Below, in pieces: positions 1 to 64,000 of a stretch of 64,000 nucleotides of DNA. The notes below the pieces were generated by a model that had not been told where the DNA came from, searched no databases, and saw only the letters and a program-made list of their open reading frames with translations. Location of the stretch: positions 45,768-109,767 of the forward strand of contig CABZMK010000001.1 in NCBI GenBank assembly GCA_902526865.1. Reading direction: 5' to 3'. Within the stretch, counting starts at the first letter, position 1; the number at the start of each line of letters is the position of its first letter. The translations under genes and the position numbers were made by a program. Origin of the DNA: an uncultured Alphaproteobacteria bacterium. GTDB taxonomy: Bacteria > Pseudomonadota > Alphaproteobacteria > Methylaequorales > Methylaequoraceae.

Positions 1-135
1 AAATTACAGCAACTGAATGAAATATCAATGACTTGTTCTCCTTTGCATAAATAAAATTTGGATATAATTGTTATAACTGTTAAAAATAATATACATTATT
101 CCTAAACCTTAACTGAATTAATCTTTGATAATAAA

Positions 136-1092
136 ATGCTGTTAAGCATATCTACACTTTTAATAGGACTTTTGCTTTTGGTAAAGGGAGCAGAAATACT
201 TATATCGTGTGCAATCGCAATTGGCAAAAAACTTAGAGTTTCAGAATTCTTTATTGGATTAATAGTCGTAGGTTTTGGAACTTCACTTTGTGAACTGGTT
301 GTCTCAATAGATGCCGTCATTAAAGGATCGCCTGATATTTCAGTGGGAAATGTCATTGGTTCAAATATTGCTAATATTTTTCTAGTGACATTTGCAGCAG
401 GTCTGACATCTGAGTTAAAATCTATTAAAGTATCAAAGTTTGACCTTTTTTTTCATCTTAGTGCACACCTTATTTTTGCATTAATATTCATATTAGCTTT
501 TTTAAGTACAAAATACGGATTATTTTTCATTTTTTTATTTACTTTTTATCTATTTAGGAGTTTTAAAAATTCTGATTCAAAAAGCAAAAATGAAATTGTG
601 TTAGAAAAAGATTTTTTTTCAAAAATTTCTTTTAAGAACCCTTTTTTTTATGGATTACCAGTGGCAGGAGGTTCCATTGGTATTACGCTTTTTGGTGCAG
701 ACATAACTGTTGATTCTGCTATATCTATCTCAACCATTCTAAATATTTCAGACTCGTTTATTGGCTTGACTATAATTGCTCTAGGAACATCTTTACCCGA
801 AATTGCTACATCGATTTCAGCGGCAAGAAAAGGAAAATCTAACATTATTGTTGGGAACATTATCGGATCTAATATATATAATTTATTACTTATTCTTGGT
901 TTTACATCACTATTTAACTCTTTCTCATACAGCAAAGACGTTTTATCAGATGATGTTTATTTTTTAAGTATAGCTGCCATTATTTTTACTTTATTTATTT
1001 TTAAAAGAATTGACATTGATAGAAAAGTCTCTGTCACGTGCTTTTTAATTTATTTAATGTACATCGGAAATCTCTATTTAACTAATTTTTAA
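136..1092 (+). CDS. CaCA-family Na+/Ca2+ antiporter (YrbG-like), polytopic membrane protein
   Basis: 318 aa hydrophobic ORF with two internal alpha-repeat motifs (GTSLCELVVS and ALGTSLPEIATS) typical of CaCA exchangers. Confidence 0.7.
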   Translation: MLLSISTLLIGLLLLVKGAEILISCAIAIGKKLRVSEFFIGLIVVGFGTSLCELVVSIDAVIKGSPDISVGNVIGSNIANIFLVTFAAGLTSELKSIKVSKFDLFFHLSAHLIFALIFILAFLSTKYGLFFIFLFTFYLFRSFKNSDSKSKNEIVLEKDFFSKISFKNPFFYGLPVAGGSIGITLFGADITVDSAISISTILNISDSFIGLTIIALGTSLPEIATSISAARKGKSNIIVGNIIGSNIYNLLLILGFTSLFNSFSYSKDVLSDDVYFLSIAAIIFTLFIFKRIDIDRKVSVTCFLIYLMYIGNLYLTNF

Positions 1093-1168
1093 AAAGTTAT
1101 ACTCATTATCCACTTAATTAACAGGCAAATAATAAATGCTTAATTATAGAGATTTGTTATTATAAATT

Positions 1169-2632
1169 ATGACTACTTCAGAAAGTAATAAATTAACTAA
1201 TATAGTCTCATCCAAAAATTTAAATCTTACAAGAGAAGTCCCAGTTAATGCTGGTGCAGAACAAGCTCTATTAGGGGCAATTCTCTCTAATAACCTTGCT
1301 TATGAAAAAGTAGAGGAATTTTTAGAACCTGAGTATTTTTCAAGCAAGATTAATAGTATAATTTTTAAATCAATAAAAAAATTGATCGGTAATGATCAAA
1401 TTGCTGATTTAAATACCGTTAAGGCCCAACTTGATGGAAATGACGAGTTTGGAGAAAGCGGTGGATTATCTTATCTTTTAAAGCTTTGCGAAAACACAGT
1501 AAGTATAATAAATTCTAAACAATACGGAGAACTAATTTATGACCTTTATCTGAGAAGAAGACTAATAGACCTTGGTACAAATTTGATAAACAATTCTTAT
1601 AATACAGAAGAAGCCAACGACTCAAGAACTTTAATCGAAAAAACTGAGCAAAATCTTTTTAATCTTATTCAAAACAATGAATTTGATAGTGGTCCTAGAG
1701 ATTTTGAAGAAATAGTGTCAAGAACTATTGATTATGCTGAAAAAGCATTTAAAAAAAGTGAAGATGTGATAGGTCTAAAAACAGGTTTAAGCGATTTTGA
1801 TAAGAAGATAGGAGGGCTTCACAAATCTGATTTAATTATTATTGCAGGCAGACCATCAATGGGTAAAACAGCATTCGCAACAAATATAGCTTCAAATATC
1901 TCAAGAGAATTTAAAAATGACAAAAACAAAAAAAATGTTCTGTTCTTTTCACTTGAAATGTCTTCCGAACAACTAGCGACAAGATTATTAGGTGAGCTTT
2001 CAGAAATTTCATCAGAAAACATAAGGACTGGTAATCTCTCAAAAAAAGATTTTAGTAAGATTTTATCATCAAGCGATGATTTAAAAAATCTCAATTTATT
2101 TATAGATGACACACCAGCATTAAATATTACTTCGATTAGAACGAGAGCAAGAAGATTAAAGAGAAAATTTGGTCTGGATCTAATTATTTTAGATTATCTT
2201 CAACTAGTAAATGGTGAATCAAAAAAAATGAATGATAATCGCGTTCAGGAAATTTCTGAAATAACAAGAGGACTGAAAGCTATTGCCAAAGAACTGGATT
2301 TACCTGTTATTGCTTTATCTCAATTGTCCAGAAAAGTAGAAGATAGAGAAGAGAAAAGACCACAACTCGCAGATCTTCGTGAATCAGGAGCTATAGAGCA
2401 AGATGCTGATTTAGTTGTCTTTCTATACAGAGAGGAATATTACCTAGCTCGAACAGAGCCCCCCGAAGGGACAGACAAACATGAAATGTGGACAAATAAA
2501 ATGGAAAAAATCCATAATATTGCAGAAGTCATAATTGCAAAACATAGACATGGACCAATTTCTAAAGTAAAACTTCATTTTAATCCAAGTTGGACAAAGT
2601 TTTCTGATTTGGCTGAAAATAATTTTACGTAA
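1169..2632 (+). CDS. dnaB: Replicative DNA helicase DnaB
   Basis: 487 aa; N-terminal AEQALLGAIL motif; Walker A GRPSMGKTAF; DnaB C-terminal RecA-like domain motifs (ALSQLSR, ESGAIEQDADLV). Confidence 0.92.
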   Translation: MTTSESNKLTNIVSSKNLNLTREVPVNAGAEQALLGAILSNNLAYEKVEEFLEPEYFSSKINSIIFKSIKKLIGNDQIADLNTVKAQLDGNDEFGESGGLSYLLKLCENTVSIINSKQYGELIYDLYLRRRLIDLGTNLINNSYNTEEANDSRTLIEKTEQNLFNLIQNNEFDSGPRDFEEIVSRTIDYAEKAFKKSEDVIGLKTGLSDFDKKIGGLHKSDLIIIAGRPSMGKTAFATNIASNISREFKNDKNKKNVLFFSLEMSSEQLATRLLGELSEISSENIRTGNLSKKDFSKILSSSDDLKNLNLFIDDTPALNITSIRTRARRLKRKFGLDLIILDYLQLVNGESKKMNDNRVQEISEITRGLKAIAKELDLPVIALSQLSRKVEDREEKRPQLADLRESGAIEQDADLVVFLYREEYYLARTEPPEGTDKHEMWTNKMEKIHNIAEVIIAKHRHGPISKVKLHFNPSWTKFSDLAENNFT

Positions 2633-2706
2633 AATTATTTTTTTCCTTGAAGCAAAGAGAATAGTAAATTTTATTATTATTTATTTATAATAAAAAAAAC
2701 AATATA

Positions 2707-3513
2707 TTGGCAATAATGACAAGATTGCTTTCCAGCGCCTTAGCTTTAACAAAAAGATTATTTAAAATTATATTTTCTTTTTTTCATTCCATTGGTGAGA
2801 TAGTTGACTTTTTTTTAAACTGTGTAAAATATTCAATTACTGAAAAATTCTATGTAAATATTTTTCTCAAACAATTCTTGAAGATTGGTTTTAACTCTTT
2901 ACCAGTCGTAGGTTTAACTTCTATATTCACTGGGATGGTTTTAGCACTTCAATCTTATACTGGATTTTCAAGATTTTCTGCAGAAAGTGCAATTCCAAAC
3001 GTTGTTGTTTTGTCCATTACAAGAGAACTAGCACCAGTATTGGCTGGTCTGATGGTTGCAGGAAGATCAGGTGCAGCTATTGCAGCTGAAATTGGAACAA
3101 TGAAGGTTACTGAACAAATTGACGCACTCAAAACACTATCAACAAATCCATTTAATTATCTTATTATCCCAAGAATTTTAGCAGGTATTATTTCACTCCC
3201 ACTTCTTGTTATAGTTGGGGATATTATTGGGGTTATGGGTGGTTATTTAATTTGCGTAAATCTATTAAACTTTAATCCTACCGTATACCTTCAAAATACA
3301 TATAATTTTGTTCAATTTATTGACGTTTTTAGCGGCTTAGTTAAGGCTTCAGTTTTTGGTTTTTTAATAACCTTTATGGGTTGCTATCACGGATTTAATG
3401 CAAAAGGAGGTGCACAAGGAGTTGGTCAATCAACTACATATTCTGTTGTTTCATCTTCTATTCTGATTTTATTGATGAATTACATAATCACTTCTTTCTT
3501 CTTTAGACTATGA
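2707..3513 (+). CDS. mlaE: MlaE-like ABC transporter permease (phospholipid/toluene-tolerance family)
   Basis: 268 aa polytopic protein; conserved MlaE-family segments (ITRELAPVLAGLMVAGRSGAAIAAEIGTMKVTEQIDAL). Confidence 0.75.
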   Translation: MAIMTRLLSSALALTKRLFKIIFSFFHSIGEIVDFFLNCVKYSITEKFYVNIFLKQFLKIGFNSLPVVGLTSIFTGMVLALQSYTGFSRFSAESAIPNVVVLSITRELAPVLAGLMVAGRSGAAIAAEIGTMKVTEQIDALKTLSTNPFNYLIIPRILAGIISLPLLVIVGDIIGVMGGYLICVNLLNFNPTVYLQNTYNFVQFIDVFSGLVKASVFGFLITFMGCYHGFNAKGGAQGVGQSTTYSVVSSSILILLMNYIITSFFFRL

Positions 3514-4223
3514 GAAAAAAAAAAATAATCGTTAAAAATATTTATAAAAGTTTTAAAGATAAGGTTGTATTAAATAAACTAAATCTTGACGTTTATGAAT
3601 CTGAGTCTCTCTCAATTATTGGAGAGTCAGGATCTGGAAAGTCAATTCTTACAAGATGTATAGTTGGTTTACTAAAATATGATAATGGATCGATTAGTTT
3701 TGGGAATCTTAATAATATTAACACTTTAAATGATAAAGAAAAAATGAATTACATGTCAAAATTTGGGATATTATTTCAGAATTCAGCTCTTCTTGACAGT
3801 TTGAGCATAAGAGAAAACCTTAAATTTGCAAGTAAACAAGACTCCTTTAATAAAATTTTGAATGAAGTAGGTCTTCCTAATTCAATCTTAGAGAAATATC
3901 CCTCTGAACTTTCAGTTGGAATGCAAAAAAGAGTAGGTCTTGCAAGAGCAATTCTAAAAAAACCAGAGGTTCTAATTTTAGACGAGCCAACAACCGGTTT
4001 AGATCCAATCATTGCTAGACAAATAAACTTACTAATTAAAAATTTAGTCAAAAAAAATAAGATTACCACAATAACGGTTACTCATGACATGGAGAGTGTC
4101 TATGAGTTTGCTGATTATGTTGCTTTTTTAAAAAACGGGATTATCGAATGGTATGGAAATGCAAGAAAAATAAATAAATCAAGAAATAACTCAATGATTA
4201 ATTTTATAAAAGGAATCAATTAA
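3510..4223 (+). CDS. mlaF: MlaF-like ABC transporter ATP-binding protein
   Basis: Walker A GESGSGKS, ABC signature LSVGMQKRV, Walker B ILILDEPT; 4-bp overlap with upstream permease. Confidence 0.75.
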   Translation: MRKKKIIVKNIYKSFKDKVVLNKLNLDVYESESLSIIGESGSGKSILTRCIVGLLKYDNGSISFGNLNNINTLNDKEKMNYMSKFGILFQNSALLDSLSIRENLKFASKQDSFNKILNEVGLPNSILEKYPSELSVGMQKRVGLARAILKKPEVLILDEPTTGLDPIIARQINLLIKNLVKKNKITTITVTHDMESVYEFADYVAFLKNGIIEWYGNARKINKSRNNSMINFIKGIN

Positions 4224-4224
4224 G

Positions 4225-4860
4225 ATGTTTGATGTAATACTTTTAGTTTTAATATTTATTTCCGCTTCATTTGCATTTTTTAGAGGCTTATCTCTAGAGT
4301 TATTATCAATTAGTGTTTGGATAATATCTTTTTTTGTATCCTATGCCTATGGTAACAATTTAATTAATTTTTTTAACAAAATAATAAATAATATTTTGAT
4401 ATCAACTGCGATATCTTACGTTGTGGTATTCTTAATAATTTTTGTTATTTTTTCTTTTTTAACAAGAAAGTTTTCAGTTTTTATAAAGGATAGTTATGTT
4501 GGACTTATTGATAAAAGTCTTGGTTTTATATTTGGAATTTTGAGAGGATACGTAATAGTTAGTCTGTGTTTTTTTTTATTTGACTATTTCTATAATGGAA
4601 AAAAATTGAAATTTATTGATAATTCAAAAATTATTCCGGTTATAAAAATAACGAATAATGAAATATTTCTATTTCTCAAAATTGATAATAAATATTCTGA
4701 AAATTTGAGTACTGAATTAAAAAAAAAGTCTGATCTTCTTTTTGAAAAAAGTATTGACTCAAAACTTCGTATAAAAAAAAATAGTAAAAATCAAGAAAAC
4801 ATTTATAACGAGAGTGGAAGAAAAAATATTGAAAATATTATAGAAAATAATTTAGAATAA
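4225..4860 (+). CDS. cvpA: CvpA-family (colicin V production) membrane protein
   Basis: 211 aa, N-terminal multi-TM domain; sits directly upstream of purF, the classic cvpA-purF arrangement. Confidence 0.6.
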   Translation: MFDVILLVLIFISASFAFFRGLSLELLSISVWIISFFVSYAYGNNLINFFNKIINNILISTAISYVVVFLIIFVIFSFLTRKFSVFIKDSYVGLIDKSLGFIFGILRGYVIVSLCFFLFDYFYNGKKLKFIDNSKIIPVIKITNNEIFLFLKIDNKYSENLSTELKKKSDLLFEKSIDSKLRIKKNSKNQENIYNESGRKNIENIIENNLE

Positions 4861-4861
4861 A

Positions 4862-6322
4862 GTGAAATATCTCTTTTCAAAATCAAAACCAAGAGACGAA
4901 TGCGGTGTCTATGGAGTTTACAATCATGATAAAGCTGCAAATCTTACTGCACTGGGTCTGCATGCTCTTCAACATAGAGGACAAGACTCTGCAGGAATAG
5001 TTACATCAAATAATCATAAATTCTTTGCTCATAGAGGAATGGGTCAAGTTTCCGATGTTTTTTCAAATAAAGAAATAATCCCAAAACTAATAGGAAGATT
5101 ATCGATTGGACATAACCGTTATGGAACAACGGGTGAATCAGCACTTAAAAATGTTCAACCGCTTTTCTCTGAATTAGACTTTGGGGGTATTGCAATCGCA
5201 CACAATGGGAATTTAACAAACACGAATCAAATAAAAGAAAAACTAATTAAGAATGGAGCTATTTTTCAATCAACATCTGATACAGAGGTAATTCTTCATT
5301 TGATTTCAACTGCCAAAGGTAACTTAATCGATAGAATTGTGTACGCCCTCCAGTCTATTACTGGTGCATTCTCATTAGTTTTGCTAACAAATGATTCTCT
5401 TATTGGAGTAAGAGATCCATTTGGCATTAGACCACTGGTTTTAGGAAAACTCAATAATACATATATATTAAGTTCTGAAAGTTGCGGACTAGATATAATT
5501 GGTGCAGATTTGATAAGAGATGTTGAGCCTGGTGAAATTCTAATTATTAAAAATCATAAAATTGATTCAATTAAACCTTTTAAAAAAACATATCTTAGGC
5601 CATGTCTTTTTGAATATATTTATTTTTCAAGACCAGATAGTATTCTTGAAGGAAGAAATGTTTACGATGTTCGAAAAAGCATAGGACATCAGTTAGCAAT
5701 TGAAAATCCAAACGACAACAAAATTATTGATGTCGTAATTCCTATCCCTGACTCTGGCAACGCATCTGCATTAGGTTATTCTGAAAAAATAAAAAAACCT
5801 TTTGAATTCGGAATAATAAGAAATCACTATACTGGAAGAACTTTCATTGAAGATTCCATTTCAGTAAGAAATCTGTCAGTCAAATTAAAGCATAATCCAA
5901 ATATTTTTTCATTTAAAGACAAAAGTATTGCCTTAGTTGATGATTCAATTGTTAGAGGCACGACATCCGTAAAAATTGTAGAAATGTTAAGAAATTGTGG
6001 TGTCAAGAATGTTCATATGAGAATTGCAAGCCCTCCAGTAAAACATCCTTGTTTCTATGGAATCGATACTCCTACCAAAGAAGAACTACTAGCATCAAAA
6101 TTTACAATAGACCAAATAAAAAAATATATTGGTGCAGATAGCCTAAAATTTGTTACATTAGACGGTGTTTACAAAGCACTAGGATTTCAAAATGGAAGAG
6201 AAAAAGAAAAGCCAATGTTTACTGACCATTATTTCAGTGGTGATTATCCAGTTAAACTAATTGATCAAGACGCGGGTATTTATCCTGCACAACTCTCATT
6301 ACTAATTGAACCAACAAAATAA
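4862..6322 (+). CDS. purF: Amidophosphoribosyltransferase (glutamine PRPP amidotransferase)
   Basis: 486 aa; N-terminal CGVYGV Ntn-hydrolase cysteine; PRTase motif ALVDDSIVRGTT; C-terminal Fe-S cysteines. Confidence 0.9.
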   Translation: MKYLFSKSKPRDECGVYGVYNHDKAANLTALGLHALQHRGQDSAGIVTSNNHKFFAHRGMGQVSDVFSNKEIIPKLIGRLSIGHNRYGTTGESALKNVQPLFSELDFGGIAIAHNGNLTNTNQIKEKLIKNGAIFQSTSDTEVILHLISTAKGNLIDRIVYALQSITGAFSLVLLTNDSLIGVRDPFGIRPLVLGKLNNTYILSSESCGLDIIGADLIRDVEPGEILIIKNHKIDSIKPFKKTYLRPCLFEYIYFSRPDSILEGRNVYDVRKSIGHQLAIENPNDNKIIDVVIPIPDSGNASALGYSEKIKKPFEFGIIRNHYTGRTFIEDSISVRNLSVKLKHNPNIFSFKDKSIALVDDSIVRGTTSVKIVEMLRNCGVKNVHMRIASPPVKHPCFYGIDTPTKEELLASKFTIDQIKKYIGADSLKFVTLDGVYKALGFQNGREKEKPMFTDHYFSGDYPVKLIDQDAGIYPAQLSLLIEPTK

Positions 6323-6989
6323 TAACGTGAAACAAAATATACTTAGTAATGGGATCATCTTTGGTTCAACAGGAACTTTAGGTTCAAGAATATCTTTAGA
6401 TCTAGCAAAGATGAATACGAATCTTATTCTCCATGGGAAGTCTTTGGAAAAACTTATCAAATTAGACAATGAAATAAAAAAAGTTAATAAGAATGTTACA
6501 CTTCTTCAAGCTGATATAACACACAAGGATTTTGCAGCAAATCTTTTGAGTAAAGTTGCCTCAAGATTCTCAAGAATTGATTTTATGATAAATTTAGTCG
6601 GAGTTTTTTTCGGATTGAGACCTTTAACGAATTTTTCACATAAAGAATGGGATAATCTTATTGAAGTAAACCTCTCTTCTTATTGGAGAATCATAAAAGA
6701 GTTAGAACCCTTAATCAGAAAATCGCAAAACGCAAAAATTGTTTTTCTTGAAAACAAAGATATTTCAAGTGGGAAAACATATCATAATACATTCAGTATT
6801 TGCCAAACAGCCAAAAAAACAATGTTAGAAATTTTTAACAAAGAAAATTCAAAATTCAAAATTAAAGTACACTTTGTTGAAATCGAAAAAGTCAATGCAG
6901 GTATGTCCTTATCCCTTGCTGGAAAAAATATGTATGATGAAAGAAAAATGAAAGAGGTATCAGAAATGGTGATGAAAAAATGTCTTTAG
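6306..6989 (+). CDS. Short-chain dehydrogenase/reductase family protein
   Basis: 227 aa; N-terminal Rossmann glycine motif GSTGTLGSRI; SDR-like length. Confidence 0.5.
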   Translation: MNQQNNNVKQNILSNGIIFGSTGTLGSRISLDLAKMNTNLILHGKSLEKLIKLDNEIKKVNKNVTLLQADITHKDFAANLLSKVASRFSRIDFMINLVGVFFGLRPLTNFSHKEWDNLIEVNLSSYWRIIKELEPLIRKSQNAKIVFLENKDISSGKTYHNTFSICQTAKKTMLEIFNKENSKFKIKVHFVEIEKVNAGMSLSLAGKNMYDERKMKEVSEMVMKKCL

Positions 6990-6991
6990 TT

Positions 6992-8290
6992 CTATATGAA
7001 AAGATCGTTAACCATTGTTTCGTACCATCCAAAGGCATGTTTAGCCTCTAATTTTCTGTCGCTATTATTTGCGTTTACATTACTTTCACTGCTTCCTAAT
7101 GAGATAATTTTATCTTTTTTAACATTTAACCTATACCAAGCAGATATTGAAAATGCTCGGTCTTCCTTAGAAAAACTATAACAAGTGTTCAAAAACACTG
7201 GATCAACATATTCCTTTTCCAAAATTTTATTAATCAAATTTACAGCCAATACCTTTGCTTGACTGTTTGCTGAAAATGCAGATTTAGGCATTGCCCAAGC
7301 ATCTATTGAGTCTCCGACTGCATAAATATCTCTGAAATGATGTAATTCAAATGATATTGGATTGATTTGACACCAGTCTTTACCTTCATTTAACAAACCT
7401 GAATCATAAAAAATATTAGCTGCTTTTTGTTCAGGTATAATATGTACAAAATCACCTCTAAAAATTTGACCATCCGAATTTTTTACTAGATTTTTTTTTT
7501 GGTCATAAAAAGTTACTTTTCCTCCCTTACGCCGGGGTATCCACTCTATTACGTCGCTATAATTTATTTTCCATTCTCGAAAATAGTTTTCTTGCTTGGT
7601 GAATGAATTCTTTGAATCAAGAATTAAAATTTTCACTTTTTTATTTAGTTTTCTCAGATAATTCGCGATTAAAGAAGCTCTTTCATATGGCGCAGGAGGA
7701 CATCTATATGGATAGTCGGGTGACGATATTATAATTTTTGAATTATTTTCTAAATCTGTTAGTCGTTCTTTAAACTGAATAATGTTACTTTCTCCGTCCC
7801 AACAATGGGGAACATTTTTTTTGTCCGTGACACTATACCCTTGTAAAATATCGTTTTTGTAACTAATTCCAGGAGATAAAATTAAAAAATCATAATTTAT
7901 TTTTAAATCTTTAGAGAATCTCACACTTTTACTTTTAACATCAATTGAAATAACATTTTCATAAATAAATTTAACTTTTTCATATTTTTTTTTATTTATT
8001 TTAAAACAAATCTCTTTTCGTTTTAAGATATTGCCTATCACAAGATTTGAAAGAGGCCCCGTTTGGTATTCATTTTGTTTTTCCACAACAATTATGTCAA
8101 CAAGACTAGAGATTTTATTCAAATATTGAAGGCAGGTTGCCCCTCCTATACCTAGACCAACGATAACAATTTTTGGTCTTGTTTTGGCATTTAGTCTTTT
8201 TAATAAAAAGGTGTTGGCAAGAAAAAAAAATGCTAGATTCCCTGCAATATTAGAAAGAAATTCTCTTCTACTAAACTTATTTTTTACCAT
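6992..8290 (-). CDS. fccB: Flavocytochrome c sulfide dehydrogenase flavoprotein subunit (FccB-like, FAD-dependent pyridine nucleotide-disulfide oxidoreductase)
   Basis: 432 aa; Tat-type signal (SRREFLSNIAGNLAFF); FAD-binding GLGIGGATC; followed in the operon by a monoheme cytochrome c. Confidence 0.6.
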   Translation of the reverse strand: MVKNKFSRREFLSNIAGNLAFFFLANTFLLKRLNAKTRPKIVIVGLGIGGATCLQYLNKISSLVDIIVVEKQNEYQTGPLSNLVIGNILKRKEICFKINKKKYEKVKFIYENVISIDVKSKSVRFSKDLKINYDFLILSPGISYKNDILQGYSVTDKKNVPHCWDGESNIIQFKERLTDLENNSKIIISSPDYPYRCPPAPYERASLIANYLRKLNKKVKILILDSKNSFTKQENYFREWKINYSDVIEWIPRRKGGKVTFYDQKKNLVKNSDGQIFRGDFVHIIPEQKAANIFYDSGLLNEGKDWCQINPISFELHHFRDIYAVGDSIDAWAMPKSAFSANSQAKVLAVNLINKILEKEYVDPVFLNTCYSFSKEDRAFSISAWYRLNVKKDKIISLGSSESNVNANNSDRKLEAKHAFGWYETMVNDLFI

Positions 8291-8564
8291 AAATTTTATC
8301 CGCCATTTTTAAAATATCCCTATTTGTCAAGACTCTAGAAATTCTATTCATTACACTATTATCATTGTCGTTTTTATATTTCTTCATTAGTTTAACAAAT
8401 TCATCCTTATCTAAATTATTTATAGATGGGATTTTTTTAGTAGTATCTCTATTTAGGTTATGGCAGGATTTACAATTTTCAACGATTAAGTTTATAGTTT
8501 GATCCTCACCAGCAAACAAAGAAATAGAAAAAAAGAGAATAAAATAAAATGAAATTTTATTCAT
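8277..8564 (-). CDS. Small monoheme c-type cytochrome (probable FccA-like partner subunit)
   Basis: 95 aa; signal peptide plus single CKSCH heme-binding motif; overlaps fccB start by 14 nt. Confidence 0.6.
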   Translation of the reverse strand: MNKISFYFILFFSISLFAGEDQTINLIVENCKSCHNLNRDTTKKIPSINNLDKDEFVKLMKKYKNDNDNSVMNRISRVLTNRDILKMADKIYGKK

Positions 8565-9873
8565 AAGGATTATTTGTTTTTTTGAATCTAACTTTTATTG
8601 GTATGTCTTCTAAATGAAAACTTTTCTTGAGCTTGTTAGATAAATACTTTTTATATTGGTTATTAATTTCACGAGGATGATTGGAAAAAATATTAAACTT
8701 TGGAGGAGAAACACTAACCTGAGATGCGAACTTCAGTTTCACGGGCCTACCGTTTTTTAAAGGAGGAGGATTTTCTGTCATTATTTTTCCTAACCATTCA
8801 TTTAAATCACTGGTTTTAATTCTCTTTTTCCATGATTTTAATTGTTTCTGGATAATAGAATGCAAATTCTCAAATCCAATATTCTCTTGTGCTGAAACAA
8901 ATAATACAGGTGTTTCTCTGATCTGTGGGTTTAAATCTTGAAGATGTTTTTTAATTTTTTGTTGTTGTAGATCATTGACGGTATCGATTTTATTCATCAA
9001 TAATACATGGCATCTATTCTCAGAGTTAACTAAACTTAAAATCTTAGAGTTTATTTTTTCGTAATAATTATTAATATCAAATACAATTAACAAAACATTG
9101 CATAGTCTGATTTTTTTTAGTGTCTGATTAATTGCCAATTCATGAATATGTTCTTTATTATTTTTTGAAAAACCAGCTGTATCAAACATTTTAAAATTAG
9201 AATTTTTTAAACTTACATTTGTCTCTACTGAATCTCTTGTGAGATTTGGCTCAGATCCTGTAATTGCGATCTTTTTTTTTTTTATCAAATTAAATATCGT
9301 TGATTTACCTGAATTAGTCTTACCTATAATTGCAATTGAAAAGTCATTAAATTGTTTTTTCTTTTCACTTATTGTTTCTAAGTCCTTAACAAATTCATAT
9401 ATTTTCCATTTCAATTGGTCAATTGACTGATTATGCGCTGCAGAAACAAGAACTGGTATTCCTAAACCAGATTTATTTAATTCATTAAAAACATTTTGTG
9501 AATAATTCCCTTCAGTTTTGTTAACTACTAATAAAATGGGTTTATTAAATTTTCTTGCTAAAGCTATTATATCCGAATCTTCAAATGATAGATCAAATTT
9601 TCCATCAAAGACAATAATTATCAAATCAGATAATTTTGAGTACTCGATAGTATTATTTTTCATTTTATTTTCAATTTCGTTTGATGCATTTACGAGACCA
9701 GGTGAATCTGCAAATTCACACTCTAAATCCCATAGATTTATTTTTTTTTTTCTTAAGTCTCTAGTTAAACCTGGATGATTATCTACAATTGCGATATTTT
9801 TTTTTAAAATCATATTAAACAATGATGATTTCCCAACATTTGGCTTACCGAGTATAATTATTTTAATTGGCAT
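8557..9873 (-). CDS. der: Ribosome-associated GTPase Der/EngA (tandem GTPase domains)
   Basis: 438 aa; two G domains (GKPNVGKSSLFN and GKTNSGKSTIFN) plus KH-like C-terminus. Confidence 0.9.
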   Translation of the reverse strand: MPIKIIILGKPNVGKSSLFNMILKKNIAIVDNHPGLTRDLRKKKINLWDLECEFADSPGLVNASNEIENKMKNNTIEYSKLSDLIIIVFDGKFDLSFEDSDIIALARKFNKPILLVVNKTEGNYSQNVFNELNKSGLGIPVLVSAAHNQSIDQLKWKIYEFVKDLETISEKKKQFNDFSIAIIGKTNSGKSTIFNLIKKKKIAITGSEPNLTRDSVETNVSLKNSNFKMFDTAGFSKNNKEHIHELAINQTLKKIRLCNVLLIVFDINNYYEKINSKILSLVNSENRCHVLLMNKIDTVNDLQQQKIKKHLQDLNPQIRETPVLFVSAQENIGFENLHSIIQKQLKSWKKRIKTSDLNEWLGKIMTENPPPLKNGRPVKLKFASQVSVSPPKFNIFSNHPREINNQYKKYLSNKLKKSFHLEDIPIKVRFKKTNNPYE

Positions 9874-9875
9874 TT

Positions 9876-11159
9876 TTAACCCAAAATAAATAATGTACCT
9901 TTTTTTGAAATTAGAATTATTTGCTCTCCTATATTAATTGGATTTGATACAAGTTCTTCAAAGAAATTAATTTTACTTAATAATTTTCCAGTAAATGGTG
10001 AAATTGAAATTACTTGTCCATCAGAATTATTTAAAATCAATTTATTTGAACTTAGAAGTGGCCCATACCAACTAACTTCTTCTCCATCATTAGAAACTTT
10101 TAACTGGACAGCCCACAACAATTTTCCGTTCATTTTATCGATACACAATAGTCTTCCTAAAGTATCTATTAAATAAATTGAACTTCCAGAAACAACAAAA
10201 GGATTTATTGAAGATAATTTAAGGTTCCATATTTTATCTCCATTACTAATTTCATAAGCTATAAATTTGTCTGAAAATGATGGAACAAATACCTTATCCC
10301 CTACAATTGAAATAGGTGATTGAATATCATTTAAAGATGATTTATTAAAAAAATTTCCGGAGGTTACATTATCGAACCATATTAAAGTTCCATCATTATG
10401 ATCAAGTGCATAAATTTCACCAGAAGAATAAGAAATTATTACAATATTCTCTGTAACTACCGGTTTTGAACCACCAATGATCGAAACTTCCTCGAGATTA
10501 CCAACATGGGACCACATTAGATTCCCATCTTTTGTATTTAAAGAGAAAGTTTGATTGTCATCGGATACAACAATTATTTTATTTTTAAATACAAGAGGAG
10601 GTCTTGAAAATTGAACTAATAATTTTTTTTTCCACAATATCTTTCCGTTTTCTGCATTTATAGAATAAATGTTTCCCAAACCAGAAGTAATAAATAATTC
10701 ATTTTTATGCAGAGAAAAACCACCTATAAACGGCAAATTTTCTGTTTTTTCATTTTCCAGTCTAACAATCCAATTAATTTTTCCATTATCTAGCCTTGTG
10801 GAATAAACGTTAAAGTCGTTGTCTGCATAATATACGTTGTTTAAATCAAAAACTGGGATCGTAACATGATCTATCTTATCAAAGGCAATATCATTGAGTT
10901 TTATTTTTTTTTTTAGTGAAAGTTTTGATTTACTCTTAAAATGGAATAAATGATTTCGTTCGTTTTGATATTGCTGTGACCACGAATCAACAGAAATACT
11001 TTTGTCTATTTTGATTCTTTGGTTTGACTTAAGGATTATGTCATCTTCAAACTTAAAAACATTTTCTCTTTTTCCTGGAAGAATTTCTTCAGTTTCATCA
11101 AAGTAAGCACATGAATTAAAAAAAAAAAACCAGATTATTATTATAATTTTTTTTTTCAA
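9876..11159 (-). CDS. bamB: PQQ-repeat beta-propeller lipoprotein, BamB-like
   Basis: 427 aa; signal/lipobox-like N-terminus (FFFNSCAYF); repeated PQQ-like beta-propeller motifs; conserved position between yfgM-like and der. Confidence 0.65.
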   Translation of the reverse strand: MKKKIIIIIWFFFFNSCAYFDETEEILPGKRENVFKFEDDIILKSNQRIKIDKSISVDSWSQQYQNERNHLFHFKSKSKLSLKKKIKLNDIAFDKIDHVTIPVFDLNNVYYADNDFNVYSTRLDNGKINWIVRLENEKTENLPFIGGFSLHKNELFITSGLGNIYSINAENGKILWKKKLLVQFSRPPLVFKNKIIVVSDDNQTFSLNTKDGNLMWSHVGNLEEVSIIGGSKPVVTENIVIISYSSGEIYALDHNDGTLIWFDNVTSGNFFNKSSLNDIQSPISIVGDKVFVPSFSDKFIAYEISNGDKIWNLKLSSINPFVVSGSSIYLIDTLGRLLCIDKMNGKLLWAVQLKVSNDGEEVSWYGPLLSSNKLILNNSDGQVISISPFTGKLLSKINFFEELVSNPINIGEQIILISKKGTLFILG

Positions 11160-11160
11160 T

Positions 11161-11805
11161 TTATTCTTTCTTTAAAAAATCAATCATATTTTGGGCTCTT
11201 AAACCTAATGAAGCTGGTTTATTTGGAAGCATTTTAATTTCTTCAAAAGTTTCTAATGCTTCTTTCTTTTTATCATTTTTTAAATAAATGAAAGCAGTCA
11301 ATTCAAGTGCTGATGATTTCCAGATCAAACTATTTTTTAATGGACCCAATTTATCTAAAAGTTTTTCTGGCGGTTCAAAATCTAAAGAATTCATTACAAA
11401 AAGGATTGTAGCGATGTCTCTGAATGATTGATCAACTGCATTTTTTTCAAGATCTAAATAAATATCAAGTCCTTCATTTCTATCGCCTTTAGCAATTAGT
11501 ATGGATGCTTTTTTTATTTTTGCCATAGTTACATATCCATCTGAACCTTTATCTACTATTCTGTCTAGTGCAAGCAATGCCGCGTCAATATCTTCTTCAT
11601 TTGAAAGTTCAACTGCTGCAGAGAAATCATCACCGAGTTGTTGTTTAGTTTTATTTGTGTAATTTTCCCAAAATACATATCCGCTTGTACTTAAAATTAC
11701 ACCTAAAGAAATACTGACAACATAAGGAAGTATTCTTTTCCAAAGTTTAAGTCTTTTCTCTTCTTTTAAATCCTCATCAACTTCTCTAATAAATTCTTCG
11801 CTCAT
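11161..11805 (-). CDS. YfgM-like membrane-anchored TPR protein
   Basis: 214 aa; single N-terminal TM and TPR-like helical domain; conserved yfgM-bamB-der gene order. Confidence 0.45.
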   Translation of the reverse strand: MSEEFIREVDEDLKEEKRLKLWKRILPYVVSISLGVILSTSGYVFWENYTNKTKQQLGDDFSAAVELSNEEDIDAALLALDRIVDKGSDGYVTMAKIKKASILIAKGDRNEGLDIYLDLEKNAVDQSFRDIATILFVMNSLDFEPPEKLLDKLGPLKNSLIWKSSALELTAFIYLKNDKKKEALETFEEIKMLPNKPASLGLRAQNMIDFLKKE

Positions 11806-11890
11806 TTTTTTATTTATTTTCTCAATTTGTTTAATATCATATATGTAATGTATTTATATTCTATCAAATTAAAATTTCAATTTTATATTT

Positions 11891-12199
11891 ATGAATAATT
11901 TAAAGAAATCCAAAATCATTAGGTTTAAAAAAGAAGAAATACATGAAATTATGGAATTATATTCGAAAAAAATTTCGATAGGTGAATGGAAAGATTATTC
12001 AATAACTTTTCAAAACAGTTACGCTGTATTTGCGATTCATAGATCATTTAAGCACGGACCTTCCTTAGAGATAAAAAAGAATTACAAAAATGACAGTTTT
12101 TTTACACTTTCATCTCAAAATAATATTTTAACAAGTTCTAAAAGTTTAAGAAAAGTGATTAATTACTTAAAGAAACCATATTTAAAGTTAGTCAAATAG
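11891..12199 (+). CDS. Hypothetical small protein (102 aa)
   Basis: ORF only; basic; no recognised motif. Confidence 0.3.
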   Translation: MNNLKKSKIIRFKKEEIHEIMELYSKKISIGEWKDYSITFQNSYAVFAIHRSFKHGPSLEIKKNYKNDSFFTLSSQNNILTSSKSLRKVINYLKKPYLKLVK

Positions 12200-12670
12200 T
12201 TTTTTCATTCCAGAGGTATAACTATCATTTCTACTTTTTGAAAGTCTTTGATAACCCATAACTCCACTGAAGAGATAATCCTTAGTTCCAGATTCCCAAA
12301 TAATTTGTAAGTTTCCATCAACAATTGTCCAATTACCTTTTTCTCCATTTCCATAATTAGTTAAAGCTGTGCCATCATCATTTATTTCAATCAGGAATTC
12401 TGATTGCCATTTATCCAATGCTTTCCATTTACCTACCCATAACTCATTTGAAAAGCATTCAGTAAAAAAAATCAAAAATAAAACTATTATAGTTGTTAAC
12501 TTTCTATTTTTTAAAATAGAAATTATATTTCTTTTCTTATTATCTGAATATTTAGACCAATTACTAATTTCTTCGGGAGTCCTCAAGCAACCCTCACATA
12601 AATTGTTTTTTGGATTTAATTTACATACATTTGTACATGGAGATTTTGTTATCATGTTGTTAGATTCCAT
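12188..12670 (-). CDS. DUF1289-like Cys-rich (Fe-S?) N-domain protein with TM and C-terminal periplasmic domain
   Basis: N-terminal CTNVCKLNPKNNLCEGC four-Cys motif characteristic of DUF1289/YdhL-type proteins; one TM. Confidence 0.45.
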   Translation of the reverse strand: MESNNMITKSPCTNVCKLNPKNNLCEGCLRTPEEISNWSKYSDNKKRNIISILKNRKLTTIIVLFLIFFTECFSNELWVGKWKALDKWQSEFLIEINDDGTALTNYGNGEKGNWTIVDGNLQIIWESGTKDYLFSGVMGYQRLSKSRNDSYTSGMKKLFD

Positions 12671-13272
12671 CCTCTTATTACATATTCAACTGCTAAAGCA
12701 CCTAAAATTAATCCAAATAACTTTTGTAGGACATTCAAAATAGTTTTGTTAAACAGCTTCATAAAAAAATTAGAAAAGATGATAATTATAGAAGTCAAAA
12801 ATAATGTCAATACTATTGGAAAGATTTGGGTATAAAAACTCACCATTGTGTAGTTAATATCTTTTGAAATTAAAACTGATAGTGTGATAGCTGAAGGACC
12901 AGCAACTAATGGAATTGAAATAGGAAATACAGCCAAATTATTCAATTCATGCTCATCAATTAATTCATTGGCGATTGTTGTCTTTCTTTTAACCCTTTTT
13001 TCAAATACCATTTCATAAGAAATAATTAAAAGGAAGAAACCTCCAATAATTTGGAAAGATGATATAGATATACCCATAAAGACTAAAAAAGAATTACCAT
13101 ATAATGAAAAAAAGATTAATACACCACATGTAATCAAAAATACAAAACCAGAGAGTTTAATTGTTTTTTTTGTATTTAAACCTTGAGTGATTATTGTTAA
13201 AATAGGTATTAAAGAAATAGGATCAATAGCAACGAATGCTTTTAAAAAATTCTGGAGAAACAAATCATGCAT
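12652..13272 (-). CDS. marC: MarC-family (UPF0056) integral membrane protein
   Basis: 206 aa, six predicted TM segments; MarC family-like N-terminus (FVAIDPISLIPILT). Confidence 0.6.
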   Translation of the reverse strand: MHDLFLQNFLKAFVAIDPISLIPILTIITQGLNTKKTIKLSGFVFLITCGVLIFFSLYGNSFLVFMGISISSFQIIGGFFLLIISYEMVFEKRVKRKTTIANELIDEHELNNLAVFPISIPLVAGPSAITLSVLISKDINYTMVSFYTQIFPIVLTLFLTSIIIIFSNFFMKLFNKTILNVLQKLFGLILGALAVEYVIRGWNLTT

Positions 13273-14178
13273 AAAAAAAAATTTATAGTATCCAGCTTTT
13301 ATAAATTTGTCTATCTAAGAAATCCTGCTGTAATTAAAAAAAAACTATTAATTAATTTAGAAAAATTCAAAATTAAAGGAACCTTCATCCTTGGAACAGA
13401 AGGTATCAATGCTTCTTTTTCTGTGTCAACAGAACAATTTGATAAAGTTAAAGATTCAATACGAAATTTAATTTCAACTGAAATTAAATTTAAAAATCAA
13501 TTTAATAATAATCATTCTTTTTTAAGACTGAAAATCAAAGAAAAACAAGAAATTATATCTCTAGGACAAAAAAATGTTTCTCCAGAAGAAACAACTGGTT
13601 TTTTTGTTGCCCCTGATTCGTGGGACAAGTTTATTTGTGATCCAGATTCTATAATTATTGATACAAGAAATGAATATGAATCTGATATAGGTTCTTTTAA
13701 AAAGTCTGTAAAAACTAAAACTAATAATTTTAGAGAATTTCCAATTTGGTTTGAAAAACATAAGAAAAAACTTTTTGAAAAAAAAATCGGAATGTTTTGT
13801 ACTGGCGGGATCAGATGTGAAAAAGCAAGTAATTTTTTAATCAATAAGGGATATAAAAACATCTTTCAACTTGATGGTGGAATTATTGAATATTTAAATA
13901 AAACTAAAAATAAGAGTAAGATGTGGAAAGGTGAATGTTTCGTTTTTGATGAAAGAGTTTCATTAAATGATAAACTTGAAAAAGGATTGTATTCACAATG
14001 TTTTGCTTGTAGAGCTGCTTTAACTTACGTTGACACTAAATCAAGGTATTTTAAATTAGGAGTATCGTGCCCAAAATGTTTTAAAGAAAAATCGAAAAAG
14101 CAAAAAGCTAGGTATAAGGAACGACGAAGACAAATGCAAATTGCAAAAAAAAAAGGAATGAAACATATAGGTAGTTAG
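13267..14178 (+). CDS. trhO: Rhodanese-domain protein TrhO/YceA family (tRNA U34 hydroxylase-like)
   Basis: 303 aa; UPF0176 N-domain, rhodanese domain with active-site Cys ([12 protein letters not shown]), C-terminal Cys pairs and Lys-rich tail. Confidence 0.7.
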
Positions 14179-15239
14179 TCATTTCCGAGTTTTGGAATTG
14201 AGTATTTTTTCATTTTTTCAATTAAAGTTGTTCTATTTATTTTCAAGCATTTTGAGGCCTCAGTTACAGATCCGTTGCTTTTTTTTAGTGCTCCTTCTAT
14301 TAAATTAAATTCAACATCGCTTAAGTGTCTTCTAAGATCTATTTTATCTAAAAAGTCGAACCATTTTTTATAATGATTTGGGTGTGGCATTGAATCAGAA
14401 TGAGAACTTGCTTCAATTTGAATTGGAGAAAGGTCGGAGGTCATTGTCCATAACTCCTCTTTCTCCTGTGAGATGTCAGGTAGATTAATTTTTAAAAGAT
14501 TTTCTTTAATATTTTTGCCATTGATTTTTTTATCTGGAAAAATTATTACTGCTCTCTCAATAACATTTTTTAACTCTCTTACATTACCTGGCCATACATA
14601 TTCCTGAAGTGCTTTTATGCCTGTATTATCAATTTGAGGAATAATAGATCCATTGTATTTTAAATCGTCTAAAATATGATTTACAAGAATTGGGATATCA
14701 TCCTTTCTCTCTGCAAGCGAAGGAATTTCAATTGGAAAAACGTTTATCCTAAAAAATAAATCTGCCCTAAAATGACCCTCATCAATTTTTTTTTCAATGT
14801 CTTGGTGTGTAGCACAAATCAGTCTTAAATTAAGATCAATTTCTTTTCTGCCTCCAACACGTTGAATTTTTCTAGTTTCAATTGCCCTTAGTAATTTAGC
14901 CTGAAGTGCCATAGGCATGTCACCTATTTCATCCAAAAATAAGGTGCCATTGTTAGAGGCCTCAAATCTTCCTTCTCTTTTTGAGTCTGCACCAGTAAAT
15001 GCACCTTTTTCATGACCAAATAGCTCAGATTCTAAAAGCTCGGACGGGATTGCTGCACAATTAACGTTTATTAATTCACCATTTCTTTTTGATGATTCAT
15101 GAATAGCCCTAGCAACTACATCTTTACCACACCCTGTCTCACCTCTGAGTAAAACTGTTGAGTTTGATTTTGCAACCATCTCTACAAGTTTTTTTAATTG
15201 TAAAGTTACCTCACATTTTCCTTTGATGATTTCTGACAT
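14175..15239 (-). CDS. Sigma54-dependent transcriptional activator (AAA+ domain plus Fis-type HTH, no receiver domain); FleQ-like flagellar master regulator candidate
   Basis: 354 aa; Walker [15 protein letters not shown] motif ([10 protein letters not shown]), C-terminal HTH ([16 protein letters not shown]); divergent from the fleT-fliE operon. Confidence 0.8.
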
Positions 15240-15269
15240 AATAAATTAACTTATTTATAAATAAAATAA

Positions 15270-15285
15270 TGTCAGAAAACTGACA
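15270..15285. promoter_or_regulatory. 16-bp palindrome TGTCAGAAAACTGACA, candidate enhancer-binding-protein upstream activator site, about 110 bp upstream of a sigma54 promoter
   Basis: Perfect inverted repeat TGTCAG-N4-CTGACA in the divergent regulator intergenic region; near-identical copy at 25803-25818. Confidence 0.5.
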
Positions 15286-15381
15286 ATAATCAAATTTTAA
15301 AAAAAATAAAAAAAAAAAAAAGTTTCTAAGTAATTGATATCGCAAATTAAAATTAATTTAGTAAAAATTTATTTTCTTATT

Positions 15382-15397
15382 TGGCAATATTTTTGCT
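15382..15397 (+). promoter_or_regulatory. Sigma54 (-24/-12) promoter TGGCAA-N5-TTGCT
   Basis: GG-N10-GC spacing with TGGCA and TTGC flanks, immediately upstream of the second activator gene. Confidence 0.6.
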
Positions 15398-15430
15398 TTT
15401 AGATTGAAAACGAAAATAAAGGATTTAAAT

Positions 15431-16588
15431 ATGAAGGAAATATTTATTATTAAAGATTGTTTTGAAGTACACAATGATATACGCGATTTTTTTAGTAAAA
15501 AAGGAAAGGAAATAAAATTAATTGATTCTGATGAAATCAGCGAAATTAAAAGCTCTCAATCCATACTGATTATTGATAAAAAATTCGAAAACAAACAAGG
15601 TGGTAAATCAAATATTCTTAAAGTTGCTAGAAATATAGGTTCTACAAAGTTAATAGTTTTGGATTCAGGAAATGATTGTAGTTATGATTTAAAAAAAGAA
15701 ATGGGCGGAGCTTACATTCAAATTTCTTTCAAAATTATTGATGAGGTTATAAAAGAAATTATTTTTCAAATTATATCTAAGGAAAAGTACAGTTTCTCTG
15801 ATAAGAAAACACTTTCTTTAATAAACATGGTTGAAAAAGTTTCGAAAACTGATGTTACAGTATTCATTCATGGGCCAACCGGAACTGGAAAAGAAGTTAT
15901 TTCAAATCTTATTCATAAAAAGTCGGATAGACATGAAAAGCCTTTTATTGCGATTAATTGTGCTGCAATTCCAGAAAATATGCTTGAAGCAATGTTATTT
16001 GGACATGAAAAAGGCGCTTTTACAGGAGCTTCTTCTGCCAATAAAGGAATTTTTCGAGCTGCGGATAATGGCACACTACTTCTTGATGAAGTATCTGAAA
16101 TGCCGCTGTCCCTCCAAGCAAAACTTCTCAGGGTTCTCCAAGAAAAAAAAGTTACTCCCATTGGCGGACAAAGAGATATTGATGTAAATGTAAGAGTAAT
16201 TGCAACAACGAATAGAGATATGTTAGACGAAGTAAGAGAAAAAAAATTTAGAGAGGATTTATATTATAGACTTAATGTATTCCCAATAGAAACACATAAT
16301 TTATCTGAAAGACCTGATGATATTTTACCAATAAGTATTGCTCTGTTGAATAGACACACAGAAAACAGCCCCTTACCTTACATCAATAAAGATGCTCAAA
16401 AATTATTAAGAGAGTATAGTTGGCCTGGAAATGTTAGAGAGTTAGAAAATGTTCTACAAAGAGCCATAGTTCTTTGTGAAAAAAATATTATTGAGGGTAA
16501 AGACATAATGATAGATGTGTCAAAACAAAGTAATTTTTATAATAACATTCAAGAAAATTTATCAGAAAAAAAATTGATGCAAGCTTAA
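15431..16588 (+). CDS. Sigma54-dependent activator lacking an obvious C-terminal DNA-binding domain, with REC-like N-domain (FleT-like)
   Basis: AAA+ sigma54-interaction domain ([18 protein letters not shown]); no HTH after the AAA+ domain. ATG at 15431 has SD AAGGA; the ORF-track TTG at 15404 would precede the predicted transcription start. Confidence 0.75.
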   Translation: MKEIFIIKDCFEVHNDIRDFFSKKGKEIKLIDSDEISEIKSSQSILIIDKKFENKQGGKSNILKVARNIGSTKLIVLDSGNDCSYDLKKEMGGAYIQISFKIIDEVIKEIIFQIISKEKYSFSDKKTLSLINMVEKVSKTDVTVFIHGPTGTGKEVISNLIHKKSDRHEKPFIAINCAAIPENMLEAMLFGHEKGAFTGASSANKGIFRAADNGTLLLDEVSEMPLSLQAKLLRVLQEKKVTPIGGQRDIDVNVRVIATTNRDMLDEVREKKFREDLYYRLNVFPIETHNLSERPDDILPISIALLNRHTENSPLPYINKDAQKLLREYSWPGNVRELENVLQRAIVLCEKNIIEGKDIMIDVSKQSNFYNNIQENLSEKKLMQA

Positions 16589-16604
16589 TTTTGAAGGAGA
16601 AATC

Positions 16605-16943
16605 ATGAAACCAAATCTTACTAATTTAAAACCAACAGTGACTACACCGAACAATCTAAATGAAATAAAAAAAGTTCAAGAAGAGGTTGCAAATCTGTCT
16701 CCAAAAATAATGGAACCACAAGATGGTGGTTTTTTGGATAATATTAAGTCAGCGATTCAAGAGGTTTCTGATACTCAGAAACAAAGCGCTGAATTAACGA
16801 AAAACTTTGAGCTTGGTATAGAGAACGATCTAACCAAAGTTATGATTCAACAACAATTGTCCAGTTTAGGTTTTCAAATGACTTTAAACGTAAGAAATAA
16901 AGTCTTGAGCGCATATAAAGACATTATGAATATGCCTGTTTAA
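16605..16943 (+). CDS. fliE: Flagellar hook-basal body protein FliE
   Basis: 112 aa; C-terminus ...VRNKVLSAYKDIMNMPV matches the FliE signature; position before fliF. Confidence 0.75.
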   Translation: MKPNLTNLKPTVTTPNNLNEIKKVQEEVANLSPKIMEPQDGGFLDNIKSAIQEVSDTQKQSAELTKNFELGIENDLTKVMIQQQLSSLGFQMTLNVRNKVLSAYKDIMNMPV

Positions 16944-16960
16944 ATTAAAAGGAAAAAATT

Positions 16961-18685
16961 ATGGCTGAAGAAATTCAAACTACTGAAGTAACAAAAAATT
17001 CAATATCAAATCAAGGAATGCTATCAAATATAAGCAACTCTTTAGAAAAAATTAAAAAATTTTCTAATGAACCTGCTGTCCAAAGATCTATCCCAGTTAT
17101 GATAACCTTATTTGTTATTTTTCTTGGTTTAGTTTTTTTTATATCTTTCAAGGAACCACCTAGAACAAGTTTATTTGCATCATTACCTGAACATGAGAAA
17201 TCTAGAGTAATTGATGTTTTAAGGTCTAATGGTATTGATGTTTCAATTGACAGAACTACAGGTGAAATTTTAGTTCCATCACCAGAATATTATGAAGCAA
17301 AAATGAAGCTTGCCGCAGAGGGTTTGCCGAGTTCAGTTCCTCAGGGCTATGATATTCTTGAAAAAATCCCAATGGGAACAAGCAGATCAGTTGAATTTAT
17401 GAAAATGAAACAGACACAAGAAATAGAGCTTGCCAGATCGATAAATGAAATATCTAACATTATTGGTGCAAGGGTACATCTAGCAATTCCTGAAAAATCT
17501 GTTTTTGTCAGAGACTCCTCTCCGCCCACTGCATCTGTATTTGTAAAACTAGCTGATGGAAGAGCTTTAGGATTAGAGCAAATTAGATCAATTGTTCATA
17601 TAGTATCATCATCAATTCCTAATATGACTTCCGACAACGTAACAGTTGTAGATCAATATGGTTCGTTATTATCAAAACCAGAGGATGACCCCAATTTAGC
17701 GATGACAGAGAAACAATTATCTCATAGAGTAAAAATTGAATCTATATACAGAGAAAGAATTTTATCATTAGTTTCTCCAATCGTTGGTGCAGGTAATTTA
17801 ACAGCACAAGTAAATGTTGAAATGGATTTTACAAGCAATCAAACAACAGAAGAAATTTTTGATCCAGAGAGCATTTCAACTAGAAGTGAACAAAATAGTC
17901 AAGACGAATCCACTGATAGACCAGCAAGAGGTATTCCTGGTGCTGTAGCTAACCAAGCACCTCTAGCTGCTGATTTACAGGTTGCAGCTCCTGAAATTGG
18001 GGAGTCAGCAGAATTCAAGCAAAGATCATCCAGTAATGTTAAAAACTATGAAGTTAGTAAAAAACTTAGTACAACCGTTGGTCAAATTGGAAAAATTAAG
18101 AAAGTTAAGACGGCTGTTTTAGTTAAAAACAAAATGATTGAAACTCCAGAGGGCACAGTTGTCTCTGAGCCTATAAGTGAAGAAGATAGAGAAAAAATTA
18201 CTTCTCTTGTTAAAGAAGCGGTTGGTTTCAATGAGGATAGAGAAGACACAATTGTTGTAACCAGTGGAGATTTTATCCAAGAAATGGATGTTATTACAAC
18301 AAAATGGTATGAACAATCATGGTTTCAAAATATGATTGGTCAGTTATCGACTGTTCTAATTCTTGCAATCGTAACATTCGGTGCATTAAAGCCATTGTTA
18401 AATAGAATTTTAGTTCCTTCAGCTGGAACAGCTGCAGGTCCAGGTGGTACTTCTGAAGCTGATCTTGAGGCAGAAGAAGCAGAAGATGAAGTTCAAGTTC
18501 AAGAAGGCGAATCTCTTGAAGACATAAAAGCTAAACTTAAACCAAAAAAATCAACTATTTCAGCAGATATGCTCGATACGGCCAACACTTACGACGATAA
18601 AGTTGCGGTTATAAGGATGATAGTTGGAGATGAAGCTGGAAAAGTTTCAAATGTATTCAGACAACTTATGAAAAAAGATGTATAA
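16961..18685 (+). CDS. fliF: Flagellar M-ring protein FliF
   Basis: 574 aa; N-terminal TM, YscJ/FliF domain, C-terminal TM and acidic tail; followed by fliG. Confidence 0.85.
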   Translation: MAEEIQTTEVTKNSISNQGMLSNISNSLEKIKKFSNEPAVQRSIPVMITLFVIFLGLVFFISFKEPPRTSLFASLPEHEKSRVIDVLRSNGIDVSIDRTTGEILVPSPEYYEAKMKLAAEGLPSSVPQGYDILEKIPMGTSRSVEFMKMKQTQEIELARSINEISNIIGARVHLAIPEKSVFVRDSSPPTASVFVKLADGRALGLEQIRSIVHIVSSSIPNMTSDNVTVVDQYGSLLSKPEDDPNLAMTEKQLSHRVKIESIYRERILSLVSPIVGAGNLTAQVNVEMDFTSNQTTEEIFDPESISTRSEQNSQDESTDRPARGIPGAVANQAPLAADLQVAAPEIGESAEFKQRSSSNVKNYEVSKKLSTTVGQIGKIKKVKTAVLVKNKMIETPEGTVVSEPISEEDREKITSLVKEAVGFNEDREDTIVVTSGDFIQEMDVITTKWYEQSWFQNMIGQLSTVLILAIVTFGALKPLLNRILVPSAGTAAGPGGTSEADLEAEEAEDEVQVQEGESLEDIKAKLKPKKSTISADMLDTANTYDDKVAVIRMIVGDEAGKVSNVFRQLMKKDV

Positions 18686-18709
18686 TATAAATTAATAAGG
18701 AGTACCCAA

Positions 18710-19759
18710 ATGGCTGAAAAAGCTAAGGAAGAAAATAAAGAAGAAGAAGAAAAGTCGCAATATGAAAAATTAACAAGCACTCAAAAATGTGCTATTTTGA
18801 TGATGCTTTTAGGTGAGGAAGAGGCTTCAGAAATTTTAAAAAATTTGGGGCCAAAAGAAGTGCAGCAACTCGGTAAAGAGATGTACAATGTTCAAGGTTT
18901 AGATCAGGAAACTGTCAATAGAGTTTTAGACGAATTTTTAGCCATCATTAAAACACAAACTGATCTGGGAATGGGTTCTACAAACTACATTAGAAATGTA
19001 ATGACAAAAGCCTTAGGTGAAAATAAAGCTCAGTCTGTTCTTGGAAGAATTACTCCTACTGAAAGTGACAAACCAATAGAAATTTTAGATTGGATGGATG
19101 CCAGATCAGTCGCAGAATTAATTTCTGATGAACATCCACAAATAATGGCTTTGATAATTTCGTATTTAGAGCCTGGTGTTGCAGCAGATGTTTTAACTTT
19201 GCTACCTGAAGAAACTCAATCTGATATTATTCATCGTATTGCAACCCTAGAAACAGTTCAACCAGACGCTTTGGCAGAGTTGGAAAGAGTTATGCAACTT
19301 AAATTTAAAACAAACACTTCATTGCGAGCCTCCTCAGTCGGGGGAATAAAAGATGCTGCATCAATAATGAATTTTACAAAGCAGAATATGGAACAAAGAA
19401 TCATGAAAACGTTAGGTGAAAAGGATAGAAATTTAGCTAAAGAAATTCAGGAAAGTATGTTTACCTTTGATACATTAATTTTAATGGATGATAGAAGCAT
19501 GCAAACTTTATTAAGAAATGTTGATCAAGAAATTCTTATAATTGCCCTTAAAGGAACAGAAGACGAATTAAAAGACAAGATTTTCTCGTGCATGTCTCAA
19601 AGAGCTTCGGCAAACATCAGAGATGAAATGGAAGTACTTGGCCCACTGAGACTTACAGAGGTTCAAGAGGCTCAGAAGGCTATAATCAATGTAGCAAGAA
19701 CTATGTCAGACGAAGGAACAATTGTGCTTGCTGGAAGAGGTGGAGATGACTTCGTATGA
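18710..19759 (+). CDS. fliG: Flagellar motor switch protein FliG
   Basis: 349 aa; FliG N/M/C domains (AILMMLLGEEEASEILKNL; torque helix region). Confidence 0.85.
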   Translation: MAEKAKEENKEEEEKSQYEKLTSTQKCAILMMLLGEEEASEILKNLGPKEVQQLGKEMYNVQGLDQETVNRVLDEFLAIIKTQTDLGMGSTNYIRNVMTKALGENKAQSVLGRITPTESDKPIEILDWMDARSVAELISDEHPQIMALIISYLEPGVAADVLTLLPEETQSDIIHRIATLETVQPDALAELERVMQLKFKTNTSLRASSVGGIKDAASIMNFTKQNMEQRIMKTLGEKDRNLAKEIQESMFTFDTLILMDDRSMQTLLRNVDQEILIIALKGTEDELKDKIFSCMSQRASANIRDEMEVLGPLRLTEVQEAQKAIINVARTMSDEGTIVLAGRGGDDFV

Positions 19760-20622
19760 TGCCACTCACAGATAAAACCGTAGCTCAGCAAAAAAGTGAT
19801 GAAAAAATTTCTGGAGCACTAAGCACTGAAGAAATTGTTAGTTTATTAAATAAAAGTAATAAAGACTTCGTAAAAGAGTCAGATATTACTTCTAACATTA
19901 CCAATTTGTTTAAAAAAGTTACTCCGTTATCCCTCGCACAAAAAAATAAAGAAATAACATCAGAAAAAAAAGAAGAAGTAACAAAAGATTTGAATGAGGT
20001 TTCTGAAAGTAAGGATAAGGAACCAACAAGTGACATTATTGATGAAAAAAAACCAGAAAATGAAAAAGTATATACAGAAATAGAAGCACAAAAATTAGCC
20101 AATGATTTAGCAAAACAATATTACAATAATGGTTATAAACTTGGAGTAAAAAAAACTACTGAAGAGCTTCAAAAAGGAGAAAAATCTCTTGCTGTAACAC
20201 TTAAAAATACAACTGATAATATTTTTAAAATGACGCCAGAATTTGTAGATGAATTAAACAAATCAATAACAAATTTACTTTCAAATTTATCAAAAGAAGT
20301 TTTAGGTTACGAGATAGATAATAACAATAAATTATTTCAAGAAAAAATTAAGCAAGTTGTCAATTCAGTTGAAAACTCAATTGAAAAAATTGTAGTTTTT
20401 TTAAATCCTAAAGATTTTGAAGCTATAAAAGTTTACAACAGTAAAAATAATTTAAGTTTATCATTTGAAATAAATCAAGATGCAAAACTTGAACGAGGTG
20501 ATATGAGAATAAAATCGGGATCAATAGAGATGAGTGACATTGTTTCTAAAAAAATCAAATATTCAATACCTAATGAAATTGAGAAAGATCTTGAAGATGT
20601 CAAATTAAATGCTCAAAAATAA
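19756..20622 (+). CDS. fliH: Flagellar export protein FliH (by position and composition)
   Basis: 288 aa charged coiled-coil protein between fliG and fliI; 4-bp overlap with fliG. Confidence 0.55.
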   Translation: MMPLTDKTVAQQKSDEKISGALSTEEIVSLLNKSNKDFVKESDITSNITNLFKKVTPLSLAQKNKEITSEKKEEVTKDLNEVSESKDKEPTSDIIDEKKPENEKVYTEIEAQKLANDLAKQYYNNGYKLGVKKTTEELQKGEKSLAVTLKNTTDNIFKMTPEFVDELNKSITNLLSNLSKEVLGYEIDNNNKLFQEKIKQVVNSVENSIEKIVVFLNPKDFEAIKVYNSKNNLSLSFEINQDAKLERGDMRIKSGSIEMSDIVSKKIKYSIPNEIEKDLEDVKLNAQK

Positions 20623-20646
20623 ACTTTTATTTAGAATTAAACATAA

Positions 20647-21966
20647 ATGGTTATAGCAAAAAAAATACTCCAGACTATAGATTCACATACTATAACTCAA
20701 AATAGGATCTATAAGAGTAAAACATCAAAATTTGATGGTAAAGTTGTCGAATGTGAAGCATTTCCCTCACCAATCGGCACAACATGTGAAATAGAATGTA
20801 ATGACAAAACTATAGTCACGGGAGAAATTATTGGTTTCAAAGAAAATAAAAATATTATTGCCGTTCATGAACATAATGCAAACATAATTTTAGGATCTGA
20901 AATAAGAGTCTTAAATTCATCAAATGATGTAATTGTGGGTTCTCATTTACTTGGAAGGGTTTTAGATGCTTTTGGGAATCCAATAGATGGTGGCGCAAAA
21001 ATAAATGACTCTGCAGAAACATGGCCGATTAATGGAAAACCCAATAATCCAATGTCAAAAAAACCGATAAATGAAGTGCTAGATGTTGGTATTAGAGCGA
21101 TCAATTCACTTTTTACTGTAGGAAGAGGCCAAAGGCTTGGAATTATTGCAGGTTCTGGAGTTGGAAAATCTATTTTACTTGGAATGATGACTAAGTTTAC
21201 TAACGCAGATGTTGTTGTTGTAGCACTAATCGGAGAAAGAGGAAGAGAATTAGGTAATTTTGTATCAGAGATATTGAATGACGAATCAAGAAAAAGGACT
21301 GTCACCTTAGCTGTACCAGCAGACAAATCTCCATTGTTAAGAATTAAAGGAGCAGAAAGAGCAACTTCAATCGCAGAATATTTTAGGTCTAAAGGAAAAA
21401 ACGTTTTGCTTATCATGGACTCTCTTACCAGAATAGCTCACGCTAAACGAGAGGTGGGGTTGGCACTGGGTGAACAACCTACTTCAAAAGGATACCCAAC
21501 ATCTGTAATTTCAATGATTCCAAATCTAATTGAAAGAACAGGAGCCGGTTCAAAAAATGAAGGAACTATAACAAGTTTCTATACAATACTGGCAGATTCT
21601 GATGACACGAACGACCCTGTGGTAGACACTGCTAGGGCAATATTAGACGGACATATTGTATTATCTAGAGAACTTGCACAACTTGGAATCTTTCCTGCAA
21701 TTGATTTAAATCAATCATTAAGTAGAGTAATGAATTCTATTGTTAACGAAGAACATCAAAATCAGTCTGAATTAGTAAAAAAATTATACTCCATATACCA
21801 AGAAAACAAAGATCTCATTCTTATGGGTGGATATGCCCAAGGGCAAAACCCTGAAATTGATAGTGCATTAAATAATTGGAATAAAATTTGCAACCATATA
21901 AAACAGCATTTTAAAAAAAAATCAAGTTTTGAAGACAGCATATCAAGCTTGAAGAAGATTAACTGA
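20647..21966 (+). CDS. fliI: Flagellum-specific ATP synthase FliI
   Basis: 439 aa; Walker A GSGVGKS, F1/T3SS ATPase-like core. Confidence 0.9.
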   Translation: MVIAKKILQTIDSHTITQNRIYKSKTSKFDGKVVECEAFPSPIGTTCEIECNDKTIVTGEIIGFKENKNIIAVHEHNANIILGSEIRVLNSSNDVIVGSHLLGRVLDAFGNPIDGGAKINDSAETWPINGKPNNPMSKKPINEVLDVGIRAINSLFTVGRGQRLGIIAGSGVGKSILLGMMTKFTNADVVVVALIGERGRELGNFVSEILNDESRKRTVTLAVPADKSPLLRIKGAERATSIAEYFRSKGKNVLLIMDSLTRIAHAKREVGLALGEQPTSKGYPTSVISMIPNLIERTGAGSKNEGTITSFYTILADSDDTNDPVVDTARAILDGHIVLSRELAQLGIFPAIDLNQSLSRVMNSIVNEEHQNQSELVKKLYSIYQENKDLILMGGYAQGQNPEIDSALNNWNKICNHIKQHFKKKSSFEDSISSLKKIN

Positions 21967-21970
21967 TGAC

Positions 21971-22384
21971 ATGAAAAAAAGAAAATATGATATTTTTTTA
22001 ATCCTTAAAAAATTAAAGAAAAATAAGCTGCTTAACAATTTATCTACACTACATAATGAAAAAAAAAGGCTAGATTTTGTAAAAGAAACGCTGAATGAAA
22101 TGTTAAATCAAAGCTCTGTAAACAAACTTGGTGAACTTTCAGGTTCAGATTTAAAGTTTAGAGCTTCTTTTACAAGCAATTTAATTAATAAACTGGAGGT
22201 TTCAAAAAATAGGGAAAATCATGTATTAGACGAAATTAGTTATAATTTAAAAGAAATAGTAAAAATTGAAAAACAAAAAGAAAAAATAAGTGAAAAAAAG
22301 AAATTTATCAAAATACAAGAGGATAAAGTAAAAGAATTAAAAAAAGAAAATTATTTCAACCCTAAAAATTCAGTTTCTCTTTGA
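21971..22384 (+). CDS. fliJ: Flagellar export chaperone FliJ (by position; coiled coil)
   Basis: 137 aa K/E-rich coiled-coil ORF directly after fliI. Confidence 0.5.
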   Translation: MKKRKYDIFLILKKLKKNKLLNNLSTLHNEKKRLDFVKETLNEMLNQSSVNKLGELSGSDLKFRASFTSNLINKLEVSKNRENHVLDEISYNLKEIVKIEKQKEKISEKKKFIKIQEDKVKELKKENYFNPKNSVSL

Positions 22385-22387
22385 TAG

Positions 22388-22403
22388 TGGCATTATAATT
22401 GCA
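22388..22403 (+). promoter_or_regulatory. Sigma54 promoter TGGCAT-N5-TTGCA
   Basis: GG-N10-GC, excellent match, 25 bp upstream of the fliK-like ATG. Confidence 0.6.
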
Positions 22404-22427
22404 CAATTGCTTTAACAAGGGGCAGTT

Positions 22428-23738
22428 ATGGTTGCAATAAAAAATGATACTAGCAAAAACATAAATTTCGTAAACTCAACTTTACATTCTGAAAAAACAA
22501 ATGAGCTATTTGCTGAACTCTTTGCACTAATAAATACAAATAGTTTAGATCCTGAAAATAAAAATTTACTGAAAGATGTAGTCTTACAAAAACCTGAAAC
22601 TAAAGAATTTTTGGATGTAAATAAAAATATCCCTGAAAATAGTTTGTTGAAAGTTACTTCCGAGCAGAAAAATAAATTTGAGGTTACAGATTCTGAATAC
22701 GAGACTGCAAAATCACTTATAGAGGTATTTTATAAAGAAATTGGTATTGTCGAACCTTTGAATCAAACAAAAAATGCTAATCCAAACAGTTTAAATCAAA
22801 ATCCAAAATCATTATTAAATAAAAATTTTACAACAGGAAAAAAAAAAATAGCTGTAGAGAATAAATTGGATTCTAATGAGTTTGATTTAGCTCTAAAAAA
22901 TGATAATTCAAAAAAAATTGTTATAAACATAATTAAAGATCCTTCACATTACAAAAAAATTAATAAAGATGATCACCGTCCAAAATTTTTTACAGAAAAT
23001 AAAAGTCAGATTGATAATAAAGTACTAAAGCAGCAAAATGAGTTTAATTACAAAGCAAATAACACAAACTTTGAAACTGCGAGTATTAACAAAAAAATAA
23101 ACAAAAAAAATAAACAATTTAAAGTTTCAGCAAAGGATAAAATTGAACACAACCACCTAATTACAAAACAAGTTAAAATTGAGAATAGAAAAAATACTAA
23201 TTTTACTCAAATTATGAAAAAATCAGGAGAAATTCAAATAGGTCAGAAAAGAGAAATCAGCAATAAAGATTTTTTAAAAACCGTGGAAACTAAAGATAAT
23301 CAGATGCAAAATAAAGGGCAAATCTTTTTGGATTTATTGGAGAGTAGCTGGGGCGAAAAATTCTCTCGAATTGTAAAAAATGCGGTCAATAACGGTGTAA
23401 ACAAATTAGAAATTCAAGTTAAACCAAAGAATTTAGGCAAATTAAATCTCGAGGTTTCTGTGAAAAATAGTGTCACAGCCATTAATATTGGATCAGAGAA
23501 TCAAGATGTTGTAAGTCTTCTTAATGACAACCTTCCAAAACTTTTAGAATCAATTGATAAAGAAAGCAAAAGTTTCTCAAGTAATATGAATAATGAAGAT
23601 AACAATAGTAATTATTTTAACCAAAGAAATGAAAAAGAAAATTTTTTGTCGAACAATGAAATTTCCAAAAAGAATAAAAAAGAAGTTGAAAATAAAAATC
23701 AAAAATTTAGTAATCATAATATTGATGTGAATGCCTAA
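22428..23738 (+). CDS. fliK: Flagellar hook-length control protein FliK-like
   Basis: 436 aa low-complexity N/K-rich protein with C-terminal Flg_hook-like domain (LEIQVKPKNLGKLNLEVSV...AINIGSENQDVVSLL). Confidence 0.65.
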   Translation: MVAIKNDTSKNINFVNSTLHSEKTNELFAELFALINTNSLDPENKNLLKDVVLQKPETKEFLDVNKNIPENSLLKVTSEQKNKFEVTDSEYETAKSLIEVFYKEIGIVEPLNQTKNANPNSLNQNPKSLLNKNFTTGKKKIAVENKLDSNEFDLALKNDNSKKIVINIIKDPSHYKKINKDDHRPKFFTENKSQIDNKVLKQQNEFNYKANNTNFETASINKKINKKNKQFKVSAKDKIEHNHLITKQVKIENRKNTNFTQIMKKSGEIQIGQKREISNKDFLKTVETKDNQMQNKGQIFLDLLESSWGEKFSRIVKNAVNNGVNKLEIQVKPKNLGKLNLEVSVKNSVTAINIGSENQDVVSLLNDNLPKLLESIDKESKSFSSNMNNEDNNSNYFNQRNEKENFLSNNEISKKNKKEVENKNQKFSNHNIDVNA

Positions 23739-23765
23739 TTAATTTAAAGTATTAAGGAGAGAATA

Positions 23766-24398
23766 ATGGCAGAAGAGAATAATCAAGAAACTGAAAAGAA
23801 GTCACCCTTAAAATTAATTTTGATGATTGTAGGTGGCATAGTCCTTCTAGGAACAGGTATTGGAGTTGGAATTTTCATGGGTGGGGGAGAGGATACAGAT
23901 CCATCAGCTGAGATATCTCAGATTATTGAAAAAAAAGAAAACCCTGAACCATCAAAAAATGAAGACGATGAAAATATTGATGAGGCTGCTGCTGAATGTG
24001 CGGAAGAAGAAAAAGACGAAGAAGGCAACTGTCCTTCAGGTCCAAAGAAGATTCCAAAGATCACACCTGAAGAAGAAATATTTACAACAACGTATTATGA
24101 ATTTCCTGGTAATTTCACAGCCAATTTAAAGGGTTCAAAAAAGTTTCTTCAACTCTCAGTCGGAGTTTCAACTCAATATGACGAACAAGTAATGGTAAAT
24201 GTAGAGAGTCATCAACTTGCTCTTAGATCTGAAATATTGACCATCATGTCGGAATTTTCTTCTGAAGATATTGCTGGTAAAGAGGGTAAAAATAACTTGG
24301 CTGAATCATTGAGAGATGGAATTAATGAGGTTCTTGTAAAAGTTGAAGGCTTTGGTGGAATCGAAAATGTTCATTTTACCTCATTTGTAGTACAATAG
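23766..24398 (+). CDS. fliL: Flagellar basal body-associated protein FliL
   Basis: 210 aa; single N-terminal TM then FliL periplasmic domain (YYEFPGNFTANLKGSKKFLQLSVGVS). Confidence 0.7.
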   Translation: MAEENNQETEKKSPLKLILMIVGGIVLLGTGIGVGIFMGGGEDTDPSAEISQIIEKKENPEPSKNEDDENIDEAAAECAEEEKDEEGNCPSGPKKIPKITPEEEIFTTTYYEFPGNFTANLKGSKKFLQLSVGVSTQYDEQVMVNVESHQLALRSEILTIMSEFSSEDIAGKEGKNNLAESLRDGINEVLVKVEGFGGIENVHFTSFVVQ

Positions 24399-24410
24399 GA
24401 AATTAAAATT

Positions 24411-25388
24411 ATGTCTGAACCATCAAGGAAATTATCAACCGAAGAAGTCAACGCCTTAATGGACGGTCTTAAATCAGGAGATTTAAGTGCATCAACTTCA
24501 GTTAAAGATGGAACTGCGATTGAGTACAAAAAATTTAATTTTGGCTCAGACGATCTTTCACTTTTAGGAGACTATTACGCTTTAAGACTGATAAATGAGA
24601 GGTTCGCAAGAACGGTTAGAGGAGTATTTCTCCCATTGCTAAGAGTTCAACCTAGAATAAGTTCGTTTCCCCCAGAAGTAAAATCTTTCGAAGAATACAG
24701 TTCGGGTTTAGATGCATTTATGAGTTTAACAAATAGTAGAATAGACGAGTTAAGAGGTTCCATGCTGACTGTTCTGCCACCATCTTTTGTTAGCCTTTGT
24801 ACTAGTAGTAGATATGGAGGAAAATTAGAGGTTAATGACGCTTCGAGAAGTGAATTTACTGCAACCGAAGAAAAAATAATCGAAGTTATAAATAATGGAA
24901 TCTCAGAGGTTCTTGAACAATGTTGGAAAGATCTAACGCCTATTTCAATCAAATTTCAAAGTAGAGAGCAAAATCCACAGTTTGCTGCTTTTGTAGAATC
25001 TACAGATTTAGTTATAGTATGTTCATTTGTAATGCAGTTACCTAACATTGACTCAATGTCTTTCGATGTAGTTTACCCACTTCAAACACTTAAACCAGTT
25101 TCATCTTTACTGAGATCCAGAGTTCAATCTGATGTAGTTGAGTCTAACATGACGTGGAGAGATAAGCTAGAAAAAGCAATATTAGAAATTCCTTTATTAG
25201 TCAAAAGTAATCTAAGTGAACCGGTTGTCTCAATGTCTAAATTGCTGAGAATGAAGGCAGGAGACACGTTAAACGTAAATTTAGAAGATAAGGTCGATTT
25301 TTATGTTGAAAATCAAAAATACTTTAAAGCTGAAATGGGAGAACTTAACGGCAATGCTTCAGTAAAGCTTGCTACACGAAATAATTAA
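24411..25388 (+). CDS. fliM: Flagellar motor switch protein FliM
   Basis: 325 aa; N-terminal CheY-binding-like LSTEEVNALM; FliM middle domain; C-terminal SpoA-like. Confidence 0.8.
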   Translation: MSEPSRKLSTEEVNALMDGLKSGDLSASTSVKDGTAIEYKKFNFGSDDLSLLGDYYALRLINERFARTVRGVFLPLLRVQPRISSFPPEVKSFEEYSSGLDAFMSLTNSRIDELRGSMLTVLPPSFVSLCTSSRYGGKLEVNDASRSEFTATEEKIIEVINNGISEVLEQCWKDLTPISIKFQSREQNPQFAAFVESTDLVIVCSFVMQLPNIDSMSFDVVYPLQTLKPVSSLLRSRVQSDVVESNMTWRDKLEKAILEIPLLVKSNLSEPVVSMSKLLRMKAGDTLNVNLEDKVDFYVENQKYFKAEMGELNGNASVKLATRNN

Positions 25389-25399
25389 GGAGAAAAATT

Positions 25400-25801
25400 A
25401 TGAATGCAGAAACCGCAGAAAAAGATAAAAATCAAACCGAGCAAGCTCAGGAAGAAACTAAGGCACCTGAAGCCTCAGCTGAAAATCAGGTCAATAAACC
25501 TGAGACAGAATCCACAAAGACCGCAGACAAAAATACTGCAGCAGTAAGTAATTTGAGACTTCTGGAAAACATAGAAGTAAAACTTACTGTTGAAGTTGGA
25601 AATACTGAAATTAAAATCAAAGACTTGTTAAGATTAAATGAAGGATCAGTTGTTGAACTAGATAGATTGGCTGGAGACGCTTTAGATATTTTAGCAAATG
25701 GGACAAAAATTGCTAAAGGCGAAGTTGTTATGGTTGGTGAAAAATTTGGTATAAGATTTACTGAAGTTGCTACCCCAGAGGAACTAATTGAAAACTTATA
25801 A
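25400..25801 (+). CDS. fliN: Flagellar motor switch protein FliN
   Basis: 133 aa; C-terminal SpoA domain (LLRLNEGSVVELDRLAGDALDILANGTKIAKGEVV). Confidence 0.85.
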   Translation: MNAETAEKDKNQTEQAQEETKAPEASAENQVNKPETESTKTADKNTAAVSNLRLLENIEVKLTVEVGNTEIKIKDLLRLNEGSVVELDRLAGDALDILANGTKIAKGEVVMVGEKFGIRFTEVATPEELIENL

Positions 25802-25802
25802 T

Positions 25803-25818
25803 TGTCAGGAAATTGACA
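25803..25818. promoter_or_regulatory. 16-bp palindrome TGTCAGGAAATTGACA, candidate activator (FleQ-box-like) site about 65 bp upstream of a sigma54 promoter
   Basis: Second copy of the TGTCAGnAAAnTGACA motif; followed by a T-run and could double as a weak terminator stem after fliN. Confidence 0.5.
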
Positions 25819-25880
25819 TCTTCTTTTTTAATCAATAATTTATAAATAAAATCAACAACTTACAATAAGTGTCGTTGTTA

Positions 25881-25896
25881 CGGCAAGGTTTTTGCA
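25881..25896 (+). promoter_or_regulatory. Sigma54 promoter CGGCAA-N5-TTGCA upstream of fliO
   Basis: GG-N10-GC spacing; lies in the fliN-fliO gap. Confidence 0.55.
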
Positions 25897-25929
25897 TTCC
25901 TCTTGTATTAACTAATCAAGAGGGGAAAA

Positions 25930-26256
25930 ATGCCAGAATATGTAGGTCCAAGTTTATCAAACTATTTACTCGTATTAGGATTTTTAGCTCTGCTTTTTGT
26001 AGGCTTGTATTATATAAAGAAAAACAAACACATAATCTCAAGAACCATTAATTCAAAAAAAAGAATGAAAGTATCTGAAGTTACCCTACTGGGACAAGGC
26101 GATAGAGCTTTAATCTTAAATTTAGATAATAAAGATTATCTTTTTATTTCTGGGAAAAATTCTGGTTCTTTATTGACAGAAATAAAAAATAACAGTCTTA
26201 AAGGTAACAATCTTGAGAAAGTATTTGAAAATAGGCTAAGAAATGAAAAAAATTAA
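25930..26256 (+). CDS. fliO: Flagellar biosynthesis protein FliO
   Basis: 108 aa with single TM; position before fliP, which it overlaps. Confidence 0.6.
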   Translation: MPEYVGPSLSNYLLVLGFLALLFVGLYYIKKNKHIISRTINSKKRMKVSEVTLLGQGDRALILNLDNKDYLFISGKNSGSLLTEIKNNSLKGNNLEKVFENRLRNEKN

Positions 26257-26989
26257 TTTTTTGATTTTAATTATTATTCTTTTTCCATTTTTTGGGTTTT
26301 CTCAAATGGCTCCTGAAGGATTAGAAGCATTAACTATTACTGAGTCAGAAAATGGCACAAAAACATATTCTGTGTCTCTAAAAATTTTAGCCTTGATGAC
26401 AGCTTTAACAATTCTGCCTTCACTCGTTTTAGGAATGACTGCTTTTACAAGAATTATTATTGTTATGTCTATTTTAAGACAAGCTCTTGGCACACAGCAA
26501 ACACCGCCTAACCAAATTTTAGTTGCTATATCCTTATTTCTTACTTTTTTTGTAATGGCACCCACCTTTAATAAAATTTACTCTGATGTTTCCGAACCTT
26601 ATAATAATGGAGAAATGAATTTATCTGAGGCAGTTGAAAGTGGCGGGGGAGAGCTAAAAAAATTCATGGTTAAAAATACAAGAAAAAATGACCTGCTAAT
26701 GTTTTCAGAGATGGCAAATGAGGGAAAGTTTGAAAATAGTTCTCAAATTCCCTTTTACATTGTTTTACCAGCATATATTACAAGTGAATTAAAAACTGCA
26801 TTTCAGATTGGTTTTTTACTTTTTTTACCTTTTTTGGTAATAGATATGGTTGTAGCTTCAGTTTTAATGTCGCTTGGTATGATGATGTTGTCTCCAATGT
26901 TAATTGCCCTTCCCTTTAAACTACTCCTTTTTGTTTTAGTTGATGGTTGGTCAATGACTGTGGGATCTCTGGTTGGAACGTTTTCATGA
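26243..26989 (+). CDS. fliP: Flagellar export apparatus protein FliP
   Basis: 248 aa; signal peptide; FliP core (MTAFTRIIIVMSILRQALGTQQTPPNQ). Confidence 0.9.
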   Translation: MKKINFLILIIILFPFFGFSQMAPEGLEALTITESENGTKTYSVSLKILALMTALTILPSLVLGMTAFTRIIIVMSILRQALGTQQTPPNQILVAISLFLTFFVMAPTFNKIYSDVSEPYNNGEMNLSEAVESGGGELKKFMVKNTRKNDLLMFSEMANEGKFENSSQIPFYIVLPAYITSELKTAFQIGFLLFLPFLVIDMVVASVLMSLGMMMLSPMLIALPFKLLLFVLVDGWSMTVGSLVGTFS

Positions 26990-27009
26990 ATTTAGTGTTT
27001 TAGGAGTAA

Positions 27010-27282
27010 TTGGTAATGGGATTTGATCAAAATGTTGAAATGATAAGATTAGCTTTTTATCAAGTTTTGATTTCTAGTGGCCCATTTCTAGGTGCAGCTC
27101 TTGCTATTGGCTTGGTTATTGGAATTATTCAAGCAGCCACTTCAATCCAGGAAATGACACTTAGTTTTGTTCCAAAAATTGTCATAGTTATCTTTGCAAT
27201 AGGATTTTTGGCTAATTTTCTTTTAGTAAGTTTAACCGATTATTTTCAATTTATTTTTGATACAATTTCAGGAATAAATTAA
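27010..27282 (+). CDS. fliQ: Flagellar export apparatus protein FliQ
   Basis: 90 aa, two TMs, FliQ-like. Confidence 0.8.
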   Translation: MVMGFDQNVEMIRLAFYQVLISSGPFLGAALAIGLVIGIIQAATSIQEMTLSFVPKIVIVIFAIGFLANFLLVSLTDYFQFIFDTISGIN

Positions 27283-28097
27283 TGTTTATTCCATTACCTT
27301 TTTACAGTCCTATGGATGCCCTACCAGGACTCGAATTAAACTCTCTTATTGAGTACTTATTTAAATTCTTTTTATGTTCGATAAGATTATCAGCATTTTT
27401 CATATCAAGCCCTTTTTTTGGTTCAAGAGTTATTCCTTTAAATGTAAAGATAATTTTTTCTTTAGTGATTTCATTTTTTTATTTTGGGTATCTCTCTGAT
27501 ATTCAAATATCAGAACAAATTCTTGATAACCTTGTTATTGTAGTAATTGCAGAAGCTTTGATTGGATTATCATTGGGTTTAACATTAACAATATGGTTTG
27601 CAGCAGCAAGTTTGGCTGGAGAGAAAATAGCAGCTACTACTGGGTTAGGTTTTTCCCAAATGGTTGATCCAGATACAGGCGGACAAACACCCGTAATTAG
27701 TCTAATATTAGACTTATTCTTAATTACTATTTTTTTATCGTTAAATGGACATTTAATTGCGATTGAATTTTTATTTAAAAGCTTTGAAATTTTTAATATT
27801 AATGACGGAATACCCCCATTTGGTCTTGTCGGTTTGGGCATAGAAGCTGCTGGTGCTATGTTTTATACGGGAGGATTAATAATGCTTCCAGTTGTTGGAG
27901 CACTTTTACTAACAAACATTGCAATAGGAATTATAACAAGAGCAGCTCCTCAATTAAATATGTTTTCGTTTGCATTTCCTGTAACTATGATTCTAGCTTT
28001 CTTTATAATGTATTTAGCTTCTCAATCTATAGGAAATGCATTTGCAGAGCTTACCAATAGTTCTTTAGAATCGATAGAAAATATACTCGTTAATTAA
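27282..28097 (+). CDS. fliR: Flagellar export apparatus protein FliR
   Basis: 271 aa polytopic; follows fliQ with start/stop overlap. Confidence 0.8.
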   Translation: MFIPLPFYSPMDALPGLELNSLIEYLFKFFLCSIRLSAFFISSPFFGSRVIPLNVKIIFSLVISFFYFGYLSDIQISEQILDNLVIVVIAEALIGLSLGLTLTIWFAAASLAGEKIAATTGLGFSQMVDPDTGGQTPVISLILDLFLITIFLSLNGHLIAIEFLFKSFEIFNINDGIPPFGLVGLGIEAAGAMFYTGGLIMLPVVGALLLTNIAIGIITRAAPQLNMFSFAFPVTMILAFFIMYLASQSIGNAFAELTNSSLESIENILVN

Positions 28098-28112
28098 AAA
28101 GGATATAATTGA

Positions 28113-29264
28113 ATGGCAGAAGACAAAGACGAAAGTCAAGAAAAAACCGAGGAACCAACCGCCCGAAGACTTGAAAAAGCAAAAGAGGATGGGAAAGTTC
28201 TGTCTTCAAAAGAAGCTTTTGTTTTTAGTTCAATGTTCATGGGAGTATTACTATTTTATCTAGCTCCAATGCTTTTAGACGATTTTTTAAAAATTTGTAA
28301 ATCTCTATTTTCGTTTGGGCCAGAGTTAGCCTCTGGAAAGTCTCCTCTGGAATCTGTTACTGTAGTTGTAAAATTTTTCATTCAAGTATTTTTAATTTTT
28401 TCAATACCACTATTAGTAGTAAGTGTTCTAACGCAATTTTTAATCGGTGGAATAAACTTCTCCTTAAAGTCAGTTTACTGGAAGTTTGAAAAAATGAATC
28501 CAATTAAAGGATTAAAAAGAATATTTTCACTTAAAGGATTAGTAGAGTTAGTTAAAGCTATATTGAAAGTCAGTCTTCTTGGTCTGGTAGCTTTTTATCT
28601 GATTGAAAATAATTTATCTGATTTAGTCAACTTAACAACTGCTAATATTTTTTCCGCAGTAAATAGACTTTTTTCTTTTTTTCCAGAAATAATTGCCTAT
28701 CTCCTTGTCGTTCTCGCATTCATAGCTTTTATAGATGTGGTTTACCAAAAGTATGATTATATTAAGCAACTAAGAATGTCTCATCAAGACCTCAAAGACG
28801 AATACAAAGAAACTGATGGACAACCAGAAGTCAAACAAAAAATAAGAAAACTTCAAGCCGAAGCTGCAACAAAAAGTAGAAAAGAAGCATCGTCTGTTGA
28901 TAACCTTGAAGAAGCTACTGCAATAATTACAAACCCAACACACTTTGCCGTAGCTCTGAAATATGAGGTTGGGGACGCAAAAGCTCCTACAATTATATCA
29001 AAAGGAAGAGGTAAAATTGCTGAATCTATAATTAAGAAAGGAAAAGAACTTAAGATTGGTACAATGCAAAGTCCTAAACTGGCAAGAGCAATATACTATA
29101 CATCTGAAATTGGTGATGAAATTATGAGTAAGCTTTACAATGCTGTTGCTATTGCCTTAGCATATATTTATAAAATAGATAATGGAGAAGAAATTGAGAA
29201 ACCAGAGATAGAGGTACCTGAAGATATGATTTTTGATGAGTTTGGGAGAAAAAATGATCAATAG
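28113..29264 (+). CDS. flhB: Flagellar export apparatus switch protein FlhB
   Basis: 383 aa; four TMs then cytoplasmic domain with NPTH autocleavage motif (ITNPTHFAVAL). Confidence 0.9.
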   Translation: MAEDKDESQEKTEEPTARRLEKAKEDGKVLSSKEAFVFSSMFMGVLLFYLAPMLLDDFLKICKSLFSFGPELASGKSPLESVTVVVKFFIQVFLIFSIPLLVVSVLTQFLIGGINFSLKSVYWKFEKMNPIKGLKRIFSLKGLVELVKAILKVSLLGLVAFYLIENNLSDLVNLTTANIFSAVNRLFSFFPEIIAYLLVVLAFIAFIDVVYQKYDYIKQLRMSHQDLKDEYKETDGQPEVKQKIRKLQAEAATKSRKEASSVDNLEEATAIITNPTHFAVALKYEVGDAKAPTIISKGRGKIAESIIKKGKELKIGTMQSPKLARAIYYTSEIGDEIMSKLYNAVAIALAYIYKIDNGEEIEKPEIEVPEDMIFDEFGRKNDQ

Positions 29265-29475
29265 AAATATTTCACAACTAATTGTTACTGTTGCATTTCT
29301 TTACAGCTCACTAATATGCCACTTTAAGGCTATCGAAGTGTTCGAAGAGAAAAATTTTTTGCTTGCTTTATTTCTTTGGTTTTGTGCTTTAACTTCTTTT
29401 TGTGGTGCGTTAAGATTCCAAATTGCAAAACTATATTATAAAATAAGAGATCTAACAAAAAATGAACCAAAATAA
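29233..29475 (+). CDS. Small membrane protein (80 aa), translationally coupled to flhB
   Basis: Two hydrophobic helices; overlaps the flhB 3' end; no homology recognised. Confidence 0.35.
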   Translation: MMSLGEKMINRNISQLIVTVAFLYSSLICHFKAIEVFEEKNFLLALFLWFCALTSFCGALRFQIAKLYYKIRDLTKNEPK

Positions 29476-29662
29476 CTGTAATAACTGCACGCACTTTTAT
29501 GTGACCCACAAGAAAAACTTTCCTTATGGTTGTAAAGCATTTGGTGTAATTTCAAAAAATAATCCATATTTAGAAATAAAGAAAGTTTCTGGCACAGATT
29601 GTGCACTATTTCAAAAAAAACAAAAAAGTGTTAAAACATTTAATAAAGGAAGAATTGCATGA
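29462..29662 (+). CDS. Cys4 mini-protein (66 aa), possible zinc ribbon
   Basis: CNNC...C...C spacing (Cys 6, 9, 24, 47); overlaps neighbouring ORFs by stop/start. Confidence 0.35.
   Translation: MNQNNCNNCTHFYVTHKKNFPYGCKAFGVISKNNPYLEIKKVSGTDCALFQKKQKSVKTFNKGRIA
29590..29605 (+). promoter_or_regulatory. Sigma54 promoter-like element TGGCAC-N5-GTGCA inside the Cys4 ORF
   Basis: Perfect -24 TGGCAC and GG-N10-GC spacing, about 55 bp upstream of the coiled-coil gene start. Confidence 0.4.
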
Positions 29663-30384
29663 CACAACAACTTAATGCAATGCAAGAAAGCATAAAAATA
29701 GCTTTGGATGCGGCCGACGCAGCCACTGATGTGACCTCAGAATATAAAAGAATTAAAAACGAATATTTAAAGACGGAGCAAAAAATGAAAGAAATTCACA
29801 AATATACAACAATCATTTTTTCAAGTTCAATTGCCACAGCTGTAATAGCAATTATTTTAACAGGATTATTATATTTTAAATCACTTTCAGAACTTGAAGA
29901 TATGACAAGTACTAGTCGAGAAGCTCTAGTTGTATTTGCTGAAAATGTTGAAAATGTTAACAAAGCTGTAGATAATATGAATCAAAGTTTGGCTAGACAT
30001 ACTGATCTATTAAATGCTAGTGACGAGATGAAAGTTAAACTTGAAGAACTTTCAAACGCAATTAATTCAAATGATAAAAAACTTATGCTAAATTTATCAA
30101 AGGAAATATCAAACCTATCATCCGGGCTTTCTAAATCAATTAAAAACGAGGCAGACAAACTCAATAAGTCAATTCAAGAGTCAGGTGTAGTCACCTCCGC
30201 TAGTGTTAACAAAGAAATTGGTAAACTGTTGAAAGATAATAAGAAGAATCAAAATGTTAAACTTTTAAAAGAACTTTCTAATAGCACCTCTTCATTAAAT
30301 GCAGCACTCGAAGCGATTTCTAGCCAAAATAAACAGTTAGTTAAGGAAATAACAGATCAAAAAGAAAGCATAACTTTCCCATAA
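29659..30384 (+). CDS. Membrane-anchored coiled-coil protein (241 aa)
   Basis: One TM (IIFSSSIATAVIAIILTGLLYF) followed by long heptad-rich domain; unknown function. Confidence 0.45.
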   Translation: MTQQLNAMQESIKIALDAADAATDVTSEYKRIKNEYLKTEQKMKEIHKYTTIIFSSSIATAVIAIILTGLLYFKSLSELEDMTSTSREALVVFAENVENVNKAVDNMNQSLARHTDLLNASDEMKVKLEELSNAINSNDKKLMLNLSKEISNLSSGLSKSIKNEADKLNKSIQESGVVTSASVNKEIGKLLKDNKKNQNVKLLKELSNSTSSLNAALEAISSQNKQLVKEITDQKESITFP

Positions 30385-30391
30385 TAATATT

Positions 30392-31192
30392 ATGTCTGAA
30401 ACAAAAGAAGGAAATTTTTTCTTAAAAATTAATAAAATAAATGGTGGAAGTCATGCAGCAAATAATTTCTTAAAGCCAGACGATATAATTGTTGCACTTG
30501 ATAATCAGATTTATACTTTCGGTGAAAAACAACTAACTTCTGATTTAAAAGAATTAAAAAAAAGTAATCAAAAGTCTATGCTCACAGTTTTAAGAGAGGA
30601 TATATTTTTTAATTTGTTAATAGAAAATAGTTTAGGTTGCAAATTTACCACAACTACAGCTGAGGAAACCAATAAAATTAAATCTGATTATTTATCACAA
30701 GAAGTAAATGATCTTGACGAATTAAAAGAATTTATTGGAATGAGAGACGTTTACAGAAACTACGAAGTCATTGAAAATGCTAATTCTTTATCAGCAGGCA
30801 TTTTTCCCCCACTTTGGTTAGCTTATTCACAAAAATGGTGGCTTTTGTTTCTATTTACAGCAATTATGGCAGTATCCTTATCAGTTAATATTTATGTTTT
30901 TTTCTTGGGGTGGTTACTAACTTCAATTTACTGTTATAAAGCCCAATTAAACCTTCTCTTCAGCTTTTCCATGCTAGAGGGAAAAGTTTTTTGTGTAAAA
31001 TTGTTGTCTAAATCAATTGATGAGGCTCAAAAAACCATAAGAAAGCTTGACCCAAAATCCAAATTTAAATTTTCAAAACTACCAAAACCACTTGTAGAAG
31101 AGGTTGAAAAAGATAAAAAAGACGACAACGTTAACAAAAAAGACAGTAATAAAGAAAACATTGTTGATGAAAATCAGACAGTAATAGTATAA
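30392..31192 (+). CDS. Membrane protein with N-terminal PDZ-like segment and DUF2628-like TM region
   Basis: INKINGGSHAANNFLKPDDIIVALDNQ resembles the PDZ ligand-binding region; FPPLWLAYSQKWWLLFLF resembles the DUF2628 motif; Lys-rich tail. Confidence 0.4.
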   Translation: MSETKEGNFFLKINKINGGSHAANNFLKPDDIIVALDNQIYTFGEKQLTSDLKELKKSNQKSMLTVLREDIFFNLLIENSLGCKFTTTTAEETNKIKSDYLSQEVNDLDELKEFIGMRDVYRNYEVIENANSLSAGIFPPLWLAYSQKWWLLFLFTAIMAVSLSVNIYVFFLGWLLTSIYCYKAQLNLLFSFSMLEGKVFCVKLLSKSIDEAQKTIRKLDPKSKFKFSKLPKPLVEEVEKDKKDDNVNKKDSNKENIVDENQTVIV

Positions 31193-31201
31193 ACTATACA
31201 T

Positions 31202-31801
31202 ATGGTAGCTGATAAATATACAATCCAAGCTGAAACTTTAATGAAGGCAGCGATTGAGGAATATACTGAAGTAATTCAAGAAGTGAAGTCATCTGATGCT
31301 AATTTAACGACGCTTAAAGGCATCAGAATCAATATTCAAGGCAAACCAAGACGATTGGTGGATGTCGGAGATATAAAAAAAACTGAAAACGAAAATGTTG
31401 TTCAAATTTTAGTTTTCAACACAGATCATATACCTCTATTAACTGAAAAAATCGATGAAGTTGAGTTCAATTACGAAGTTGATGGACAATTCATTAACAT
31501 TGATCTGCCAGAACCCAGTTATAAACAATTAATGGAAGTTGTCGACGATCTAAATAGAAAGAAAAATTCTGGTTTAGCCAGACTGACTAAGGCTAAATCC
31601 GAAGCAACCACAAGGGCAAGAACAGCACTCGAAAATGATTTCATTACTCAGGGTGTTGCTAATGCAGTTTCCAGGAAATGTTCAGAAATGCACGAGCTAT
31701 ATTCGTCTAAAGTCAACGAACTTACAATTGAGAAGATAAAGGAAATTCTTGGTAACGAATATTTTGAAAAATATAAAAACGAAGAACTTGAATATGAGTG
31801 A
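31202..31801 (+). CDS. Divergent ribosome recycling factor (RRF/Frr)-like protein
   Basis: 199 aa. Pattern alignment to RRF: (IQGKPRRL vs YYGTPTPL), (ILVFNTDHIPLLTEKI vs INVFDRSMSPAVEKAI), (INIDLPEPSYKQL...ARLTKAKSEATTRARTALEND vs IRVPLPPLTEERRKDL...ARVAVRNVRRDANDK). Confidence 0.35.
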   Translation: MVADKYTIQAETLMKAAIEEYTEVIQEVKSSDANLTTLKGIRINIQGKPRRLVDVGDIKKTENENVVQILVFNTDHIPLLTEKIDEVEFNYEVDGQFINIDLPEPSYKQLMEVVDDLNRKKNSGLARLTKAKSEATTRARTALENDFITQGVANAVSRKCSEMHELYSSKVNELTIEKIKEILGNEYFEKYKNEELEYE

Positions 31802-32725
31802 TTAAAGTTTCAAATTTAAGTTTGACCCAATATTTTCATTTTTAAGATCCATATATTTTTTATTAATTAAGTCTTTGTTTTTCAGAACATTTTTATTTTT
31901 TTCAACTTCCAGAGAGCTAGGACTCCAGCTCGGATAATGAAAATTGATTTCTCCAAATTTTTCTTCTTTAAACTTTTTATTTTCGTTTTTATCTTTTATC
32001 AACCCAGATATTTGATTATTTATTTTTACTAACTCAGACTTACCATCAAAAGCTAAAGTAATATTTTGTTTATTTTCCAAAACAACTGGTTTAGTCGAAT
32101 ATTTATTTATATTACTTTCAATAGCCTTATTTTTATTTTCGATACCTATATTTTTGAAGTTGGAATAGTTAGTTTTTTCAAAATTATTTTTAGTAGATGC
32201 TACATAATTTTTAATGCCAGGTTTTTGGTTACCTTTCCACCATTCTCCGTAATTATTTTTATTAGCAATAACCACTGAAGAATTTTTGTTATCATCTATT
32301 TTATTATTTTCTGCAATCTGACTCTCTTTTTTCTTATCGTCTTTCCAAAGATTGCTTATTCCTGTGGCATCTAGCGCCAGTTCTGACGGTGTTTTATCAA
32401 ATATTTTATTAAAAACCCAGTTTCCAAAACCAACAATCGCTCCAATCGGACCACCATACATAAAACCACCGAGACTATTTTGAACTAAGTCTCTATCGGA
32501 TTTACTATCTTCAGAATTTATGCTTGAATAAATTCCACTTATAATTGGAAGATTTTGGAAAGGGTTAACCAACCCTCTAAACCAATCCCAAAAAGAGAAA
32601 TCGTCTTTTCCGGGTTCATTAACCTTTATATCGTTTAAAAGGTGTTGATTTTTAGGTTCTATATTTTCTTTTACAGGGGAAACGGTATTTTTAGAAATAT
32701 GAAATGGACTATTTTCTATTATCAT
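31802..32725 (-). CDS. Hypothetical protein (307 aa) co-transcribed downstream of motB
   Basis: Glycine-zipper-like hydrophobic segment GGFMYGGPIGAIVGFGNWVF; N/K-rich C-terminal half; start abuts the motB stop. Confidence 0.45.
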   Translation of the reverse strand: MIIENSPFHISKNTVSPVKENIEPKNQHLLNDIKVNEPGKDDFSFWDWFRGLVNPFQNLPIISGIYSSINSEDSKSDRDLVQNSLGGFMYGGPIGAIVGFGNWVFNKIFDKTPSELALDATGISNLWKDDKKKESQIAENNKIDDNKNSSVVIANKNNYGEWWKGNQKPGIKNYVASTKNNFEKTNYSNFKNIGIENKNKAIESNINKYSTKPVVLENKQNITLAFDGKSELVKINNQISGLIKDKNENKKFKEEKFGEINFHYPSWSPSSLEVEKNKNVLKNKDLINKKYMDLKNENIGSNLNLKL

Positions 32726-32726
32726 T

Positions 32727-33911
32727 TTAATAATTTATCTCAATTTCAATTCTTCTATTTTTTGCTCTTCCCTGAGAAGTGTCATTTGACTCTACTGGTC
32801 TTGTCTCTCCGTAACTGATCGCCTTCATTCTTTTTGGATCAAGAGTAGCGTTTCTTGATAGTTGTTGAACCACTGAGGCAGATCTTGCTGCTGCGAGATC
32901 CCAATTGTCTCTATAATTTGACCCAAATGTAAGTGGCACGTTGTCCGTATGACCCATAACCAATATCTCGCTTCTACCTTTTTTATTTTGTTCTGCTATT
33001 TTAGACATTATATCTCTTGCCTTGTTGGTAAGTTCAGCAGATCCTGACTTGAACGCACCAGCAGACCCAACAGTTATTATCACTTTATCGTCCTCTCTAT
33101 CAACATTAACAAGACCTTCCCCAATTTCTTGTTTCAGTGCAATTTTTAATTTGTCCTCAGCCAACTCTGCTTTTTTAGCCTCTTCTTTTGCTGATTGGCT
33201 TTGTTCAGATTGACCTACACTTTCCCCATCTTCCCCTTCAGCCTCATTTTTACCTTTTTGAGAAGACGCAGTTGCAAGATCAGCAAGCTGTTTTTCTAAG
33301 CCACCAATTAAAATTTCAGATTCTGATTTTCCTGATGCAGCCTTAACAGATTCCACAGCATTTAAAGTCTCTTGAAGAAGTTGAGGTAGTTCTTTCTCGT
33401 CTGCCTCTGTTGGTGTAAAGTTAACAACAACTTTACTCCCCAGAGCTTCGACAGTTATATCACCTCTTGCAATAGCTTCTTGAATATTTTTGGCAAGTTC
33501 TTTTGCATCCTCAGTTTCACCGTCATCCTTTGTGTTATCTTCTTGCTTGGTTTGAAGTTCTACTTTAGGTTGATCAGTCTCTGTCGTTTGTTGTTTTAAA
33601 TTATCTTGAACTGCTGGAGTGGGGTTTGGACTAAAATTAAGAGATAGTATTGTCGTTCCTTTTGGTGGTTCGACAACAGGTATAACTCTTTGTATTCCAA
33701 AAGCATTCTTCATACTACCACTTATTTGTTTAAATTTTGGTACATTAAATTCTGCAAAAGAGAGGATTAAAACAAAAAAAGCCATTAATAGTGTTGCCAT
33801 ATCGGCAAAGGTTGCCATCCAGGCTGGCGCCCCCTTCGGAGGACATTCTGGGCATTCATGTTCCTCTTCCTCGTTAGAGGTCTCTTGATTTTCGGTTTTT
33901 TCCTCAGCCAT
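32727..33911 (-). CDS. motB: Flagellar motor stator protein MotB (OmpA-like peptidoglycan-binding C-terminus)
   Basis: 394 aa; single TM after acidic N-terminus; OmpA/MotB domain (ILVMGHTDNVPL...NWDLAAARSASV...GRAKNRRIEI). Confidence 0.85.
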   Translation of the reverse strand: MAEEKTENQETSNEEEEHECPECPPKGAPAWMATFADMATLLMAFFVLILSFAEFNVPKFKQISGSMKNAFGIQRVIPVVEPPKGTTILSLNFSPNPTPAVQDNLKQQTTETDQPKVELQTKQEDNTKDDGETEDAKELAKNIQEAIARGDITVEALGSKVVVNFTPTEADEKELPQLLQETLNAVESVKAASGKSESEILIGGLEKQLADLATASSQKGKNEAEGEDGESVGQSEQSQSAKEEAKKAELAEDKLKIALKQEIGEGLVNVDREDDKVIITVGSAGAFKSGSAELTNKARDIMSKIAEQNKKGRSEILVMGHTDNVPLTFGSNYRDNWDLAAARSASVVQQLSRNATLDPKRMKAISYGETRPVESNDTSQGRAKNRRIEIEINY

Positions 33912-33921
33912 GATTTAAACT

Positions 33922-34695
33922 TTAGCCTCCAGCTGCAGCTTCCAAGAGTTTTTGTTTTTCTTTTGGAGGCAGATTTGCAACAAGTTGGTCTTGGATATTT
34001 CTAGGGCTTTCACCTCTTGAAATGAATTGTAAACCTGTAATAATCATCTCCCTGTAGGTAGTTTCGTAAGCTGAATAGCCTTTTAACTTTATCACAATCG
34101 GCATGAAAATCGTATTTGCGATCATAGCCCCATAAAGCGTGGTTAAAAGAGCAACAGCCATTGCAGGACCTATTGCTTTTGGATCAGCCATATTTCCTAA
34201 CATCGCAACTAATCCTACTAAAGTTCCAATCATTCCCATAGCGGGTGCTATGTCTACCCAAGATTGAGCACAACCAATGTTTTTCTCATGACGAACTTGC
34301 ATAGCCTTAAGTTCTTTTTTTAATTGAACAGTTAGTTTTGATTCGTCTGCTCCGTCAACAAGCATTTGTAAACCATTATCAAAAAACGGATCAGGCGTCT
34401 CTTGACCTTCAAGTGCCATCATTCCGTCTTTTCTTGCAATACCTGCTAACTCGACTATCCTTTCAATAAGTTCATCCATTTTTTTCACTGGCGGTTTAAA
34501 AGCCTTACCAAAGGCTCCGAAAGAACCGAGGTAAACGGGTAAAGGAGCTGTATACATCACAGCGAAAAAAGAACCACCAAAAACAATTAAAATTGAGGGA
34601 ACGTCAATGTAAGATCCCAAACCTCCGGCCGAAATCATCGCACCTGCAATCATACCTATTGTGCCAAGAAATCCTATTATTGTAGCTAAATCCAT
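33922..34695 (-). CDS. motA: Flagellar motor stator protein MotA
   Basis: 257 aa; MotA/TolQ/ExbB proton-channel family TM pattern. Confidence 0.85.
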   Translation of the reverse strand: MDLATIIGFLGTIGMIAGAMISAGGLGSYIDVPSILIVFGGSFFAVMYTAPLPVYLGSFGAFGKAFKPPVKKMDELIERIVELAGIARKDGMMALEGQETPDPFFDNGLQMLVDGADESKLTVQLKKELKAMQVRHEKNIGCAQSWVDIAPAMGMIGTLVGLVAMLGNMADPKAIGPAMAVALLTTLYGAMIANTIFMPIVIKLKGYSAYETTYREMIITGLQFISRGESPRNIQDQLVANLPPKEKQKLLEAAAGG

Positions 34696-34733
34696 TTATT
34701 TTTCCATTTGCAATTAATATATAATTAATATTT

Positions 34734-34749
34734 TGGTATAGATTCTGCA
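34734..34749 (+). promoter_or_regulatory. Sigma54 promoter-like element (plus strand: TGGTAT-N5-CTGCA) sharing its -12 TGCA with the motA promoter
   Basis: GG-N10-GC on the plus strand; about 60 bp upstream of the DUF1566 gene. Confidence 0.4.
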
Positions 34750-34762
34750 ACTTTAATACCAA
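34746..34762 (-). promoter_or_regulatory. Sigma54 promoter (minus strand: TGGTAT-N5-TTGCA) upstream of motA
   Basis: GG-N10-GC on the minus strand; about 50 bp upstream of the motA ATG. Confidence 0.5.
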
Positions 34763-34810
34763 AATAGAAAATATTTTTATTAATCTACATAATTATTGTA
34801 ATATACAGAT

Positions 34811-35284
34811 ATGATTAAAAAGCAACTCATAATATGTTTTTCACTGTTATTTTTTAAAAGTGTCTTCGCTTCTAATTTCATAGACAAAGGATATTATGTC
34901 ATAGATTTAAAAAATAAGATCGAATGGCTAAAATGTACTACTGGTCAACAGTGGAGTGACGAAAAACAAGCATGTCTGGGAACTGCTGTAAAATTGGACT
35001 TGAAATCTGTTGAAGAGGCAAATAATCTTCTCAATGAGCAAATTGAGGGTGAGTGGAGATTGCCATCACGAAAAGAGCTTGAAAGCTTAATTTGTAAAAG
35101 TTGTGAGGGAGCAAAAATTGATAAAACTTTTTTTCCTAACACACCAGCGGAACCTTTTTGGACTTCGCAAAGAAATTGGTGGTCGCCCAAGTTTTTTTGG
35201 TCGGTAAATTTCTTTACGGGACATTCTTACGGAAGATTTGTCCCCGAAAAAGAACTCTTTATAAGATTCGTGAAGGATCGTTAA
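34811..35284 (+). CDS. Secreted DUF1566 (Lcl C-terminal domain-like) protein
   Basis: 157 aa; signal peptide; GEWRLPSRKELESL motif typical of DUF1566. Confidence 0.55.
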   Translation: MIKKQLIICFSLLFFKSVFASNFIDKGYYVIDLKNKIEWLKCTTGQQWSDEKQACLGTAVKLDLKSVEEANNLLNEQIEGEWRLPSRKELESLICKSCEGAKIDKTFFPNTPAEPFWTSQRNWWSPKFFWSVNFFTGHSYGRFVPEKELFIRFVKDR

Positions 35285-35499
35285 TCTTTCTGATTAAAAT
35301 GCTCAATTAATTTAAATAAAAATAGACAAATACCAGCTACAAAAATTAATATTGCCGCATTCCAAGGTGTTACAAACGAAAGATAGCCTAAATTGTCCTT
35401 AAAAGTCAGTGAAATAATAATCAACAGCAGAACAAATGCTAAAAAAAATCTTATGTAGGAACATATTCTACAGTTTTTCATCTTTTTAAAATCAAACAA
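35281..35499 (-). CDS. Small hydrophobic protein (72 aa), uncertain
   Basis: Two predicted TM helices; overlaps neighbours; may be spurious. Confidence 0.25.
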   Translation of the reverse strand: MFDFKKMKNCRICSYIRFFLAFVLLLIIISLTFKDNLGYLSFVTPWNAAILIFVAGICLFLFKLIEHFNQKD

Positions 35500-36068
35500 T
35501 TTAGTTGTATAGATTTAGAATAATCACATATTACTTCACTACTTGAAAGATTATCTGCAGAATAAATAAGTTTGAACAAATTGTTTTCTTCTAAAATTCC
35601 AAATTTTCTCTCAAAATTTGGAAACTTTGTGGACAACAAACTCAGAATTTTTATTTTTTGTTTTTCAGCATTTTTCAATTTTGAAAATGCACCAAATTGA
35701 ATTTTTAAAGCATTATCTTTATGTATTTGAGTAGGTTTAGATTTAATTTCTGGAATTTTATTATTTATTTTTATTTCTTGGATATCCTTTGAATCATTTT
35801 CAGATCTAGATTTCCCGCTTTTAGATAAAACAGTTTTAGAATCTTTTATAGAATCATACAATTTTGTTTCAGCGTTTTTATAGCTTAAATTTTCATTTGA
35901 AATTTGTATTTCTTCTTCCTTTTTGTTTTCAAAAACAGTGTCTTCACTAATTTCTAATACCGGAAGAATTTCTAATTTATTGTCTAATTTAACCGTCAAA
36001 TTTTCAACATTTAAAAAAAATATTAAAAAAAGCTGTGGAACAATCAATAATGGTAATACTTTATTCAT
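35478..36068 (-). CDS. Secreted SPOR-domain-like protein
   Basis: 196 aa; signal peptide; C-terminal SPOR-like sequence (LKIQFGAFSKLKNAEKQ...FKLIYSADNLSSSEVICDY). Confidence 0.45.
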   Translation of the reverse strand: MNKVLPLLIVPQLFLIFFLNVENLTVKLDNKLEILPVLEISEDTVFENKKEEEIQISNENLSYKNAETKLYDSIKDSKTVLSKSGKSRSENDSKDIQEIKINNKIPEIKSKPTQIHKDNALKIQFGAFSKLKNAEKQKIKILSLLSTKFPNFERKFGILEENNLFKLIYSADNLSSSEVICDYSKSIQLNCLILKR

Positions 36069-36247
36069 TAAGAATATAATAGATTATATCCTCAAATAAG
36101 CCAGTATATATGAAGATAAATAAGAGTTTTGTTAATTTCTTTTTTTATTATTATGAGTGTCAAGTATCTGACTTAATAAAAGTGTCAAATTAAAGTTTTG
36201 CATTTCTTAGCAAAAAATTGTGAAATAATATTGAAAGGAAAAGAATT

Positions 36248-37708
36248 ATGCAAATTTCTCAGAATCTCAAATTAAAACAGAGTCAATCTTTAGTTATGAC
36301 TCCTCAGTTACAGCAAGCAATAAAATTACTCCAGTTGAATAATTTAGAATTAACAAATCTAGTTAATAAAGAGCTTGAAGAAAATCCTTTTTTAGAGAAT
36401 GAAAACGATGAATTGGATAATCAAAACGATCAAGACACAGAAAAAACGAATGAGTTAGATGAATCTTTTGAAAATGGCGAATCAATTTCAGATGAACCTT
36501 GTAATGATGATTTTGAAAATAGATGGGATAATGATGCGACTTTTGAATTTAATAGTAAACATTCATCCACTGACAGTGTTGATGTTGGAAGCGTAATAGA
36601 GCAGACACTTAGCAATAAAGTTTCTTTAAAATCTATATTAAGTAATCAAGCAGATTTAGAATTCAATGACGATGATGATAAGAAAATTGCAGAAATATTA
36701 ATTGACTACGTTGACGAAAATGGTTGGATCACTGAAAGTTTAGAAGACATTGAGGAATTTAGTGGATTTAACTTTAAACAAATTGAAAAAGTTTTAGAAA
36801 GAATGCAATGTTTTGAGCCAAATGGGGTATTTGCTAGAAATCTGAAAGAATGTCTCAAAATTCAACTTATTAATGAAAACAACTTGGATTCAAAGAAAGA
36901 AATTATTATCGAAAATATTGATTTACTTGGAAGTGGAAATATTAAAGGACTTCAAAAACTAACAGGACTAAAAGAAGAAAAGCTAAAAGACGAAATAAGG
37001 CTTATTAGAGCTCTAAACCCAAAACCAGGAAGCAAGTATTCAACAGATAATGACAATATCTTCCATCCAGATGTAATTGTAACAAAAAATAATTCTGATT
37101 GGGCAGTGGAATTAAATCATGGCACACTTCCGAAAATTAATATTAATAATGACTATGTCAAAGAAATAGAAAGACTTCAATGTGGAGAATCGGATAAAAA
37201 ATTTATAAATGAATCTTTAAATTCTGCAAGATGGTTGCTTAAAGCAATCCAACAACGAAACGTTACAACACTAAAAATTAGTTCCGAAATTGTTAATCAA
37301 CAAAAGGAATTTTTCGAAAAGGGAAAAAAATATCTAAAACCAATGGTTCTTAAAGATGTTGCAAAAAAAATTAATATGCATGAGAGCACAGTTAGTAGAG
37401 TCACATCAGACAAATTAATGCTAACACCAAGAGGTGTTTTAGAAATGAAACTATTTTTTAGTGCTTCGATAAGTAGTACCAAGAAAGGTGAGACTCATTC
37501 AGCAGAGTCAGTAAGAGAATCACTTAAAAAATTAATTAGCAGTGAACCCTTAAACAACCCATTGAGTGATGAAATGTTGGTAGAAAAACTTCAAGATGAA
37601 GGTATTGATTTAGCTAGAAGAACAGTTGCAAAATATAGGGAGTTGCTTAATATACCAGCCTCTTCGGTTAGAAGAAAAATTATGAAAATTCAAAATATGA
37701 ATATTTAG
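36248..37708 (+). CDS. rpoN: RNA polymerase sigma-54 factor RpoN
   Basis: 486 aa; N-terminal region I (LKQSQSLVMTPQLQQAIKLLQLNNLEL), acidic region II, C-terminal RpoN box (ARRTVAKYRE). Confidence 0.92.
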   Translation: MQISQNLKLKQSQSLVMTPQLQQAIKLLQLNNLELTNLVNKELEENPFLENENDELDNQNDQDTEKTNELDESFENGESISDEPCNDDFENRWDNDATFEFNSKHSSTDSVDVGSVIEQTLSNKVSLKSILSNQADLEFNDDDDKKIAEILIDYVDENGWITESLEDIEEFSGFNFKQIEKVLERMQCFEPNGVFARNLKECLKIQLINENNLDSKKEIIIENIDLLGSGNIKGLQKLTGLKEEKLKDEIRLIRALNPKPGSKYSTDNDNIFHPDVIVTKNNSDWAVELNHGTLPKININNDYVKEIERLQCGESDKKFINESLNSARWLLKAIQQRNVTTLKISSEIVNQQKEFFEKGKKYLKPMVLKDVAKKINMHESTVSRVTSDKLMLTPRGVLEMKLFFSASISSTKKGETHSAESVRESLKKLISSEPLNNPLSDEMLVEKLQDEGIDLARRTVAKYRELLNIPASSVRRKIMKIQNMNI

Positions 37709-37813
37709 TTTCATTAAAATTAATTTTGTAGATTTTATATTTTTACTAATAATTTAATAAATATTAACAAAAATAAAATTAAGATTTCGTCTATGCAGAA
37801 CCAATTTTATTTT

Positions 37814-37984
37814 TCAGGAATATACAATACTTTTAATTTCTCTAGAAGATCTATCCAAGAAATGCGAAACTGGATAAACATCAGTTTTAACACATTTGTC
37901 ATTGTCAAAATGAGTAATTTTTATAACTGGATAAGAATTAGGGATGTTACCATTAATTTCGTCTGATCTAATATATTTGTTCAT
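37814..37984 (-). CDS. Unannotated small ORF (56 aa) with strong Shine-Dalgarno
   Basis: ATG preceded by AAGGAGAAAAAA on the minus strand; below the 60-aa ORF-track cutoff; sequence MNKYIRSDEINGNIPNSYPVIKITHFDNDKCVKTDVYPVSHFLDRSSREIKSIVYS. Confidence 0.35.
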   Translation of the reverse strand: MNKYIRSDEINGNIPNSYPVIKITHFDNDKCVKTDVYPVSHFLDRSSREIKSIVYS

Positions 37985-38035
37985 TTTTTTCTCCTTGTTG
38001 AATTAAATGTGCAAATACTTTGCCAAAGTCATAAG

Positions 38036-38641
38036 TTAAATATTTTCTTTTTTTAAAATTTCTCTAAAAAATTTTATTTTGGCTTTTTCATCTCGTTTGT
38101 TGTAGCTATTTTTAATAACTATTTTTCGTTGTCTTAAATCATTCCAATAAGTATAGACTTTTTTAAGATAGTTCTTCTTTCTTTTTGGAATTGATGAATG
38201 ATATCTTGAAACTGCTTCGTTCCATGATTTATATTTTTTATAAAGTTTAAGCAGATAAATTGCCGCATATTTAACGTTTTCTTCAGGCTCGACTAAATGA
38301 GACAAATCTTTAAAATTTTTTAAATGATATTTTGTGTTAATTTGCATGCAACCCACATCGATACTTTTTTTTAAATCTATATTACTTTTTAAATATTCTA
38401 TCGTTTCCGACTTATTATCAAAGTACATTGATTTGCCTGAAACATTGAGTGTCCATGGCCATGACTTAAATTCACTTTTTTTGATGCCTGACTCTACAAG
38501 TGCAATAGAAGTTAACAATTTATTAGGAAGATTATAAATTTTTCCATACTTTTCAGTTAAGTAATTACAATTATCTAATTCTTTTGATTCAAGAAATGTA
38601 AATGTTAAGAAGCATAATAAAACAGCTAAAAATAATTTCAT
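38036..38641 (-). CDS. Lytic transglycosylase (SLT-domain, secreted)
   Basis: 201 aa; signal peptide; SLT catalytic region (ALVESGIKK...WPWTLNVSG...GCMQIN). Confidence 0.7.
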   Translation of the reverse strand: MKLFLAVLLCFLTFTFLESKELDNCNYLTEKYGKIYNLPNKLLTSIALVESGIKKSEFKSWPWTLNVSGKSMYFDNKSETIEYLKSNIDLKKSIDVGCMQINTKYHLKNFKDLSHLVEPEENVKYAAIYLLKLYKKYKSWNEAVSRYHSSIPKRKKNYLKKVYTYWNDLRQRKIVIKNSYNKRDEKAKIKFFREILKKENI

Positions 38642-38677
38642 AACTGTTATTCAGCAATTTGAGTGCCAAACTTTAGT

Positions 38678-40057
38678 TTATTTTTTAATTATTGAGCTAC
38701 TCAGTAGATCGCGTCCTACTGAAATAAAATCGTACGGGTTTACCGATTTACCATTCACTTTTATTTCATAATGAAGATGTGCGCCTACAGCTCTTCCTGT
38801 TGATCCCATTTTTCCAATTACTTCTCCCTCTGTGACACTCATTCCTTTTTTTACGTTCAATCTATGAAGATGTCCATACAATGTAGACACACCATGTTTA
38901 TGGACTATTTTAATTGTTTTACCAAAAGACCCATTTCTTCCTGAAAAAGAAACATATCCGTCAGCTGGTGCCCTGACCTCTTCTTGCCAAGTGCCAGCCA
39001 TATCAATTCCATGATGCATTTGCTTTCTTTTGCTTTTAGGATGAATTCTAAAGCCATAAGGACTAGACACATAGTAATATTGCATAGGTGGTTTTAAAGG
39101 TACGTAAATAATTGCATCTTTAAGATCTTGCAAAATTTGAAACCTGAGTGAAGTATGGTCCAACAAATCCTCGTTATCCTCGCTTACATTTATATTTTCA
39201 GCAAGCAAATTGTTTATCCTATGAATATCAAGTTTATCTGGATGAAGTTTCAATTGTTCAAAAACACTTAAAAGTTGGAAAATTTCAGTATCAATTTTCT
39301 TAGTAAAATTAATTATTTTCAGTTTTTTTGTTCTTGGAGCAACAAACGGTATCACAGGTAGCTTCCTATATGCAAATGATTCTATTTTGTCTTTGGAGGG
39401 TTTTGTTAAATCAGTCTTGTTCTTAAAGGCATGTTCAATTGCAACCATTTCCGGACTAGCAAGTTTGGAAAATTGTTCAAATTTGATTTCATCTGAATAA
39501 TTCACGTCATTAGGGAAACTAAGCTTTATGTTTCGCATCATACTTTTTAAATTTAATAATTTGTCCCTTAATTGATTTTGTAATTCATTTTGAATATTAT
39601 TGGTGTCAGTAAATTCGTCTTGTTGTTTTATTACTATTTCTGCTTTTTCAGAGTTAATTTCATGCTCGGATATATTTTTACCTTTTGCAATACTTTTTAA
39701 TGCTCTAATTTCCGATTCTGTAAAACTTTGTTCATTAATAATTGTATTTTTGTAGACCATGTAAGAAAAAAAAGACGAAACACCAACAAATAAAAGTTGA
39801 AGTATCTTGAAGATTAAAACAAGAAAAATGGCAACAGCTGACAGATAGTGTTTGATATTAAATACAACTTCTATAGGGCCTTTTTTCGTAAAATAAAGAA
39901 ATCTTCTTTCTTTGAGAATAAGTCTAAGGTTTTTTGAAAAAACACTTAAGTTTTTCGAAAAAATACTTGTTTCTCCAAACCTAGTACTTGATTTTAGATT
40001 TTTTAAAATGTCAGATTTGAACACACTTATGGAATTTTTTTTTGATAAATTTTCCAT
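38678..40057 (-). CDS. M23-family metallopeptidase (LytM-like) with N-terminal TM and long coiled/linker region
   Basis: 459 aa; C-terminal M23 motifs (HHGIDMAG, HLHYEI). Confidence 0.75.
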   Translation of the reverse strand: MENLSKKNSISVFKSDILKNLKSSTRFGETSIFSKNLSVFSKNLRLILKERRFLYFTKKGPIEVVFNIKHYLSAVAIFLVLIFKILQLLFVGVSSFFSYMVYKNTIINEQSFTESEIRALKSIAKGKNISEHEINSEKAEIVIKQQDEFTDTNNIQNELQNQLRDKLLNLKSMMRNIKLSFPNDVNYSDEIKFEQFSKLASPEMVAIEHAFKNKTDLTKPSKDKIESFAYRKLPVIPFVAPRTKKLKIINFTKKIDTEIFQLLSVFEQLKLHPDKLDIHRINNLLAENINVSEDNEDLLDHTSLRFQILQDLKDAIIYVPLKPPMQYYYVSSPYGFRIHPKSKRKQMHHGIDMAGTWQEEVRAPADGYVSFSGRNGSFGKTIKIVHKHGVSTLYGHLHRLNVKKGMSVTEGEVIGKMGSTGRAVGAHLHYEIKVNGKSVNPYDFISVGRDLLSSSIIKK

Positions 40058-40061
40058 TAAA

Positions 40062-40604
40062 TTATTTTAGGTATAGAACAACTACCAACATCATGTTGGT
40101 TAATAGTTGCATTAACATAATTAGCAACATAAGTTTCCATGAAATTGGATTACTAACATTTAAGCTAAACTGAGGGAATGGTTGTTTTTCGTCAAACTTT
40201 ACCGATTGTTTTTTTTCATCAACAACTCTATCATTTTGGTAACTATCATAGGTTTTATAATTTTGCTTTGCTTCAAAGTTCCTTCGTTTTTCAAATTCTA
40301 TTTTTTCAGTAATATCCGGTTCTTCAACTTCTTTTCGTTTAAGGTTTTGTACTTCAGAATCTACTGCTAATTTTTCTTTACTATCAAATCTAATATTTTC
40401 TTTATTGGTTGCTTCAGGTTTGTTTTTATCTATTTTTTTTTCTAAATTTTCTACATTAATGTTCGCAGCCTTATCGCTTGATACAGATTCAACGCTTTTT
40501 TTTTCAACTTTTATCTCTGTAGAAGAAACTTTAGAAGCCGGAACAGTCATCTGATTTCTCATTTTTTCTATTCTATCTCTTATATCAATTACTGGTTCGG
40601 TCAT
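40062..40604 (-). CDS. Hypothetical tail-anchored charged protein (180 aa), first gene of the sigma54-driven PG-hydrolase operon
   Basis: K/E-rich, C-terminal TM (LMLLIMLMQLLTNMMLVVVLYL). Confidence 0.4.
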   Translation of the reverse strand: MTEPVIDIRDRIEKMRNQMTVPASKVSSTEIKVEKKSVESVSSDKAANINVENLEKKIDKNKPEATNKENIRFDSKEKLAVDSEVQNLKRKEVEEPDITEKIEFEKRRNFEAKQNYKTYDSYQNDRVVDEKKQSVKFDEKQPFPQFSLNVSNPISWKLMLLIMLMQLLTNMMLVVVLYLK

Positions 40605-40645
40605 ATAGAGTTAACTTACAATAAAATTTGTTAAAAGTAAATTTA

Positions 40646-40661
40646 TGCATTTAGTAAGCCA
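40646..40661 (-). promoter_or_regulatory. Sigma54 promoter (minus strand TGGCTT-N5-ATGCA) for the orf180-M23-SLT operon
   Basis: GG-N10-GC on the minus strand, about 40 bp upstream of the orf180 start. Confidence 0.5.
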
Positions 40662-40724
40662 AAATATAAATAATAAAACTTTTTTTTTAATTTTTTTTAT
40701 GATAAGCATAAAATTAATACAAAT

Positions 40725-40740
40725 TGGCAAAATTATTGCA
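40725..40740 (+). promoter_or_regulatory. Sigma54 promoter TGGCAA-N5-TTGCA for the bactofilin operon
   Basis: GG-N10-GC, near-consensus; 12 bp upstream of the first bactofilin ATG. Confidence 0.55.
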
Positions 40741-40751
40741 AAAATAGAAAT

Positions 40752-41174
40752 ATGTTTTCTAGAAATCCAGATAAAACTGTAAAAAAAACCTCAACTTCTT
40801 CTAGTGTAATTGGTACCGAAATGCAAATTAATGGTAATATAAAGTGTAGTGGAAAATTAGTGCTTAAAGGAATTGTTAAAGGTAATATTGAATGTGAACA
40901 TGTTCATATTTCTGCTGAAGGAAATCAAAAAGGTAATATAAAAGCTTTCGAATGTATAATTGGAGGTAACTTTGAAGGAGATGTTACTGCTGAATCACTC
41001 TCAATCGAATCTGCAGCCAACATAAAAGGAAATATGTATTACAATAGTTTAAGTGCAAGACCTGGGGCTAATTTAGAGATTCAGCTTTTCCGTGGATTAG
41101 ATAAAAGAATTGAAGATAAAAGTTCAGAAAAAGAAAAAAAAAAGAAACAAACAAAAAAATCTAAGGGTATCTAA
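40752..41174 (+). CDS. Bactofilin (DUF583/CcmA) paralog 1 with Lys-rich C-terminal tail
   Basis: 140 aa; repeated beta-helical G-x-V/I-x-G pattern (GKLVLKGIVKGNIECEHVHISAEGNQKGNIKA...). Confidence 0.75.
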   Translation: MFSRNPDKTVKKTSTSSSVIGTEMQINGNIKCSGKLVLKGIVKGNIECEHVHISAEGNQKGNIKAFECIIGGNFEGDVTAESLSIESAANIKGNMYYNSLSARPGANLEIQLFRGLDKRIEDKSSEKEKKKKQTKKSKGI

Positions 41175-41176
41175 TA

Positions 41177-41530
41177 ATGGCAGATAATCAATCAATTATA
41201 GGAAGAGGAGCAATATTTAAGGGTAAAATTTCTAATGCATCAACTATAGAAATTAATGGAAGAGTCGAAGCAGATATTAAATCTGACAAGGTAACACTTG
41301 GAAAACATGCTTCACTTGAAGGTTCAATAATCTCTGAGTTAGTTGTAATCTCTGGAAATTATCAAGGTAAAATTAAAGCTGATTCTGTTTGGCTCACAGA
41401 TTCTTCTGTTATTACTGGAGAAATTAATTACAAATCACTTCAGATGGACAGAGGAGCGGCGCTTAACTGTAAGATCATCCACAATTGGGATGAAAATAAG
41501 TTAAAAAATAATAAACAGATCGAGGATTAA
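41177..41530 (+). CDS. Bactofilin paralog 2
   Basis: 117 aa; bactofilin beta-helix repeats (IGRGAIFKGKISNASTIEINGRVEADIKSDKVTLGKHASLEGSI). Confidence 0.8.
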   Translation: MADNQSIIGRGAIFKGKISNASTIEINGRVEADIKSDKVTLGKHASLEGSIISELVVISGNYQGKIKADSVWLTDSSVITGEINYKSLQMDRGAALNCKIIHNWDENKLKNNKQIED

Positions 41531-41532
41531 AC

Positions 41533-41850
41533 ATGAGTGATATCACTTACATTAACAAAAATCTTCTAATGGAAGGGCAATTAGAATCGAAAGATGGTCA
41601 AGTTGTTATAGCGGGAAATTTTAAAGGTAATATCGTTGCTAAATTCGTAATTATTGAACCTACTGCGTTATTTAATGGAAACATAAATGCGGAACACCTA
41701 AAAGTAGAGGGTAAAGTTGACGGAGATATTACAGCTGACCTTTTGGAAGTAGGTAACAGTGGGGTAATTGACGGTAAATTAAAAACAAATTCACTTTCGG
41801 TCGATACTGGAGCTCAAATTTCAGGTAATGTTGGTAGAATTTCTAGTTAG
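41533..41850 (+). CDS. Bactofilin paralog 3
   Basis: 105 aa; bactofilin repeats (VVIAGNFKGNIVAKFVIIEPTALFNGNINAEHLKVEGKVDGDITAD). Confidence 0.8.
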   Translation: MSDITYINKNLLMEGQLESKDGQVVIAGNFKGNIVAKFVIIEPTALFNGNINAEHLKVEGKVDGDITADLLEVGNSGVIDGKLKTNSLSVDTGAQISGNVGRISS

Positions 41851-42093
41851 TTCAAACTTTTTTTGAGTATCGATACAATTTTTAAAAAAATTAAGCGTCT
41901 CTTTTTCACCATCTAGCTTTTCAAGGTTAATTGAAGCAAATCTACCAGCAGCAAGTGAAACAGCCCATAAATCATGCTCATTGATTGCATAGTTAGTCAA
42001 AATTCTTTCAATTTCGTCTCTAATTTCAACCATTTTTTTTTTCTTTTTATTTAATAAATTTGGAAATTTAATTATGTTTTTCGTATCGTGCAT
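41821..42093 (-). CDS. Hypothetical 90-aa protein, uncertain
   Basis: ORF only; overlaps the bactofilin-3 3' end by 30 nt. Confidence 0.25.
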   Translation of the reverse strand: MHDTKNIIKFPNLLNKKKKKMVEIRDEIERILTNYAINEHDLWAVSLAAGRFASINLEKLDGEKETLNFFKNCIDTQKKFELTRNSTNIT

Positions 42094-42179
42094 GAATAAA
42101 TTAACGACAATATCTCAAAAATTTTAATAAATTAATGATTTATTTTAAGTTATGATTTAAAAATAAAGTAAATTTAACT

Positions 42180-42563
42180 ATGAAAAAGAAACAACAGAAT
42201 TTACCAGCCAAAACTAAACAAAACGAAGTTATAACTGTTAATCAAGAAAAAACCAAAACACTTGATATAACTAACAAACTTCATCATTTTAAAAATAGAT
42301 CTGAAGTCAGAAAATTTCTTCCAGATATACTTGGAAGAGTTCTAGCAAGAATTTGGATAGATTCGAAATTTAAAGAAGAGTTTGAGCAAGATCCTCAGAA
42401 AACCCTGGAATTTAACGGTGTATATCTTCCGGAAGATATGTCAATAGAATTTCAAAAGCCTAACTCTGATAGACCAAGAATTGTTGTGTATGAACAAAGA
42501 CCAAACTCCAAGTTTAGACTTAGAGTTTTATATCTGCAGTTGATAATGATGGCGGGAAGGTGA
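42180..42563 (+). CDS. NHLP (nitrile hydratase leader peptide)-like domain protein
   Basis: LARIWIDSKFKEEFEQDPQKTLEFNGVYLPEDMSIEF aligns with the NHLP/NHase-alpha N-terminal family pattern (AKAWxDxxFKxxLLxNPKxxLxExGxxLPE); no GG cleavage motif or obvious core. Confidence 0.45.
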   Translation: MKKKQQNLPAKTKQNEVITVNQEKTKTLDITNKLHHFKNRSEVRKFLPDILGRVLARIWIDSKFKEEFEQDPQKTLEFNGVYLPEDMSIEFQKPNSDRPRIVVYEQRPNSKFRLRVLYLQLIMMAGR

Positions 42564-43210
42564 AACAATTTATTTTAATTTCATTAGCTTTCATGCTCAT
42601 TAAGCAATTTTCTTTAGCAGAAACATCAACATCAGATTATAAATATCTAAATGATATGGACTACTATAATAGTGGGGTCGATCTCTATGAAAAGGGTGAG
42701 TTTAAAAAATCGTTTATTGTTTTTTTTAATCTTTCTGAAAAAGGGAATAAAAACGCAATATTTAATTTATCAAATATGTATTTTGAGGGTATCGGAACTG
42801 CTCAAGACTATAGTAATTCACTCAAGTATACTTGGCTTTGTTCATTAAACGGAAATAAAAAATGCTTAAATAAAATAAAATCAATAAAAGATAAACTAGA
42901 AGAAGACGAGTTTTTAAAAATTTCCACAACTATCCCTGAAATTCTTGAAAATGGGTATGTTAACGATAACAACCCAATATCAGCCTTTCAGTTGGGTTAT
43001 TGGTATGAAAAAATTTCTCCAGAAATTGATTTTGAAAAATCATATTTATGGTATTCTGTATCTGTAAGCTCAGGGCTTTATAAGGCTATGAAAATGAGAG
43101 ATAGAGTTGGTAAGTTAATTGAAAAAAAAAAAATAACTGAAATTCAACTTCAGGCTAACGAAATACTTACAAAAAATAAATATTTTAATTCAAAGAAGGA
43201 TGTGGAATGA
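42560..43210 (+). CDS. Secreted Sel1/TPR-like repeat protein
   Basis: 216 aa; signal peptide; Sel1-like repeats (AIFNLSNMYFEGIGTAQDYSNSLKYT; AFQLGYWYEKISPEIDFEKSYLWY); GTG start overlapping the upstream stop. Confidence 0.5.
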   Translation: MKQFILISLAFMLIKQFSLAETSTSDYKYLNDMDYYNSGVDLYEKGEFKKSFIVFFNLSEKGNKNAIFNLSNMYFEGIGTAQDYSNSLKYTWLCSLNGNKKCLNKIKSIKDKLEEDEFLKISTTIPEILENGYVNDNNPISAFQLGYWYEKISPEIDFEKSYLWYSVSVSSGLYKAMKMRDRVGKLIEKKKITEIQLQANEILTKNKYFNSKKDVE

Positions 43211-43449
43211 TTTTTAAAGTTCACTGGATTGTCGACGGACTAGCAGAAATAGAAGCTAAAAACAAAGAAGAGGCAGAAAAGATCTTACAAGAAGATCTAG
43301 AAGATTATGTTAAAAATTCTGATCCTCTAATGAATAAATTTGTTGCAAAGTCAATTCAAGGATCTGCATATATGCCTGGATCAGATGAAGAAACATCTAC
43401 AAAAACTAATATTGAGAATAAAGAAAAGCCTGATGAGGAAAATTCTTAG
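43207..43449 (+). CDS. Hypothetical acidic small protein (80 aa)
   Basis: ORF only; ATGA overlap with the upstream gene. Confidence 0.3.
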   Translation: MIFKVHWIVDGLAEIEAKNKEEAEKILQEDLEDYVKNSDPLMNKFVAKSIQGSAYMPGSDEETSTKTNIENKEKPDEENS

Positions 43450-43720
43450 CCTTTTTATATTATTTTGTTTTCTGACCCCCCTTTTGGTTGATTCCTTGCC
43501 AAAAACTAAGGGTAGAACCTATGCACCTGAAGAGGGAACATTCGACAGAAGGAAAAGAATTGTTATTCAACCAAAATGTAGACTGATTAGTGAGAGAAAA
43601 GTCCCTGGTGATGTTGTTTGTACTTATCAATCTCAGAAAAGAGGAGCCAAAGATAAAGAGATATACCTTGGTTCACCAGGGAACACATGTCAAAAAGAAA
43701 TAACCTGTCCTAAAAAATAA
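43433..43720 (+). CDS. Small secreted four-cysteine protein (96 aa from ATG 43433)
   Basis: Signal peptide MRKILSLFILFCFLTPLLVDSL; four Cys. The ORF-track start at 43340 overlaps the upstream gene and lacks a signal peptide. Confidence 0.4.
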   Translation: MRKILSLFILFCFLTPLLVDSLPKTKGRTYAPEEGTFDRRKRIVIQPKCRLISERKVPGDVVCTYQSQKRGAKDKEIYLGSPGNTCQKEITCPKK

Positions 43721-43837
43721 TTCCAGCGGAGTAACCGAATTAATATTAAACAAATACAATATAGATGTTGGCAATTACTTGAACCAGGACAAGATAAAGA
43801 TGTTGCAAGTAAGGTAACTGACCTTTTTCTTCTAACC

Positions 43838-44650
43838 TTGATAACATTAAATGTTTTTTCAGTAATTTTAGAAACTGTTGATTCAGTTTATGAAAGATTT
43901 GAACTTTATTTCAACTATTTCGAATATTTTTCTGTATTAATTTTTACTGTAGAATATCTACTTAGGCTGTGGTCTTGTGTTTCTAAAAAAAATGAGGAAG
44001 GAAGTGATTATAAAAAAAGAGTCAGATATATTTTTAGCTTTGGAGCTTTAATTGATGCTGTTGCGATACTTCCAAGTCTCATCGCATTGTTTTACCCATC
44101 TATTGATCTAAGATTTGTGAGAGCATTGAGGATAGTAAGGTTGTTAAAATTTTCAAGATATTCAGGTTCAATTAATAGTTTGATTTCAGTATTATGGGAT
44201 CAAAGAAGGTCCTTTGGGGCAGCATTTTTTTTATTGTTTATAGCTTTAATAATTGTATCAAGTGGAATGTACTTGGTTGAAAAGGACGTTCAACCAGAAA
44301 AATTTGGGAGCATACCACAATCCATGTGGTGGGCATTAGTTACTCTTACAACAGTTGGGTACGGAGATGTTTATCCAATTACTAATTTAGGAAAATTTTT
44401 TGGATCTATAAGTATTATTTTGGGAATCGGAACGGTTGCATTGCCGGCTGGAATCATGGCATCGGCTTTTACAGAATTCACAAGGAGGAATCAAAAAAAA
44501 TATGAAGACAAATTAAAGTTCATGCTAAAAGACGACGTTATTGATAAAGAGGAAAGAGAGGAACTTAGGTTATTATCGGAAAAACTCAATTTATCGGATA
44601 AAGACATAGGTGCAATTGAGGATGACTATAAAGCTGAAAAAAAGAAATAA
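43838..44650 (+). CDS. Potassium channel (voltage-gated-like, TVGYGD selectivity filter)
   Basis: 270 aa; charged S4-like helix RFVRALRIVRLLKFSRY; pore TTVGYGD; TTG start, and the frame stays open about 39 codons upstream without a start codon. Confidence 0.75.
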   Translation: MITLNVFSVILETVDSVYERFELYFNYFEYFSVLIFTVEYLLRLWSCVSKKNEEGSDYKKRVRYIFSFGALIDAVAILPSLIALFYPSIDLRFVRALRIVRLLKFSRYSGSINSLISVLWDQRRSFGAAFFLLFIALIIVSSGMYLVEKDVQPEKFGSIPQSMWWALVTLTTVGYGDVYPITNLGKFFGSISIILGIGTVALPAGIMASAFTEFTRRNQKKYEDKLKFMLKDDVIDKEEREELRLLSEKLNLSDKDIGAIEDDYKAEKKK

Positions 44651-44656
44651 CTCTAA

Positions 44657-47600
44657 CTAACCTACAGATCCTATGAAGTGATTAATCCCATTGCTAACTC
44701 GTCTTGCACATTCATATAAAGCTTCCAATTTTTGGAAAATACTTTTTTCTTCTTTTGTATAGTTAATATTACCCTCACTTAAATAATTTGATTTATCAGA
44801 AAAACCAATGTTAGAAGTTTTTACTTGGCCAACTGGGAAAATTTTTCTGAGAATTTCAACTGCATTAAAAACGTCAAATCTAATTAATTTTGCAATTACT
44901 TCATCTCTCGACGTACCTGCCTGATCACTAAACTTTGGAATTCTAACAGAGAGTAAAAAAATTTCATGAAAAATCGCAACTCGTATTCCATGCATTAATA
45001 ATAATTCGTCTCTGATCTCTTTTTCAATCACCCTTCCTCTTCCTACAGCAATTCTTCCCCTGAGTTTTCGACCTAGAATCCAGTTTCTTATTTCCATATA
45101 CTCCTGGTGCAGTCCTCTGTAAACTTTATTAAGCCTCCAATGAACATCAAATTTTTCAAGTAGATTTGCAACTTCTTTCATATTTTTACTTCTTTCAGAA
45201 TCTGCAGTTCTTGTTGACCATGACAACCACATCCCTGGATCAAAACAATCTATGTAAGCTTTTAATACTTCTATATCACTAAAGGCGAATGCATGTTGCA
45301 CTATGTCCATAATTCTTTTAAATCTGTCGGAATTGTTGTATACTTTGACGAATTTTTTTTGGTCTTTCCCTATAAATTTACCAACTCCCCCCAGAGAGTT
45401 TGCTAACATTCCGAGCTGTTGAAGAATCGAATTCTGAGGTATCGCTCTTGTCTGACTGGGATGATAAACAAGTGTCTTTATAGAAGAGTCAATATGACGC
45501 TTCACTGACCTTGATCCAGTTGAATGAGTTAAATTAGATCCAAATACATTTAAAAGTGCAGCATAATTAGGATCGTCCATTATTTCTGTATTAAAATTTT
45601 TAATTGTATTAACAAACTCTATACCAAAATCTACCGAATCATATAAAGCATCTGATTTTACAGAACTATCATTATAGCAAAATTCTGTAATTCTAGAAAC
45701 AGCAGCAAAAGCTAAATCATGATTCATAAAGTATTGATAACCGTCACCACCCTGAAAACTCATTTCTTGAATTAAATCAATCTTCCAATCCATAAGTTTT
45801 TTTCGAGTATAATGACAATTCACATATTTCAGTCTATCAATTAAGGATACAGGATGTCCGCCTCTTCCAATCGATTCTCCGTGTGTGTTAAAAATTAAAA
45901 GTTTTACGTTTGTTATATTCAAATCATGCATTGCTTTGGCAATTTTTCTTTGCAAATTTTCAATTGATAAAACTGCAGCAGATTGACCTAAGTATCTTCC
46001 AGCATCTGAAAATCCTGTTTGAACTGTAAGTTTCTTTCTTGCTAAGATATATTTTTTAAAATTTGAATTTCTTAAAAGTGTTCTAATTACATCGTCTCCA
46101 ATCTCAAGACCTTTCTCGGTCTCAAATAGAGGTGATATATCGATTTTACTTTCTACTCCAAATAATTTTGAGAAATATAACGCTGTCATAACAGTAAGTG
46201 GGTAATCACATTCAGCGATCAGAAACCTTATTGACTGATTCTCGTCTATATATTTCAAGATTTGTTTTGTTAACATAAAATATCTTCTTGCATTCATATT
46301 TTCTTCATAAATACTTCCAAAATTAATTTTTACAGGTTTAACATTGTCAATCATTTTTGAAATTATATTCAGATAGGTAAGTTTATTTGAGGGATCATTT
46401 GGATCTCCCATCAAATCAATTTCTTTGGATATGGCATTATTTAGTTGATTTGCATTAAGTCTTAATTGTGTTCTTCCTAAACCAAGTCCAAAATTTGATA
46501 ATTCAATTTTAAAAATTAATATTTCATTAATAGTATTTTTATTTTTACTCGAATCCTTTTCGACTAAAGTGTTTAAAACGGAAGTAATTTTTTTTAGAAT
46601 TAGCAAAGAGTTGGTAAGCAACTTATCTTTATTTTTGTGAAGAAAATTTGATACCTGCTTTATTGAATTTAAATCAGTAACGAAATCTTTTTCTGAAAAT
46701 TTTGTCAGTGCCTCAGTATTAATTTTAATTGCATCAGTAATTATGTTTTTTATTTGAGATAATTCAATTTCACAACCCTTATCTTTATTTAATTTAATAA
46801 TTTTGTTCACCTTTTGTTGGTAAATGTCTAGTTGTTCAACCTTAACCTGGAGTCTTTTTGAAAAACTGTCATTCCAGAATATATCACCTCTCCCATCAAC
46901 ATCATATCCAACCCAAGTGTGTAATCTAAAAATCTGTGGGGTTATTCTGTGATAATCACTTGGGAATAATTTTTTTGATGCATCTATGATTACCTCATAA
47001 AATGTTCTTAGTGAAGCTTGAAGAAATTTTAGAGCAGACATTGATAGACCGTGTTCAAAATCAAGTGTTATTTTCTTTTCTGGTCTTTGCTCTGTCTTGA
47101 AGACTTCTTTAACAATTCCCTTTAATTCTTTATCAGTGAGATTTTTATTATTATTTTTTGATGTAGCCAATTTTGCCAATTCTAACATCATATTATAGGT
47201 CATTCCAAAAGTTGGATGTGCTGTTAATACGATTCCAAAAATTTCTTTGGAAATTTTGCGGTTAAATTCTTGAAAGGTTATCTTTTTCTTTTCTTCGAAT
47301 GCTAGATCTTTAATTATTCTTTTGATGATTTCGATATTTTGTTTTTTGTCTATTTTACCAATATAAGACTTTAAACGATCAGCACGAAGACCAAATGACC
47401 CAACGGCTAGCCTTTGAATTAGAGCTTCAAGTGCAGAATAGTTGAGTTTATTCTTCTCTAATCTTCTGGATATATCGAGAGCTAACATTGTAATTGAATT
47501 GGAAAATGGATCTTTTTCTGCGCCCGATCTAATTTTATCTAAATCCTTTTGCAAAATTTTCCTAAGCTGTTGCGTATCAATATCTCTATCAACAGGAAAA

Positions 47601-47683
47601 CAACTCCATTTTTCTGGTAATAGAGGTTTCCTATATAAATCCATCTCAGAGTGAGATAATTTTCTTATATTAATACTTGTCAT
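44657..47683 (-). CDS. ppc: Phosphoenolpyruvate carboxylase, highly divergent
   Basis: 1008 aa; VLTAHPTF (PEPC VLTAHPTE motif), FNTHGESIGRGGHP (FHGRGGxxGRGGxP motif), VQTGFSDAGRYLG (GYSDSxKDxG motif). Confidence 0.6.
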   Translation of the reverse strand: MTSINIRKLSHSEMDLYRKPLLPEKWSCFPVDRDIDTQQLRKILQKDLDKIRSGAEKDPFSNSITMLALDISRRLEKNKLNYSALEALIQRLAVGSFGLRADRLKSYIGKIDKKQNIEIIKRIIKDLAFEEKKKITFQEFNRKISKEIFGIVLTAHPTFGMTYNMMLELAKLATSKNNNKNLTDKELKGIVKEVFKTEQRPEKKITLDFEHGLSMSALKFLQASLRTFYEVIIDASKKLFPSDYHRITPQIFRLHTWVGYDVDGRGDIFWNDSFSKRLQVKVEQLDIYQQKVNKIIKLNKDKGCEIELSQIKNIITDAIKINTEALTKFSEKDFVTDLNSIKQVSNFLHKNKDKLLTNSLLILKKITSVLNTLVEKDSSKNKNTINEILIFKIELSNFGLGLGRTQLRLNANQLNNAISKEIDLMGDPNDPSNKLTYLNIISKMIDNVKPVKINFGSIYEENMNARRYFMLTKQILKYIDENQSIRFLIAECDYPLTVMTALYFSKLFGVESKIDISPLFETEKGLEIGDDVIRTLLRNSNFKKYILARKKLTVQTGFSDAGRYLGQSAAVLSIENLQRKIAKAMHDLNITNVKLLIFNTHGESIGRGGHPVSLIDRLKYVNCHYTRKKLMDWKIDLIQEMSFQGGDGYQYFMNHDLAFAAVSRITEFCYNDSSVKSDALYDSVDFGIEFVNTIKNFNTEIMDDPNYAALLNVFGSNLTHSTGSRSVKRHIDSSIKTLVYHPSQTRAIPQNSILQQLGMLANSLGGVGKFIGKDQKKFVKVYNNSDRFKRIMDIVQHAFAFSDIEVLKAYIDCFDPGMWLSWSTRTADSERSKNMKEVANLLEKFDVHWRLNKVYRGLHQEYMEIRNWILGRKLRGRIAVGRGRVIEKEIRDELLLMHGIRVAIFHEIFLLSVRIPKFSDQAGTSRDEVIAKLIRFDVFNAVEILRKIFPVGQVKTSNIGFSDKSNYLSEGNINYTKEEKSIFQKLEALYECARRVSNGINHFIGSVG

Positions 47684-47759
47684 TTCTTAAAAAGTTATAT
47701 AATTAAGGTTTATATCATAATTATTATTCATTAATATGATGTTTTTTTGAAAAAATTTA

Positions 47760-48527
47760 ATGGCTCTTTTAAAAGAAAAAGTTACTGAAATCCATCACTG
47801 GACTGACAAAACATTTAGTTTCAAAACAACTAGAGACATGAGCTTCAGATTTAAAAATGGTGAGTTCGCAATGATAGGTCTTGAGATTGATGGAAAGCCA
47901 TTGTTAAGGGCATATTCTGTTGTTAGTCCTAATCATGAAGATCATTTAGAGTTTTTAAGTATTAAAGTTCCTAACGGACCTTTAACTAGTAAGCTTCAAC
48001 ATATAAAAATTGATGATGAGATAATTGTTAATTCAAAACCCACTGGAACACTTGTGTGTGACTACCTTCTGCCAGGAAGAAATCTTTTTTTATTTTCAAC
48101 TGGTACTGGGTTAGCTCCCTTCATGAGTATTGTTAGAGATCCTGAAACATACGAAAAATTTGAAAAGATTATTTTAACTCATACCGTTAGAACATCTAAA
48201 GAACTTGCTTATAAAGATTTACTCACAAATCTAAATAACGATGAGATTTATTCTGAGGTGACCAGAAATAATTTTATCTATTTTAACACTGTTACGAGAG
48301 AAAAATGGGATAATGAAGGAAGAATTACAGACTGGATAAAAGAAAATACATTATGGAATAAAGTTGGTGTAGAAAGCTTTAACTCAGAAATTGACAGAGT
48401 AATGATTTGTGGATCAGAAGAGATGACATTTGATTTAAAACAAATATTTGAAAAACTTGGTTCTAAAGAAGGTTCCACAAAAGTTCAAGGCGGATTTGTT
48501 ATTGAAAAAGCATTTGCAGAAAAATAA
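47760..48527 (+). CDS. fpr: Ferredoxin/flavodoxin-NADP+ reductase
   Basis: 255 aa; close pattern match to bacterial Fpr (HWTDKTFSF...GLEIDGKPLLRAYS...LEFLSIKVPNGPLTSKL). Confidence 0.8.
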   Translation: MALLKEKVTEIHHWTDKTFSFKTTRDMSFRFKNGEFAMIGLEIDGKPLLRAYSVVSPNHEDHLEFLSIKVPNGPLTSKLQHIKIDDEIIVNSKPTGTLVCDYLLPGRNLFLFSTGTGLAPFMSIVRDPETYEKFEKIILTHTVRTSKELAYKDLLTNLNNDEIYSEVTRNNFIYFNTVTREKWDNEGRITDWIKENTLWNKVGVESFNSEIDRVMICGSEEMTFDLKQIFEKLGSKEGSTKVQGGFVIEKAFAEK

Positions 48528-49162
48528 TGATAAAGCTTATTTATTTTGATTTTAATTTTTGGAGAATAGACATATTGAGATTATGTCTTTCTCACTCAAA
48601 AATACCTTATAAATATGTTAGAATTAATAGACAACAGTGGCCAAAAAAAAAAAAAGAATTTCCATTTGGTCAACTTCCAGTAATGATTGTTAATGATAAA
48701 CAGTATTCCCAAACACATACTATAGCAAAATTTTGTGCAAAGCGTGCCTCTCTGTACGATACAAATGAATTAAAAATATTAATTATAGATCAAGTATTAG
48801 ATTGGGCAAACGAAATAACAACTCACATTGCTCCCTCAATAAGAGCGGCAATGAGAGAAAAAAACCTTGCTAAGTCAAAGAAACTTCGTCAAGAGTTTAT
48901 AGAAAATGATTTGCATTTATGGTTTTCCTACTTAGAAAATTTATTAAAGAATTCTTCACTAAATAAAAAGTTTTTTACAGACAGATTTAGTATTGCGGAT
49001 ATAACAGCTTGGAGAGTAATTTTTTGGTTTTGTTCTGGTAAACTTGATCTAATAGATCCCTCATTTTTAACTCAAACTCCAACATTGAAAAGTTATTACA
49101 ATGAAATTTGTAACTATAAGCCATTGAATGAACTTGAGGAATTTAAATCTATTACAAATTAA
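48527..49162 (+). CDS. Glutathione S-transferase-like protein
   Basis: 211 aa; N-terminal thioredoxin-fold GST features (FGQLPVMIVNDKQYSQTHTIAKF). Confidence 0.5.
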   Translation: MIKLIYFDFNFWRIDILRLCLSHSKIPYKYVRINRQQWPKKKKEFPFGQLPVMIVNDKQYSQTHTIAKFCAKRASLYDTNELKILIIDQVLDWANEITTHIAPSIRAAMREKNLAKSKKLRQEFIENDLHLWFSYLENLLKNSSLNKKFFTDRFSIADITAWRVIFWFCSGKLDLIDPSFLTQTPTLKSYYNEICNYKPLNELEEFKSITN

Positions 49163-49165
49163 TAT

Positions 49166-50416
49166 CTAAGGAATCTGCATTTTAATTGGAAATCTTCGCT
49201 TCATCCAGAACAGTATAATTAAACCTGGTAAACCAAATATAGTTGATAGTGCAAAAAAATAACTCCATCCTAAAAACTCTACAATAAAACCAGATGGAGA
49301 AGATAAAAAAGTTCTTGCTACACCCATAACCGAAGATAAAAGTGCATACTGTGTTCCGGAAAATTCTTTTTTACAAAGAACTGATAAATATGCTACAAAA
49401 GCAGCTGAACCCAAACCACCTGAATAATTCTCACCTGCAATAGTAATTAAAAGAAAATTAAATTCAGGTCCAACTACATTTAATAAAACATATAGTAAAT
49501 TTGATACTATTTGAAAGAAACCTGAGATTATTAAAGAATTAATTAAACCAATTTTTTTCACTAAGTATCCCCCAGAAAAAACACCAAGTAAAGTCATAAG
49601 AACACCAAATATTTTACTTGCATTCGCGATATCTATATTTGAAAAACCAATTTTTACATAAAACGGATTTGCCATTATCCCTGCAACTACGTCTCCAAAT
49701 TTAAAGAAAAAAATGAAAAAAAGAATTACAATTAAATTTTTAAATGAGTTTCTTGAAATAAACTCTTTGAATGGAGCTAAAAGACTACCTTGATTCTTTT
49801 GTTTTCGGTAAGAATTAGTCTTTAGCACAAAAATACTTAAAATCATTAAAAATAAAATAACTACAGCAATTGATACAAAAACTTGCGACCAGCTAAAAAT
49901 ACTCTTTAGATATAGAGAACCTGCTCCTGCTATAATTCCTCCGACTCTATATCCAAACTGAGTCGCAGCAGCCCCCGCACCTTGAAGTTCGTCCTCAAGA
50001 ATTTCAATTCTAAAAGCATCTATGATTATATCCTGATTAGCTGAAAAGAAAGCAGTTAACAATGCAAAAGATGCAGTTAAAACCAGATTTTCAGCTGGAT
50101 TACAAAAACCTAAAAGGATCAAAGAAAAAATTAACAAAATTTGTGTTATCAGTAACCAGGATTTTCTTTGGCCTAAATAATTGCTTAGAATAGGTATTTG
50201 ATAATTATCTATAAAAGGTGCCCAAGTAAATTTTAAACTCCAAGGTATTTGTGTGAGTGCAAATAGACCAACAGTAGATATATCAATATTTTCTCTGGTT
50301 AGCCAAATAAATAAAGTCGATAAAATCATGTAAAGAGGTATCCCACTTGCAATACCCATTACAAATACCAAAAATATTTTTTTTGAATAATATATATTTA
50401 GGAATCCAATATTCAT
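49166..50416 (-). CDS. ampG: AmpG-family MFS permease (muropeptide/folate-biopterin transporter family)
   Basis: 416 aa, about 12 TM; N-terminal pattern GIASGIPLYMILSTLFIWLTRENIDISTVGLFAL...KFTWAPFID as in AmpG. Confidence 0.65.
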   Translation of the reverse strand: MNIGFLNIYYSKKIFLVFVMGIASGIPLYMILSTLFIWLTRENIDISTVGLFALTQIPWSLKFTWAPFIDNYQIPILSNYLGQRKSWLLITQILLIFSLILLGFCNPAENLVLTASFALLTAFFSANQDIIIDAFRIEILEDELQGAGAAATQFGYRVGGIIAGAGSLYLKSIFSWSQVFVSIAVVILFLMILSIFVLKTNSYRKQKNQGSLLAPFKEFISRNSFKNLIVILFFIFFFKFGDVVAGIMANPFYVKIGFSNIDIANASKIFGVLMTLLGVFSGGYLVKKIGLINSLIISGFFQIVSNLLYVLLNVVGPEFNFLLITIAGENYSGGLGSAAFVAYLSVLCKKEFSGTQYALLSSVMGVARTFLSSPSGFIVEFLGWSYFFALSTIFGLPGLIILFWMKRRFPIKMQIP

Positions 50417-50457
50417 TATATTGTTGAAATTTTCGTTTTTATAACAATAATAATAAT

Positions 50458-50850
50458 ATGTACATAAAAATAATCATCTACTCTTTTTTTGCATTCATCT
50501 TCATGAATACCAATAATGCTTACTCAACTGAGGATATTCCAAATATCGTTGGAACTTGGATTGGAGAAAATAAGACTATTTCAGAACAAAGAGGTTTTAG
50601 AACCTGGGAAAAAAAAGTTGAAATAATCGAGCAAAAAGGGCGCAGGTTTAAAGGTACTTTTTCCTACACTGATGGAACAAAAAATTTTTTCGGTGTTATT
50701 CACCCCGATAATTTAACAATTACTTGGGTTGCATCAAACAGCAGAGGTTATAACCTTGGAAAATTACTCACTAAAAATAGATTAAGTGCCTGTTATGTCG
50801 AGTCTGGGATAGATGCTACAGCAGGATGCGCAGATTTAATTAGAAAATAG
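50458..50850 (+). CDS. Secreted hypothetical protein (130 aa)
   Basis: Signal peptide; two C-terminal Cys; no family recognised. Confidence 0.35.
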   Translation: MYIKIIIYSFFAFIFMNTNNAYSTEDIPNIVGTWIGENKTISEQRGFRTWEKKVEIIEQKGRRFKGTFSYTDGTKNFFGVIHPDNLTITWVASNSRGYNLGKLLTKNRLSACYVESGIDATAGCADLIRK

Positions 50851-50851
50851 C

Positions 50852-51574
50852 CTAGACAACCTTTTCAAATAGTTTCTTCAGATGTTTCGTCGGCGTTTTT
50901 TTTGCCTGAGAGACAGAACCCCACCAGTGCAAACTTGAATTTTCAAGAACTAATACCTCTTCAAAATACTTTAAAACACCTCTCATGTCAGATGTTACAA
51001 CTATCAACGAAGTATTGTTTATTTTAGATAACTTCTTTATTATATTAAAAATAACATTTGTTTTAATTGGATCTAAACCTGCAGTAGGTTCGTCAAGCAC
51101 TAAAAACTTTGGATCGTGAGAAATTGCTCTTGCAATTGCAACTCTTTTTCTCATCCCACCGGAAAGCTCTGCAGGAAATAAAAAAGCATCATTTCTCTCC
51201 AAACCAACTTTTTTTAGAATTGAATAGGACTTTTTGATTAATTTTTCTTCTGAGAAGTTGTTTAAACTTCTAAACATAATATTTTCCCAGACTGTTAAAC
51301 TATCAAATAAGGCGTCTTTTTGGAACACAACTCCAAAAGTATTGAATATATCTTTTATTTTCTTGTCTGAAATTGATTTGCCATTTATGTAGATTGTACC
51401 TGAACTTATTTTAACGAGCCCTAGCATACTTTTTAGCAATGAACTTTTTCCTGATGAACCTGTCCCTATTATACATAACGATTTTTCTGGAGTGACAGAA
51501 AATGATAAATCTCTAAGAATAATTTTGCCATCTATTTTTAGAGATACTTTTTTAAAAACGATTGTATTTTTCAT
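50852..51574 (-). CDS. ABC transporter ATP-binding protein (orphan)
   Basis: Walker A GTGSSGKSS, signature LSGGMRKRV, Walker B LVLDEPT. Confidence 0.75.
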   Translation of the reverse strand: MKNTIVFKKVSLKIDGKIILRDLSFSVTPEKSLCIIGTGSSGKSSLLKSMLGLVKISSGTIYINGKSISDKKIKDIFNTFGVVFQKDALFDSLTVWENIMFRSLNNFSEEKLIKKSYSILKKVGLERNDAFLFPAELSGGMRKRVAIARAISHDPKFLVLDEPTAGLDPIKTNVIFNIIKKLSKINNTSLIVVTSDMRGVLKYFEEVLVLENSSLHWWGSVSQAKKTPTKHLKKLFEKVV

Positions 51575-51582
51575 GACTTTTA

Positions 51583-52332
51583 ATGCTACGATATCATATG
51601 AAGATTAATTATAAACTAAGTAATGTTATTTTTGAAAAAGGATCCGTAATTTTAGCTGGTGCAGGTCCTGGGAGTTTAGAGCAAGTAACATTAAAGGTCT
51701 ATGAAGCGATATCGCAAGCAGATGTAATTATATACGACTCTTTAGTCAATGAAAATATTCTAAAAAACTCAAATAAATCTGCGGTAAAAATATTTGGAGG
51801 TAAAACTAAAAATAAAAGAGCATGTTCTCAAAGTGAAATAAATGAATGGATGGTGTATCATGCAAAAAAAAACAAAAAAGTATTAAGACTTAAAGGTGGT
51901 GATCCAAGTTTTTTTAGTAGAGGGAGTCAAGAAATAGAATATCTTAAAAAATATAAGATAAAATATAAACTTTTTTCAGGAATCACATCATCGCAACCAG
52001 CCATAAAAAAAACGAATATTTCTTTTTTTAATCAAAATGATGTTTGTAACTTTATTACAGGGCATAGAAGAATAAAAAATAACTCTATTTCGCTTGATCT
52101 AGAGAAAATTGTAGGTAATGAGGGTAGAATAATAATATATATGGGAATCAGTCAAATAAAAAAGATTTCATCTGACTTAGTTGATCTAGGAATAGATTGT
52201 AAAACTAAAGTTTTCATAGTTTCAAATGCTTCAATGCCCTCCGAAAGAGTTTTTGAATCATCATTATACGAGGTTGAACAAACAATTAATCAAAACAGTA
52301 TTCTTCCACCATCTATAATAGTTATTGGTTAG
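51583..52332 (+). CDS. cobA: Uroporphyrinogen-III C-methyltransferase (SUMT; CobA/CysG C-domain-like)
   Basis: VILAGAGPGSLEQVTLKVYEAISQADVIIYDSLV and LKGGDPSFFSRG motifs. Confidence 0.75.
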   Translation: MLRYHMKINYKLSNVIFEKGSVILAGAGPGSLEQVTLKVYEAISQADVIIYDSLVNENILKNSNKSAVKIFGGKTKNKRACSQSEINEWMVYHAKKNKKVLRLKGGDPSFFSRGSQEIEYLKKYKIKYKLFSGITSSQPAIKKTNISFFNQNDVCNFITGHRRIKNNSISLDLEKIVGNEGRIIIYMGISQIKKISSDLVDLGIDCKTKVFIVSNASMPSERVFESSLYEVEQTINQNSILPPSIIVIG

Positions 52333-52349
52333 CGTTCATTGAGAGTTTT

Positions 52350-53210
52350 TTGAAAAATATTTTAGAATACATAGCTGTAACTTTCTTTTTTTTATTATTT
52401 AAATTCCTTGGGCTTAGACTATCTTCATTATTCGGAGGAATAGTTTTTTATTTATATGGTCTTTTTTCAAAAAGAAATTCTATCGCAAAAAAAAATATTC
52501 TGAGAGTCTTCCCAAAAATTAGCAAACGAGAACTTAATAATATTATCAGCAAGATGTGGTTTCATTTTGGAAGAGTTGTGGGTGAGTATCCAAATCTAAA
52601 TAAGATTAAACTAGGGAGAAAAAATAATATCATAATTGAAAATGAAAAAAACTTGATAAATGCACTAAAAAAATATTCAAATTGTTTATTTTTTTCTGCA
52701 CATATTGGTAACTGGGAATTAACTTCTCATCTTCTTATCCAAAAAGGTTATAAAATAAATTTTATATATAGGGCTCCAAATAATCATTTAGTTGATAATG
52801 TTCTGAGAAAGATTCGCTTTAGCTACGGTGTTGATTTAATTAGAAAAGGTAATCAAGGAGCAAAACAATGTCTCAAAATTTTAAATAGTAAAGGTGGACA
52901 TATTGGGATGCTCATTGATCAGAAAATGAATGACGGTATTTCTACAAAATTTTTTGGCGAAACGGTTAATTCACCATCTGCGATTGCAAAATTTGCTTTA
53001 AAATTCGATTGCCCCATTATTCCAGCAGTTTGTTTTAGAGAAAATTCTACGAATTTCAGAATTTCTTATGCAAAACCAATCACTCCTAATGAATTAAAAA
53101 AAATTGGTAATGAAAAAGAAATTATGAATTATTTAAATAATTATGTTGAAATATGGATCAAAAAGAAACCAGAGCAGTGGATTTGGTTTCATAATAGATG
53201 GAATAATTAA
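52350..53210 (+). CDS. lpxL: Lipid A biosynthesis lauroyl/myristoyl acyltransferase (LpxL/HtrB family)
   Basis: 286 aa; N-terminal TM; HX4D-type acyltransferase region (SAHIGNWE). Confidence 0.65.
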   Translation: MKNILEYIAVTFFFLLFKFLGLRLSSLFGGIVFYLYGLFSKRNSIAKKNILRVFPKISKRELNNIISKMWFHFGRVVGEYPNLNKIKLGRKNNIIIENEKNLINALKKYSNCLFFSAHIGNWELTSHLLIQKGYKINFIYRAPNNHLVDNVLRKIRFSYGVDLIRKGNQGAKQCLKILNSKGGHIGMLIDQKMNDGISTKFFGETVNSPSAIAKFALKFDCPIIPAVCFRENSTNFRISYAKPITPNELKKIGNEKEIMNYLNNYVEIWIKKKPEQWIWFHNRWNN

Positions 53211-54142
53211 ATAATCTTTTTTATAACGTTTGCGATTCTCTCTGATTCATTTATTTTTTTATATTTCCAACTTACAATATCACCATTAAAATATCTTACT
53301 ACACCTCTTTTTTCTAAATTTTGAACGAAGATTTTTATTTTTTTTTTCTTATTTTTTATCTTCACCATATAAACTGGTTTTCCTGTAAAGACTGCATCGG
53401 ATGTCATACTGACTGAATCTTCTGTTACTATGAAATGTGACGATTTATTTATTAAATACCAATAGGGATCATTATCTCTATAATTATAACAGTAATGTTT
53501 TAATTTTTTTCTTTTTTTTATAATTCTTTTTGTGATTGCGCTTGTTCTTCGTGAGAAACAATATACAACGGTATATCTCGCACTAATTAGATTTATTTTG
53601 TCGACAAGACTATTTATTTCAGAAACTTCTAATTTAGAACTTCTTCCATCACCGCCTATTAGACATGCGATGATATTTTTGTTTGATTCAAGTTCCTTGT
53701 AATTGTTAAGGTCTTTATTTACTAATTTTCTTTTACTAACAAATGTTCCCAGAAACTCTAAAACATTTTTGTAATTTGAGAGCTTAGAAAAATCATGAGA
53801 TGGAATAAGTATTTTATCAAAGCGATTTCTCAGACAATAAGGATCTAATATATGAAAGATTTTACATTTTTTGTTTAATTTTTTAAGTATTAAGCTATAA
53901 GGAGCACTGATTCTTCCACAGGAAATAATAAGATCTGCTTTCTTATTCTTATTTTTTTTAAAAAATGATCTAACTAATAAGTATATATAAATTGCATGGT
54001 TTGGAAGATTATGTATTAATCCCCTCTCAATTCTCAAATACTCTGTTTTTAGTTTAACCTTTTTTTTTAAATAATATAGAAGAGAATCACATTGATTATA
54101 ACTACTTTTTTTTTCATCAGTTATTATTAGAACTTTTTTCAT
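53207..54142 (-). CDS. Hypothetical protein, possibly DUF1022/ELM1-like glycosyltransferase-related
   Basis: 311 aa; weak recollection of ELM1/DUF1022 family features; sits in LPS-modification context (lpxL, PAP2). Confidence 0.3.
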   Translation of the reverse strand: MKKVLIITDEKKSSYNQCDSLLYYLKKKVKLKTEYLRIERGLIHNLPNHAIYIYLLVRSFFKKNKNKKADLIISCGRISAPYSLILKKLNKKCKIFHILDPYCLRNRFDKILIPSHDFSKLSNYKNVLEFLGTFVSKRKLVNKDLNNYKELESNKNIIACLIGGDGRSSKLEVSEINSLVDKINLISARYTVVYCFSRRTSAITKRIIKKRKKLKHYCYNYRDNDPYWYLINKSSHFIVTEDSVSMTSDAVFTGKPVYMVKIKNKKKKIKIFVQNLEKRGVVRYFNGDIVSWKYKKINESERIANVIKKII

Positions 54143-54231
54143 AAAATAGTTTCTTCTTTAAATGTAAATAAATTATATATTTGTATAATATCGCTAAATA
54201 AATCATAAAAATCATGGCAAAAATATTATCA

Positions 54232-54831
54232 CTAAAAAAAATGCCCTCCCATAGCAAGTCTACAAAAAAAAACAAAAAAACCCAGAAATACGTTTGACAA
54301 AAAAAAGATGGGATTTTTAAGTAATATTGTACCAACAGTTAAAGAAAAAGCTGCAGAGGTTTCACCACTTATCCAAGAGCAATTTTTTTCACACTGATCA
54401 GACTTAAGAAAAGCTGGTGTGAAAATTTTCTCTCCACCAAACTCCTCAATATGAACAGGTCTGGCTCTTCCCCAAGTATCCTTGAAATACAAGTTGGCAA
54501 TTATTCCGCAACCGAGAATTGGTCCAACAACTAATCCTATTAATGCAAACTTGGTTCTCTGATTTATTAATTTTTTTATATTTTGTCTTTTATTAATAAA
54601 GTTTATGAATAATATAATTAAAGATAGAACTGGAATAAAAATCATAAAATTTTTTAAATAGACCCGAAAAGCTTTAATTATTGTATATTTTTCTGAAACA
54701 AACTGATTTTCAATAAAAAAAAAATTTGAAACATAAATATCCAAACTCGGAAAAAATAAGAAAAGAAGACCAAAAAAAATAAAGGTAAAGGTGTTGTAAA
54801 AGATAATTTTTTTAATAAATTTTGAATTCAT
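54232..54831 (-). CDS. PAP2-family membrane phosphatase (lipid phosphate/lipid A phosphatase-like)
   Basis: 199 aa; motifs KDTWGRARP, SGETS, RLAMGGHF resembling PAP2 KX6RP/PSGH/SRX5HX3D. Confidence 0.55.
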   Translation of the reverse strand: MNSKFIKKIIFYNTFTFIFFGLLFLFFPSLDIYVSNFFFIENQFVSEKYTIIKAFRVYLKNFMIFIPVLSLIILFINFINKRQNIKKLINQRTKFALIGLVVGPILGCGIIANLYFKDTWGRARPVHIEEFGGEKIFTPAFLKSDQCEKNCSWISGETSAAFSLTVGTILLKNPIFFLSNVFLGFFVFFCRLAMGGHFF

Positions 54832-54844
54832 TAAGATTTAATAA

Positions 54845-55228
54845 TTACTTATAGTTCCTTTTTGGCTTAAGAAACGTCAAATATCTCAATCTCAATACGA
54901 TGATTGCTATAGCGATTATGAGTATTGCTACAGATTCATAAATAAGAATGGATGGATCGAGATCCTTTTTTTGCAGTATTATTAGTCTTGAAATGGCTGT
55001 TATTGCAATAATCAGAGGGTATGTAATTCGTATTTCTTCATTAAGAAGGTAAACTCTTATCATCCCCATAACCTCAACATAGATGAAAAGAAGTAAGAGA
55101 TCTGCAAGTTCAACTTTCATTTTTTCTATCATAAGATTTATTTCGCTAATAAAACCTATAACGGCACCTGTAAGAATTAACAGTACAGAAGCAACTTGAA
55201 TCAGTCTTATAAATTTCTCTACATTCAT
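54845..55228 (-). CDS. Small four-TM membrane protein, PsiE-like
   Basis: 127 aa; hydrophobic; weak PsiE-family resemblance. Confidence 0.3.
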   Translation of the reverse strand: MNVEKFIRLIQVASVLLILTGAVIGFISEINLMIEKMKVELADLLLLFIYVEVMGMIRVYLLNEEIRITYPLIIAITAISRLIILQKKDLDPSILIYESVAILIIAIAIIVLRLRYLTFLKPKRNYK

Positions 55229-55230
55229 AT

Positions 55231-56367
55231 TTATATAATTGCTTTTTTTTTCATTAAGTCAATTAAACATTTAACCAAATAGTTTATATCATCATAAGAA
55301 TTATATTGATGAAAAGAGATCCTTAGTAAATCCTTAACTTTAAGCTTTCTGAAATATAATAAGCTTGATGAAGATTTTGTTACAGAACAAAGAATTCTTT
55401 TGGACAGTAAGTACGTATAAATTTGAAGTGAATTTATGCCTTTGATTTTTAATGTATTAATGCCTGTTAATATATCTGAATTCTCAAAGAATGTAACTTG
55501 ATGAAAGTTTTCTAGTTTCTTTCTGAAATATTTGCTTTTACAAATAATATTTTGTTCAATTTTGTTTATTCCATAGTTATTAACTTTTTCGATAGCTTTA
55601 CTTAACCCTAATTGAAGAGATGGTGAGAATTCAAAATTTTCAAAAATATGAGATTTATTAATTTTAATTTTATCTCCAATTATTTCAGCATTTTTCATAT
55701 CCAAAATCATAGGATTAATTTTTTGTATTATTTTATCATTGATATAAATAAAACCTGTCCCCCGAGGACCTCTAAGATACTTTCTTCCCGAACCAACAAG
55801 AACATCACAGTTAATTTTCTTTACATCAACTTCAATCTGTCCAATGGATTGGCATGCATCAAGGACACAAATTACTTCCGGAAAAAGCTGTTTTACGAAA
55901 TTAAAAATCTTTTCTACTTCAATTCTGTTTCCGCATTGCGAGGCCACATGACACAAAGACACAACTTTGGTATTTTTATTAATTTTCTTTTTTAAATCTT
56001 CAAAGCAAACTTTTCCATTCTTTTTTATTTTTACAATTTTAATGTTATATCTTTTATTTTTGTAATAAATAAGATTGCTTCCATATTCATTTTCAAAAAT
56101 AAGAATGTTTTGATTTTTATCTATCTTCAGTGAATTAAAGAATAAATTCCAGGCCAGAGTTGTACTTGTTAAAAATGATATTTCTTTATATTTACAATTT
56201 ATTAATTTGGAGAGATTTATATAAAAACAATTTATTTTTGTTTCGTATTTAACAACTGCGTAATATCCACCATAATTCTTTTCAATTTCTAAAAAACTGT
56301 TTATCTCTTTATTAATGACATTTAATGGTCTGCTAGATCCCGCATTATTAAAATTAATATATCTCAA
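55231..56367 (-). CDS. egtE: PLP-dependent class V aminotransferase-fold enzyme, EgtE-like C-S lyase (last gene of the ergothioneine operon)
   Basis: 378 aa; LDACQSIGQ...GSGRKYLRGPRGTGFIYI (PLP-lysine region of the NifS/CsdA/EgtE fold); 4-bp overlap with egtD. Confidence 0.6.
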   Translation of the reverse strand: MRYINFNNAGSSRPLNVINKEINSFLEIEKNYGGYYAVVKYETKINCFYINLSKLINCKYKEISFLTSTTLAWNLFFNSLKIDKNQNILIFENEYGSNLIYYKNKRYNIKIVKIKKNGKVCFEDLKKKINKNTKVVSLCHVASQCGNRIEVEKIFNFVKQLFPEVICVLDACQSIGQIEVDVKKINCDVLVGSGRKYLRGPRGTGFIYINDKIIQKINPMILDMKNAEIIGDKIKINKSHIFENFEFSPSLQLGLSKAIEKVNNYGINKIEQNIICKSKYFRKKLENFHQVTFFENSDILTGINTLKIKGINSLQIYTYLLSKRILCSVTKSSSSLLYFRKLKVKDLLRISFHQYNSYDDINYLVKCLIDLMKKKAII

Positions 56368-57332
56368 ATACTTTTTACTTTCATAATAAAAACACCAAAG
56401 AATGATTTCTTATCTTTGAGGACATCTATAATTTCAAAATTTGACAACTCTGCCAAATTCTGAAAACTACTCACAGAATATTTGTAGGAATTTTCAGTAT
56501 GAATAGTCTCTCCTTCTCTAAAGTAAATTTTTGTATTTAATATTTCAACTACTTGCTTTTTTTTACTCACTAAATGCATCTCTATTCTACTTTTCTTTTC
56601 ATTGAAGAAAGCTTTATGAGAAAAAAGTGTTGAATCAAAAATGGTCCCACAAATTTTATTTACACCATTAAGAATATTTTTATTAAATTCAGCCGTTAAT
56701 CCTTCAGAGTCATTATAGGCTTTCTCTAAAACCTCTCTATCTTTTTTTAAATCTACACCAATTACAAGAAAACTTTCATTTCCTAGAATTCTTGAAAAAT
56801 TTATAAGTAATTTTTTTGCATCCTCTGGACTGTAATTTCCTACTGTGGAGCCGGGGAAAAAACCAATTTTTGATTTCTTTTTACCTATAATTTTTTGAAG
56901 CATATCTATTTGATTAAAATCTGCACAGATAGCTTTGATCTTTAAATCTGGAAAATCTTTTGCTGAGTCTTTAGCATTTTTAAATAAAAATTCCTTACTT
57001 ATATCAATTGGAATATATTCTATTGGTTTATCTATTGCTTCCATTAGTTTTTTAATTTTATTGTTCGAACCACTTCCAAATTCTATAACAACAGAATTTG
57101 AGGGTAATTTTTTTTTAAGGTGATCCTTATTTTTTTCTAAAATTTCACATTCAATTTTAGTAGGATAGTAGTCATCAAGTTTTGTTATTTTATCGAACAG
57201 TATAGACCCTTTTTCATCATAAAAATATTTAGAATTAATTTTTTTCTGTGTTTTTGAATCTAAGCCCTTTAAAACTTTCAAAGAATCATCCTCCACAGAA
57301 TCAAAAAAATTAATTAAATCTAAATTATTCAT
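56364..57332 (-). CDS. egtD: L-histidine N-alpha-methyltransferase EgtD (hercynine synthase)
   Basis: 322 aa; hallmark KYFYDEKGSILFDKITKLDDYYPTKIECEIL matching the EgtD YYDxxGSxLFExITxLPEYYxTRxE motif. Confidence 0.8.
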   Translation of the reverse strand: MNNLDLINFFDSVEDDSLKVLKGLDSKTQKKINSKYFYDEKGSILFDKITKLDDYYPTKIECEILEKNKDHLKKKLPSNSVVIEFGSGSNNKIKKLMEAIDKPIEYIPIDISKEFLFKNAKDSAKDFPDLKIKAICADFNQIDMLQKIIGKKKSKIGFFPGSTVGNYSPEDAKKLLINFSRILGNESFLVIGVDLKKDREVLEKAYNDSEGLTAEFNKNILNGVNKICGTIFDSTLFSHKAFFNEKKSRIEMHLVSKKKQVVEILNTKIYFREGETIHTENSYKYSVSSFQNLAELSNFEIIDVLKDKKSFFGVFIMKVKSI

Positions 57333-58585
57333 TAAATATCTTTAGCTAACCGTAAACCAGAAAACTGCCATCTATCTTCAGGATAATAAAAGTTTCGATA
57401 AGAAGCTCTTATGTGGCTTTTGGGTGATGCAAATGAACCGCCTTTAAGTACTAATTGATTGCACATAAATTTACCATTATATTCTGATAGTGAATCTTTA
57501 TAAGAATCATAATTTTTATATGGTAAATATGGACTAGATGACCAAACCCAAAGATTGCCGAAAAAATTATCAAAAAATTTTTCGGAATTATATGAATGCT
57601 CTTTAAAAAATTTATTTTCTAAAAAATTTCCGGATTTTTTTGAGGTTTTTAGTACATATTCTAGTTCAAATTCTGAAGGTAATCTGGTATTATTATACCT
57701 TGCGAATGCCATTGCCTCATAAAAACATATGTGCGAAACAGGGGAATTCATATTTATACTTTCAACTCCATTCAGATTGAATAAATAATTATTATCAATC
57801 CAATACATTGGCTTATTAATCTTATTTTTATTAATGAATTGCCAACCATCTGAAAGCCAAAGCTCTGGACGATTATAACCTTCATCTTCGATAAACTCCA
57901 TCCAATCTTGATTTGTTACAAAGTCCGTTAGAATAAATGGTGTTAATCTTATAGTTGACGTTGGTCTTTCATTATCAAAAGAAAATTGACATCCTTCATA
58001 ACCATATTTTGTTGCGACAGAGCTATCTAATATAAATTCATTCTTTTTATTTTTCTTTAAGTTACAATCTAGAACTTTTTTTTTTTTTATAAATACAGGT
58101 TTATTAATGTTTGAATATAGAATGTGTTTTATATCCATTAAAATGAGTTCTTGATGCTGTTGTTCGTGATTGAGAGCAATATTTAGTAAGTTTTCTAAAT
58201 TGACGTCATGAATATCAAAAAGCAGATCTAGATTTTTATCAACATACGACCTGTACCTTTTAACCTCAGAAAGACTTGGTCTACTTAAATTGCCTCTTTT
58301 TTCTCTCAAGTTAAAATGACTTACAGTTTCGTAATATGAATTGAAGATAAAATCGTAACCTTTACTGAATAGTTTATAATTTTTACAATACTTAGCTAAA
58401 ATAAATTTTTCGAAAAACCAACTGGTGTGACCGAGATGCCACTTAATCGGACTAACATAATTAGCTGTTTGAATCACTTGATCATCGATTTCTAAATTCT
58501 CAACTAATTTATTAGTTTGATTACGTGTTACTTTAATATTAAGTAATAAATCTTGAATTTTTTCTTTTTTTAAATAATCTTCCAT
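57332..58585 (-). CDS. egtB: Ergothioneine biosynthesis sulfoxide synthase EgtB (DinB_2 plus FGE-sulfatase domains)
   Basis: 417 aa; N-terminal DinB-like iron motif (HLGHTSWFFEKF, HEQQHQEL); C-terminal FGE-like GNLWVWSSSPY. Confidence 0.75.
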   Translation of the reverse strand: MEDYLKKEKIQDLLLNIKVTRNQTNKLVENLEIDDQVIQTANYVSPIKWHLGHTSWFFEKFILAKYCKNYKLFSKGYDFIFNSYYETVSHFNLREKRGNLSRPSLSEVKRYRSYVDKNLDLLFDIHDVNLENLLNIALNHEQQHQELILMDIKHILYSNINKPVFIKKKKVLDCNLKKNKKNEFILDSSVATKYGYEGCQFSFDNERPTSTIRLTPFILTDFVTNQDWMEFIEDEGYNRPELWLSDGWQFINKNKINKPMYWIDNNYLFNLNGVESINMNSPVSHICFYEAMAFARYNNTRLPSEFELEYVLKTSKKSGNFLENKFFKEHSYNSEKFFDNFFGNLWVWSSSPYLPYKNYDSYKDSLSEYNGKFMCNQLVLKGGSFASPKSHIRASYRNFYYPEDRWQFSGLRLAKDI

Positions 58586-58686
58586 ATAATAAATTAAAAG
58601 TATAAATAAATTTTGTTACATAATAATAATTTATTGAAAATAGTATAATCTTTTATAAATTTAATTTTTAGATATCAATAAGTTTT

Positions 58687-59064
58687 TTATTTTTTTTTAA
58701 GAAATGTCGCAATTGATACAACAAAGTCACCATCATTGCTTATCGAGATACTTGAAGACTCAATATTTCCTAATCTTTTCTTAGCTTTGCCGTATAAATT
58801 CACAGTTGGTTTTCCATTTTTAAGGTTAATTATTTCTATATCTTTTATTTTTATTCCATCTGAAAAACCAGTTCCCATTGCCTTTACTACTGCTTCCTTA
58901 GCGGAAAATTTTCCAGCGATTTTATAATATATCTTTTGATTCTTCTTTATTTGTTTGATTTCACTATCTGTAAGGATTTTCTTTAAAAATTTATTTTCAT
59001 AATTTAAATAAATCTTTTTAATCCTTTCTACTTTTAATAAGTCAATTCCCTGCAATATTTCCAT
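58687..59064 (-). CDS. acpS: Holo-[acyl-carrier-protein] synthase
   Basis: 125 aa; MEILQGIDLLKVERI N-terminus and FSAKEAVVKAMG core typical of AcpS. Confidence 0.8.
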   Translation of the reverse strand: MEILQGIDLLKVERIKKIYLNYENKFLKKILTDSEIKQIKKNQKIYYKIAGKFSAKEAVVKAMGTGFSDGIKIKDIEIINLKNGKPTVNLYGKAKKRLGNIESSSISISNDGDFVVSIATFLKKK

Positions 59065-59219
59065 TTCTATAATACCATATTACTCTAACTTTATATTCAT
59101 CCTAGAATCTCATCAAAATATTTCTATAAAAACTTCATAAAATTTCAAATATAATTTTAGCGAAAATAATTTCTGAATTATTTGTTTGTAAGACTATACA
59201 TTTTATTGCCAAACTTTAT

Positions 59220-60615
59220 TTACCTTTTTTTACTATAAAAATAATTTATAAAATTTATGTTTGACATAATAATTAGTGGATATACTACCATTAAATATCT
59301 TGGCGTTGATACATTTGTAAGGCTTGTAATAATCAAATATGATTGAATTAAGAATATTATCGAAGAATTAATAAAAATAGACTTCTTTACAATTGCTTTA
59401 GAAAAACAGAATAATATGTAAAAGCAATGAATAGTTAAAAAGAAAAGAAATAAGACAAAAAGTATTTGCGCAAACACTAAAGTAGTTTGATTGGGTAAAT
59501 TCATTGGTCCAGATGATTTAACTAGTTCTTGATACAAAGGAACTTCTTTATAATTAGCATTAAGAAACCTCTCTTTAGATCCGATAGACCAATTTCCTAA
59601 ATAGTGAAATAAGGAAAGTTTAAAATAGTCATAAAAATTATTTCTAATAATTTCAAAAAAAATATTGTTTGTATTCTCGAATACAATATTTTCTTCAAAT
59701 TCTGAATTTTTGATGGACTCAAGATTGAATGTTTGATACTGAGCAACAACTTCATAGTCAGATAATAATTCTGCTTTCAAAAGTGGGTTATCTAGATCAT
59801 CTAAAAAATTATGGACTATACTGAATTCTTTTTTGGTTTTTTCTAACAATGGTTGTAACTCTTCTGAATAATTACTAATTACAAAACTGTCCTTGCCTGA
59901 TAGGATAGCTAATTTTCCTACAACTATTTGTTTAAAGATAGTTGTCCTTTCTTTATACTGACTATAAAAAAAAAAGTTTTCGATAAGATTTGGGATAGAA
60001 AAAAAAAATTATAAAAATAAACGCTTTGTAATTTATTTTATTTTTTATAAAGAAAAGTATAAAAAGTATCGTAGACAATAGAATACCGATAGGCTTTAGT
60101 GATGCTATAGTTCCACAAATTAAAGCAAAAATTATAAGACCACCTCGTTTCTCTTCAAACAAATAAACAACGGCTAAATTTAGAAGACTAAAAAGAATCG
60201 ACTCAGGAAGTATAGTATAAGAATAAGATGTATAATAAGTATTTAATATAATTAAAATATAGCTTAATATCCCAAGTAATAATGAGGTCGTCCTTCCTAT
60301 AAAAAAAACAAGTAAAACAACACTAAAACTTAAAAGTATTTTTTGAAACAGAATTATACCAATACCGATTTTATTAAGTAAAGTAATTAAAAGATAGTAT
60401 AAGGTCTGTCTATTTTGTGTTGGATACATATAGCCGTAACTATCAGGCTGGATTTCATCAAAAAATGGTGAAGAAAATTGAATAATAGTAAATGACAGTA
60501 AAAATAAAGAAAAACTAAAAATTGCTTGTCGATTTTGATTTAAAATTTTTATTTTAATTTCCTTGATAACTGAATTAATGAAGAATTTGATTTTATATTC
60601 AAAATTAAATAAATA
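59220..60615 (-). pseudogene. Polytopic membrane glycosyltransferase-like (GT-C/ArnT-PMT-like?) gene interrupted by frameshift(s) at homopolymer tracts
   Basis: ORFs 59962-60429 and 59220-59849 lie in different frames, separated at A10 runs (59964-59973 and 60000-60009). Frame stays open about 62 codons upstream of the 155-aa ORF (to 60615) with a TM and a DE motif but no start codon. Confidence 0.35.
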
Positions 60616-60779
60616 TTAGCAGAAAAAGTGTAAATATGAAATTTAATTAAATTATCAAAATCAAAACTAATGTATTATCTAGCTTCTATTAAAATAATTT
60701 AAAGATATAAATGTAAAAGTTTTTATTTAATTAATATATTTGTTGTTAGTTTTATTTTGAGATTCAAGACTTTTTAATC

Positions 60780-62744
60780 TTATAAATATTCTTCAGCCCA
60801 AGAGTGAAGCATTAGAACGTTCCAAATAGGGTATTGCCAATTTTTCTCATTACTTTGATGTTGCTTCCACATTAATTGAATATCGTTTTTTTTTAGGAGT
60901 TGGTGTTTTTTAAAAACTTCATCAGATAGAAGATGAGACCCCCAATTTTTTAAATCTTTTCTTAACCAAGAATCAATTGGAACACCAAAACCCATTTTAG
61001 GTCTTTCAAAAAATTTTTCAGGAATATACTTTTTCAAAACCTGTCGTAAAATCCATTTACTTTGATTTTTTTTTATTTGTATTTTCTTTGGAAGCGTCCA
61101 CGAAAATTCAACTATTCTATGATCCAGAATAGGAACTCTTACCTCTAGAGAAACCGCCATACTAGACCTATCAACTTTAGTTAAAATATCATCCGGTAGG
61201 TAGGTCAACGTATCTAAAAGTTTTAACCTTTCAACATATTCTGTTATGTAAGATTCAAAGTTATTCTCCCATATCATTCCTTTTTCTTCTGTGCCTCTTA
61301 TCATGTAGGAGTCGGGATAGTCAAAAGAACTTATAAGAATTCTATAAAAATCTGGTTCTTCATCTTTAAGTATCTTTACAAGTTTATAAAGTTTATCTCC
61401 TAATTGAGGTGGTATAATTTTTTTTGGGAAAATTTTACTTAACATATTCCAGTGATTTGACGATCCTAAAGTTATAATACCAATAATTATTCTTTTAAAA
61501 AAATTTGGGAGTCTAAAAATCCAGTCCATATTCTCGGCAATCATATACCTGTTATATCCCATAAACATCTCGTCTCCACCATCACCTGATAATGCGACCT
61601 TTACTTTTTTGACTGCCATTTTACTGATTAAATAAGTTGGAATTTGTGAGGAATCTGCAAACGGCTCATCAAAATACCTTGGAATTAACGGAATAAATTC
61701 CTGAGCCTCATGAGCTGTTAAATATAACTCGTTATGATCGGTCCCCAAATAATGTGCAATTTCTTTAGCATATACTGCTTCATTATAATCAGATTCCTTA
61801 AACCCAATAGAAAATGTTTTAATTTTATTTAATGAATTTTTTTGCATGATTGCAGAAATAGTTGTTGAGTCTATTCCACCAGATAAAAATGAACCTACAG
61901 GTACATCTGCTATCATTCTTTTTGAGACTGAATCATTAAGTAAATCATCTAATTCCGTTACATATGATTGTTCATTCCTTTTTTTATCAAATTTTCTTTC
62001 CTTAATAATATCTTGTAAATTCCAAAAAGATTGAATTTTAGGATTAAAATCTTTCTTTGATATCTCTAAAATTTTACCAGGTTCAAGTTTAAAAACATTA
62101 TCATAAATAGAAAATGGAGCTGGAATATAACCATGTCTTAAGAAATTAGATATAGTATTACGATTTATTTTTTTTGAAACTAGAGGGTGAAGTATCAGAG
62201 GCTTTAATTCAGAGGAAAATACGAATTCATTATTCTTAATCAGGGTCCAATAAATTGGCTTTATTCCTAATCTATCCCTACACAAATAAATTTTTTTTTC
62301 TTTGCGATCGTATAATGCAAAACCAAACATTCCAATTAATTTCTTAAGTACATTTTCAATACCTAAAATTTCACAAAGCTCTAAAATTAACTCTGTATCA
62401 GAATGACCTCTTAAAGTGATATTATTTTCAGTTAAAATTTTTTTTAACTCTTGAGTATTATAAACTTCACCGTTATATGAAATTATAAATCTTGTACTTT
62501 TAGAAATCATTGGTTGTTTTCCAGTAACAGACAAATCAACAATTGATAATCTTCGATGAGCTAAAATGCATGAAAAGTCATTTTCATTCCAAACTCCAGA
62601 ATCGTCAGGACCTCTATGTTTTAATGAATTATTCATAGATTGAACTAATTTAATAACTTCAGGATTTTTCTTACTTAGACTAAAAATACCAGAAATACCA
62701 CACATAAAAGATAGCTTTAAAATTATACTATAATTAGTTATCAC
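60780..62744 (-). CDS. asnB: Asparagine synthetase (glutamine-hydrolysing), AsnB family
   Basis: 654 aa; N-terminal MCGISGIF Ntn cysteine; PP-loop SGGIDS. Confidence 0.85.
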   Translation of the reverse strand: MITNYSIILKLSFMCGISGIFSLSKKNPEVIKLVQSMNNSLKHRGPDDSGVWNENDFSCILAHRRLSIVDLSVTGKQPMISKSTRFIISYNGEVYNTQELKKILTENNITLRGHSDTELILELCEILGIENVLKKLIGMFGFALYDRKEKKIYLCRDRLGIKPIYWTLIKNNEFVFSSELKPLILHPLVSKKINRNTISNFLRHGYIPAPFSIYDNVFKLEPGKILEISKKDFNPKIQSFWNLQDIIKERKFDKKRNEQSYVTELDDLLNDSVSKRMIADVPVGSFLSGGIDSTTISAIMQKNSLNKIKTFSIGFKESDYNEAVYAKEIAHYLGTDHNELYLTAHEAQEFIPLIPRYFDEPFADSSQIPTYLISKMAVKKVKVALSGDGGDEMFMGYNRYMIAENMDWIFRLPNFFKRIIIGIITLGSSNHWNMLSKIFPKKIIPPQLGDKLYKLVKILKDEEPDFYRILISSFDYPDSYMIRGTEEKGMIWENNFESYITEYVERLKLLDTLTYLPDDILTKVDRSSMAVSLEVRVPILDHRIVEFSWTLPKKIQIKKNQSKWILRQVLKKYIPEKFFERPKMGFGVPIDSWLRKDLKNWGSHLLSDEVFKKHQLLKKNDIQLMWKQHQSNEKNWQYPIWNVLMLHSWAEEYL

Positions 62745-63105
62745 AAAGTCTGAGTTTAACGAAGCTATAAATTAATCTTAAATTTAGACTTTAAAAAAAA
62801 TTTTTAGTATTATCTTAAAAAAATTTCTATCAATATCCATTGAATTTCGATTCATGTCTATTCGAGTCGGAATAAGGTGTCATATATTTCATTATAAATT
62901 TAATATTTCTGTTTTCGGGAATTGCCTATTTCACACCTCCTCTATGATGATCAGCATCATTTTTCTTCCGGAAGTCAAATGAATATGAGAACGAATTATT
63001 GTTAACCCTACATTTTTTTTTTACAAATTTTAAAACTTGATTAATTTTTTTAAAAATTCAAGATAGTAATATTTTTAAAAATTAATCTTTAATGAACATA
63101 AGAAT

Positions 63106-64000
63106 TTGAAAAAAATAAGTCAAAAATCTCACAATATTAATACCTCTTACAATCCAAGATTAATGGGGCTCAGAGGTATAGCTGTAATACTGGTGTTATT
63201 TTATCATTTAGATTTAACTCATTTTTCAAAAGGTTATTATGGAGTAGACATTTTTTTTGTATTAAGTGGCTTCTTCATCAGTAAATCAATTATAGAAGGA
63301 TTAGAAAAAAATAATTTTTCTGTAAACTTATTTTATAAAAAAAGATTTTTAAGAATATTTCCACTTTTAATCATTGTGATAATAATTTCAAATCTTGCCG
63401 GATTTTTTTTGTTAACAGATTTACATCTTAAAAAATTAGGTGAGAGCAGTTTATTCAGTACAATAGGCCTAAGTAACTTTTATTTTTTAGGGGATGATAA
63501 TTATTTTTCTGATACAAGTGCATCCAAACCATTATTGCATCTATGGTCAATATCTATTGAAATGCAATTTTATGTATTTATACCACTTTTTTTAATTCTA
63601 TATTTTAAAAATAGAAAAATATTTCTTATTTTCTTTACATTAATTTTGTTATTAACGTTATTTTGTGGTTTCATTTTATCAGATGGTTTTTATAGAGTAG
63701 AAAGCTTAAAAAAATTTCTTGGTTTGGGCTTCAATAATTTTTTTTATTTAACACCTTTAAGAATTTATGGGTTTTTATTTGGAACTCTTGCTTTTTTAAT
63801 TTCTAGATATAATTTTTATACAAAATATCAAACCTCAAGTGTTGTGATTTTCAGTTTAATTATTGGATTTATAATCTTCTTAGATCTTTTTGAGAGGAAC
63901 AATTATTTTTGGGTTGAGGGAGTGATAGTGGTCTTTTCTATTTTTATAATTATTTTAAATGTTAATCATAAATTTTTGAAGTTACTTGAATTCAAATTTT
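63106..64000 (+). CDS. Acyltransferase family 3 (OafA/NolL-like) membrane protein, 3' partial
   Basis: RLMGLRGIAVILVLFYHL...VDIFFVLSGFFIS hallmark of acyltransferase-3. Start uncertain (TTG 63106 or ATG 63163); runs off the window end. Confidence 0.65.
   Translation, partial: MKKISQKSHNINTSYNPRLMGLRGIAVILVLFYHLDLTHFSKGYYGVDIFFVLSGFFISKSIIEGLEKNNFSVNLFYKKRFLRIFPLLIIVIIISNLAGFFLLTDLHLKKLGESSLFSTIGLSNFYFLGDDNYFSDTSASKPLLHLWSISIEMQFYVFIPLFLILYFKNRKIFLIFFTLILLLTLFCGFILSDGFYRVESLKKFLGLGFNNFFYLTPLRIYGFLFGTLAFLISRYNFYTKYQTSSVVIFSLIIGFIIFLDLFERNNYFWVEGVIVVFSIFIIILNVNHKFLKLLEFKF

Follow-up and report, generated by a model that had tools for sequence, protein, structure and literature searches.

A Fla1/fla3-family flagellar gene cluster in a small-genome marine alphaproteobacterium of the order TMED127

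What kind of flagellar system is encoded by a sigma-54-dependent gene cluster in a streamlined marine alphaproteobacterium, and did the cluster arrive recently or does it belong to its host? The host is a member of genus GCA-2691245 ('Methylaequor') in the order TMED127/Methylaequorales, a marine methylotroph with a genome of about 1.5 Mb and 30% GC. The AT-rich, streamlined alphaproteobacterium that a preliminary description of the DNA had proposed is a TMED127 bacterium, and genomes of this order span 1.3 to 1.6 Mb. The lineage is abundant in the open ocean, feeds on methanol and is without described motility; in its accessible part, the sole TMED127 paper found reports neither motility nor flagellar transcripts. 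With a probability of roughly 0.8, we read the region as the early (class II/III) half of a polar-type flagellar system that belongs to the Fla1/fla3 family, is native to its TMED127 (Methylaequor-like) host and works. A known flagellar type would then be native in the small genome of an open-ocean order without described motility.

Layout of the locus

The window, that is, the whole 64 kb stretch of DNA analyzed here, carries at positions 14175 to 29264 a divergent sigma-54 activator gene, followed on a single strand by a FleT-like activator gene, fliEFGHIJ and fliKLMNOPQR-flhB. All ORFs from the fleT-like gene through flhB are intact and on the plus strand. Pfam matches were obtained for fliE (16605-16943), fliF (16961-18685), fliG (18710-19759), fliH (19756-20622), fliI (20647-21966), fliK (22428-23738), fliL (23766-24398), fliM (24411-25388), fliN (25400-25801), fliP (26243-26989), fliQ (27010-27282), fliR (27282-28097) and flhB (28113-29264). 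The fliJ candidate (21971-22384, 137 aa) had no Pfam match and is so named for its position, size and conservation only, and fliO (25930-26256, 108 aa) was recognized by NCBIfam TIGR03500 alone, at 26.8 bits, which is below the cut-off. Motif inspection located the NPTH autocleavage site in FlhB. The FliM N-terminus, LSTEEVNALM, resembles the consensus of the CheY-P binding motif. The gene order and single strand given in the preliminary description were recovered, as was its statement that flgB-L, flhA, fliA and fliC/D/S are missing from the window, none being found within the 64 kb. The contents that it assigned to 14175-29264 also stood; the end that it set at 29264 did not, as further parts of the system lie downstream.

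The first of these are two small conserved plus-strand ORFs after flhB (29233-29662), encoding an 80 aa membrane protein and a 66 aa Cys-rich protein. They are 50 to 97% identical within TMED127 and 31 to 56% in SAR116, the second also occurs in Octadecabacter arcticus (34%), and neither matched a family. An operon on the plus strand (29659-31801) comprises orf29659 (241 aa, one transmembrane helix and coiled coils), orf30392 (266 aa, a membrane protein) and, last, a gene for an RRF-like protein (31202-31801). Both orf29659 and orf30392 are kept after flhB in TMED127, SAR116 and O. arcticus, and neither matched a Pfam or NCBIfam family; orf29659 is a candidate MotF-like protein, judged by how MotF is described (PMC7277832).

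The stator genes motB/pomB (32727-33911) and motA/pomA (33922-34695), both identified by Pfam, lie on the minus strand. The best match of MotA is Vibrio PomA (210 bits, compared to about 150 for MotA proteins), MotB has the plug and the transmembrane Asp, and the stator proteins are 66% and 45% identical to those of O. arcticus fla3. Divergent from motA is a gene for a secreted Lcl_C/DUF1566 protein (34811-35284, plus strand, Pfam), a 33% homologue of which adjoins motA in the O. arcticus cluster. Next, rpoN (36248-37708, plus strand, Pfam) encodes a sigma-54 in which the three domains and the RpoN box are all present; rpoN is also found within the O. arcticus cluster and, as rpoN2, within the R. 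sphaeroides fla1 locus (PMC7277832). A lytic transglycosylase gene (38036-38641, minus strand, Pfam SLT), whose product has a visible Sec signal peptide, is an SltF-like candidate by the description in PMC7277832.

Activators, promoters and a predicted cascade

The first activator, EBP1 (14175-15239, minus strand, 354 aa), is a FleQ-like master activator with Pfam Sigma54_activat, AAA_lid_14 and HTH_8 domains. Its AAA+ domain begins at residue 7, leaving no room for an N-terminal regulatory domain, and the Fis-type HTH, the GAFTGA motif and the Walker A and B motifs are present. Among solved structures, P. aeruginosa FleQ matches it best (278 bits), followed by Vibrio FlrA, and every locus of TMED127, SAR116 and O. 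arcticus has the same architecture (347 to 377 aa). The second, EBP2 (15431-16588, plus strand, 385 aa), is a FleT-like co-activator whose gene is the first of the fliE-J operon. It consists of a 130-residue N-terminal pseudo-receiver region followed by AAA+ and lid domains (Pfam Sigma54_activat plus lid), with no HTH or other DNA-binding domain. A TTG start at 15404 was replaced by the ATG at 15431, a sigma-54 promoter lying at 15382-15396. Its closest counterpart among solved structures is V. cholerae FlrC (271 bits). In the AlphaFold model, the N-domain has an alpha/beta fold (pLDDT 73 to 90), and the whole model can be aligned with the REC and AAA+ proteins NtrC1, LuxO and FleQ; the phospho-acceptor Asp position is not conserved. 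Pfam and this receiver-like fold bear out the activator pair previously proposed, one carrying an HTH but lacking a receiver, its partner REC-like and without HTH. The reported absence of a sensor kinase also held: a scan that covered nearly all ORFs of at least 90 aa in the 64 kb detected no histidine kinase domain. As a difference from the native alphaproteobacterial type, the NCBIfam FlbD model gave 278 to 292 bits against a cut-off of 750 bits.

Five perfect TGGCA-N6-TTGC sites were found in the window, compared to 0.24 expected, and each is upstream of, and co-oriented with, a gene or ORF. The sigma-54 -24/-12 promoter TGGCAATATTTTTGC (15382-15396, plus strand) lies 35 nt upstream of the ATG of the fleT-like gene. 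TGG-N9-TGC precedes the fleT-like gene in 11 other TMED127 loci, mostly 41 to 56 nt upstream (162 nt in L015); such an element is also present in SAR116 and related loci, at 144 to 215 nt in four of eight, and in O. arcticus. The promoter TGGCATTATAATTGC (22388-22402, plus strand), before fliK, recurs at the same place in every one of the 22 loci examined, as well as in O. arcticus. Two sigma-54-like promoters have one mismatch to the search pattern: TGGCACAGATTGTGC (29590-29604, plus strand), before orf29659, and TGGTATTAAAGTTGC (34747-34761, minus strand), 52 nt before motA. The former belongs to a TGGYAY-N5-TGTGC element kept in TMED127, SAR116 and O. arcticus; as for the latter, motA of O. 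arcticus is preceded by TGGCACTTTCCTTGC. A perfect site precedes the lytic transglycosylase gene (38654-38668, minus strand). The promoters before fleT, fliK and orf29659 are thus kept across TMED127 genera, SAR116 and O. arcticus, and loci assigned to TMED127 have sigma-54 sites before flgB, flgP, flhA and flgF' as well.

In R. sphaeroides, FleQ activates fleT-fliEFGHIJ, and FleQ with FleT the later classes (PMC7277832, PMC11999139). A similar cascade may be proposed here. EBP1 would bind DNA via its HTH and, with the sigma-54 encoded 7 kb downstream, fire the promoter at 15382, giving a fleT-like-fliEFGHIJ transcript for the MS ring, rotor and export ATPase. The FleT-like protein would then join EBP1 in mixed rings; since it has neither a DNA-binding domain nor a conserved phospho-acceptor, no kinase would be needed. 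Such rings may redirect activation to the remaining sigma-54 promoters, their predicted targets being fliK-flhB, orf29659-orf30392, motAB and the transglycosylase gene in the window, and flgB-E, flgP-flgT-flgA-flgM, flhA-flhF-flhG-fliA and flgF' on TMED127-assigned contigs. Late genes would be timed by FliA (sigma-28) and FlgM, and FlhF and FlhG would control polar placement and number. The PomA-like stator, together with FlgT and FlgP, suggests a Vibrio-like motor, possibly sodium-driven.

Relationship to known flagellar systems

The window cluster is collinear with that of O. arcticus pOA238_118, including rpoN, motAB and the post-flhB ORFs. This plasmid cluster has been classed as fla3, equivalent to the R. 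sphaeroides 'Fla1' type (PMC5030684, PMC12363192). The likeness to Fla1 was assessed for R. (Cereibacter) sphaeroides by published descriptions, and the sequences compared are those of O. arcticus 238. Shared features are the divergent FleQ-like activator without N-domain, the FleT-like activator without HTH heading fliEFGHIJ, the fliK-flhB block with the same unnamed ORFs behind it, rpoN and motAB within the cluster or close by, the sigma-54 promoter positions, FlgT and FlgP (on TMED127-assigned contigs) and a separate secreted transglycosylase. The Fla1 type named in the preliminary description is therefore upheld by gene order, activator pair and nearby rpoN. However, protein identities are only 41 to 67%, and the TMED127 cluster sits in a deep-branching order with a 1.5 Mb genome of 30% GC, at a conserved chromosomal site, and looks vertical rather than scattered. 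It also differs in having fliC/fliD/fliS and flhA/fliA outside the window cluster, FlhF on TMED127-assigned contigs and no che genes in the cluster, and its stator is PomA-like, whereas R. sphaeroides Fla1 uses protons.

In SAR116/Puniceispirillales (high- and low-GC subclades) and AG-896-G13/SP81, the order is the same from the FleQ-like gene to orf30392, with the same promoters and 44 to 71% protein identity; the flhA-flhF-flhG-fliA and flgP-flgT-flgA-flgM genes are arranged alike, and FlgE is again very large. Directly upstream of the FleQ-like gene, SAR116 has fliS, flagellin, fliD and a chloride-channel gene, where TMED127 has housekeeping genes. A block of orf42180, Sel1 and ion channel genes follows the flhA cluster in SAR116 and a bactofilin operon in the window.

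With Vibrio (FlrA, FlrB/FlrC) and Pseudomonas (FleQ, FleS/FleR, FleN), the cluster shares the order (fliS)-master activator-second activator-fliE...fliJ-fliK...flhB, the arrangement flhA-flhF-flhG-fliA, sigma-54 then sigma-28 dependence, and H-ring genes; FleQ/FlrA, FlrC and PomA are the top solved-structure matches of the activators and MotA. In contrast to these systems, no FleS/FlrB kinase was found, EBP2 lacks the HTH and the conserved phospho-Asp, EBP1 lacks the FleQ-type N-domain and is divergently transcribed, and protein identities are 23 to 57%. Native alphaproteobacterial systems (Caulobacter with CtrA/FlbD/FliX; Rhodobacterales fla1 and fla2; Azospirillum) share the universal core proteins. 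On a Sulfitobacter plasmid, the native order flgB-flgC-fliE-fliQ-(transglycosylase)-flhA-fliR-flhB, divergent from fliI, is unlike that of TMED127, and shorter stretches of it occur in Salipiger and Azospirillum.

FliI is 53 to 59% identical to fla3 and SAR116 homologues, 44 to 48% to those of gamma- and betaproteobacteria, and only 33 to 39% to those of Azospirillum and fla2-type Rhodobacterales. In a neighbour-joining tree of this one protein with few references, TMED127 joined O. arcticus fla3 and SAR116 in a fla3-like clade (100% bootstrap), sister to the gamma/beta group (97.5% for their union) and apart from a separate native alphaproteobacterial clade. FliI did not cluster with canonical native homologues, which agrees with the earlier view that the system is not of that type. 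As to the gamma-type affinity also claimed, the organization supports it, but the closest relatives are other Alphaproteobacteria.

Completeness, origin and inheritance

One alternative is that the genes are a remnant, or an export apparatus repurposed for secretion as in some reduced genomes, instead of serving motility. The genome is streamlined, filament genes were not found in the loci examined, motility has not been reported for TMED127 bacteria, and the descriptions of two Octadecabacter type strains with such a cluster give them as non-motile (PMC5030684). On the other hand, motAB, the switch proteins, the putative CheY-binding peptide of FliM, fliK, fliL and the MotB plug are intact and conserved, and flagellar proteins are among the best-conserved proteins of the window across genera. 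Moreover, contigs assigned to TMED127 carry flgB, C, D and E (the last two for the hook), flgM, flgA, flgT, flgP, flhA, flhF, flhG, fliA and a flgF-like gene, so that at the level of the order the rest of the apparatus, whose absence the preliminary description would have taken as a sign of decay, is present as flhA and flgB-E clusters. The relevant FlhA group, G3, was placed in TMED127 by tetranucleotide classification (0.94 to 0.99). The longest contig has 215,832 bp both for G3 FlhA (Ga0117902_1000033) and for a TMED127 FleT-type protein, and the two co-occur in sample ERZ23498633. Composition, this one contig match and co-occurrence would tie the flhA cluster to the genus of the window at order level; the single-cell genome of locus L225 (GCA_902599235.1) does not appear in the published TMED127 table. 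For TMED127, no flagellin, fliD, fliS, flgG-L or chemotaxis genes were seen; the flanks, of 10 kb, end inside the very large flgE. We regard a non-motile role as improbable, and favor a working flagellum.

A recent import of the cluster as a genomic island, from a gammaproteobacterium or another fla3 carrier, is less probable still. It would fit the scattered distribution of fla3 and fla2 clusters in Rhodobacterales, one fla3 cluster being plasmid-borne (PMC12363192), the interpretation of R. sphaeroides Fla1 as gamma-derived (PMC7277832), and a total GC above that of the flanks (0.325 compared to 0.289). However, this excess is confined to codon positions 1 and 2, and reflects amino-acid constraint; GC3, the comparison suggested earlier as a sign of horizontal acquisition, does not differ (0.215 compared to 0.205, P = 0.39). 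The chromosomal site and the flanks tpr21-DUF2794-DUF1289-marC-rhodanese are identical in at least three genera (GCA-2691245, TMED13 and SP4073), and the annotated ORFs at the borders include no IS elements, integrases or tRNA genes. Identity is 87 to 100% for FliG and 75 to 98% for FliF, compared to 47 to 69% for flank proteins in other genera; cluster and flank divergence are congruent, SP4073 being the most distant for both. The nearest relatives are, as FliI indicates, alphaproteobacterial. As the cluster matches its flanks in GC3 and keeps its insertion site across TMED127 genera, we conclude from these comparisons that it is old and vertically inherited within TMED127; nothing in them points to a recent horizontal acquisition in this genome.

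Finally, a chimeric or mis-binned assembly, joining a flagellar cluster of SAR116 or other origin to TMED127 housekeeping genes, has a negligible probability: many relatives are single-cell or metagenome assemblies, and in one of the related loci (L044) the inverted fleT-fliE-fliF copy at the end is an amplification chimera, but the same junctions occur in four independent single-cell genomes (88 to 100% protein identity), in MAGs from other genera, and in eight long-read contigs (0.29 to 1.49 Mb), and tetranucleotide composition is uniform.

The flagellar block, its activators and its promoters

Over 14175-29264, the ORF listing and the Pfam and NCBIfam scans confirmed the gene order and gene list of the preliminary description, coordinates included. 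The block opens with two divergent genes for sigma-54 activators. The first, EBP1 (14175-15239, minus strand, 354 aa), has no N-terminal domain: its AAA+ domain starts at residue 7 and is followed by a lid and a Fis-type HTH. The second, EBP2 (15431-16588, plus strand, 385 aa), for which the ATG at 15431 was taken as start codon and an upstream TTG discounted, is made of an N-region of 120-130 residues, an AAA+ domain and a lid, with no HTH. It is followed on the plus strand, after tiny gaps, by fliE, fliF, fliG, fliH, fliI and an ORF in the position of fliJ. Spacing between genes is at most 25 nt from the fleT-like gene (EBP2) through fliJ, and we infer that they form a single operon. The next genes on the plus strand are fliK, L, M, N, O, P, Q, R and flhB, set off by a gap of 43 nt and ending at 29264. 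Every reading frame of the block is unbroken, and the GAFTGA and Walker motifs, the FlhB NPTH site, the MotB channel Asp and the RpoN box are all present. The N-terminus of FliM carries the peptide LSTEEVNALM, which resembles the consensus of the CheY-binding motif.

The claim that one activator has an HTH and no receiver, and the other a receiver-like domain and no HTH, was upheld by Pfam, AlphaFold and Foldseek alike. HTH_8 was found by Pfam in EBP1 only, as in all related loci and in Octadecabacter arcticus. The nearest solved structures are Pseudomonas aeruginosa FleQ and Vibrio FlrA for EBP1, and V. cholerae FlrC for EBP2. AlphaFold gave the N-domain of EBP2 a confident alpha/beta fold (pLDDT 73-90); only this domain is usable, the AAA+ part being modelled at a pLDDT below 50 because the alignment is shallow. 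With Foldseek, the whole EBP2 model aligns with receiver-plus-AAA+ proteins (NtrC1, LuxO, FleQ). Depending on the lineage, D, G, S, H or C stands where the phospho-acceptor Asp is expected, and the acidic pocket is missing; the N-domain is therefore considered to be a pseudo-receiver. This is consistent with the absence of a sensor kinase: as had been proposed, no histidine-kinase domain was found in the scanned ORFs of at least 90 aa, which represent nearly all such ORFs of the 64 kb. Loss of the HTH in the second activator is common to the whole fla3-like clade, and the Aquicella (gamma) homologue located 5' of fliE retains it.

Two small ORFs follow flhB. After them come orf29659, orf30392 and a gene for a protein resembling ribosome recycling factor (RRF), and further on motB and motA on the minus strand. 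Among solved structures, MotA is clearly nearest to Vibrio PomA (210 versus about 150 bits). An rpoN gene (36248-37708, Pfam) and a lytic transglycosylase gene (SLT, 38036-38641) follow, the latter with a signal peptide and a sigma-54 promoter. The product of orf29659, which has its own sigma-54 promoter, is bitopic, with a single transmembrane helix and coiled coils. By their likeness to published descriptions, rather than by sequence similarity, orf29659 is a candidate MotF and the transglycosylase a candidate SltF.

Perfect TGGCA-N6-TTGC sites occur five times in the window, compared to 0.24 expected, and none of 100 shuffles reached five. All are 5' of, and co-oriented with, a gene or ORF: the fleT-like gene (site at 15382-15396), fliK, the transglycosylase, a 56-aa ORF and the triple bactofilin operon (40725-40739, plus strand, in the intergenic region shared with a membrane ORF). 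Sites with one mismatch precede orf29659, motA and fliO. Those of the fleT-like gene, fliK and orf29659 are conserved in further genera of TMED127, in O. arcticus, and in SAR116 and related loci. A scan for the sigma-28 consensus gave nothing convincing.

Relationship to the Fla1/fla3 type

The Fla1 type is recognized by its pair of sigma-54 activators, of which FleQ has a DNA-binding domain and FleT has none (PMC11999139). In Rhodobacter sphaeroides, FleQ and sigma-54 (RpoN2) drive fleT-fliEFGHIJ, rpoN2 lies within the locus, and FleT, which has no DNA-binding domain, works only in FleQ/FleT hetero-oligomers at later promoters (PMC7277832, PMC11999139). The window has the same activator architecture, with an HTH in EBP1 alone and a fleT-like gene first before fliEFGHIJ; its rpoN is likewise associated with the flagellar locus, as it is inside the O. 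arcticus cluster. By analogy with R. sphaeroides, a FleQ/FleT-like hetero-oligomer may switch between promoter classes.

A protein search of plasmids gave pOA238_118 of O. arcticus 238 as the best match to the window proteins (FliI, 53%). This cluster is collinear gene for gene, including both activators, fliE to flhB, the post-flhB ORFs, rpoN, motAB and the gene for an Lcl_C protein. The Octadecabacter clusters belong to fla3, the type that encodes the subpolar 'Fla1' flagellum of R. sphaeroides (PMC5030684; PMC12363192). A neighbor-joining tree of FliI, a single protein, was built with 200 bootstraps and rooted with injectisome ATPases, C. sphaeroides being left out. In it, TMED127, SAR116 (high and low GC), a third low-GC lineage, two Paracoccaceae metagenome-assembled genomes and O. 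arcticus form one clade (100%), which joins gamma and beta FliI at 97.5%; FliI of Azospirillum and of the fla2-type Rhodobacterales forms a separate clade (100%). Identities over ten proteins agree with this tree. The phylogenetic check called for by the preliminary description thus groups FliI, in this single-protein tree, with fla3 and apart from the native alphaproteobacterial sets.

The cluster differs from the other known systems in several respects. The kinase of the Vibrio/Pseudomonas FlrABC/FleQSR cascades (FlrB/FleS) has no counterpart in the window ORFs scanned, and the window activators have neither the FleQ-type N-domain of the master activator nor the HTH of the second. In loci assigned to TMED127, outside the window, flhF and flhG are beside flhA and fliA. 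The Aeromonas and Pseudomonas 'plasmid' reference clusters lack FleQ-type activators. As for the Caulobacter type, the NCBIfam FlbD model gave 278-292 bits, compared to a cut-off of 750; gene order is different, and FliI falls outside the native alphaproteobacterial clade, in line with the initial view that this is not a Caulobacter-type layout. We conclude that this is a kinase-less, sigma-54-driven flagellar cluster of the Fla1/fla3 type, whose machinery and regulation are of a familiar kind.

A separate AT-rich lineage was encountered in metagenomes (L093, L173, L169, L180 and other loci, GC 0.26-0.32), with a fliR-flhB-...-fliI-...-flhA layout. Its FliI is only 41-45% identical to that of the window, and in the FliI tree it belongs neither to the fla3-like/gamma-beta group nor to the native alphaproteobacterial clade.

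Host, remaining genes and origin

The window FliI is 96-97% identical to that of four GORG single-cell genomes (AG-892-F10, AG-349-G20, AG-891-J16 and AH-287-P08). These belong to o__TMED127, g__GCA-2691245, and AG-892-F10 has been named Methylaequor ceniphilum (Glass and co-workers, AEM 2025, PMC12542740, Table S1). TMED127 has been described as a deep-branching alphaproteobacterial order whose members, with genomes estimated at 1.3-1.6 Mb, are likely to be obligate lanthanide-dependent methylotrophs (PMC12542740). Low-GC SAR116 and HIMB59/AEGEAN-169 had also been considered as hosts; the SAR116 genome table lists none of the related single-cell genomes.

In the genera GCA-2691245, TMED13 and SP4073, the cluster occupies the same site, behind tpr21-DUF2794-DUF1289-marC-rhodanese; the same is true of eight long-read contigs, the longest of 1.49 Mb. 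Cluster and flanks have diverged congruently, the flagellar proteins being better conserved than the flank proteins. A comparison of GC3 had been suggested as a test of horizontal acquisition: it is 0.215 for the flagellar genes compared to 0.205 for other genes (P = 0.39), and the higher total GC of the former is due to codon positions 1 and 2. The conserved site, congruent divergence and equal GC3 therefore do not support a recent import, and the cluster is a native, conserved part of the genome of a streamlined methylotroph that is abundant in the sea.

As for the rest of the apparatus, flhA is absent from the window and from all 80 FliI loci. In SAR116 loci, fliS is found 5' of the FleQ-like gene, together with a flagellin gene (L046) or with fliD and a chloride-channel gene (L050); this position of late genes is that seen in Vibrio and Pseudomonas. 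A codon-biased FlhA motif scan of metagenomes, which yielded 120 mixed loci and was followed by homologue searches, led to four related FlhA groups sharing the layout flgP-flgT-x-flgA-flgM <> flhA-flhF-flhG-fliA-x-flgF'. A tetranucleotide classifier trained on the FliI loci placed one of them, G3 (locus L200), in TMED127 (0.94-0.99), and the other two low-GC groups, G1 and G2, in the other low-GC lineages. Two other candidates for the TMED127 flhA group were rejected: L119/L201/L217 have the composition of another low-GC lineage and their single-cell genome is absent from the TMED127 table, and L212/L213 were assigned to low-GC SAR116. One G3 FlhA (P0254) lies on contig Ga0117902_1000033, of 215,832 bp, and the longest contig carrying P0071, a TMED127 FleT-type protein with the rhodanese/EBP1 flank, is likewise exactly 215,832 bp long; the two also occur together in sample ERZ23498633. 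This tie is one match, further matches between the hit lists being sparse and uninformative. The G3 genes are flgB, C, D, flgE (cut), flgM, flgA, flgT, flgP, flhA, flhF, flhG, fliA and a flgF-like gene, with sigma-54 sites before flgB, flgP, flhA and flgF'. FlgT, FlgP, FliA and FlgM are present in L218, L219 and L225, which lie outside the window and were assigned to TMED127 at the order level. Thus flgB-E, flhA and fliA were recovered on contigs assigned to TMED127, and their link to the genus of the window is indirect; flagellin, fliD/S and flgG-L were not among the genes recovered.

In model bacteria, FlgE has about 400 aa. The cut FlgE has at least 1284-1301 aa in L218, L219 and L225, and at least 1558-1573 aa in low-GC SAR116 (L212, L213); that of O. 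arcticus has 1410 aa (L226, 1-1442; NC_020909.1, 65333-69565). The hook protein is very large in this family of clusters.

Work on the Fla1/fla3 type has so far been almost confined to R. sphaeroides, where it is usually described as a foreign set derived from gammaproteobacteria. Its known range now extends to at least three entire lineages of marine Alphaproteobacteria: in TMED127 it seems to be inherited vertically, and in SAR116 and the third low-GC lineage it is widespread, with its gene order kept. This is relevant to the long-held view of a gammaproteobacterial origin of R. sphaeroides Fla1, which becomes testable by a proper phylogeny; the FliI tree does not polarize the direction of transfer. 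Tentatively, with a probability of about 0.3, the observations may be read together as follows. The kinase-less FleQ/FleT sigma-54 flagellum would be ancestral to deep-branching marine Alphaproteobacteria (TMED127, SAR116 and the third lineage) and not a gamma import, and the Rhodobacterales, R. sphaeroides included, would have received it from them. Sigma-54 and the two activators of TMED127 would serve almost wholly the flagellum and the adjoining envelope and shape genes (transglycosylase, bactofilin operon), and an abundant, streamlined ocean methylotroph would be motile, possibly sodium-driven, with an unusually large hook protein.

TMED127 (Methylaequorales) makes up to several per cent of surface-ocean communities with a genome of about 1.5 Mb, and comparable streamlined plankton (SAR11, OM43) are considered non-motile. 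Conservation in TMED127 of a flagellar system with over 30 genes therefore implies that swimming repays its cost for the group; the target is presumably methanol-releasing phytoplankton or particles. Neither flagella nor motility is mentioned or considered in the accessible portion of the only TMED127 paper found (PMC12542740), and the literature searched offered nothing else relevant to flagella in this order. The practical gain is modest.

Neighboring genes and other observations

A secreted Lcl_C/DUF1566 protein is encoded at 34811-35284 (plus strand), divergent from motA. A homologue (33% identity) also adjoins motA in the fla3 cluster of O. arcticus (L226, about 37438), and the protein may be an undescribed accessory part of this flagellar type. 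The product of the RRF-like gene (31202-31801, plus strand) is a divergent RRF paralogue: it scores 46 bits with the Pfam RRF model, and 30 bits with NCBIfam frr, whose cut-off is 149. The gene is directly 3' of orf30392 in those TMED127 loci that reach that far, and is inverted in some low-GC SAR116 loci. Between rpoN and the transglycosylase, the sigma-54 site at 38011-38025 (minus strand) is 27 nt 5' of the unannotated 56-aa ORF (37814-37984), which may represent either a small protein or a non-coding RNA.

Three bactofilin genes in tandem (40752-41850) face away from an M23 peptidase gene (38678-40057) and a membrane ORF (40062-40604). This region looks like a bactofilin/M23 cell-shape module, which may be co-regulated with the flagellum. 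3' of the bactofilin operon, 42180-44650 contains orf42180, a secreted Sel1-repeat protein (orf42560), a small ORF and an ion-transport channel. In two related low-GC lineages (L201, L213, L214, L216 and L217, about 16000-18500) this block follows flhA-fliA-flgF', the channel gene being missing from L213; the position of the block in the window is a rearrangement. In size and repeat type, orf42560 (216 aa) may be comparable to MotX, of which no sequence turned up among solved structures.

A gene for a CLC chloride channel with CBS domains is found amid fliD, fliS and the FleQ-like gene (L026, 70-1812; L050, 1466-3151; L226, 5865-7607). This neighborhood is common to the SAR116 loci and the O. 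arcticus plasmid, and such an odd shared passenger points to common descent of their clusters. In L044 (CABZPW010000015.1, AG-896-G13), the last 3 kb or so repeat fleT-fliE-fliF in inverted orientation, which is most likely a chimera produced by single-cell amplification and not a biological feature. Finally, neighboring genes at 55231-58585 (minus strand) encode an FGE-sulfatase/DinB protein (EgtB-like), a histidine-specific methyltransferase (EgtD-like) and a class-V aminotransferase (EgtE-like), and these similarities suggest a putative thiol-histidine pathway of the ergothioneine type.

Follow-up and report, generated by a model that had tools for sequence, protein, structure and literature searches.

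Putative FleQ boxes in the flagellar/sigma-54 gene cluster of an uncultured marine alphaproteobacterium

Organisation of the cluster and its two enhancer-binding proteins

The window (the whole 64 kb stretch of DNA analysed here) derives from an uncultured marine alphaproteobacterium with a GC content of 29%. Its flagellar/sigma-54 cluster holds a fleQ-like gene for an enhancer-binding protein (EBP), a divergent fleT-like EBP gene followed by fliEFGHIJKLMN, and fliOPQR-flhB, motAB and rpoN. For comparison, 123 related loci (1.57 Mb) were drawn from single-cell and metagenome-assembled genomes (SAGs/MAGs) of marine Alphaproteobacteria, SAR116 and PS1. The order of an HTH-bearing and an HTH-less EBP gene at the head of fliEFGHIJ is kept in 80 loci, and the FliG relatives in SAR116 and PS1 are 70-75% identical, which indicates that this type of cluster is widespread in marine Alphaproteobacteria. 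The features referred to below are as follows, with the supporting evidence in brackets.

14175..15239, minus strand: fleQ-like EBP, 354 amino acids, AAA+ and Fis-type HTH domains, predicted box binder (Pfam)
15270..15285, no strand: putative FleQ box 1, TGTCAGAAAACTGACA, predicted upstream activator site (UAS) of the fleT-fliE operon promoter (sequence and orthologs)
15327..15339, minus strand: IHF-like motif TAAGTAATTGATA (YAANNNNTTGATW) between box 1 and promoter (spacer alignment)
15382..15397, plus strand: sigma-54 (-24/-12) promoter of the fleT-like/fliEFGHIJ operon, TGGCAATATTTTTGCT (orthologous spacers)
15431..16588, plus strand: fleT-like EBP, 385 amino acids, N-terminal region of 120 residues and AAA+ domain (Pfam)
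22388..22403, plus strand: conserved, box-less sigma-54 promoter upstream of fliK
25803..25818, no strand: putative FleQ box 2, TGTCAGGAAATTGACA, predicted UAS of the fliOPQR-flhB promoter (sequence and orthologs)
25850..25862, plus strand: IHF-like motif AATCAACAACTTA (WATCAANNNNTTR) between box 2 and promoter (TCA...TTA block)
25881..25896, plus strand: sigma-54 (-24/-12) promoter of fliO-fliPQR-flhB, CGGCAAGGTTTTTGCA (conserved in orthologs)
34746..34761, minus strand: conserved, box-less sigma-54 promoter of motAB
36158..36173, no strand: putative FleQ box 3, TGTCAAGTATCTGACT, core GTCA-N6-TGAC, centre 82 bp upstream of the rpoN ATG (sequence and orthologs)
36248..37708, plus strand: rpoN (sigma-54), inside the flagellar cluster, 3' of box 3 (Pfam Sigma54_AID/CBD/DBD)
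38653..38668, minus strand: conserved, box-less sigma-54 promoter of an SLT-domain (lytic transglycosylase) gene

The 354-residue EBP had been described in the original prediction as an HTH protein lacking a receiver domain; Pfam finds no N-terminal regulatory domain at all, and the GAFTGA motif is present. Its best match among the solved structures is P. aeruginosa FleQ (8p53), over the full length with an E-value of 8e-82; the HTH alone again retrieves FleQ (2.4e-7), with a Fis-like protein as the runner-up (3e-3). All 62 orthologs (53-97% identity) have the same recognition helix, RTTLIEKM[KR]K, which is nearly identical to that of P. aeruginosa FleQ (RTTLVEKMRKY). The fleT-like EBP, whose gene heads the operon under the box-1 promoter, carries GAFTGA and, like FleT, has no HTH according to Pfam; its best match among the solved structures is the AAA+ domain of V. 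cholerae FlrC.

Boxes, promoters and the motifs between them

Two 16-bp palindromes had originally been noticed, and both are present in intergenic flagellar DNA as claimed, box 1 at 15270-15285 in the spacer separating the two divergent EBP genes, 31 bp ahead of the start codon of the fleQ-like gene, and box 2 at 25803-25818, beginning 2 nt past the fliN stop codon. The third copy, box 3, was missing from that earlier two-copy observation. The core of 14 bp, GTCA-N6-TGAC, occurs exactly three times in the window, each time in intergenic DNA of the flagellar cluster, and all three boxes fit this pseudopalindrome exactly, the spacers being A/T-rich in the orthologs. TGTCAG-N5-TGACA gives three strand-matches in the window against 0.01 expected from dinucleotide-preserving shuffles; with so few cores, all of them in flagellar intergenic DNA, chance is excluded. 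A window scan with a weight matrix built from the orthologous sites likewise brings only boxes 1, 2 and 3 to at least 13 bits.

The distances to the sigma-54 promoters are close to those predicted. Box 1 starts 112 bp (predicted, about 110) upstream of TGGCAA-TATTT-TTGCT (15382-15397), with 105 bp from its centre to the -24 GG, and box 2 ends 63 bp (predicted, about 65) upstream of CGGCAA-GGTTT-TTGCA (25881-25896), with 71 bp from its centre to the GG. Phylogenetic footprints of both spacers consist of exactly three conserved blocks, namely the box, an IHF-like motif and the -24/-12 promoter. TTGG and TTGCTT of the fleT promoter are invariant in 13 aligned orthologous spacers, as is TAA-N5-TG of the IHF-like motif after box 1 in the spacer alignment, and the TCA...TTA block of the box-2 IHF-like motif is conserved in 17 aligned spacers. 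Both motifs were labelled according to the established IHF consensus. An A-tract (about 15300-15321) precedes the box-1 motif, and a second IHF-like match lies downstream of box 2 at 25830-25842 in this genome.

Other sigma-54 promoters of the cluster are organised differently. Those of fliK, motA and the SLT gene are conserved in all the aligned orthologs and a bactofilin motif in only a subset, and no box was found within -260 to +120 of any of these four sigma-54 motifs; the box is thus no general requirement for sigma-54 activation in this cluster. Conversely, no GG-N10-GC (-24/-12) promoter follows box 3, so that 'sigma-54 UAS' does not cover all occurrences of the motif. The proposal that the palindromes are placed as sigma-54 UASs consequently stands for boxes 1 and 2, which lie 70-150 bp upstream of the -24 GG and share an arrangement of box, IHF-like motif and promoter that is conserved in dozens of related genomes, and does not extend to box 3.

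Conservation across related loci

Exact cores number 101 in the 123 related loci, whereas their composition would give 17; 87 of the cores occupy the three orthologous positions and the 14 elsewhere are about at background. In the fleQ-fleT spacer, box 1 is found as TGTCAG-N5-TGACA in all 25 loci of the close clade (within L001-L028) whose spacer is complete. Box 2, with at least 8 of the 10 arm bases, directly follows fliN in 55 of 57 related loci, and the centre of box 3 is at -80 to -83 from the rpoN ATG in all 26 metagenome loci that carry upstream DNA, at RpoN identities of 67-97%. Association with sigma-54 promoters had been proposed earlier as a check by means of a genome-wide palindrome scan. 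In 80 of the related loci there are 225 sigma-54-like matches, and each of the 30 with a box of at least 9/10 at -220 to -40 is a fleT or fliO promoter. The palindromes are confirmed as real, deeply conserved DNA sites.

Spacing is conserved with respect to the sigma-54 promoters. In the close clade, 101-105 bp separate the centre of box 1 from the -24 GG (91-92 bp in two loci), and box 2 is mostly centred 70-73 bp from the GG (range 64-86); helical phasing of the box-promoter distances across clades was not significant. This spacing bears on the suggestion that the boxes are mainly operators at sigma-70-type promoters, mediating fleQ autorepression (box 1) and rpoN control (box 3), and not primarily enhancers. 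Box 1 is indeed just 31 bp from the fleQ ATG, with conserved flanks readable as minus-strand -35 (TTGATT, 15293-15288) and -10 (CATTAT, 15270-15265) hexamers for which the box forms the spacer; box 3 is fixed at -82 from the rpoN ATG, and what comes after it is no -24/-12 motif but a TTGCAT-N17-TGAAAT-like element of strong conservation; and P. aeruginosa FleQ both represses and activates sigma-70 promoters, Pseudomonas FleQ acting as an operator binder at pel, psl and cdrA. However, the proposed hexamers are weak, and the distance of box 1 is conserved to the sigma-54 promoter and not to the fleQ ATG, from which it varies between 22 and 56 bp. Box 2, moreover, stands right after a stop codon in a co-directional array with no divergent gene and with a conserved sigma-54 promoter 71 bp downstream. 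A predominantly operator role is possible but, on balance, doubtful. It partly overlaps with the enhancer explanation and could be an additional role.

The pattern of substitutions distinguishes a protein site from an RNA element. G2/C15 and C4/G13 are the invariant box positions, the outer T/A positions vary among the orthologs and arm changes are mostly one-sided. Of 44 unique box-2 variants, 12 have lost pair 3-14 and 11 have lost pair 1-16, two-sided changes are confined to two A-T variants of the outermost pair, and G2, C4, G13 and C15 never change. Box 2 could be drawn as an intrinsic terminator after fliN, with a 6-bp stem, a GAAA loop and a U-rich tail (TCTTCTTTTTT follows directly), and box 1 as a hairpin in the fleQ mRNA leader, since a terminator scan lists it on the minus strand and its hairpin has a z-score of -3.3. 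Yet the stems of box 2 (-5.1 kcal/mol, z = -0.5) and box 3 (-4.5 kcal/mol, z = -0.7) are weak, the plus-strand free energies of the boxes being -4.5 to -6.7 kcal/mol; terminator-like matches in the region are at the level of shuffles (9 versus 7.2), the same type of sequence recurs at three unrelated loci and an Rfam search of the boxes matched no family. With the sequence conserved, base pairing not conserved and the hairpins weak, the boxes are probably protein sites, and the intrinsic terminator or RNA hairpin, rejected for its weak stems and mostly one-sided arm changes, is highly improbable.

Proposed function and comparison with known systems

The FleQ-box consensus given in the original prediction, GTCaNTAAAtTGAC (Baraquet & Harwood 2016), stands verbatim in PMC6120874, and box 2 is identical to it at 13 of 14 positions. 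Pseudomonas FleQ boxes accommodate an HTH dimer, for which modelling places Arg contacts at the GxC ends, the very box positions found invariant here. Box and recognition helix are conserved together among proteins of 53-97% identity and genomes of 29-62% GC, and the co-occurrence of near-perfect boxes with an invariant FleQ-type helix over this range favours the view that FleQ-family proteins share the box as a conserved recognition element.

Fis-type and other HTH dimers commonly use dyads of this size, several ORFs of the cluster have no family match, and TGT-N10-ACA fits the pattern of the NifA UAS too, so that another dimeric transcription factor might be envisaged. The FleQ-like EBP is, however, the only DNA-binding regulator detected in the cluster, its HTH is of the FleQ type and co-conserved with the box, and the motif equals the published FleQ box, which makes such a factor unlikely. 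NifA itself was considered and rejected: boxes 1 and 2 fit its UAS, but the context is flagellar with no nif genes, a GAF domain is missing from the EBP, and the outer T/A positions are variable.

Thus, the palindromes most likely bind the flagellar master activator of this bacterium. There is a good probability that they are FleQ boxes bound by an HTH dimer of the FleQ-like EBP, acting as sigma-54 enhancers at fleT and fliO, with a relay through FleT, autoregulation of fleQ and control of rpoN. The Fis-type HTH dimer of the 14175-15239 EBP would recognise the 14-bp dyad (GTCA, A/T-rich N6, TGAC) and, when bound to boxes 1 and 2 (about 105 bp and about 71 bp, respectively, upstream of the -24 GG), would work in the classical manner of sigma-54 enhancer proteins. 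The DNA between box and promoter would be bent at the IHF-like site or A-tract, the GAFTGA loop of the AAA+ ring would touch the closed complex of the sigma-54 holoenzyme and ATP would be used for opening. Activation of the fleT operon would then supply the HTH-less second EBP along with FliE-J, and FleQ/FleT hetero-oligomers may serve the other sigma-54 promoters (fliK, motAB, SLT), by analogy with R. sphaeroides fla1. Box 3 would place rpoN under the FleQ-like EBP by way of a non-sigma-54 promoter. As box 1 is so close to the fleQ start codon, overlapping the fleQ promoter or leader, it probably autoregulates fleQ as well.

A more speculative extension, to which we attach limited confidence, is that a streamlined host runs its flagellar programme from a sensor-less FleQ that recognises no more than about three boxes per cluster (fleT operon, export-gate fliOPQR-flhB and rpoN). 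Box 3 would provide a feed-forward on the activator's own sigma factor through a non-sigma-54 promoter, and the promoters of fliK, motAB and SLT would be 'enhancer-less', with a FleQ/FleT hetero-oligomer firing them from solution or from boxes farther away. If true, the cluster would be a natural minimal model of two EBPs splitting enhancer-dependent from enhancer-independent activation, and FleQ-box recognition would be conserved between gammaproteobacterial Pseudomonas FleQ and the alphaproteobacterial FleQ/FleT systems. For abundant, uncultured, motile marine Alphaproteobacteria, the analysis predicts three target sites, autoregulation, control of rpoN, and class III promoters devoid of a box.

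Several known systems share parts of this organisation. NtrC/NifA-type architecture has in common a dyad site 70-150 bp upstream of -24/-12, here with a putative IHF-like bend site in between; the half-site here is, however, of the FleQ type and not that of NtrC (TGCACC), and both the nif context and the GAF domain are absent. LafK, the master EBP of lateral flagella, is also a flagellar sigma-54 activator without an N-terminal signal-recognition domain and is reportedly encoded upstream of fliE, the position of FleT in the present cluster.

The fla1 system of R. sphaeroides (Cereibacter) resembles the cluster in its HTH-bearing FleQ and a second, HTH-less EBP heading the fleT-fliEFGHIJ operon, in the location of rpoN within the flagellar cluster and in the sigma-54 control, here judged from promoter motifs, of motAB and an SLT-type transglycosylase. 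Its fleT operon has a FleQ-dependent sigma-54 promoter; the layout is the same here and the dependence is predicted. Differences are the extra N-terminal region of about 120 residues in the FleT-like protein, R. sphaeroides FleT being described as lacking both flanking domains, and the class III-type promoters without a recognisable box, unlike R. sphaeroides, where UASs are said to have been mapped at six promoters.

With the Pseudomonas FleQ box (in P. putida, GTCAaAAAAtTGAC), the sites share the 14-bp GTCA-N6-TGAC with its A/T-rich centre, a near-identical recognition helix in the predicted binder and a presence at flagellar sigma-54 promoters plus one promoter not of the sigma-54 type. Unlike Pseudomonas FleQ, the regulator here has no N-terminal REC-like FleQ domain, no FleN is seen in the window, and the 'RR' pair, which has been proposed to read the GxC ends, has Asn in place of its first Arg in this low-GC clade. 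How FleQ recognises DNA has been difficult to establish in Pseudomonas: the consensus was derived mainly from biofilm promoters and fits flagellar promoters and ChIP peaks poorly, the footprinted flagellar sites are described as lacking sequence conservation and ChIP-seq recovered no motif. Here, in contrast, the boxes are few and near-perfect, and the clean 14-bp element lies upstream of flagellar sigma-54 promoters where an enhancer is canonically placed. A familiar kind of regulatory site is extended to a new group of organisms without a new mechanism being involved, and the box connects the FleQ/FleT paradigms of Pseudomonas and Rhodobacter.

Gene context and the three boxes

The flagellar/sigma-54 supercluster spans 14-42 kb of the window, which has a GC content of about 29%, and the remainder of the window is housekeeping. 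The palindromes preceding the fleT operon, fliO and rpoN are referred to as boxes 1, 2 and 3, respectively, and the two conserved spacer blocks seen in alignments are termed IHF-like for their resemblance to the IHF consensus.

Features of the supercluster (window coordinates)
14175-15239, minus strand: fleQ-like enhancer-binding protein (EBP), 354 aa, AAA+ sigma-54 activator domain and Fis-type HTH, no N-terminal domain
15270-15285: box 1, TGTCAGAAAACTGACA, between the divergent EBP genes
15327-15339: IHF-like block of the box-1 spacer, TAAGTAATTGATA (alignment; predicted)
15382: sigma-54 promoter-like element before fleT
15431-16588, divergent from the fleQ-like gene: fleT-like EBP, 385 aa, AAA+ domain, no HTH
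After the fleT-like gene: fliE, F, G, H, I, J, K, L, M and N
22388: sigma-54 promoter-like element before fliK
25803-25818: box 2, TGTCAGGAAATTGACA, starting 2 nt past the fliN stop codon
25850-25862: IHF-like block of the box-2 spacer, AATCAACAACTTA (alignment; predicted)
25881: sigma-54 promoter-like element before fliO
Preceding fliP: fliO, named by position alone, no family match
After fliO: fliP, Q, R and flhB, named by position and size
34746, minus strand: sigma-54 promoter-like element before motA
Minus strand: motAB
36158-36173: box 3, TGTCAAGTATCTGACT, centre 82 bp 5' of the rpoN ATG
36248-37708: rpoN
38653, minus strand: sigma-54 promoter-like element before the SLT gene
40725: sigma-54 promoter-like element before the bactofilins
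Also part of the supercluster: SLT-domain gene, M23 peptidase and three bactofilin genes

The original prediction of two palindromes, at 15270-15285 and 25803-25818, is borne out, since both are present there and the pattern TGTCAG-N5-TGACA has a chance expectation of 0.01 in the window, the observed count being reached by no dinucleotide-preserving shuffle. The list was nevertheless incomplete, as the 64-kb window contains exactly three copies of the looser core GTCA-N6-TGAC, the third being box 3 at 36158-36173. A weight matrix derived from orthologous sites gives the three boxes scores of 18-21; they alone reach at least 13 bits in the window, and no further matches were found in the cluster. 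Boxes 1 and 2 lie, as had been claimed, upstream of the fleT and fliO promoters, with their centres 105 bp and 71 bp, respectively, from the GG of the -24 element; box 1 is also 31 bp from the fleQ-like ATG.

Several other conserved features were observed. The apparent spacer between flhB and the next gene (29256-29660) is actually coding and carries an ORF of about 80 aa resembling a membrane protein and a small Cys-rich ORF (CxxC...C...C) that varies at third positions across the orthologs. The strong sigma-54-like match TGGCACAGATTGTGCA at 29590 is a doubtful promoter because it lies inside this conserved Cys-rich ORF (...SGTDCALF...). Pfam gives no match for five conserved ORFs at 29659-32725 and 35478-36068 (241, 266, 199, 307 and 196 aa), and an NCBIfam search of the first four gave no convincing match, the 199-aa ORF having only a sub-threshold one to ribosome-recycling factor. 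The poorly conserved 196-aa ORF (28-81% identity) is divergent from rpoN and shares the box-3 spacer with it. Between motA and rpoN (34811-35284), at a position kept in the relatives, lies the gene for a small protein whose C-terminal domain is of the Lcl type (Legionella collagen-like protein family). The SLT-domain transglycosylase, the M23 peptidase and the three tandem bactofilins (38036-41850) keep their order beside the flagellar rpoN in relatives with long enough contigs, the transglycosylase having its own conserved sigma-54 promoter directly past the M23 stop codon, and this group possibly forms a module for the cell wall or for polarity, linked to flagellum insertion. The first bactofilin gene is separated from a 180-aa ORF by a spacer (40605-40751) with a highly conserved element, TTATGCATTnnnTnAGCCAAAAT ... 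CTTTTTTTTTAATTTTTTTTGTGATAAGCAT, which is present in all relatives (seen in the window and in the related loci L087, L089, L090, L097, L098 and L115-L121), while the bactofilin sigma-54 promoter TGGCAAAATTATTGCA (40725) occurs in only a subset of them. Outside the supercluster, clustered genes for EgtD-like (Methyltransf_33), EgtB-like (FGE-sulfatase domain) and class-V aminotransferase proteins (55231-58585) suggest ergothioneine-type biosynthesis in a small-genome marine bacterium.

Conservation of the boxes among relatives

A FliG-based scan of species-representative genomes yielded 80 loci and a metagenome scan with RpoN a further 43, of which 26 include upstream DNA; the conservation counts cover these 123 loci (1.57 Mb, no segment being longer than about 21 kb). 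Loci with identical or near-identical FliG belong to SAGs and MAGs labelled uncultured marine Alphaproteobacteria, 'Rickettsiales' or 'Pelagibacteraceae' (e.g. AG-349-G20, MED652, TMED13), and those with 70-75% FliG identity to SAR116/Puniceispirillum, the PS1 clade (IMCC14465) and 'Rhodobiaceae' MAGs. The gene order, with fleQ divergent from fleT-fliEFGHIJ...MN and with fliP and flhB downstream, is kept wherever the contigs suffice.

In the close clade, all 25 loci in which the fleQ-fleT spacer is complete (within L001-L028) have box 1 as TGTCAG-N5-TGACA, the variation being confined to the middle five bases (AAAAC, AAAAA, AATCC, AATCA, AAACC, AAATA). The interval from its centre to the GG stays at 101-105 bp, apart from two loci with 91-92 bp, while its distance to the fleQ ATG drifts between 22 and 56 bp. 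Many of the distant higher-GC relatives (SAR116, PS1; L030-L080) carry two boxes about 38-43 bp apart before the fleT promoter, of the form TGTCAnAAAAtTGAAC and often with a degenerate right arm, whereas the low-GC clade has one perfect box. Box 2 matches at least 8 of the 10 arm bases just past fliN in 55 of 57 loci, with the sigma-54 promoter 59-148 bp downstream except in two outliers (168 and 259 bp). Box 3 is present as [T/A]GTCA-N6-TGAC[T/C/A] in 26/26 loci with upstream DNA, centred at -80 to -83 from the rpoN ATG.

The enrichment scan proposed along with the original prediction was run on the window and the 1.57 Mb of orthologous segments, and found 101 exact cores where composition alone predicts 17; 32, 29 and 26 of the 101 occupy the three orthologous positions and the remaining 14 are near background. 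Among 225 sigma-54-like matches in the 80 loci, all 30 with a good upstream box are fleT or fliO promoters. Helical phasing of the box-promoter distance across the clades was not significant by the Rayleigh test (best p about 0.04-0.1, uncorrected).

Palindromes of this kind could also act in the RNA as hairpins or terminators. The predicted folds are weak (box 2, -5.1 kcal/mol, z = -0.5; box 3, -4.5 kcal/mol, z = -0.7), terminator-like matches in the region do not exceed the shuffle level and no Rfam family matches the cluster. Among the 44 distinct box-2 variants, pairing is lost at 3-14 in 12 and at 1-16 in 11, and two-sided arm changes are limited to two A-T variants of the outermost pair, while G2, C4, G13 and C15 are unchanged in all. 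The RNA reading is rejected on account of the weak folds, the mostly one-sided arm changes and the lack of an Rfam match; weak hairpins, unpaired variants and invariant positions indicate that the sequence rather than the pairing is conserved, a pattern that fits a dimeric DNA-binding protein.

Promoter architecture and the candidate binding protein

Alignments of the box-1 and box-2 spacers reveal just three conserved blocks each: the box with short flanks, the IHF-consensus-like block and the -24/-12 element, with an A-tract after box 1. The predicted layout is that of a textbook enhancer, bend and sigma-54 promoter. No box of at least 9/10 was found within -260 to +120 of the fliK, 29590, motA, 38010, SLT and bactofilin candidates, the best being 8/10 located 5' of motA. 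Conservation extends to every aligned ortholog for the fliK, motA and SLT promoters and to some of them for the bactofilin promoter. Such box-less promoters may be activated independently of a site or from distant boxes, or a hetero-oligomer may read another signal.

The 354-aa fleQ-like EBP is the only regulator of the cluster with a detected DNA-binding domain and, as originally described, carries an HTH and no receiver. Its best solved-structure match is P. aeruginosa FleQ (8p53), from AAA+ through HTH (E 8e-82), and a search with just the last 64 residues also ranks FleQ first (E 2.4e-7), with Fis and Fis-like proteins at 3e-3 or above. The best 120 matches in a homologue search are all from the marine clade. 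The recognition helix RTTLIEKM[KR]K is unchanged across 62 orthologs, although their overall identity is only 53-97%, and corresponds to RTTLVEKMRKY of FleQ, with Asn replacing the first Arg of the FleQ RR pair in the low-GC clade. PMC6120874 gives the FleQ box as GTCaNTAAAtTGAC (P. aeruginosa) or GTCAaAAAAtTGAC (P. putida). In published work an HTH dimer recognises the FleQ box, and arginines are modelled onto its GxC ends; G-N-C are exactly the invariant positions here, which fits.

The second, fleT-like EBP retains GAFTGA and Walker A, lacks an HTH and is closest to the AAA+ domain of V. cholerae FlrC. Its N-terminal region of about 120 aa (15431-15800) has no Pfam match and could be a degenerate receiver-like domain.

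Predicted regulation and comparison with known systems

The sensor-less FleQ-like EBP would work in the classical enhancer manner, binding the boxes and activating the promoters of fleT-fliE...J and fliOPQR-flhB. Beyond this, we infer a hetero-oligomer step, autoregulation and rpoN control. FleT would then join FleQ to fire the other sigma-54 promoters, as in the class II to class III switch of R. sphaeroides. Since box 1 adjoins the fleQ start, it suggests autoregulation of fleQ; its conserved flanks are readable on the minus strand as a -35/-10 pair with the box as the spacer. Box 3, followed by a conserved TTGCAT-N17-TGAAAT-like element, suggests that FleQ controls rpoN through a non-sigma-54 promoter.

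The block directly 3' of box 3 (36182-36232; GTGTCAAATTAAAGTTTTGCATTT ... AATTGTGAAATAA) is present in 26/26 loci, with a conservation exceeding that of box 3 itself, and includes a single TGTCA half-site at a distance of 25 bp from that box. It can be read as a putative sigma-70-type promoter (TTGCAT-N17-TGAAAT); on inspection, the spacing is wrong for box 3 and this block to form a sigma-54 or sigma-28 promoter.

Tested by sequence, the boxes qualify as FleQ boxes and boxes 1 and 2 also as sigma-54 upstream activator sequences, and the predicted gene system passes the architectural tests for a FleQ/FleT hierarchy of the R. sphaeroides type; no new mechanism is involved. Unlike Pseudomonas FleQ, the EBP here has no REC-like N-terminal domain, and FleN was not seen within the window. 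Flagellar FleQ sites in Pseudomonas are reported without sequence conservation and, according to PMC6120874, FleQ ChIP-seq yielded no motif, whereas the boxes here are very few, near-perfect and at canonical positions. The R. sphaeroides FleT is described without either flanking domain, in contrast to the fleT-like EBP with its N-terminal region. These sequence comparisons provide useful evidence for a FleQ-box recognition kept well beyond Pseudomonas, and specific predictions about regulation in an abundant marine lineage that is uncultured.

Follow-up and report, generated by a model that had tools for sequence, protein, structure and literature searches.

A flagellar locus of a marine alphaproteobacterium divided by sigma-54-type promoters into a probable FleQ/FleT-like regulon

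Introduction

In the FleQ/FlrA and FleR/FlrC cascades of Pseudomonas and Vibrio, control starts with a master enhancer-binding protein, and a second activator follows. At sigma-54 promoters such as nifH, glnHp2 and the class III flagellar promoters of Caulobacter, the succession of enhancer, IHF site and promoter is a classic layout. In the Fla1 system of R. (Cereibacter) sphaeroides, FleQ and RpoN2 drive fleT-fliEFGHIJ, and FleQ together with FleT drives the class III genes, motAB included; FleT of this organism has no DNA-binding domain, and rpoN2 lies within the flagellar locus (PMC7277832, PMC11999139). For the module of bactofilin and M23 peptidase, the authors of PMC10945521 speculate that its expression might be regulated, tuning cell curvature for motility.

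Here we analyse 64,000 nt from an uncultured marine alphaproteobacterium (assembly GCA_902526865.1, contig CABZMK010000001.1, 45,768-109,767 of the forward strand), referred to as the window, of which 15.2-40.8 kb is the motility locus under study. We propose, with a probability of roughly 85%, that -24/-12 promoters of the sigma-54 (RpoN) type split this locus into units that form one regulon of the FleQ/FleT kind. At least nine promoters of the form TTGG(C/T)A-N6-(T/A)TGC(A/T) are well supported, preceding fleT, fliK, fliO, a coiled-coil gene, motA, a 56-aa gene, the SLT gene, orf180-M23 and the bactofilin genes. A further candidate, the tenth, faces a DUF1566 gene and is doubtful. This type of regulation is already known, and sequence comparison gives good support to regarding the locus as a fresh instance within the FleQ/FleT-RpoN flagellar hierarchy. 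Through sigma-54-type promoters, genes for the cell wall and for cell shape are here also linked to flagellum building.

Results

An earlier note on this DNA had listed eight sigma-54-type motifs and had argued that they are significant because GG and GC are rare in such sequence. All eight motifs are present, the motA element starting at 34761, one base from the 34762 given before. The argument from rarity does not hold, as bare GG-N10-GC occurs 144 times in the 64-kb window against 76 expected and is by itself not diagnostic. The note was right that near-consensus elements exceed chance: the window contains five exact copies of TGGCA-N6-TTGC where 0.24 are expected, and five were reached in none of 100 shuffles. 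Scanning was performed with an approximate position weight matrix (PWM) modelled on the published consensus, on which the pattern counts do not depend. Eight matches of at least 14 bits were found, with 1.46 expected under a first-order Markov model. Six of the eight are fully intergenic, although just 5.8% of positions are (Fisher p ~1e-6). Besides being enriched in intergenic DNA, they face start codons.

At a threshold of 11.5 bits, nine matches fall into the 1196 nt of intergenic DNA of the locus and none into the 3085 nt of intergenic DNA outside it. Every intergenic region of the locus that precedes a gene start, the two at the regulator genes excepted, has a best match of 12.6-16.4 bits; outside the locus the best score is 9.0 bits or less in each. 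Three sites depart from TGGCA, namely motA and DUF1566 with TGGTA and orf180 with TGGCT...ATGC. Some further good PWM matches were rejected as coding artefacts; for example, the one at 38985-39000 on the minus strand belongs to the M23 catalytic motif M-A-G-T-W-Q and has a spacer glycine codon that varies among relatives, and the one at 5755 on the plus strand lies within a purF-like gene.

Conservation was followed in a set of 94 related loci drawn from genomes and metagenomes, the number covering each site differing. In this set, a site at the same position is retained upstream of fleT, fliK, fliO, the coiled-coil gene, motA and orf180. Orthologues were scored gene by gene for a match of 11 bits or more in the 150 nt preceding the gene. 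The share that has one is 1.00 for fleT, fliK, fliO, motA, o56 (the 56-aa gene), slt and orf180, and reaches 0.96 for the coiled-coil gene. About 30 other genes give 0.00-0.19, a bimodal distribution in which DUF1566 (0.78) and bacA (0.58) are intermediate. A site upstream of fliJ that is embedded in coding sequence, with a share of 0.94, is kept apart from the promoter tally. Over the ten promoters, GG and TTGC are invariant, aside from the loss of the DUF1566 GG in locus L011, and spacer positions are variable in four to eight of the ten. This conserved core with a variable spacer is seen over lineages of 29 to 53% GC; in distant loci of 45-53% GC the same four promoter positions recur.

Table 1. 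Positions, in window coordinates, of predicted promoters, putative control sites and regulator genes of the motility locus
Feature	Coordinates	Strand	Sequence	Remarks
FleQ-like enhancer-binding protein	14175..15239	-		AAA+ sigma-54 interaction domain (GAFTGA), C-terminal HTH_8
fleT palindrome, putative enhancer	15270..15285		TGTCAGAAAACTGACA	
IHF-like site, fleT palindrome-to-promoter interval	15327..15339	-	TATCAATTACTTA	matches WATCAANNNNTTR
fleT-fliEFGHIJ promoter	15382..15397	+	TGGCAATATTTTTGCT	exact consensus
FleT-like enhancer-binding protein	15431..16588	+		AAA+ domain with GAFTGA; first gene of fliE-J unit
fliKLMN promoter	22388..22403	+	TGGCATTATAATTGCA	exact consensus
fliO palindrome, putative enhancer	25803..25818		TGTCAGGAAATTGACA	63 nt upstream of fliO promoter
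IHF-like site, fliO palindrome-to-promoter interval	25850..25862	+	AATCAACAACTTA	
fliOPQR-flhB-o80-o66 promoter	25881..25896	+	CGGCAAGGTTTTTGCA	16.4 bits
Internal promoter, inside small CxxC gene o66	29590..29605	+	TGGCACAGATTGTGCA	17.5 bits, top PWM match
DUF1566 (Lcl_C) candidate promoter	34734..34749	+	TGGTATAGATTCTGCA	12.6 bits; weakest of set
motA-motB-orf307 promoter	34746..34761	-	TGGTATTAAAGTTGCA	11.9 bits
GTCA-N6-TGAC palindrome upstream of rpoN	36159..36172			conserved in 11/11 sequences
rpoN (sigma-54)	36248..37708	+		activator-interacting, core-binding and DNA-binding domains; Pfam E-values 1e-17 to 1e-61
56-aa gene (o56)	37814..37984	-		AAGGAG ribosome-binding site
56-aa gene promoter	38010..38025	-	TGGCAAAGTATTTGCA	exact consensus
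SLT promoter, between M23 and SLT genes	38653..38668	-	TGGCACTCAAATTGCT	exact consensus, 17.4 bits
orf180-M23 promoter	40646..40661	-	TGGCTTACTAAATGCA	11.6 bits
Promoter of three bactofilin genes	40725..40740	+	TGGCAAAATTATTGCA	exact consensus

The fleT promoter is retained with a variable spacer in 9/9 related loci, including a distant lineage whose FleT is 47-49% identical. The fleT ATG lies at 15431, and the predicted leader of ~23 nt carries an AAGGA ribosome-binding site; an alternative start of this reading frame is TTG 15404. The fliK promoter begins 4 nt past the fliJ stop codon, and its predicted leader, ~14 nt long, opens with the ribosome-binding site; all five alignable relatives retain this promoter, and distant loci have it at the same place. 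Conservation of the fliO promoter extends to 11/11 relatives, the version of locus L063 being TGGCACGGTTCTTGCC. Transcription from the internal promoter would cover the coiled-coil gene (29659), orf266 and an RRF-like gene. In the codon alignment of 23 distinct orthologues this site reads xxT GGC Ayn nnn TGT GCA/T, and its GGC codon is fixed in 23/23 although only 10% of Gly codons are GGC. Synonymous sites nearby vary freely, and the constraint falls exactly on the core positions.

The transcription-unit map of the earlier note is well supported in its division of the locus by sigma-54 promoters and needs four corrections, at SLT, the 56-aa unit, DUF1566 and the bactofilins. The note had treated orf180-M23-SLT as one unit. 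This is not a single simple unit, since SLT carries its own promoter, previously overlooked and retained in 12/12 relatives with a variable spacer. As the first base of the SLT ATG (38641) lies 13 nt beyond the C of GC, the SLT mRNA is predicted to be leaderless; the promoter-to-start spacing projected by tblastn is as in the window in 7/12 relatives and scatters over 0-24 in the others, where start calls are imprecise. Likewise overlooked were the 56-aa gene and its promoter, the latter being present, with a variable spacer, in every locus covering the position. The encoded protein is conserved in relatives and found no match in a comparison with Pfam and NCBIfam; the gene makes up a tenth unit and is an additional member of the predicted regulon.

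The orf180 promoter is retained in 12/12 relatives with GG and TGCA invariant and the spacer variable. The bactofilin promoter named in the earlier note is of exact consensus here, but only 7/12 related loci have it, and in a group of 70% identity it is missing as an indel of ~30 nt; it therefore appears to be a lineage-specific addition. Its mRNA, too, is predicted to be leaderless, because the ATG (40752) lies at that same distance, 13 nt, past the C of GC. In the literature searched, no link between bactofilins and RpoN was found. The promoter previously assigned to DUF1566 is present and retained in 7/9 relatives, but L011 has lost the GG and L005 has a degraded version. This site is the mirror half of the motA element, the central TGCA being common to both. 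The motA 16-mer is identical in 11/11 relatives while its intergenic flanks vary; this invariance, spacer included, suggests an extra constraint beyond the sigma-54 footprint.

Sigma-54 promoters might be limited to the consensus-grade sites (fleT, fliK, fliO, internal, o56, slt and bacA), with an incidental resemblance at motA, DUF1566 and orf180. TGGTAT-N6-TGCA-N6-ATACCA between motA and DUF1566 would, on this reading, serve a dimeric transcription factor as operator, and TGGCT...ATGCA before orf180 might be something else too. The motA/DUF1566 element is indeed a 28-bp palindrome, with T replacing C after GG in both halves and a spacer that is invariant in the motA half, which is unusual for sigma-54; a sigma-70-like -10 (TAATAT) lies in a conserved block directly before the DUF1566 ATG, and the three sites score just 11.6-12.6 bits, a range shared with chance coding matches. 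However, GG and GC are retained at the exact 10-bp spacing in 11/11 relatives at motA and 12/12 at orf180, the orf180 spacer varies as sigma-54 would predict, and the sites are the sole matches of at least 11.5 bits in their own intergenic regions, whereas regions outside the locus stay at or below 9.0 bits. The Klebsiella nifH promoter, moreover, is of the TGGTAT...CTGCA type. For R. sphaeroides, the model places motAB among the sigma-54 class III genes (PMC7277832). We consider this restriction unlikely and favour a regulon that includes all nine promoters. That the motifs are chance AT-rich matches or coding by-products devoid of promoter function is far less probable still and already largely refuted: GG-N10-GC is common (144 matches), some good PWM matches are plainly coding artefacts and the 29590 site sits within a conserved small ORF, but the counts of the strict motif and of PWM matches exceed expectation 5- to 20-fold, the matches are enriched in intergenic DNA and point at start codons, orthologues of 29 to 53% GC lineages keep the core and vary the spacer, and synonymous constraint at 29590 coincides with the core.

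The window also encodes candidate regulators. The RpoN box ARRTVAKYR can be read in the rpoN translation. The FleQ-like protein is 354 aa long; its AAA+ domain begins at residue 7, and there is no N-terminal regulatory domain. The domain search of the FleT-like protein identified neither a DNA-binding domain (HTH) nor a recognisable receiver domain; GAFTGA occurs in both sigma-54 activators and HTH_8 in just one. The architecture of the FleT-like protein matches that described for FleT in PMC11999139. The within-window statistics, the conservation in relatives and the presence of rpoN and two GAFTGA activators in the window together support the central idea, and with it the earlier claim of one sigma-54 regulon.

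Upstream of the fleT and fliO promoters, TGTCA-N6-TGACA is conserved. Exact GTCA-N6-TGAC was found three times in the window against 0.43 expected, and all three copies are intergenic and conserved. In close as well as distant relatives the fleT palindrome is conserved; the fleT promoter follows it after ~97 nt, and it lies ~31 nt upstream of the start codon of the activator itself. The fliO half-sites are recognisable in 10/10 aligned sequences, with single-base departures in L023, L035 and L037. The third copy is a putative binding site of the same activator, in an intergenic region upstream of rpoN that contains no sigma-54 promoter (best PWM match 1.8 bits). A search of the eight palindrome-less promoters for a common enhancer found none. 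As the upstream gene is only 4-40 nt away at several promoters, any enhancer of these would have to sit in coding DNA, or there may be none.

Between palindrome and promoter, both fleT and fliO have a candidate IHF site. The fleT copy falls within a block conserved in relatives, and at fliO the core TCAAT.ACTTA is conserved. These sites are suggestive only, and the motif is not enriched over the window (14 found, 14.65 expected).

Discussion

We propose that the FleQ-like protein binds TGTCA-N6-TGACA upstream of the fleT and fliO promoters and that a bend at the IHF-like site may bring it into contact with the closed complex of sigma-54 holoenzyme, which would be opened by its ATP hydrolysis. 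This would turn on a first tier of the earliest assembly genes (MS ring, rotor and export gate) plus fleT. FleT might then join FleQ, and the mixed oligomer would activate the palindrome-less promoters, with fliK-N, the cassette after flhB, the stator genes motAB, the cell-wall enzymes and the bactofilins as targets. The two-tier order in this model is taken over from R. sphaeroides. Feedback on both regulator genes is suggested by the palindrome ~31 nt from the activator start and by the copy upstream of rpoN.

The locus resembles the Fla1 system of R. sphaeroides in having an rpoN copy inside the flagellar locus, a DNA-binding activator plus a second one without a DNA-binding domain that heads fleT-fliEFGHIJ, and sigma-54 promoters before fleT, motAB and later genes. 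It differs in its AT-rich (29% GC) host, in the FleQ-like protein lacking an N-terminal domain, in the position of motAB within the locus and in a predicted regulon that includes the bactofilin trio, the M23 peptidase, SLT, DUF1566 and small genes. Sigma-54 promoters at early and middle flagellar genes (fliE-J, fliK-N and the export apparatus) are a feature in common with Pseudomonas and Vibrio, in line with the overall theme of PMC3162934. The second activator of those bacteria is a DNA-binding response regulator, whereas in the FleT-like protein neither receiver domain nor HTH is recognised.

In keeping with the enhancer-IHF-promoter layout, the fleT palindrome precedes its -24 element by ~97 nt and the fliO palindrome by 63 nt (about -130 and -97 from the predicted start), with an WATCAANNNNTTR-like site between palindrome and -24/-12; unlike in the classic cases, only two of ten promoters show this arrangement. 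Finally, the bactofilin genes adjoin an M23 peptidase gene as in the BacA-LmdC module of Hyphomonas and Rhodospirillum, a likeness at the level of M23, and BacA starts with MFSR..., resembling the Caulobacter membrane-targeting peptide MFSKQAKS. Unlike that module, the genes described here comprise three bactofilin paralogues, are transcribed divergently from two sigma-54-type promoters and lie beside rpoN and flagellar genes.

Gene content of the motility locus

The gene content of the window (29% GC) matches the description in the earlier note. Two activator genes lie at the start of the motility locus, and only the 354-aa protein carries an HTH_8 domain, which is absent from the 385/394-aa protein. 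NCBIfam returned generic sigma-54 activator matches only for both proteins, all under the curated cut-offs. Directly 3′ of the FleT-like gene and on the same strand follow fliEFGHIJ, then fliKLMN, fliOPQR-flhB and a conserved cassette of small or unknown genes. Other genes of the locus are motAB-orf307 (-), a DUF1566/Lcl_C gene, an SLT gene (slt) with an M23 peptidase gene and orf180 (-), and three bactofilin genes. The rpoN gene is placed between motAB and the SLT/M23/bactofilin units, an arrangement that is syntenic in the related loci spanning the region.

The cassette 3′ of flhB comprises an 80-aa ORF (o80), a 66-aa CxxC...GC...C protein (o66), a 241-aa coiled-coil protein, orf266 and a ribosome-recycling-factor-like protein. 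It is syntenic across close-family loci; of its genes, only o66, orf266 and the one for the coiled-coil protein were detected in the distant loci (45-53% GC). Pfam and NCBIfam gave no significant match for o56 (a conserved 56-aa gene), o66, o80, the coiled-coil protein, orf266, orf307 or orf180, apart from one marginal orf266 match far under the cut-off. Rfam and tRNA scans of the window found no known RNA, and sigma-70 and terminator scans stayed at background level and were uninformative.

The flanking genes are housekeeping genes, among them those for DnaB, MlaE, a PurF-like protein, Der, BamB and PEP carboxylase. Two of the flanking genes, at 11161-11805 (-) and 53207-54142 (-), bear DUF2659 and ELM1 domains, which are typical of Rickettsiales-like alphaproteobacteria. 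Related records are labelled as uncultured marine Alphaproteobacteria or Pelagibacteraceae, and the literature on the lineage (AEGEAN-169, HIMB59) yielded no usable statement about motility.

Regulator genes, predicted promoters and palindromes of the motility locus. The fraction is that of orthologues whose best matrix match reaches at least 11 bits.
Feature	Position	Strand	Fraction	Remarks
FleQ-like activator gene	14175-15239	-		354 aa; Sigma54_activat, E 5e-68; GAFTGA present
GTCA-N6-TGAC	15271			~97 nt upstream of fleT promoter; ~31 nt from the ATG of the FleQ-like activator gene
fleT promoter	15382		1.00	
FleT-like activator gene	15431-16588	+		385/394 aa; Sigma54_activat, E 3e-69; GAFTGA present
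fliJ candidate site	21877-21892	+	0.94	coding-embedded
fliK promoter	22388		1.00	
GTCA-N6-TGAC	25804			~63 nt upstream of fliO promoter
fliO promoter	25881		1.00	
Cassette	29233-31801	+		3′ of flhB
Coiled-coil gene promoter	29590		0.96	within o66
DUF1566 candidate promoter			0.78	
motA promoter	34761-34746	-	1.00	
GTCA-N6-TGAC	36159			upstream of rpoN
rpoN	36248-37708			Sigma54_AID, Sigma54_CBD and Sigma54_DBD matched (Pfam); RpoN box ARRTVAKYR read in translation
o56	37814-37984	-		56 aa; AAGGAG ribosome-binding site
o56 promoter	38025-38010	-	1.00	exact consensus; missed in the earlier note
slt promoter	38668-38653	-	1.00	exact consensus; between M23 and SLT genes; missed in the earlier note
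orf180 promoter			1.00	
bacA promoter to ATG	40725-40754	+	0.58	first bactofilin gene
Bactofilin genes	40752-41850			three genes
About 30 other genes			0.00-0.19	

Promoter motifs exceed chance and cluster in the motility locus

Sigma-54 promoters carry GG and GC dinucleotides 10 bp apart in a TGGCAC-N5-TTGCW-like context. Eight GG-N10-GC motifs had previously been proposed as promoters of the motility units, and all eight are present, the motA site lying one base away from the figure given for it. As a criterion, the bare GG-N10-GC pattern is not informative (144 found versus 76 expected), and we therefore used an extended motif and a position weight matrix instead. TGGCA-N6-TTGC occurs five times exactly in the window versus 0.24 expected, and 16 times versus 8.7 when up to one mismatch is allowed. 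The matrix, built for TGGCACG-N4-TTGCW, has frequencies that approximate a published compilation, and only its ranking is to be trusted.

Within the window, the comparison of intergenic with coding density that the earlier note had suggested came out in favour of its reading: eight matches reach at least 14 bits, where a first-order Markov model predicts 1.46, and six of these are fully intergenic versus 5.8% of all positions (Fisher p ~1e-6). The remaining two lie within o66 (29590) and within a purF-like gene (5755). At a threshold of at least 11.5 bits, all nine intergenic matches fall within the 1196 nt of intergenic DNA at 15.2-40.8 kb and none in the 3085 nt outside, and the best score per intergenic region is bimodal (12.6-16.4 versus at most 9.0). 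We arrive at ten sites, five with exact TGGCA-N6-TTGC and five with one or two departures; every one has GG-N10-GC followed by A or T.

The purF-like gene holds a 15.7-bit match at 5755-5770 (+), TGGCAACGCATCTGCA, with the next start codon 537 nt away. We rejected it as a promoter, as it lies inside the gene and about one such chance match is expected.

The predicted promoter core is conserved in related loci

Scanning reference genomes with RpoN retrieved 14 loci (RpoN identity 69-97%) from uncultured marine Alphaproteobacteria, most of them in single-cell genomes. A further 80 loci came from metagenomes scanned with FliI and fall into two tiers, one with FliI identity of 65% or more and the other with 55-60%; the latter includes loci of 45-53% GC. 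Gene order is kept throughout, small ORFs included. For each gene we took the best matrix match up to 150 nt upstream of the orthologous start and recorded the fraction of orthologues with at least 11 bits (see table).

Among orthologues of the ten promoters GG and TTGC are invariant, and positions 6-11 vary in four to eight of the ten. Judged on the alignments, this footprint of a kept core and a variable spacer is as expected for sigma-54 promoters. The distant, GC-richer loci possess near-perfect sites at the same four positions, namely before fleT, after fliI/J, after fliN and inside o66; in L063, one of these distant loci, the site before fliO reads TGGCACGGTTCTTGCC.

Individual predicted promoter sites

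The fleT, fliK and fliO sites are strongly supported as predicted sigma-54 promoters. The 29590 site lies within the coding sequence of o66, which is a conserved small protein, so that conservation of the site had to be distinguished from coding constraint. A codon alignment covering 23 distinct orthologues gives xxT GGC Ayn nnn TGT GCA/T for this stretch; GGC is fixed in 23/23 versus 10% of Gly codons, and nearby synonymous sites vary freely. Here the constraint falls on synonymous positions, in contrast to the high-scoring match at 38985-39000 (-) in the M23 gene, which is explained by the encoded residues. The core bases of this latter match are fixed by M-A-G-T-W-Q and a spacer Gly codon varies among relatives, and we rejected it as a promoter.

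Some 75-80 nt before fliJ, in the 3′ end of fliI, lies a further sigma-54-like site. Its counterpart in relatives is TGGCCTAAAATTTGCG, with a rare TGC Cys codon fixed in 17/17; the copy in the window, TGGAATAAAATTTGCA (TGGAAT...), is weaker and degraded at the -24 element. An internal promoter upstream of fliJ is possible.

The motA site, TGGTATTAAAGTTGCA, is identical in 11/11 loci with variable flanks. The proposed DUF1566 site is the mirror half of a 28-bp palindrome, TGGTAT-N6-TGCA-N6-ATACCA, that it forms with the motA site. Its GG is lost in locus L011 and the site is degraded in locus L005, and a conserved -10-like TAATAT stands directly before the DUF1566 ATG. We place the odds that the DUF1566 site is a sigma-54 promoter at about even. 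In the single palindrome at 34734-34761 the central TGCA would serve as a common -12 element in both directions; the whole may be either a bidirectional promoter for sigma-54 or an operator bound by some other factor.

The orf180 site, TGGCTTACTAAATGCA, is kept in 12/12 loci with a variable spacer. The bacA site matches the consensus exactly, is present in just 7/12 loci and is missing from the 70%-identity group through an indel of ~30 nt, so that its sigma-54 promoter appears to be a lineage-specific gain. A conserved A/T tract and TGATAAGCAT block at 40679-40709 are common to all 12 loci, including those without the bacA promoter. This block between orf180 and bacA (a T run, then TTTTATGATAAGCAT) resembles a Fur box core or an extended -10 element.

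Putative enhancer palindromes

Enhancers of sigma-54 promoters lie upstream, ~80-150 bp away from the start site, and an IHF bend often accompanies them. The palindrome GTCA-N6-TGAC has three exact copies in the window versus 0.43 expected, all three intergenic and conserved; that of fleT is kept in a distant lineage too. Both fleT and fliO display a conserved TGTCA-N6-TGACA upstream and a conserved match to the IHF consensus between palindrome and promoter. The IHF motif is not enriched window-wide, and the position and conservation of these two IHF-like sites are suggestive. The other eight promoters do not have the palindrome, and a search of their -250 to +120 regions for TGTCA/TGACA half-sites and 6-nt inverted repeats revealed no shared enhancer.

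Upstream of rpoN, the segment 36159-36204 has a palindrome whose half-sites are those found at fleT and fliO, together with conserved TGTCAAAT / TGTGAAAT repeats, but it lacks a sigma-54 site. Through this segment the flagellar activator may control rpoN or the divergent genes orf196-orf72.

Predicted leaderless transcripts, possible antisense transcription and the bactofilin region

Transcription from sigma-54 promoters starts ~12 nt past the GC and needs rpoN and ATP hydrolysis by the activator. The ATGs of slt (promoter to ATG, 38641-38668 (-)) and bacA both follow the C of the -12 GC by 13 nt, placing the predicted +1 at the A of the ATG or one base before, and neither gene has a ribosome-binding site. 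The same GC-to-start spacing is the commonest in relatives. SLT begins with a signal peptide, and BacA with MFSRNPDK, comparable to the membrane-targeting peptide MFSKQAKS of Caulobacter BacA; both start codons are therefore probably genuine, which would make the transcripts leaderless. Comparison of the SLT protein with solved structures gave no match, and its putative assignment as an SltF-type flagellar enzyme accordingly comes from context.

In the gap between o56 and rpoN (37709-37813) no significant terminator-like hairpin was found (fold z-score -0.59). Since none separates the o56 stop from the convergent 3′ end of rpoN, sigma-54-driven transcription could run antisense into rpoN.

The three genes with Bactofilin domains are divergent from orf180-M23. 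The 459-aa M23 protein has its M23 domain at the C-terminus and is hydrophobic around residues 73-100. The M23 partner in the BacA-LmdC module is bitopic in the membrane and binds the bactofilin through its cytoplasmic tail. Pairing of bactofilin and M23 genes is a known conserved morphogenetic module (PMC10945521). Our literature search found no link between bactofilins and RpoN.

Discussion

On the basis of these results, the proposal that the motility units belong to one sigma-54 regulon stands in substance; two promoters had been missed, the DUF1566 site is doubtful and the bacA promoter is lineage-specific. By sequence and comparative evidence, the locus is probably a member of the sigma-54 FleQ/FleT flagellar hierarchy, a known kind with some unusual details. 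We propose that the HTH-bearing activator would bind the palindrome and activate fleT-fliE-J and fliO-flhB, and thereby the earliest structures and FleT, whereupon a mixed FleQ/FleT oligomer would activate the remaining promoters. This two-step order is modelled on Rhodobacter sphaeroides Fla1 (PMC7277832; PMC11999139). More speculatively, the activator gene and rpoN may both be under feedback control, given the palindromes beside them.

A more far-reaching reading would make the locus a self-contained sigma-54 island of a streamlined marine alphaproteobacterium, with rpoN, two activators and all targets in one place, that couples flagellum assembly to remodelling of cell shape and cell wall through the bactofilin trio, the LmdC-like M23 protein and SLT. 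It would also include two unusual promoter geometries, leaderless slt and bacA mRNAs and a bidirectional palindromic motA/DUF1566 promoter sharing one -12 element, together with antisense feedback from the 56-aa gene into the 3′ end of rpoN. Taken as a whole, we consider this picture less likely than not and offer it tentatively.

The analysis provides a precise predicted transcription map for the motility locus of an abundant uncultured marine group, with ten promoters and three putative enhancer sites. It indicates that a wide range of marine lineages, from 29 to 53% GC, have kept the FleQ/FleT-RpoN design described in a single laboratory species. Genes seldom counted as flagellar, namely the bactofilin/M23 module, the lytic transglycosylase and several small proteins, are predicted to be switched on with the flagellum, which makes them candidate new factors of motility or morphogenesis. 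If confirmed, the pair of leaderless transcripts predicted from sigma-54 promoters would be unusual.

The bactofilin region resembles the BacA-LmdC module in that a bactofilin gene adjoins an M23 gene and the BacA N-terminus is similar to the membrane-targeting peptide. The likeness to the Fla1 type of R. sphaeroides extends to a presumably dedicated rpoN copy in the flagellar locus and to the pair of regulators, a master activator with a DNA-binding domain and a second activator without one, encoded by the first gene of the fliEFGHIJ unit, in agreement with PMC11999139.
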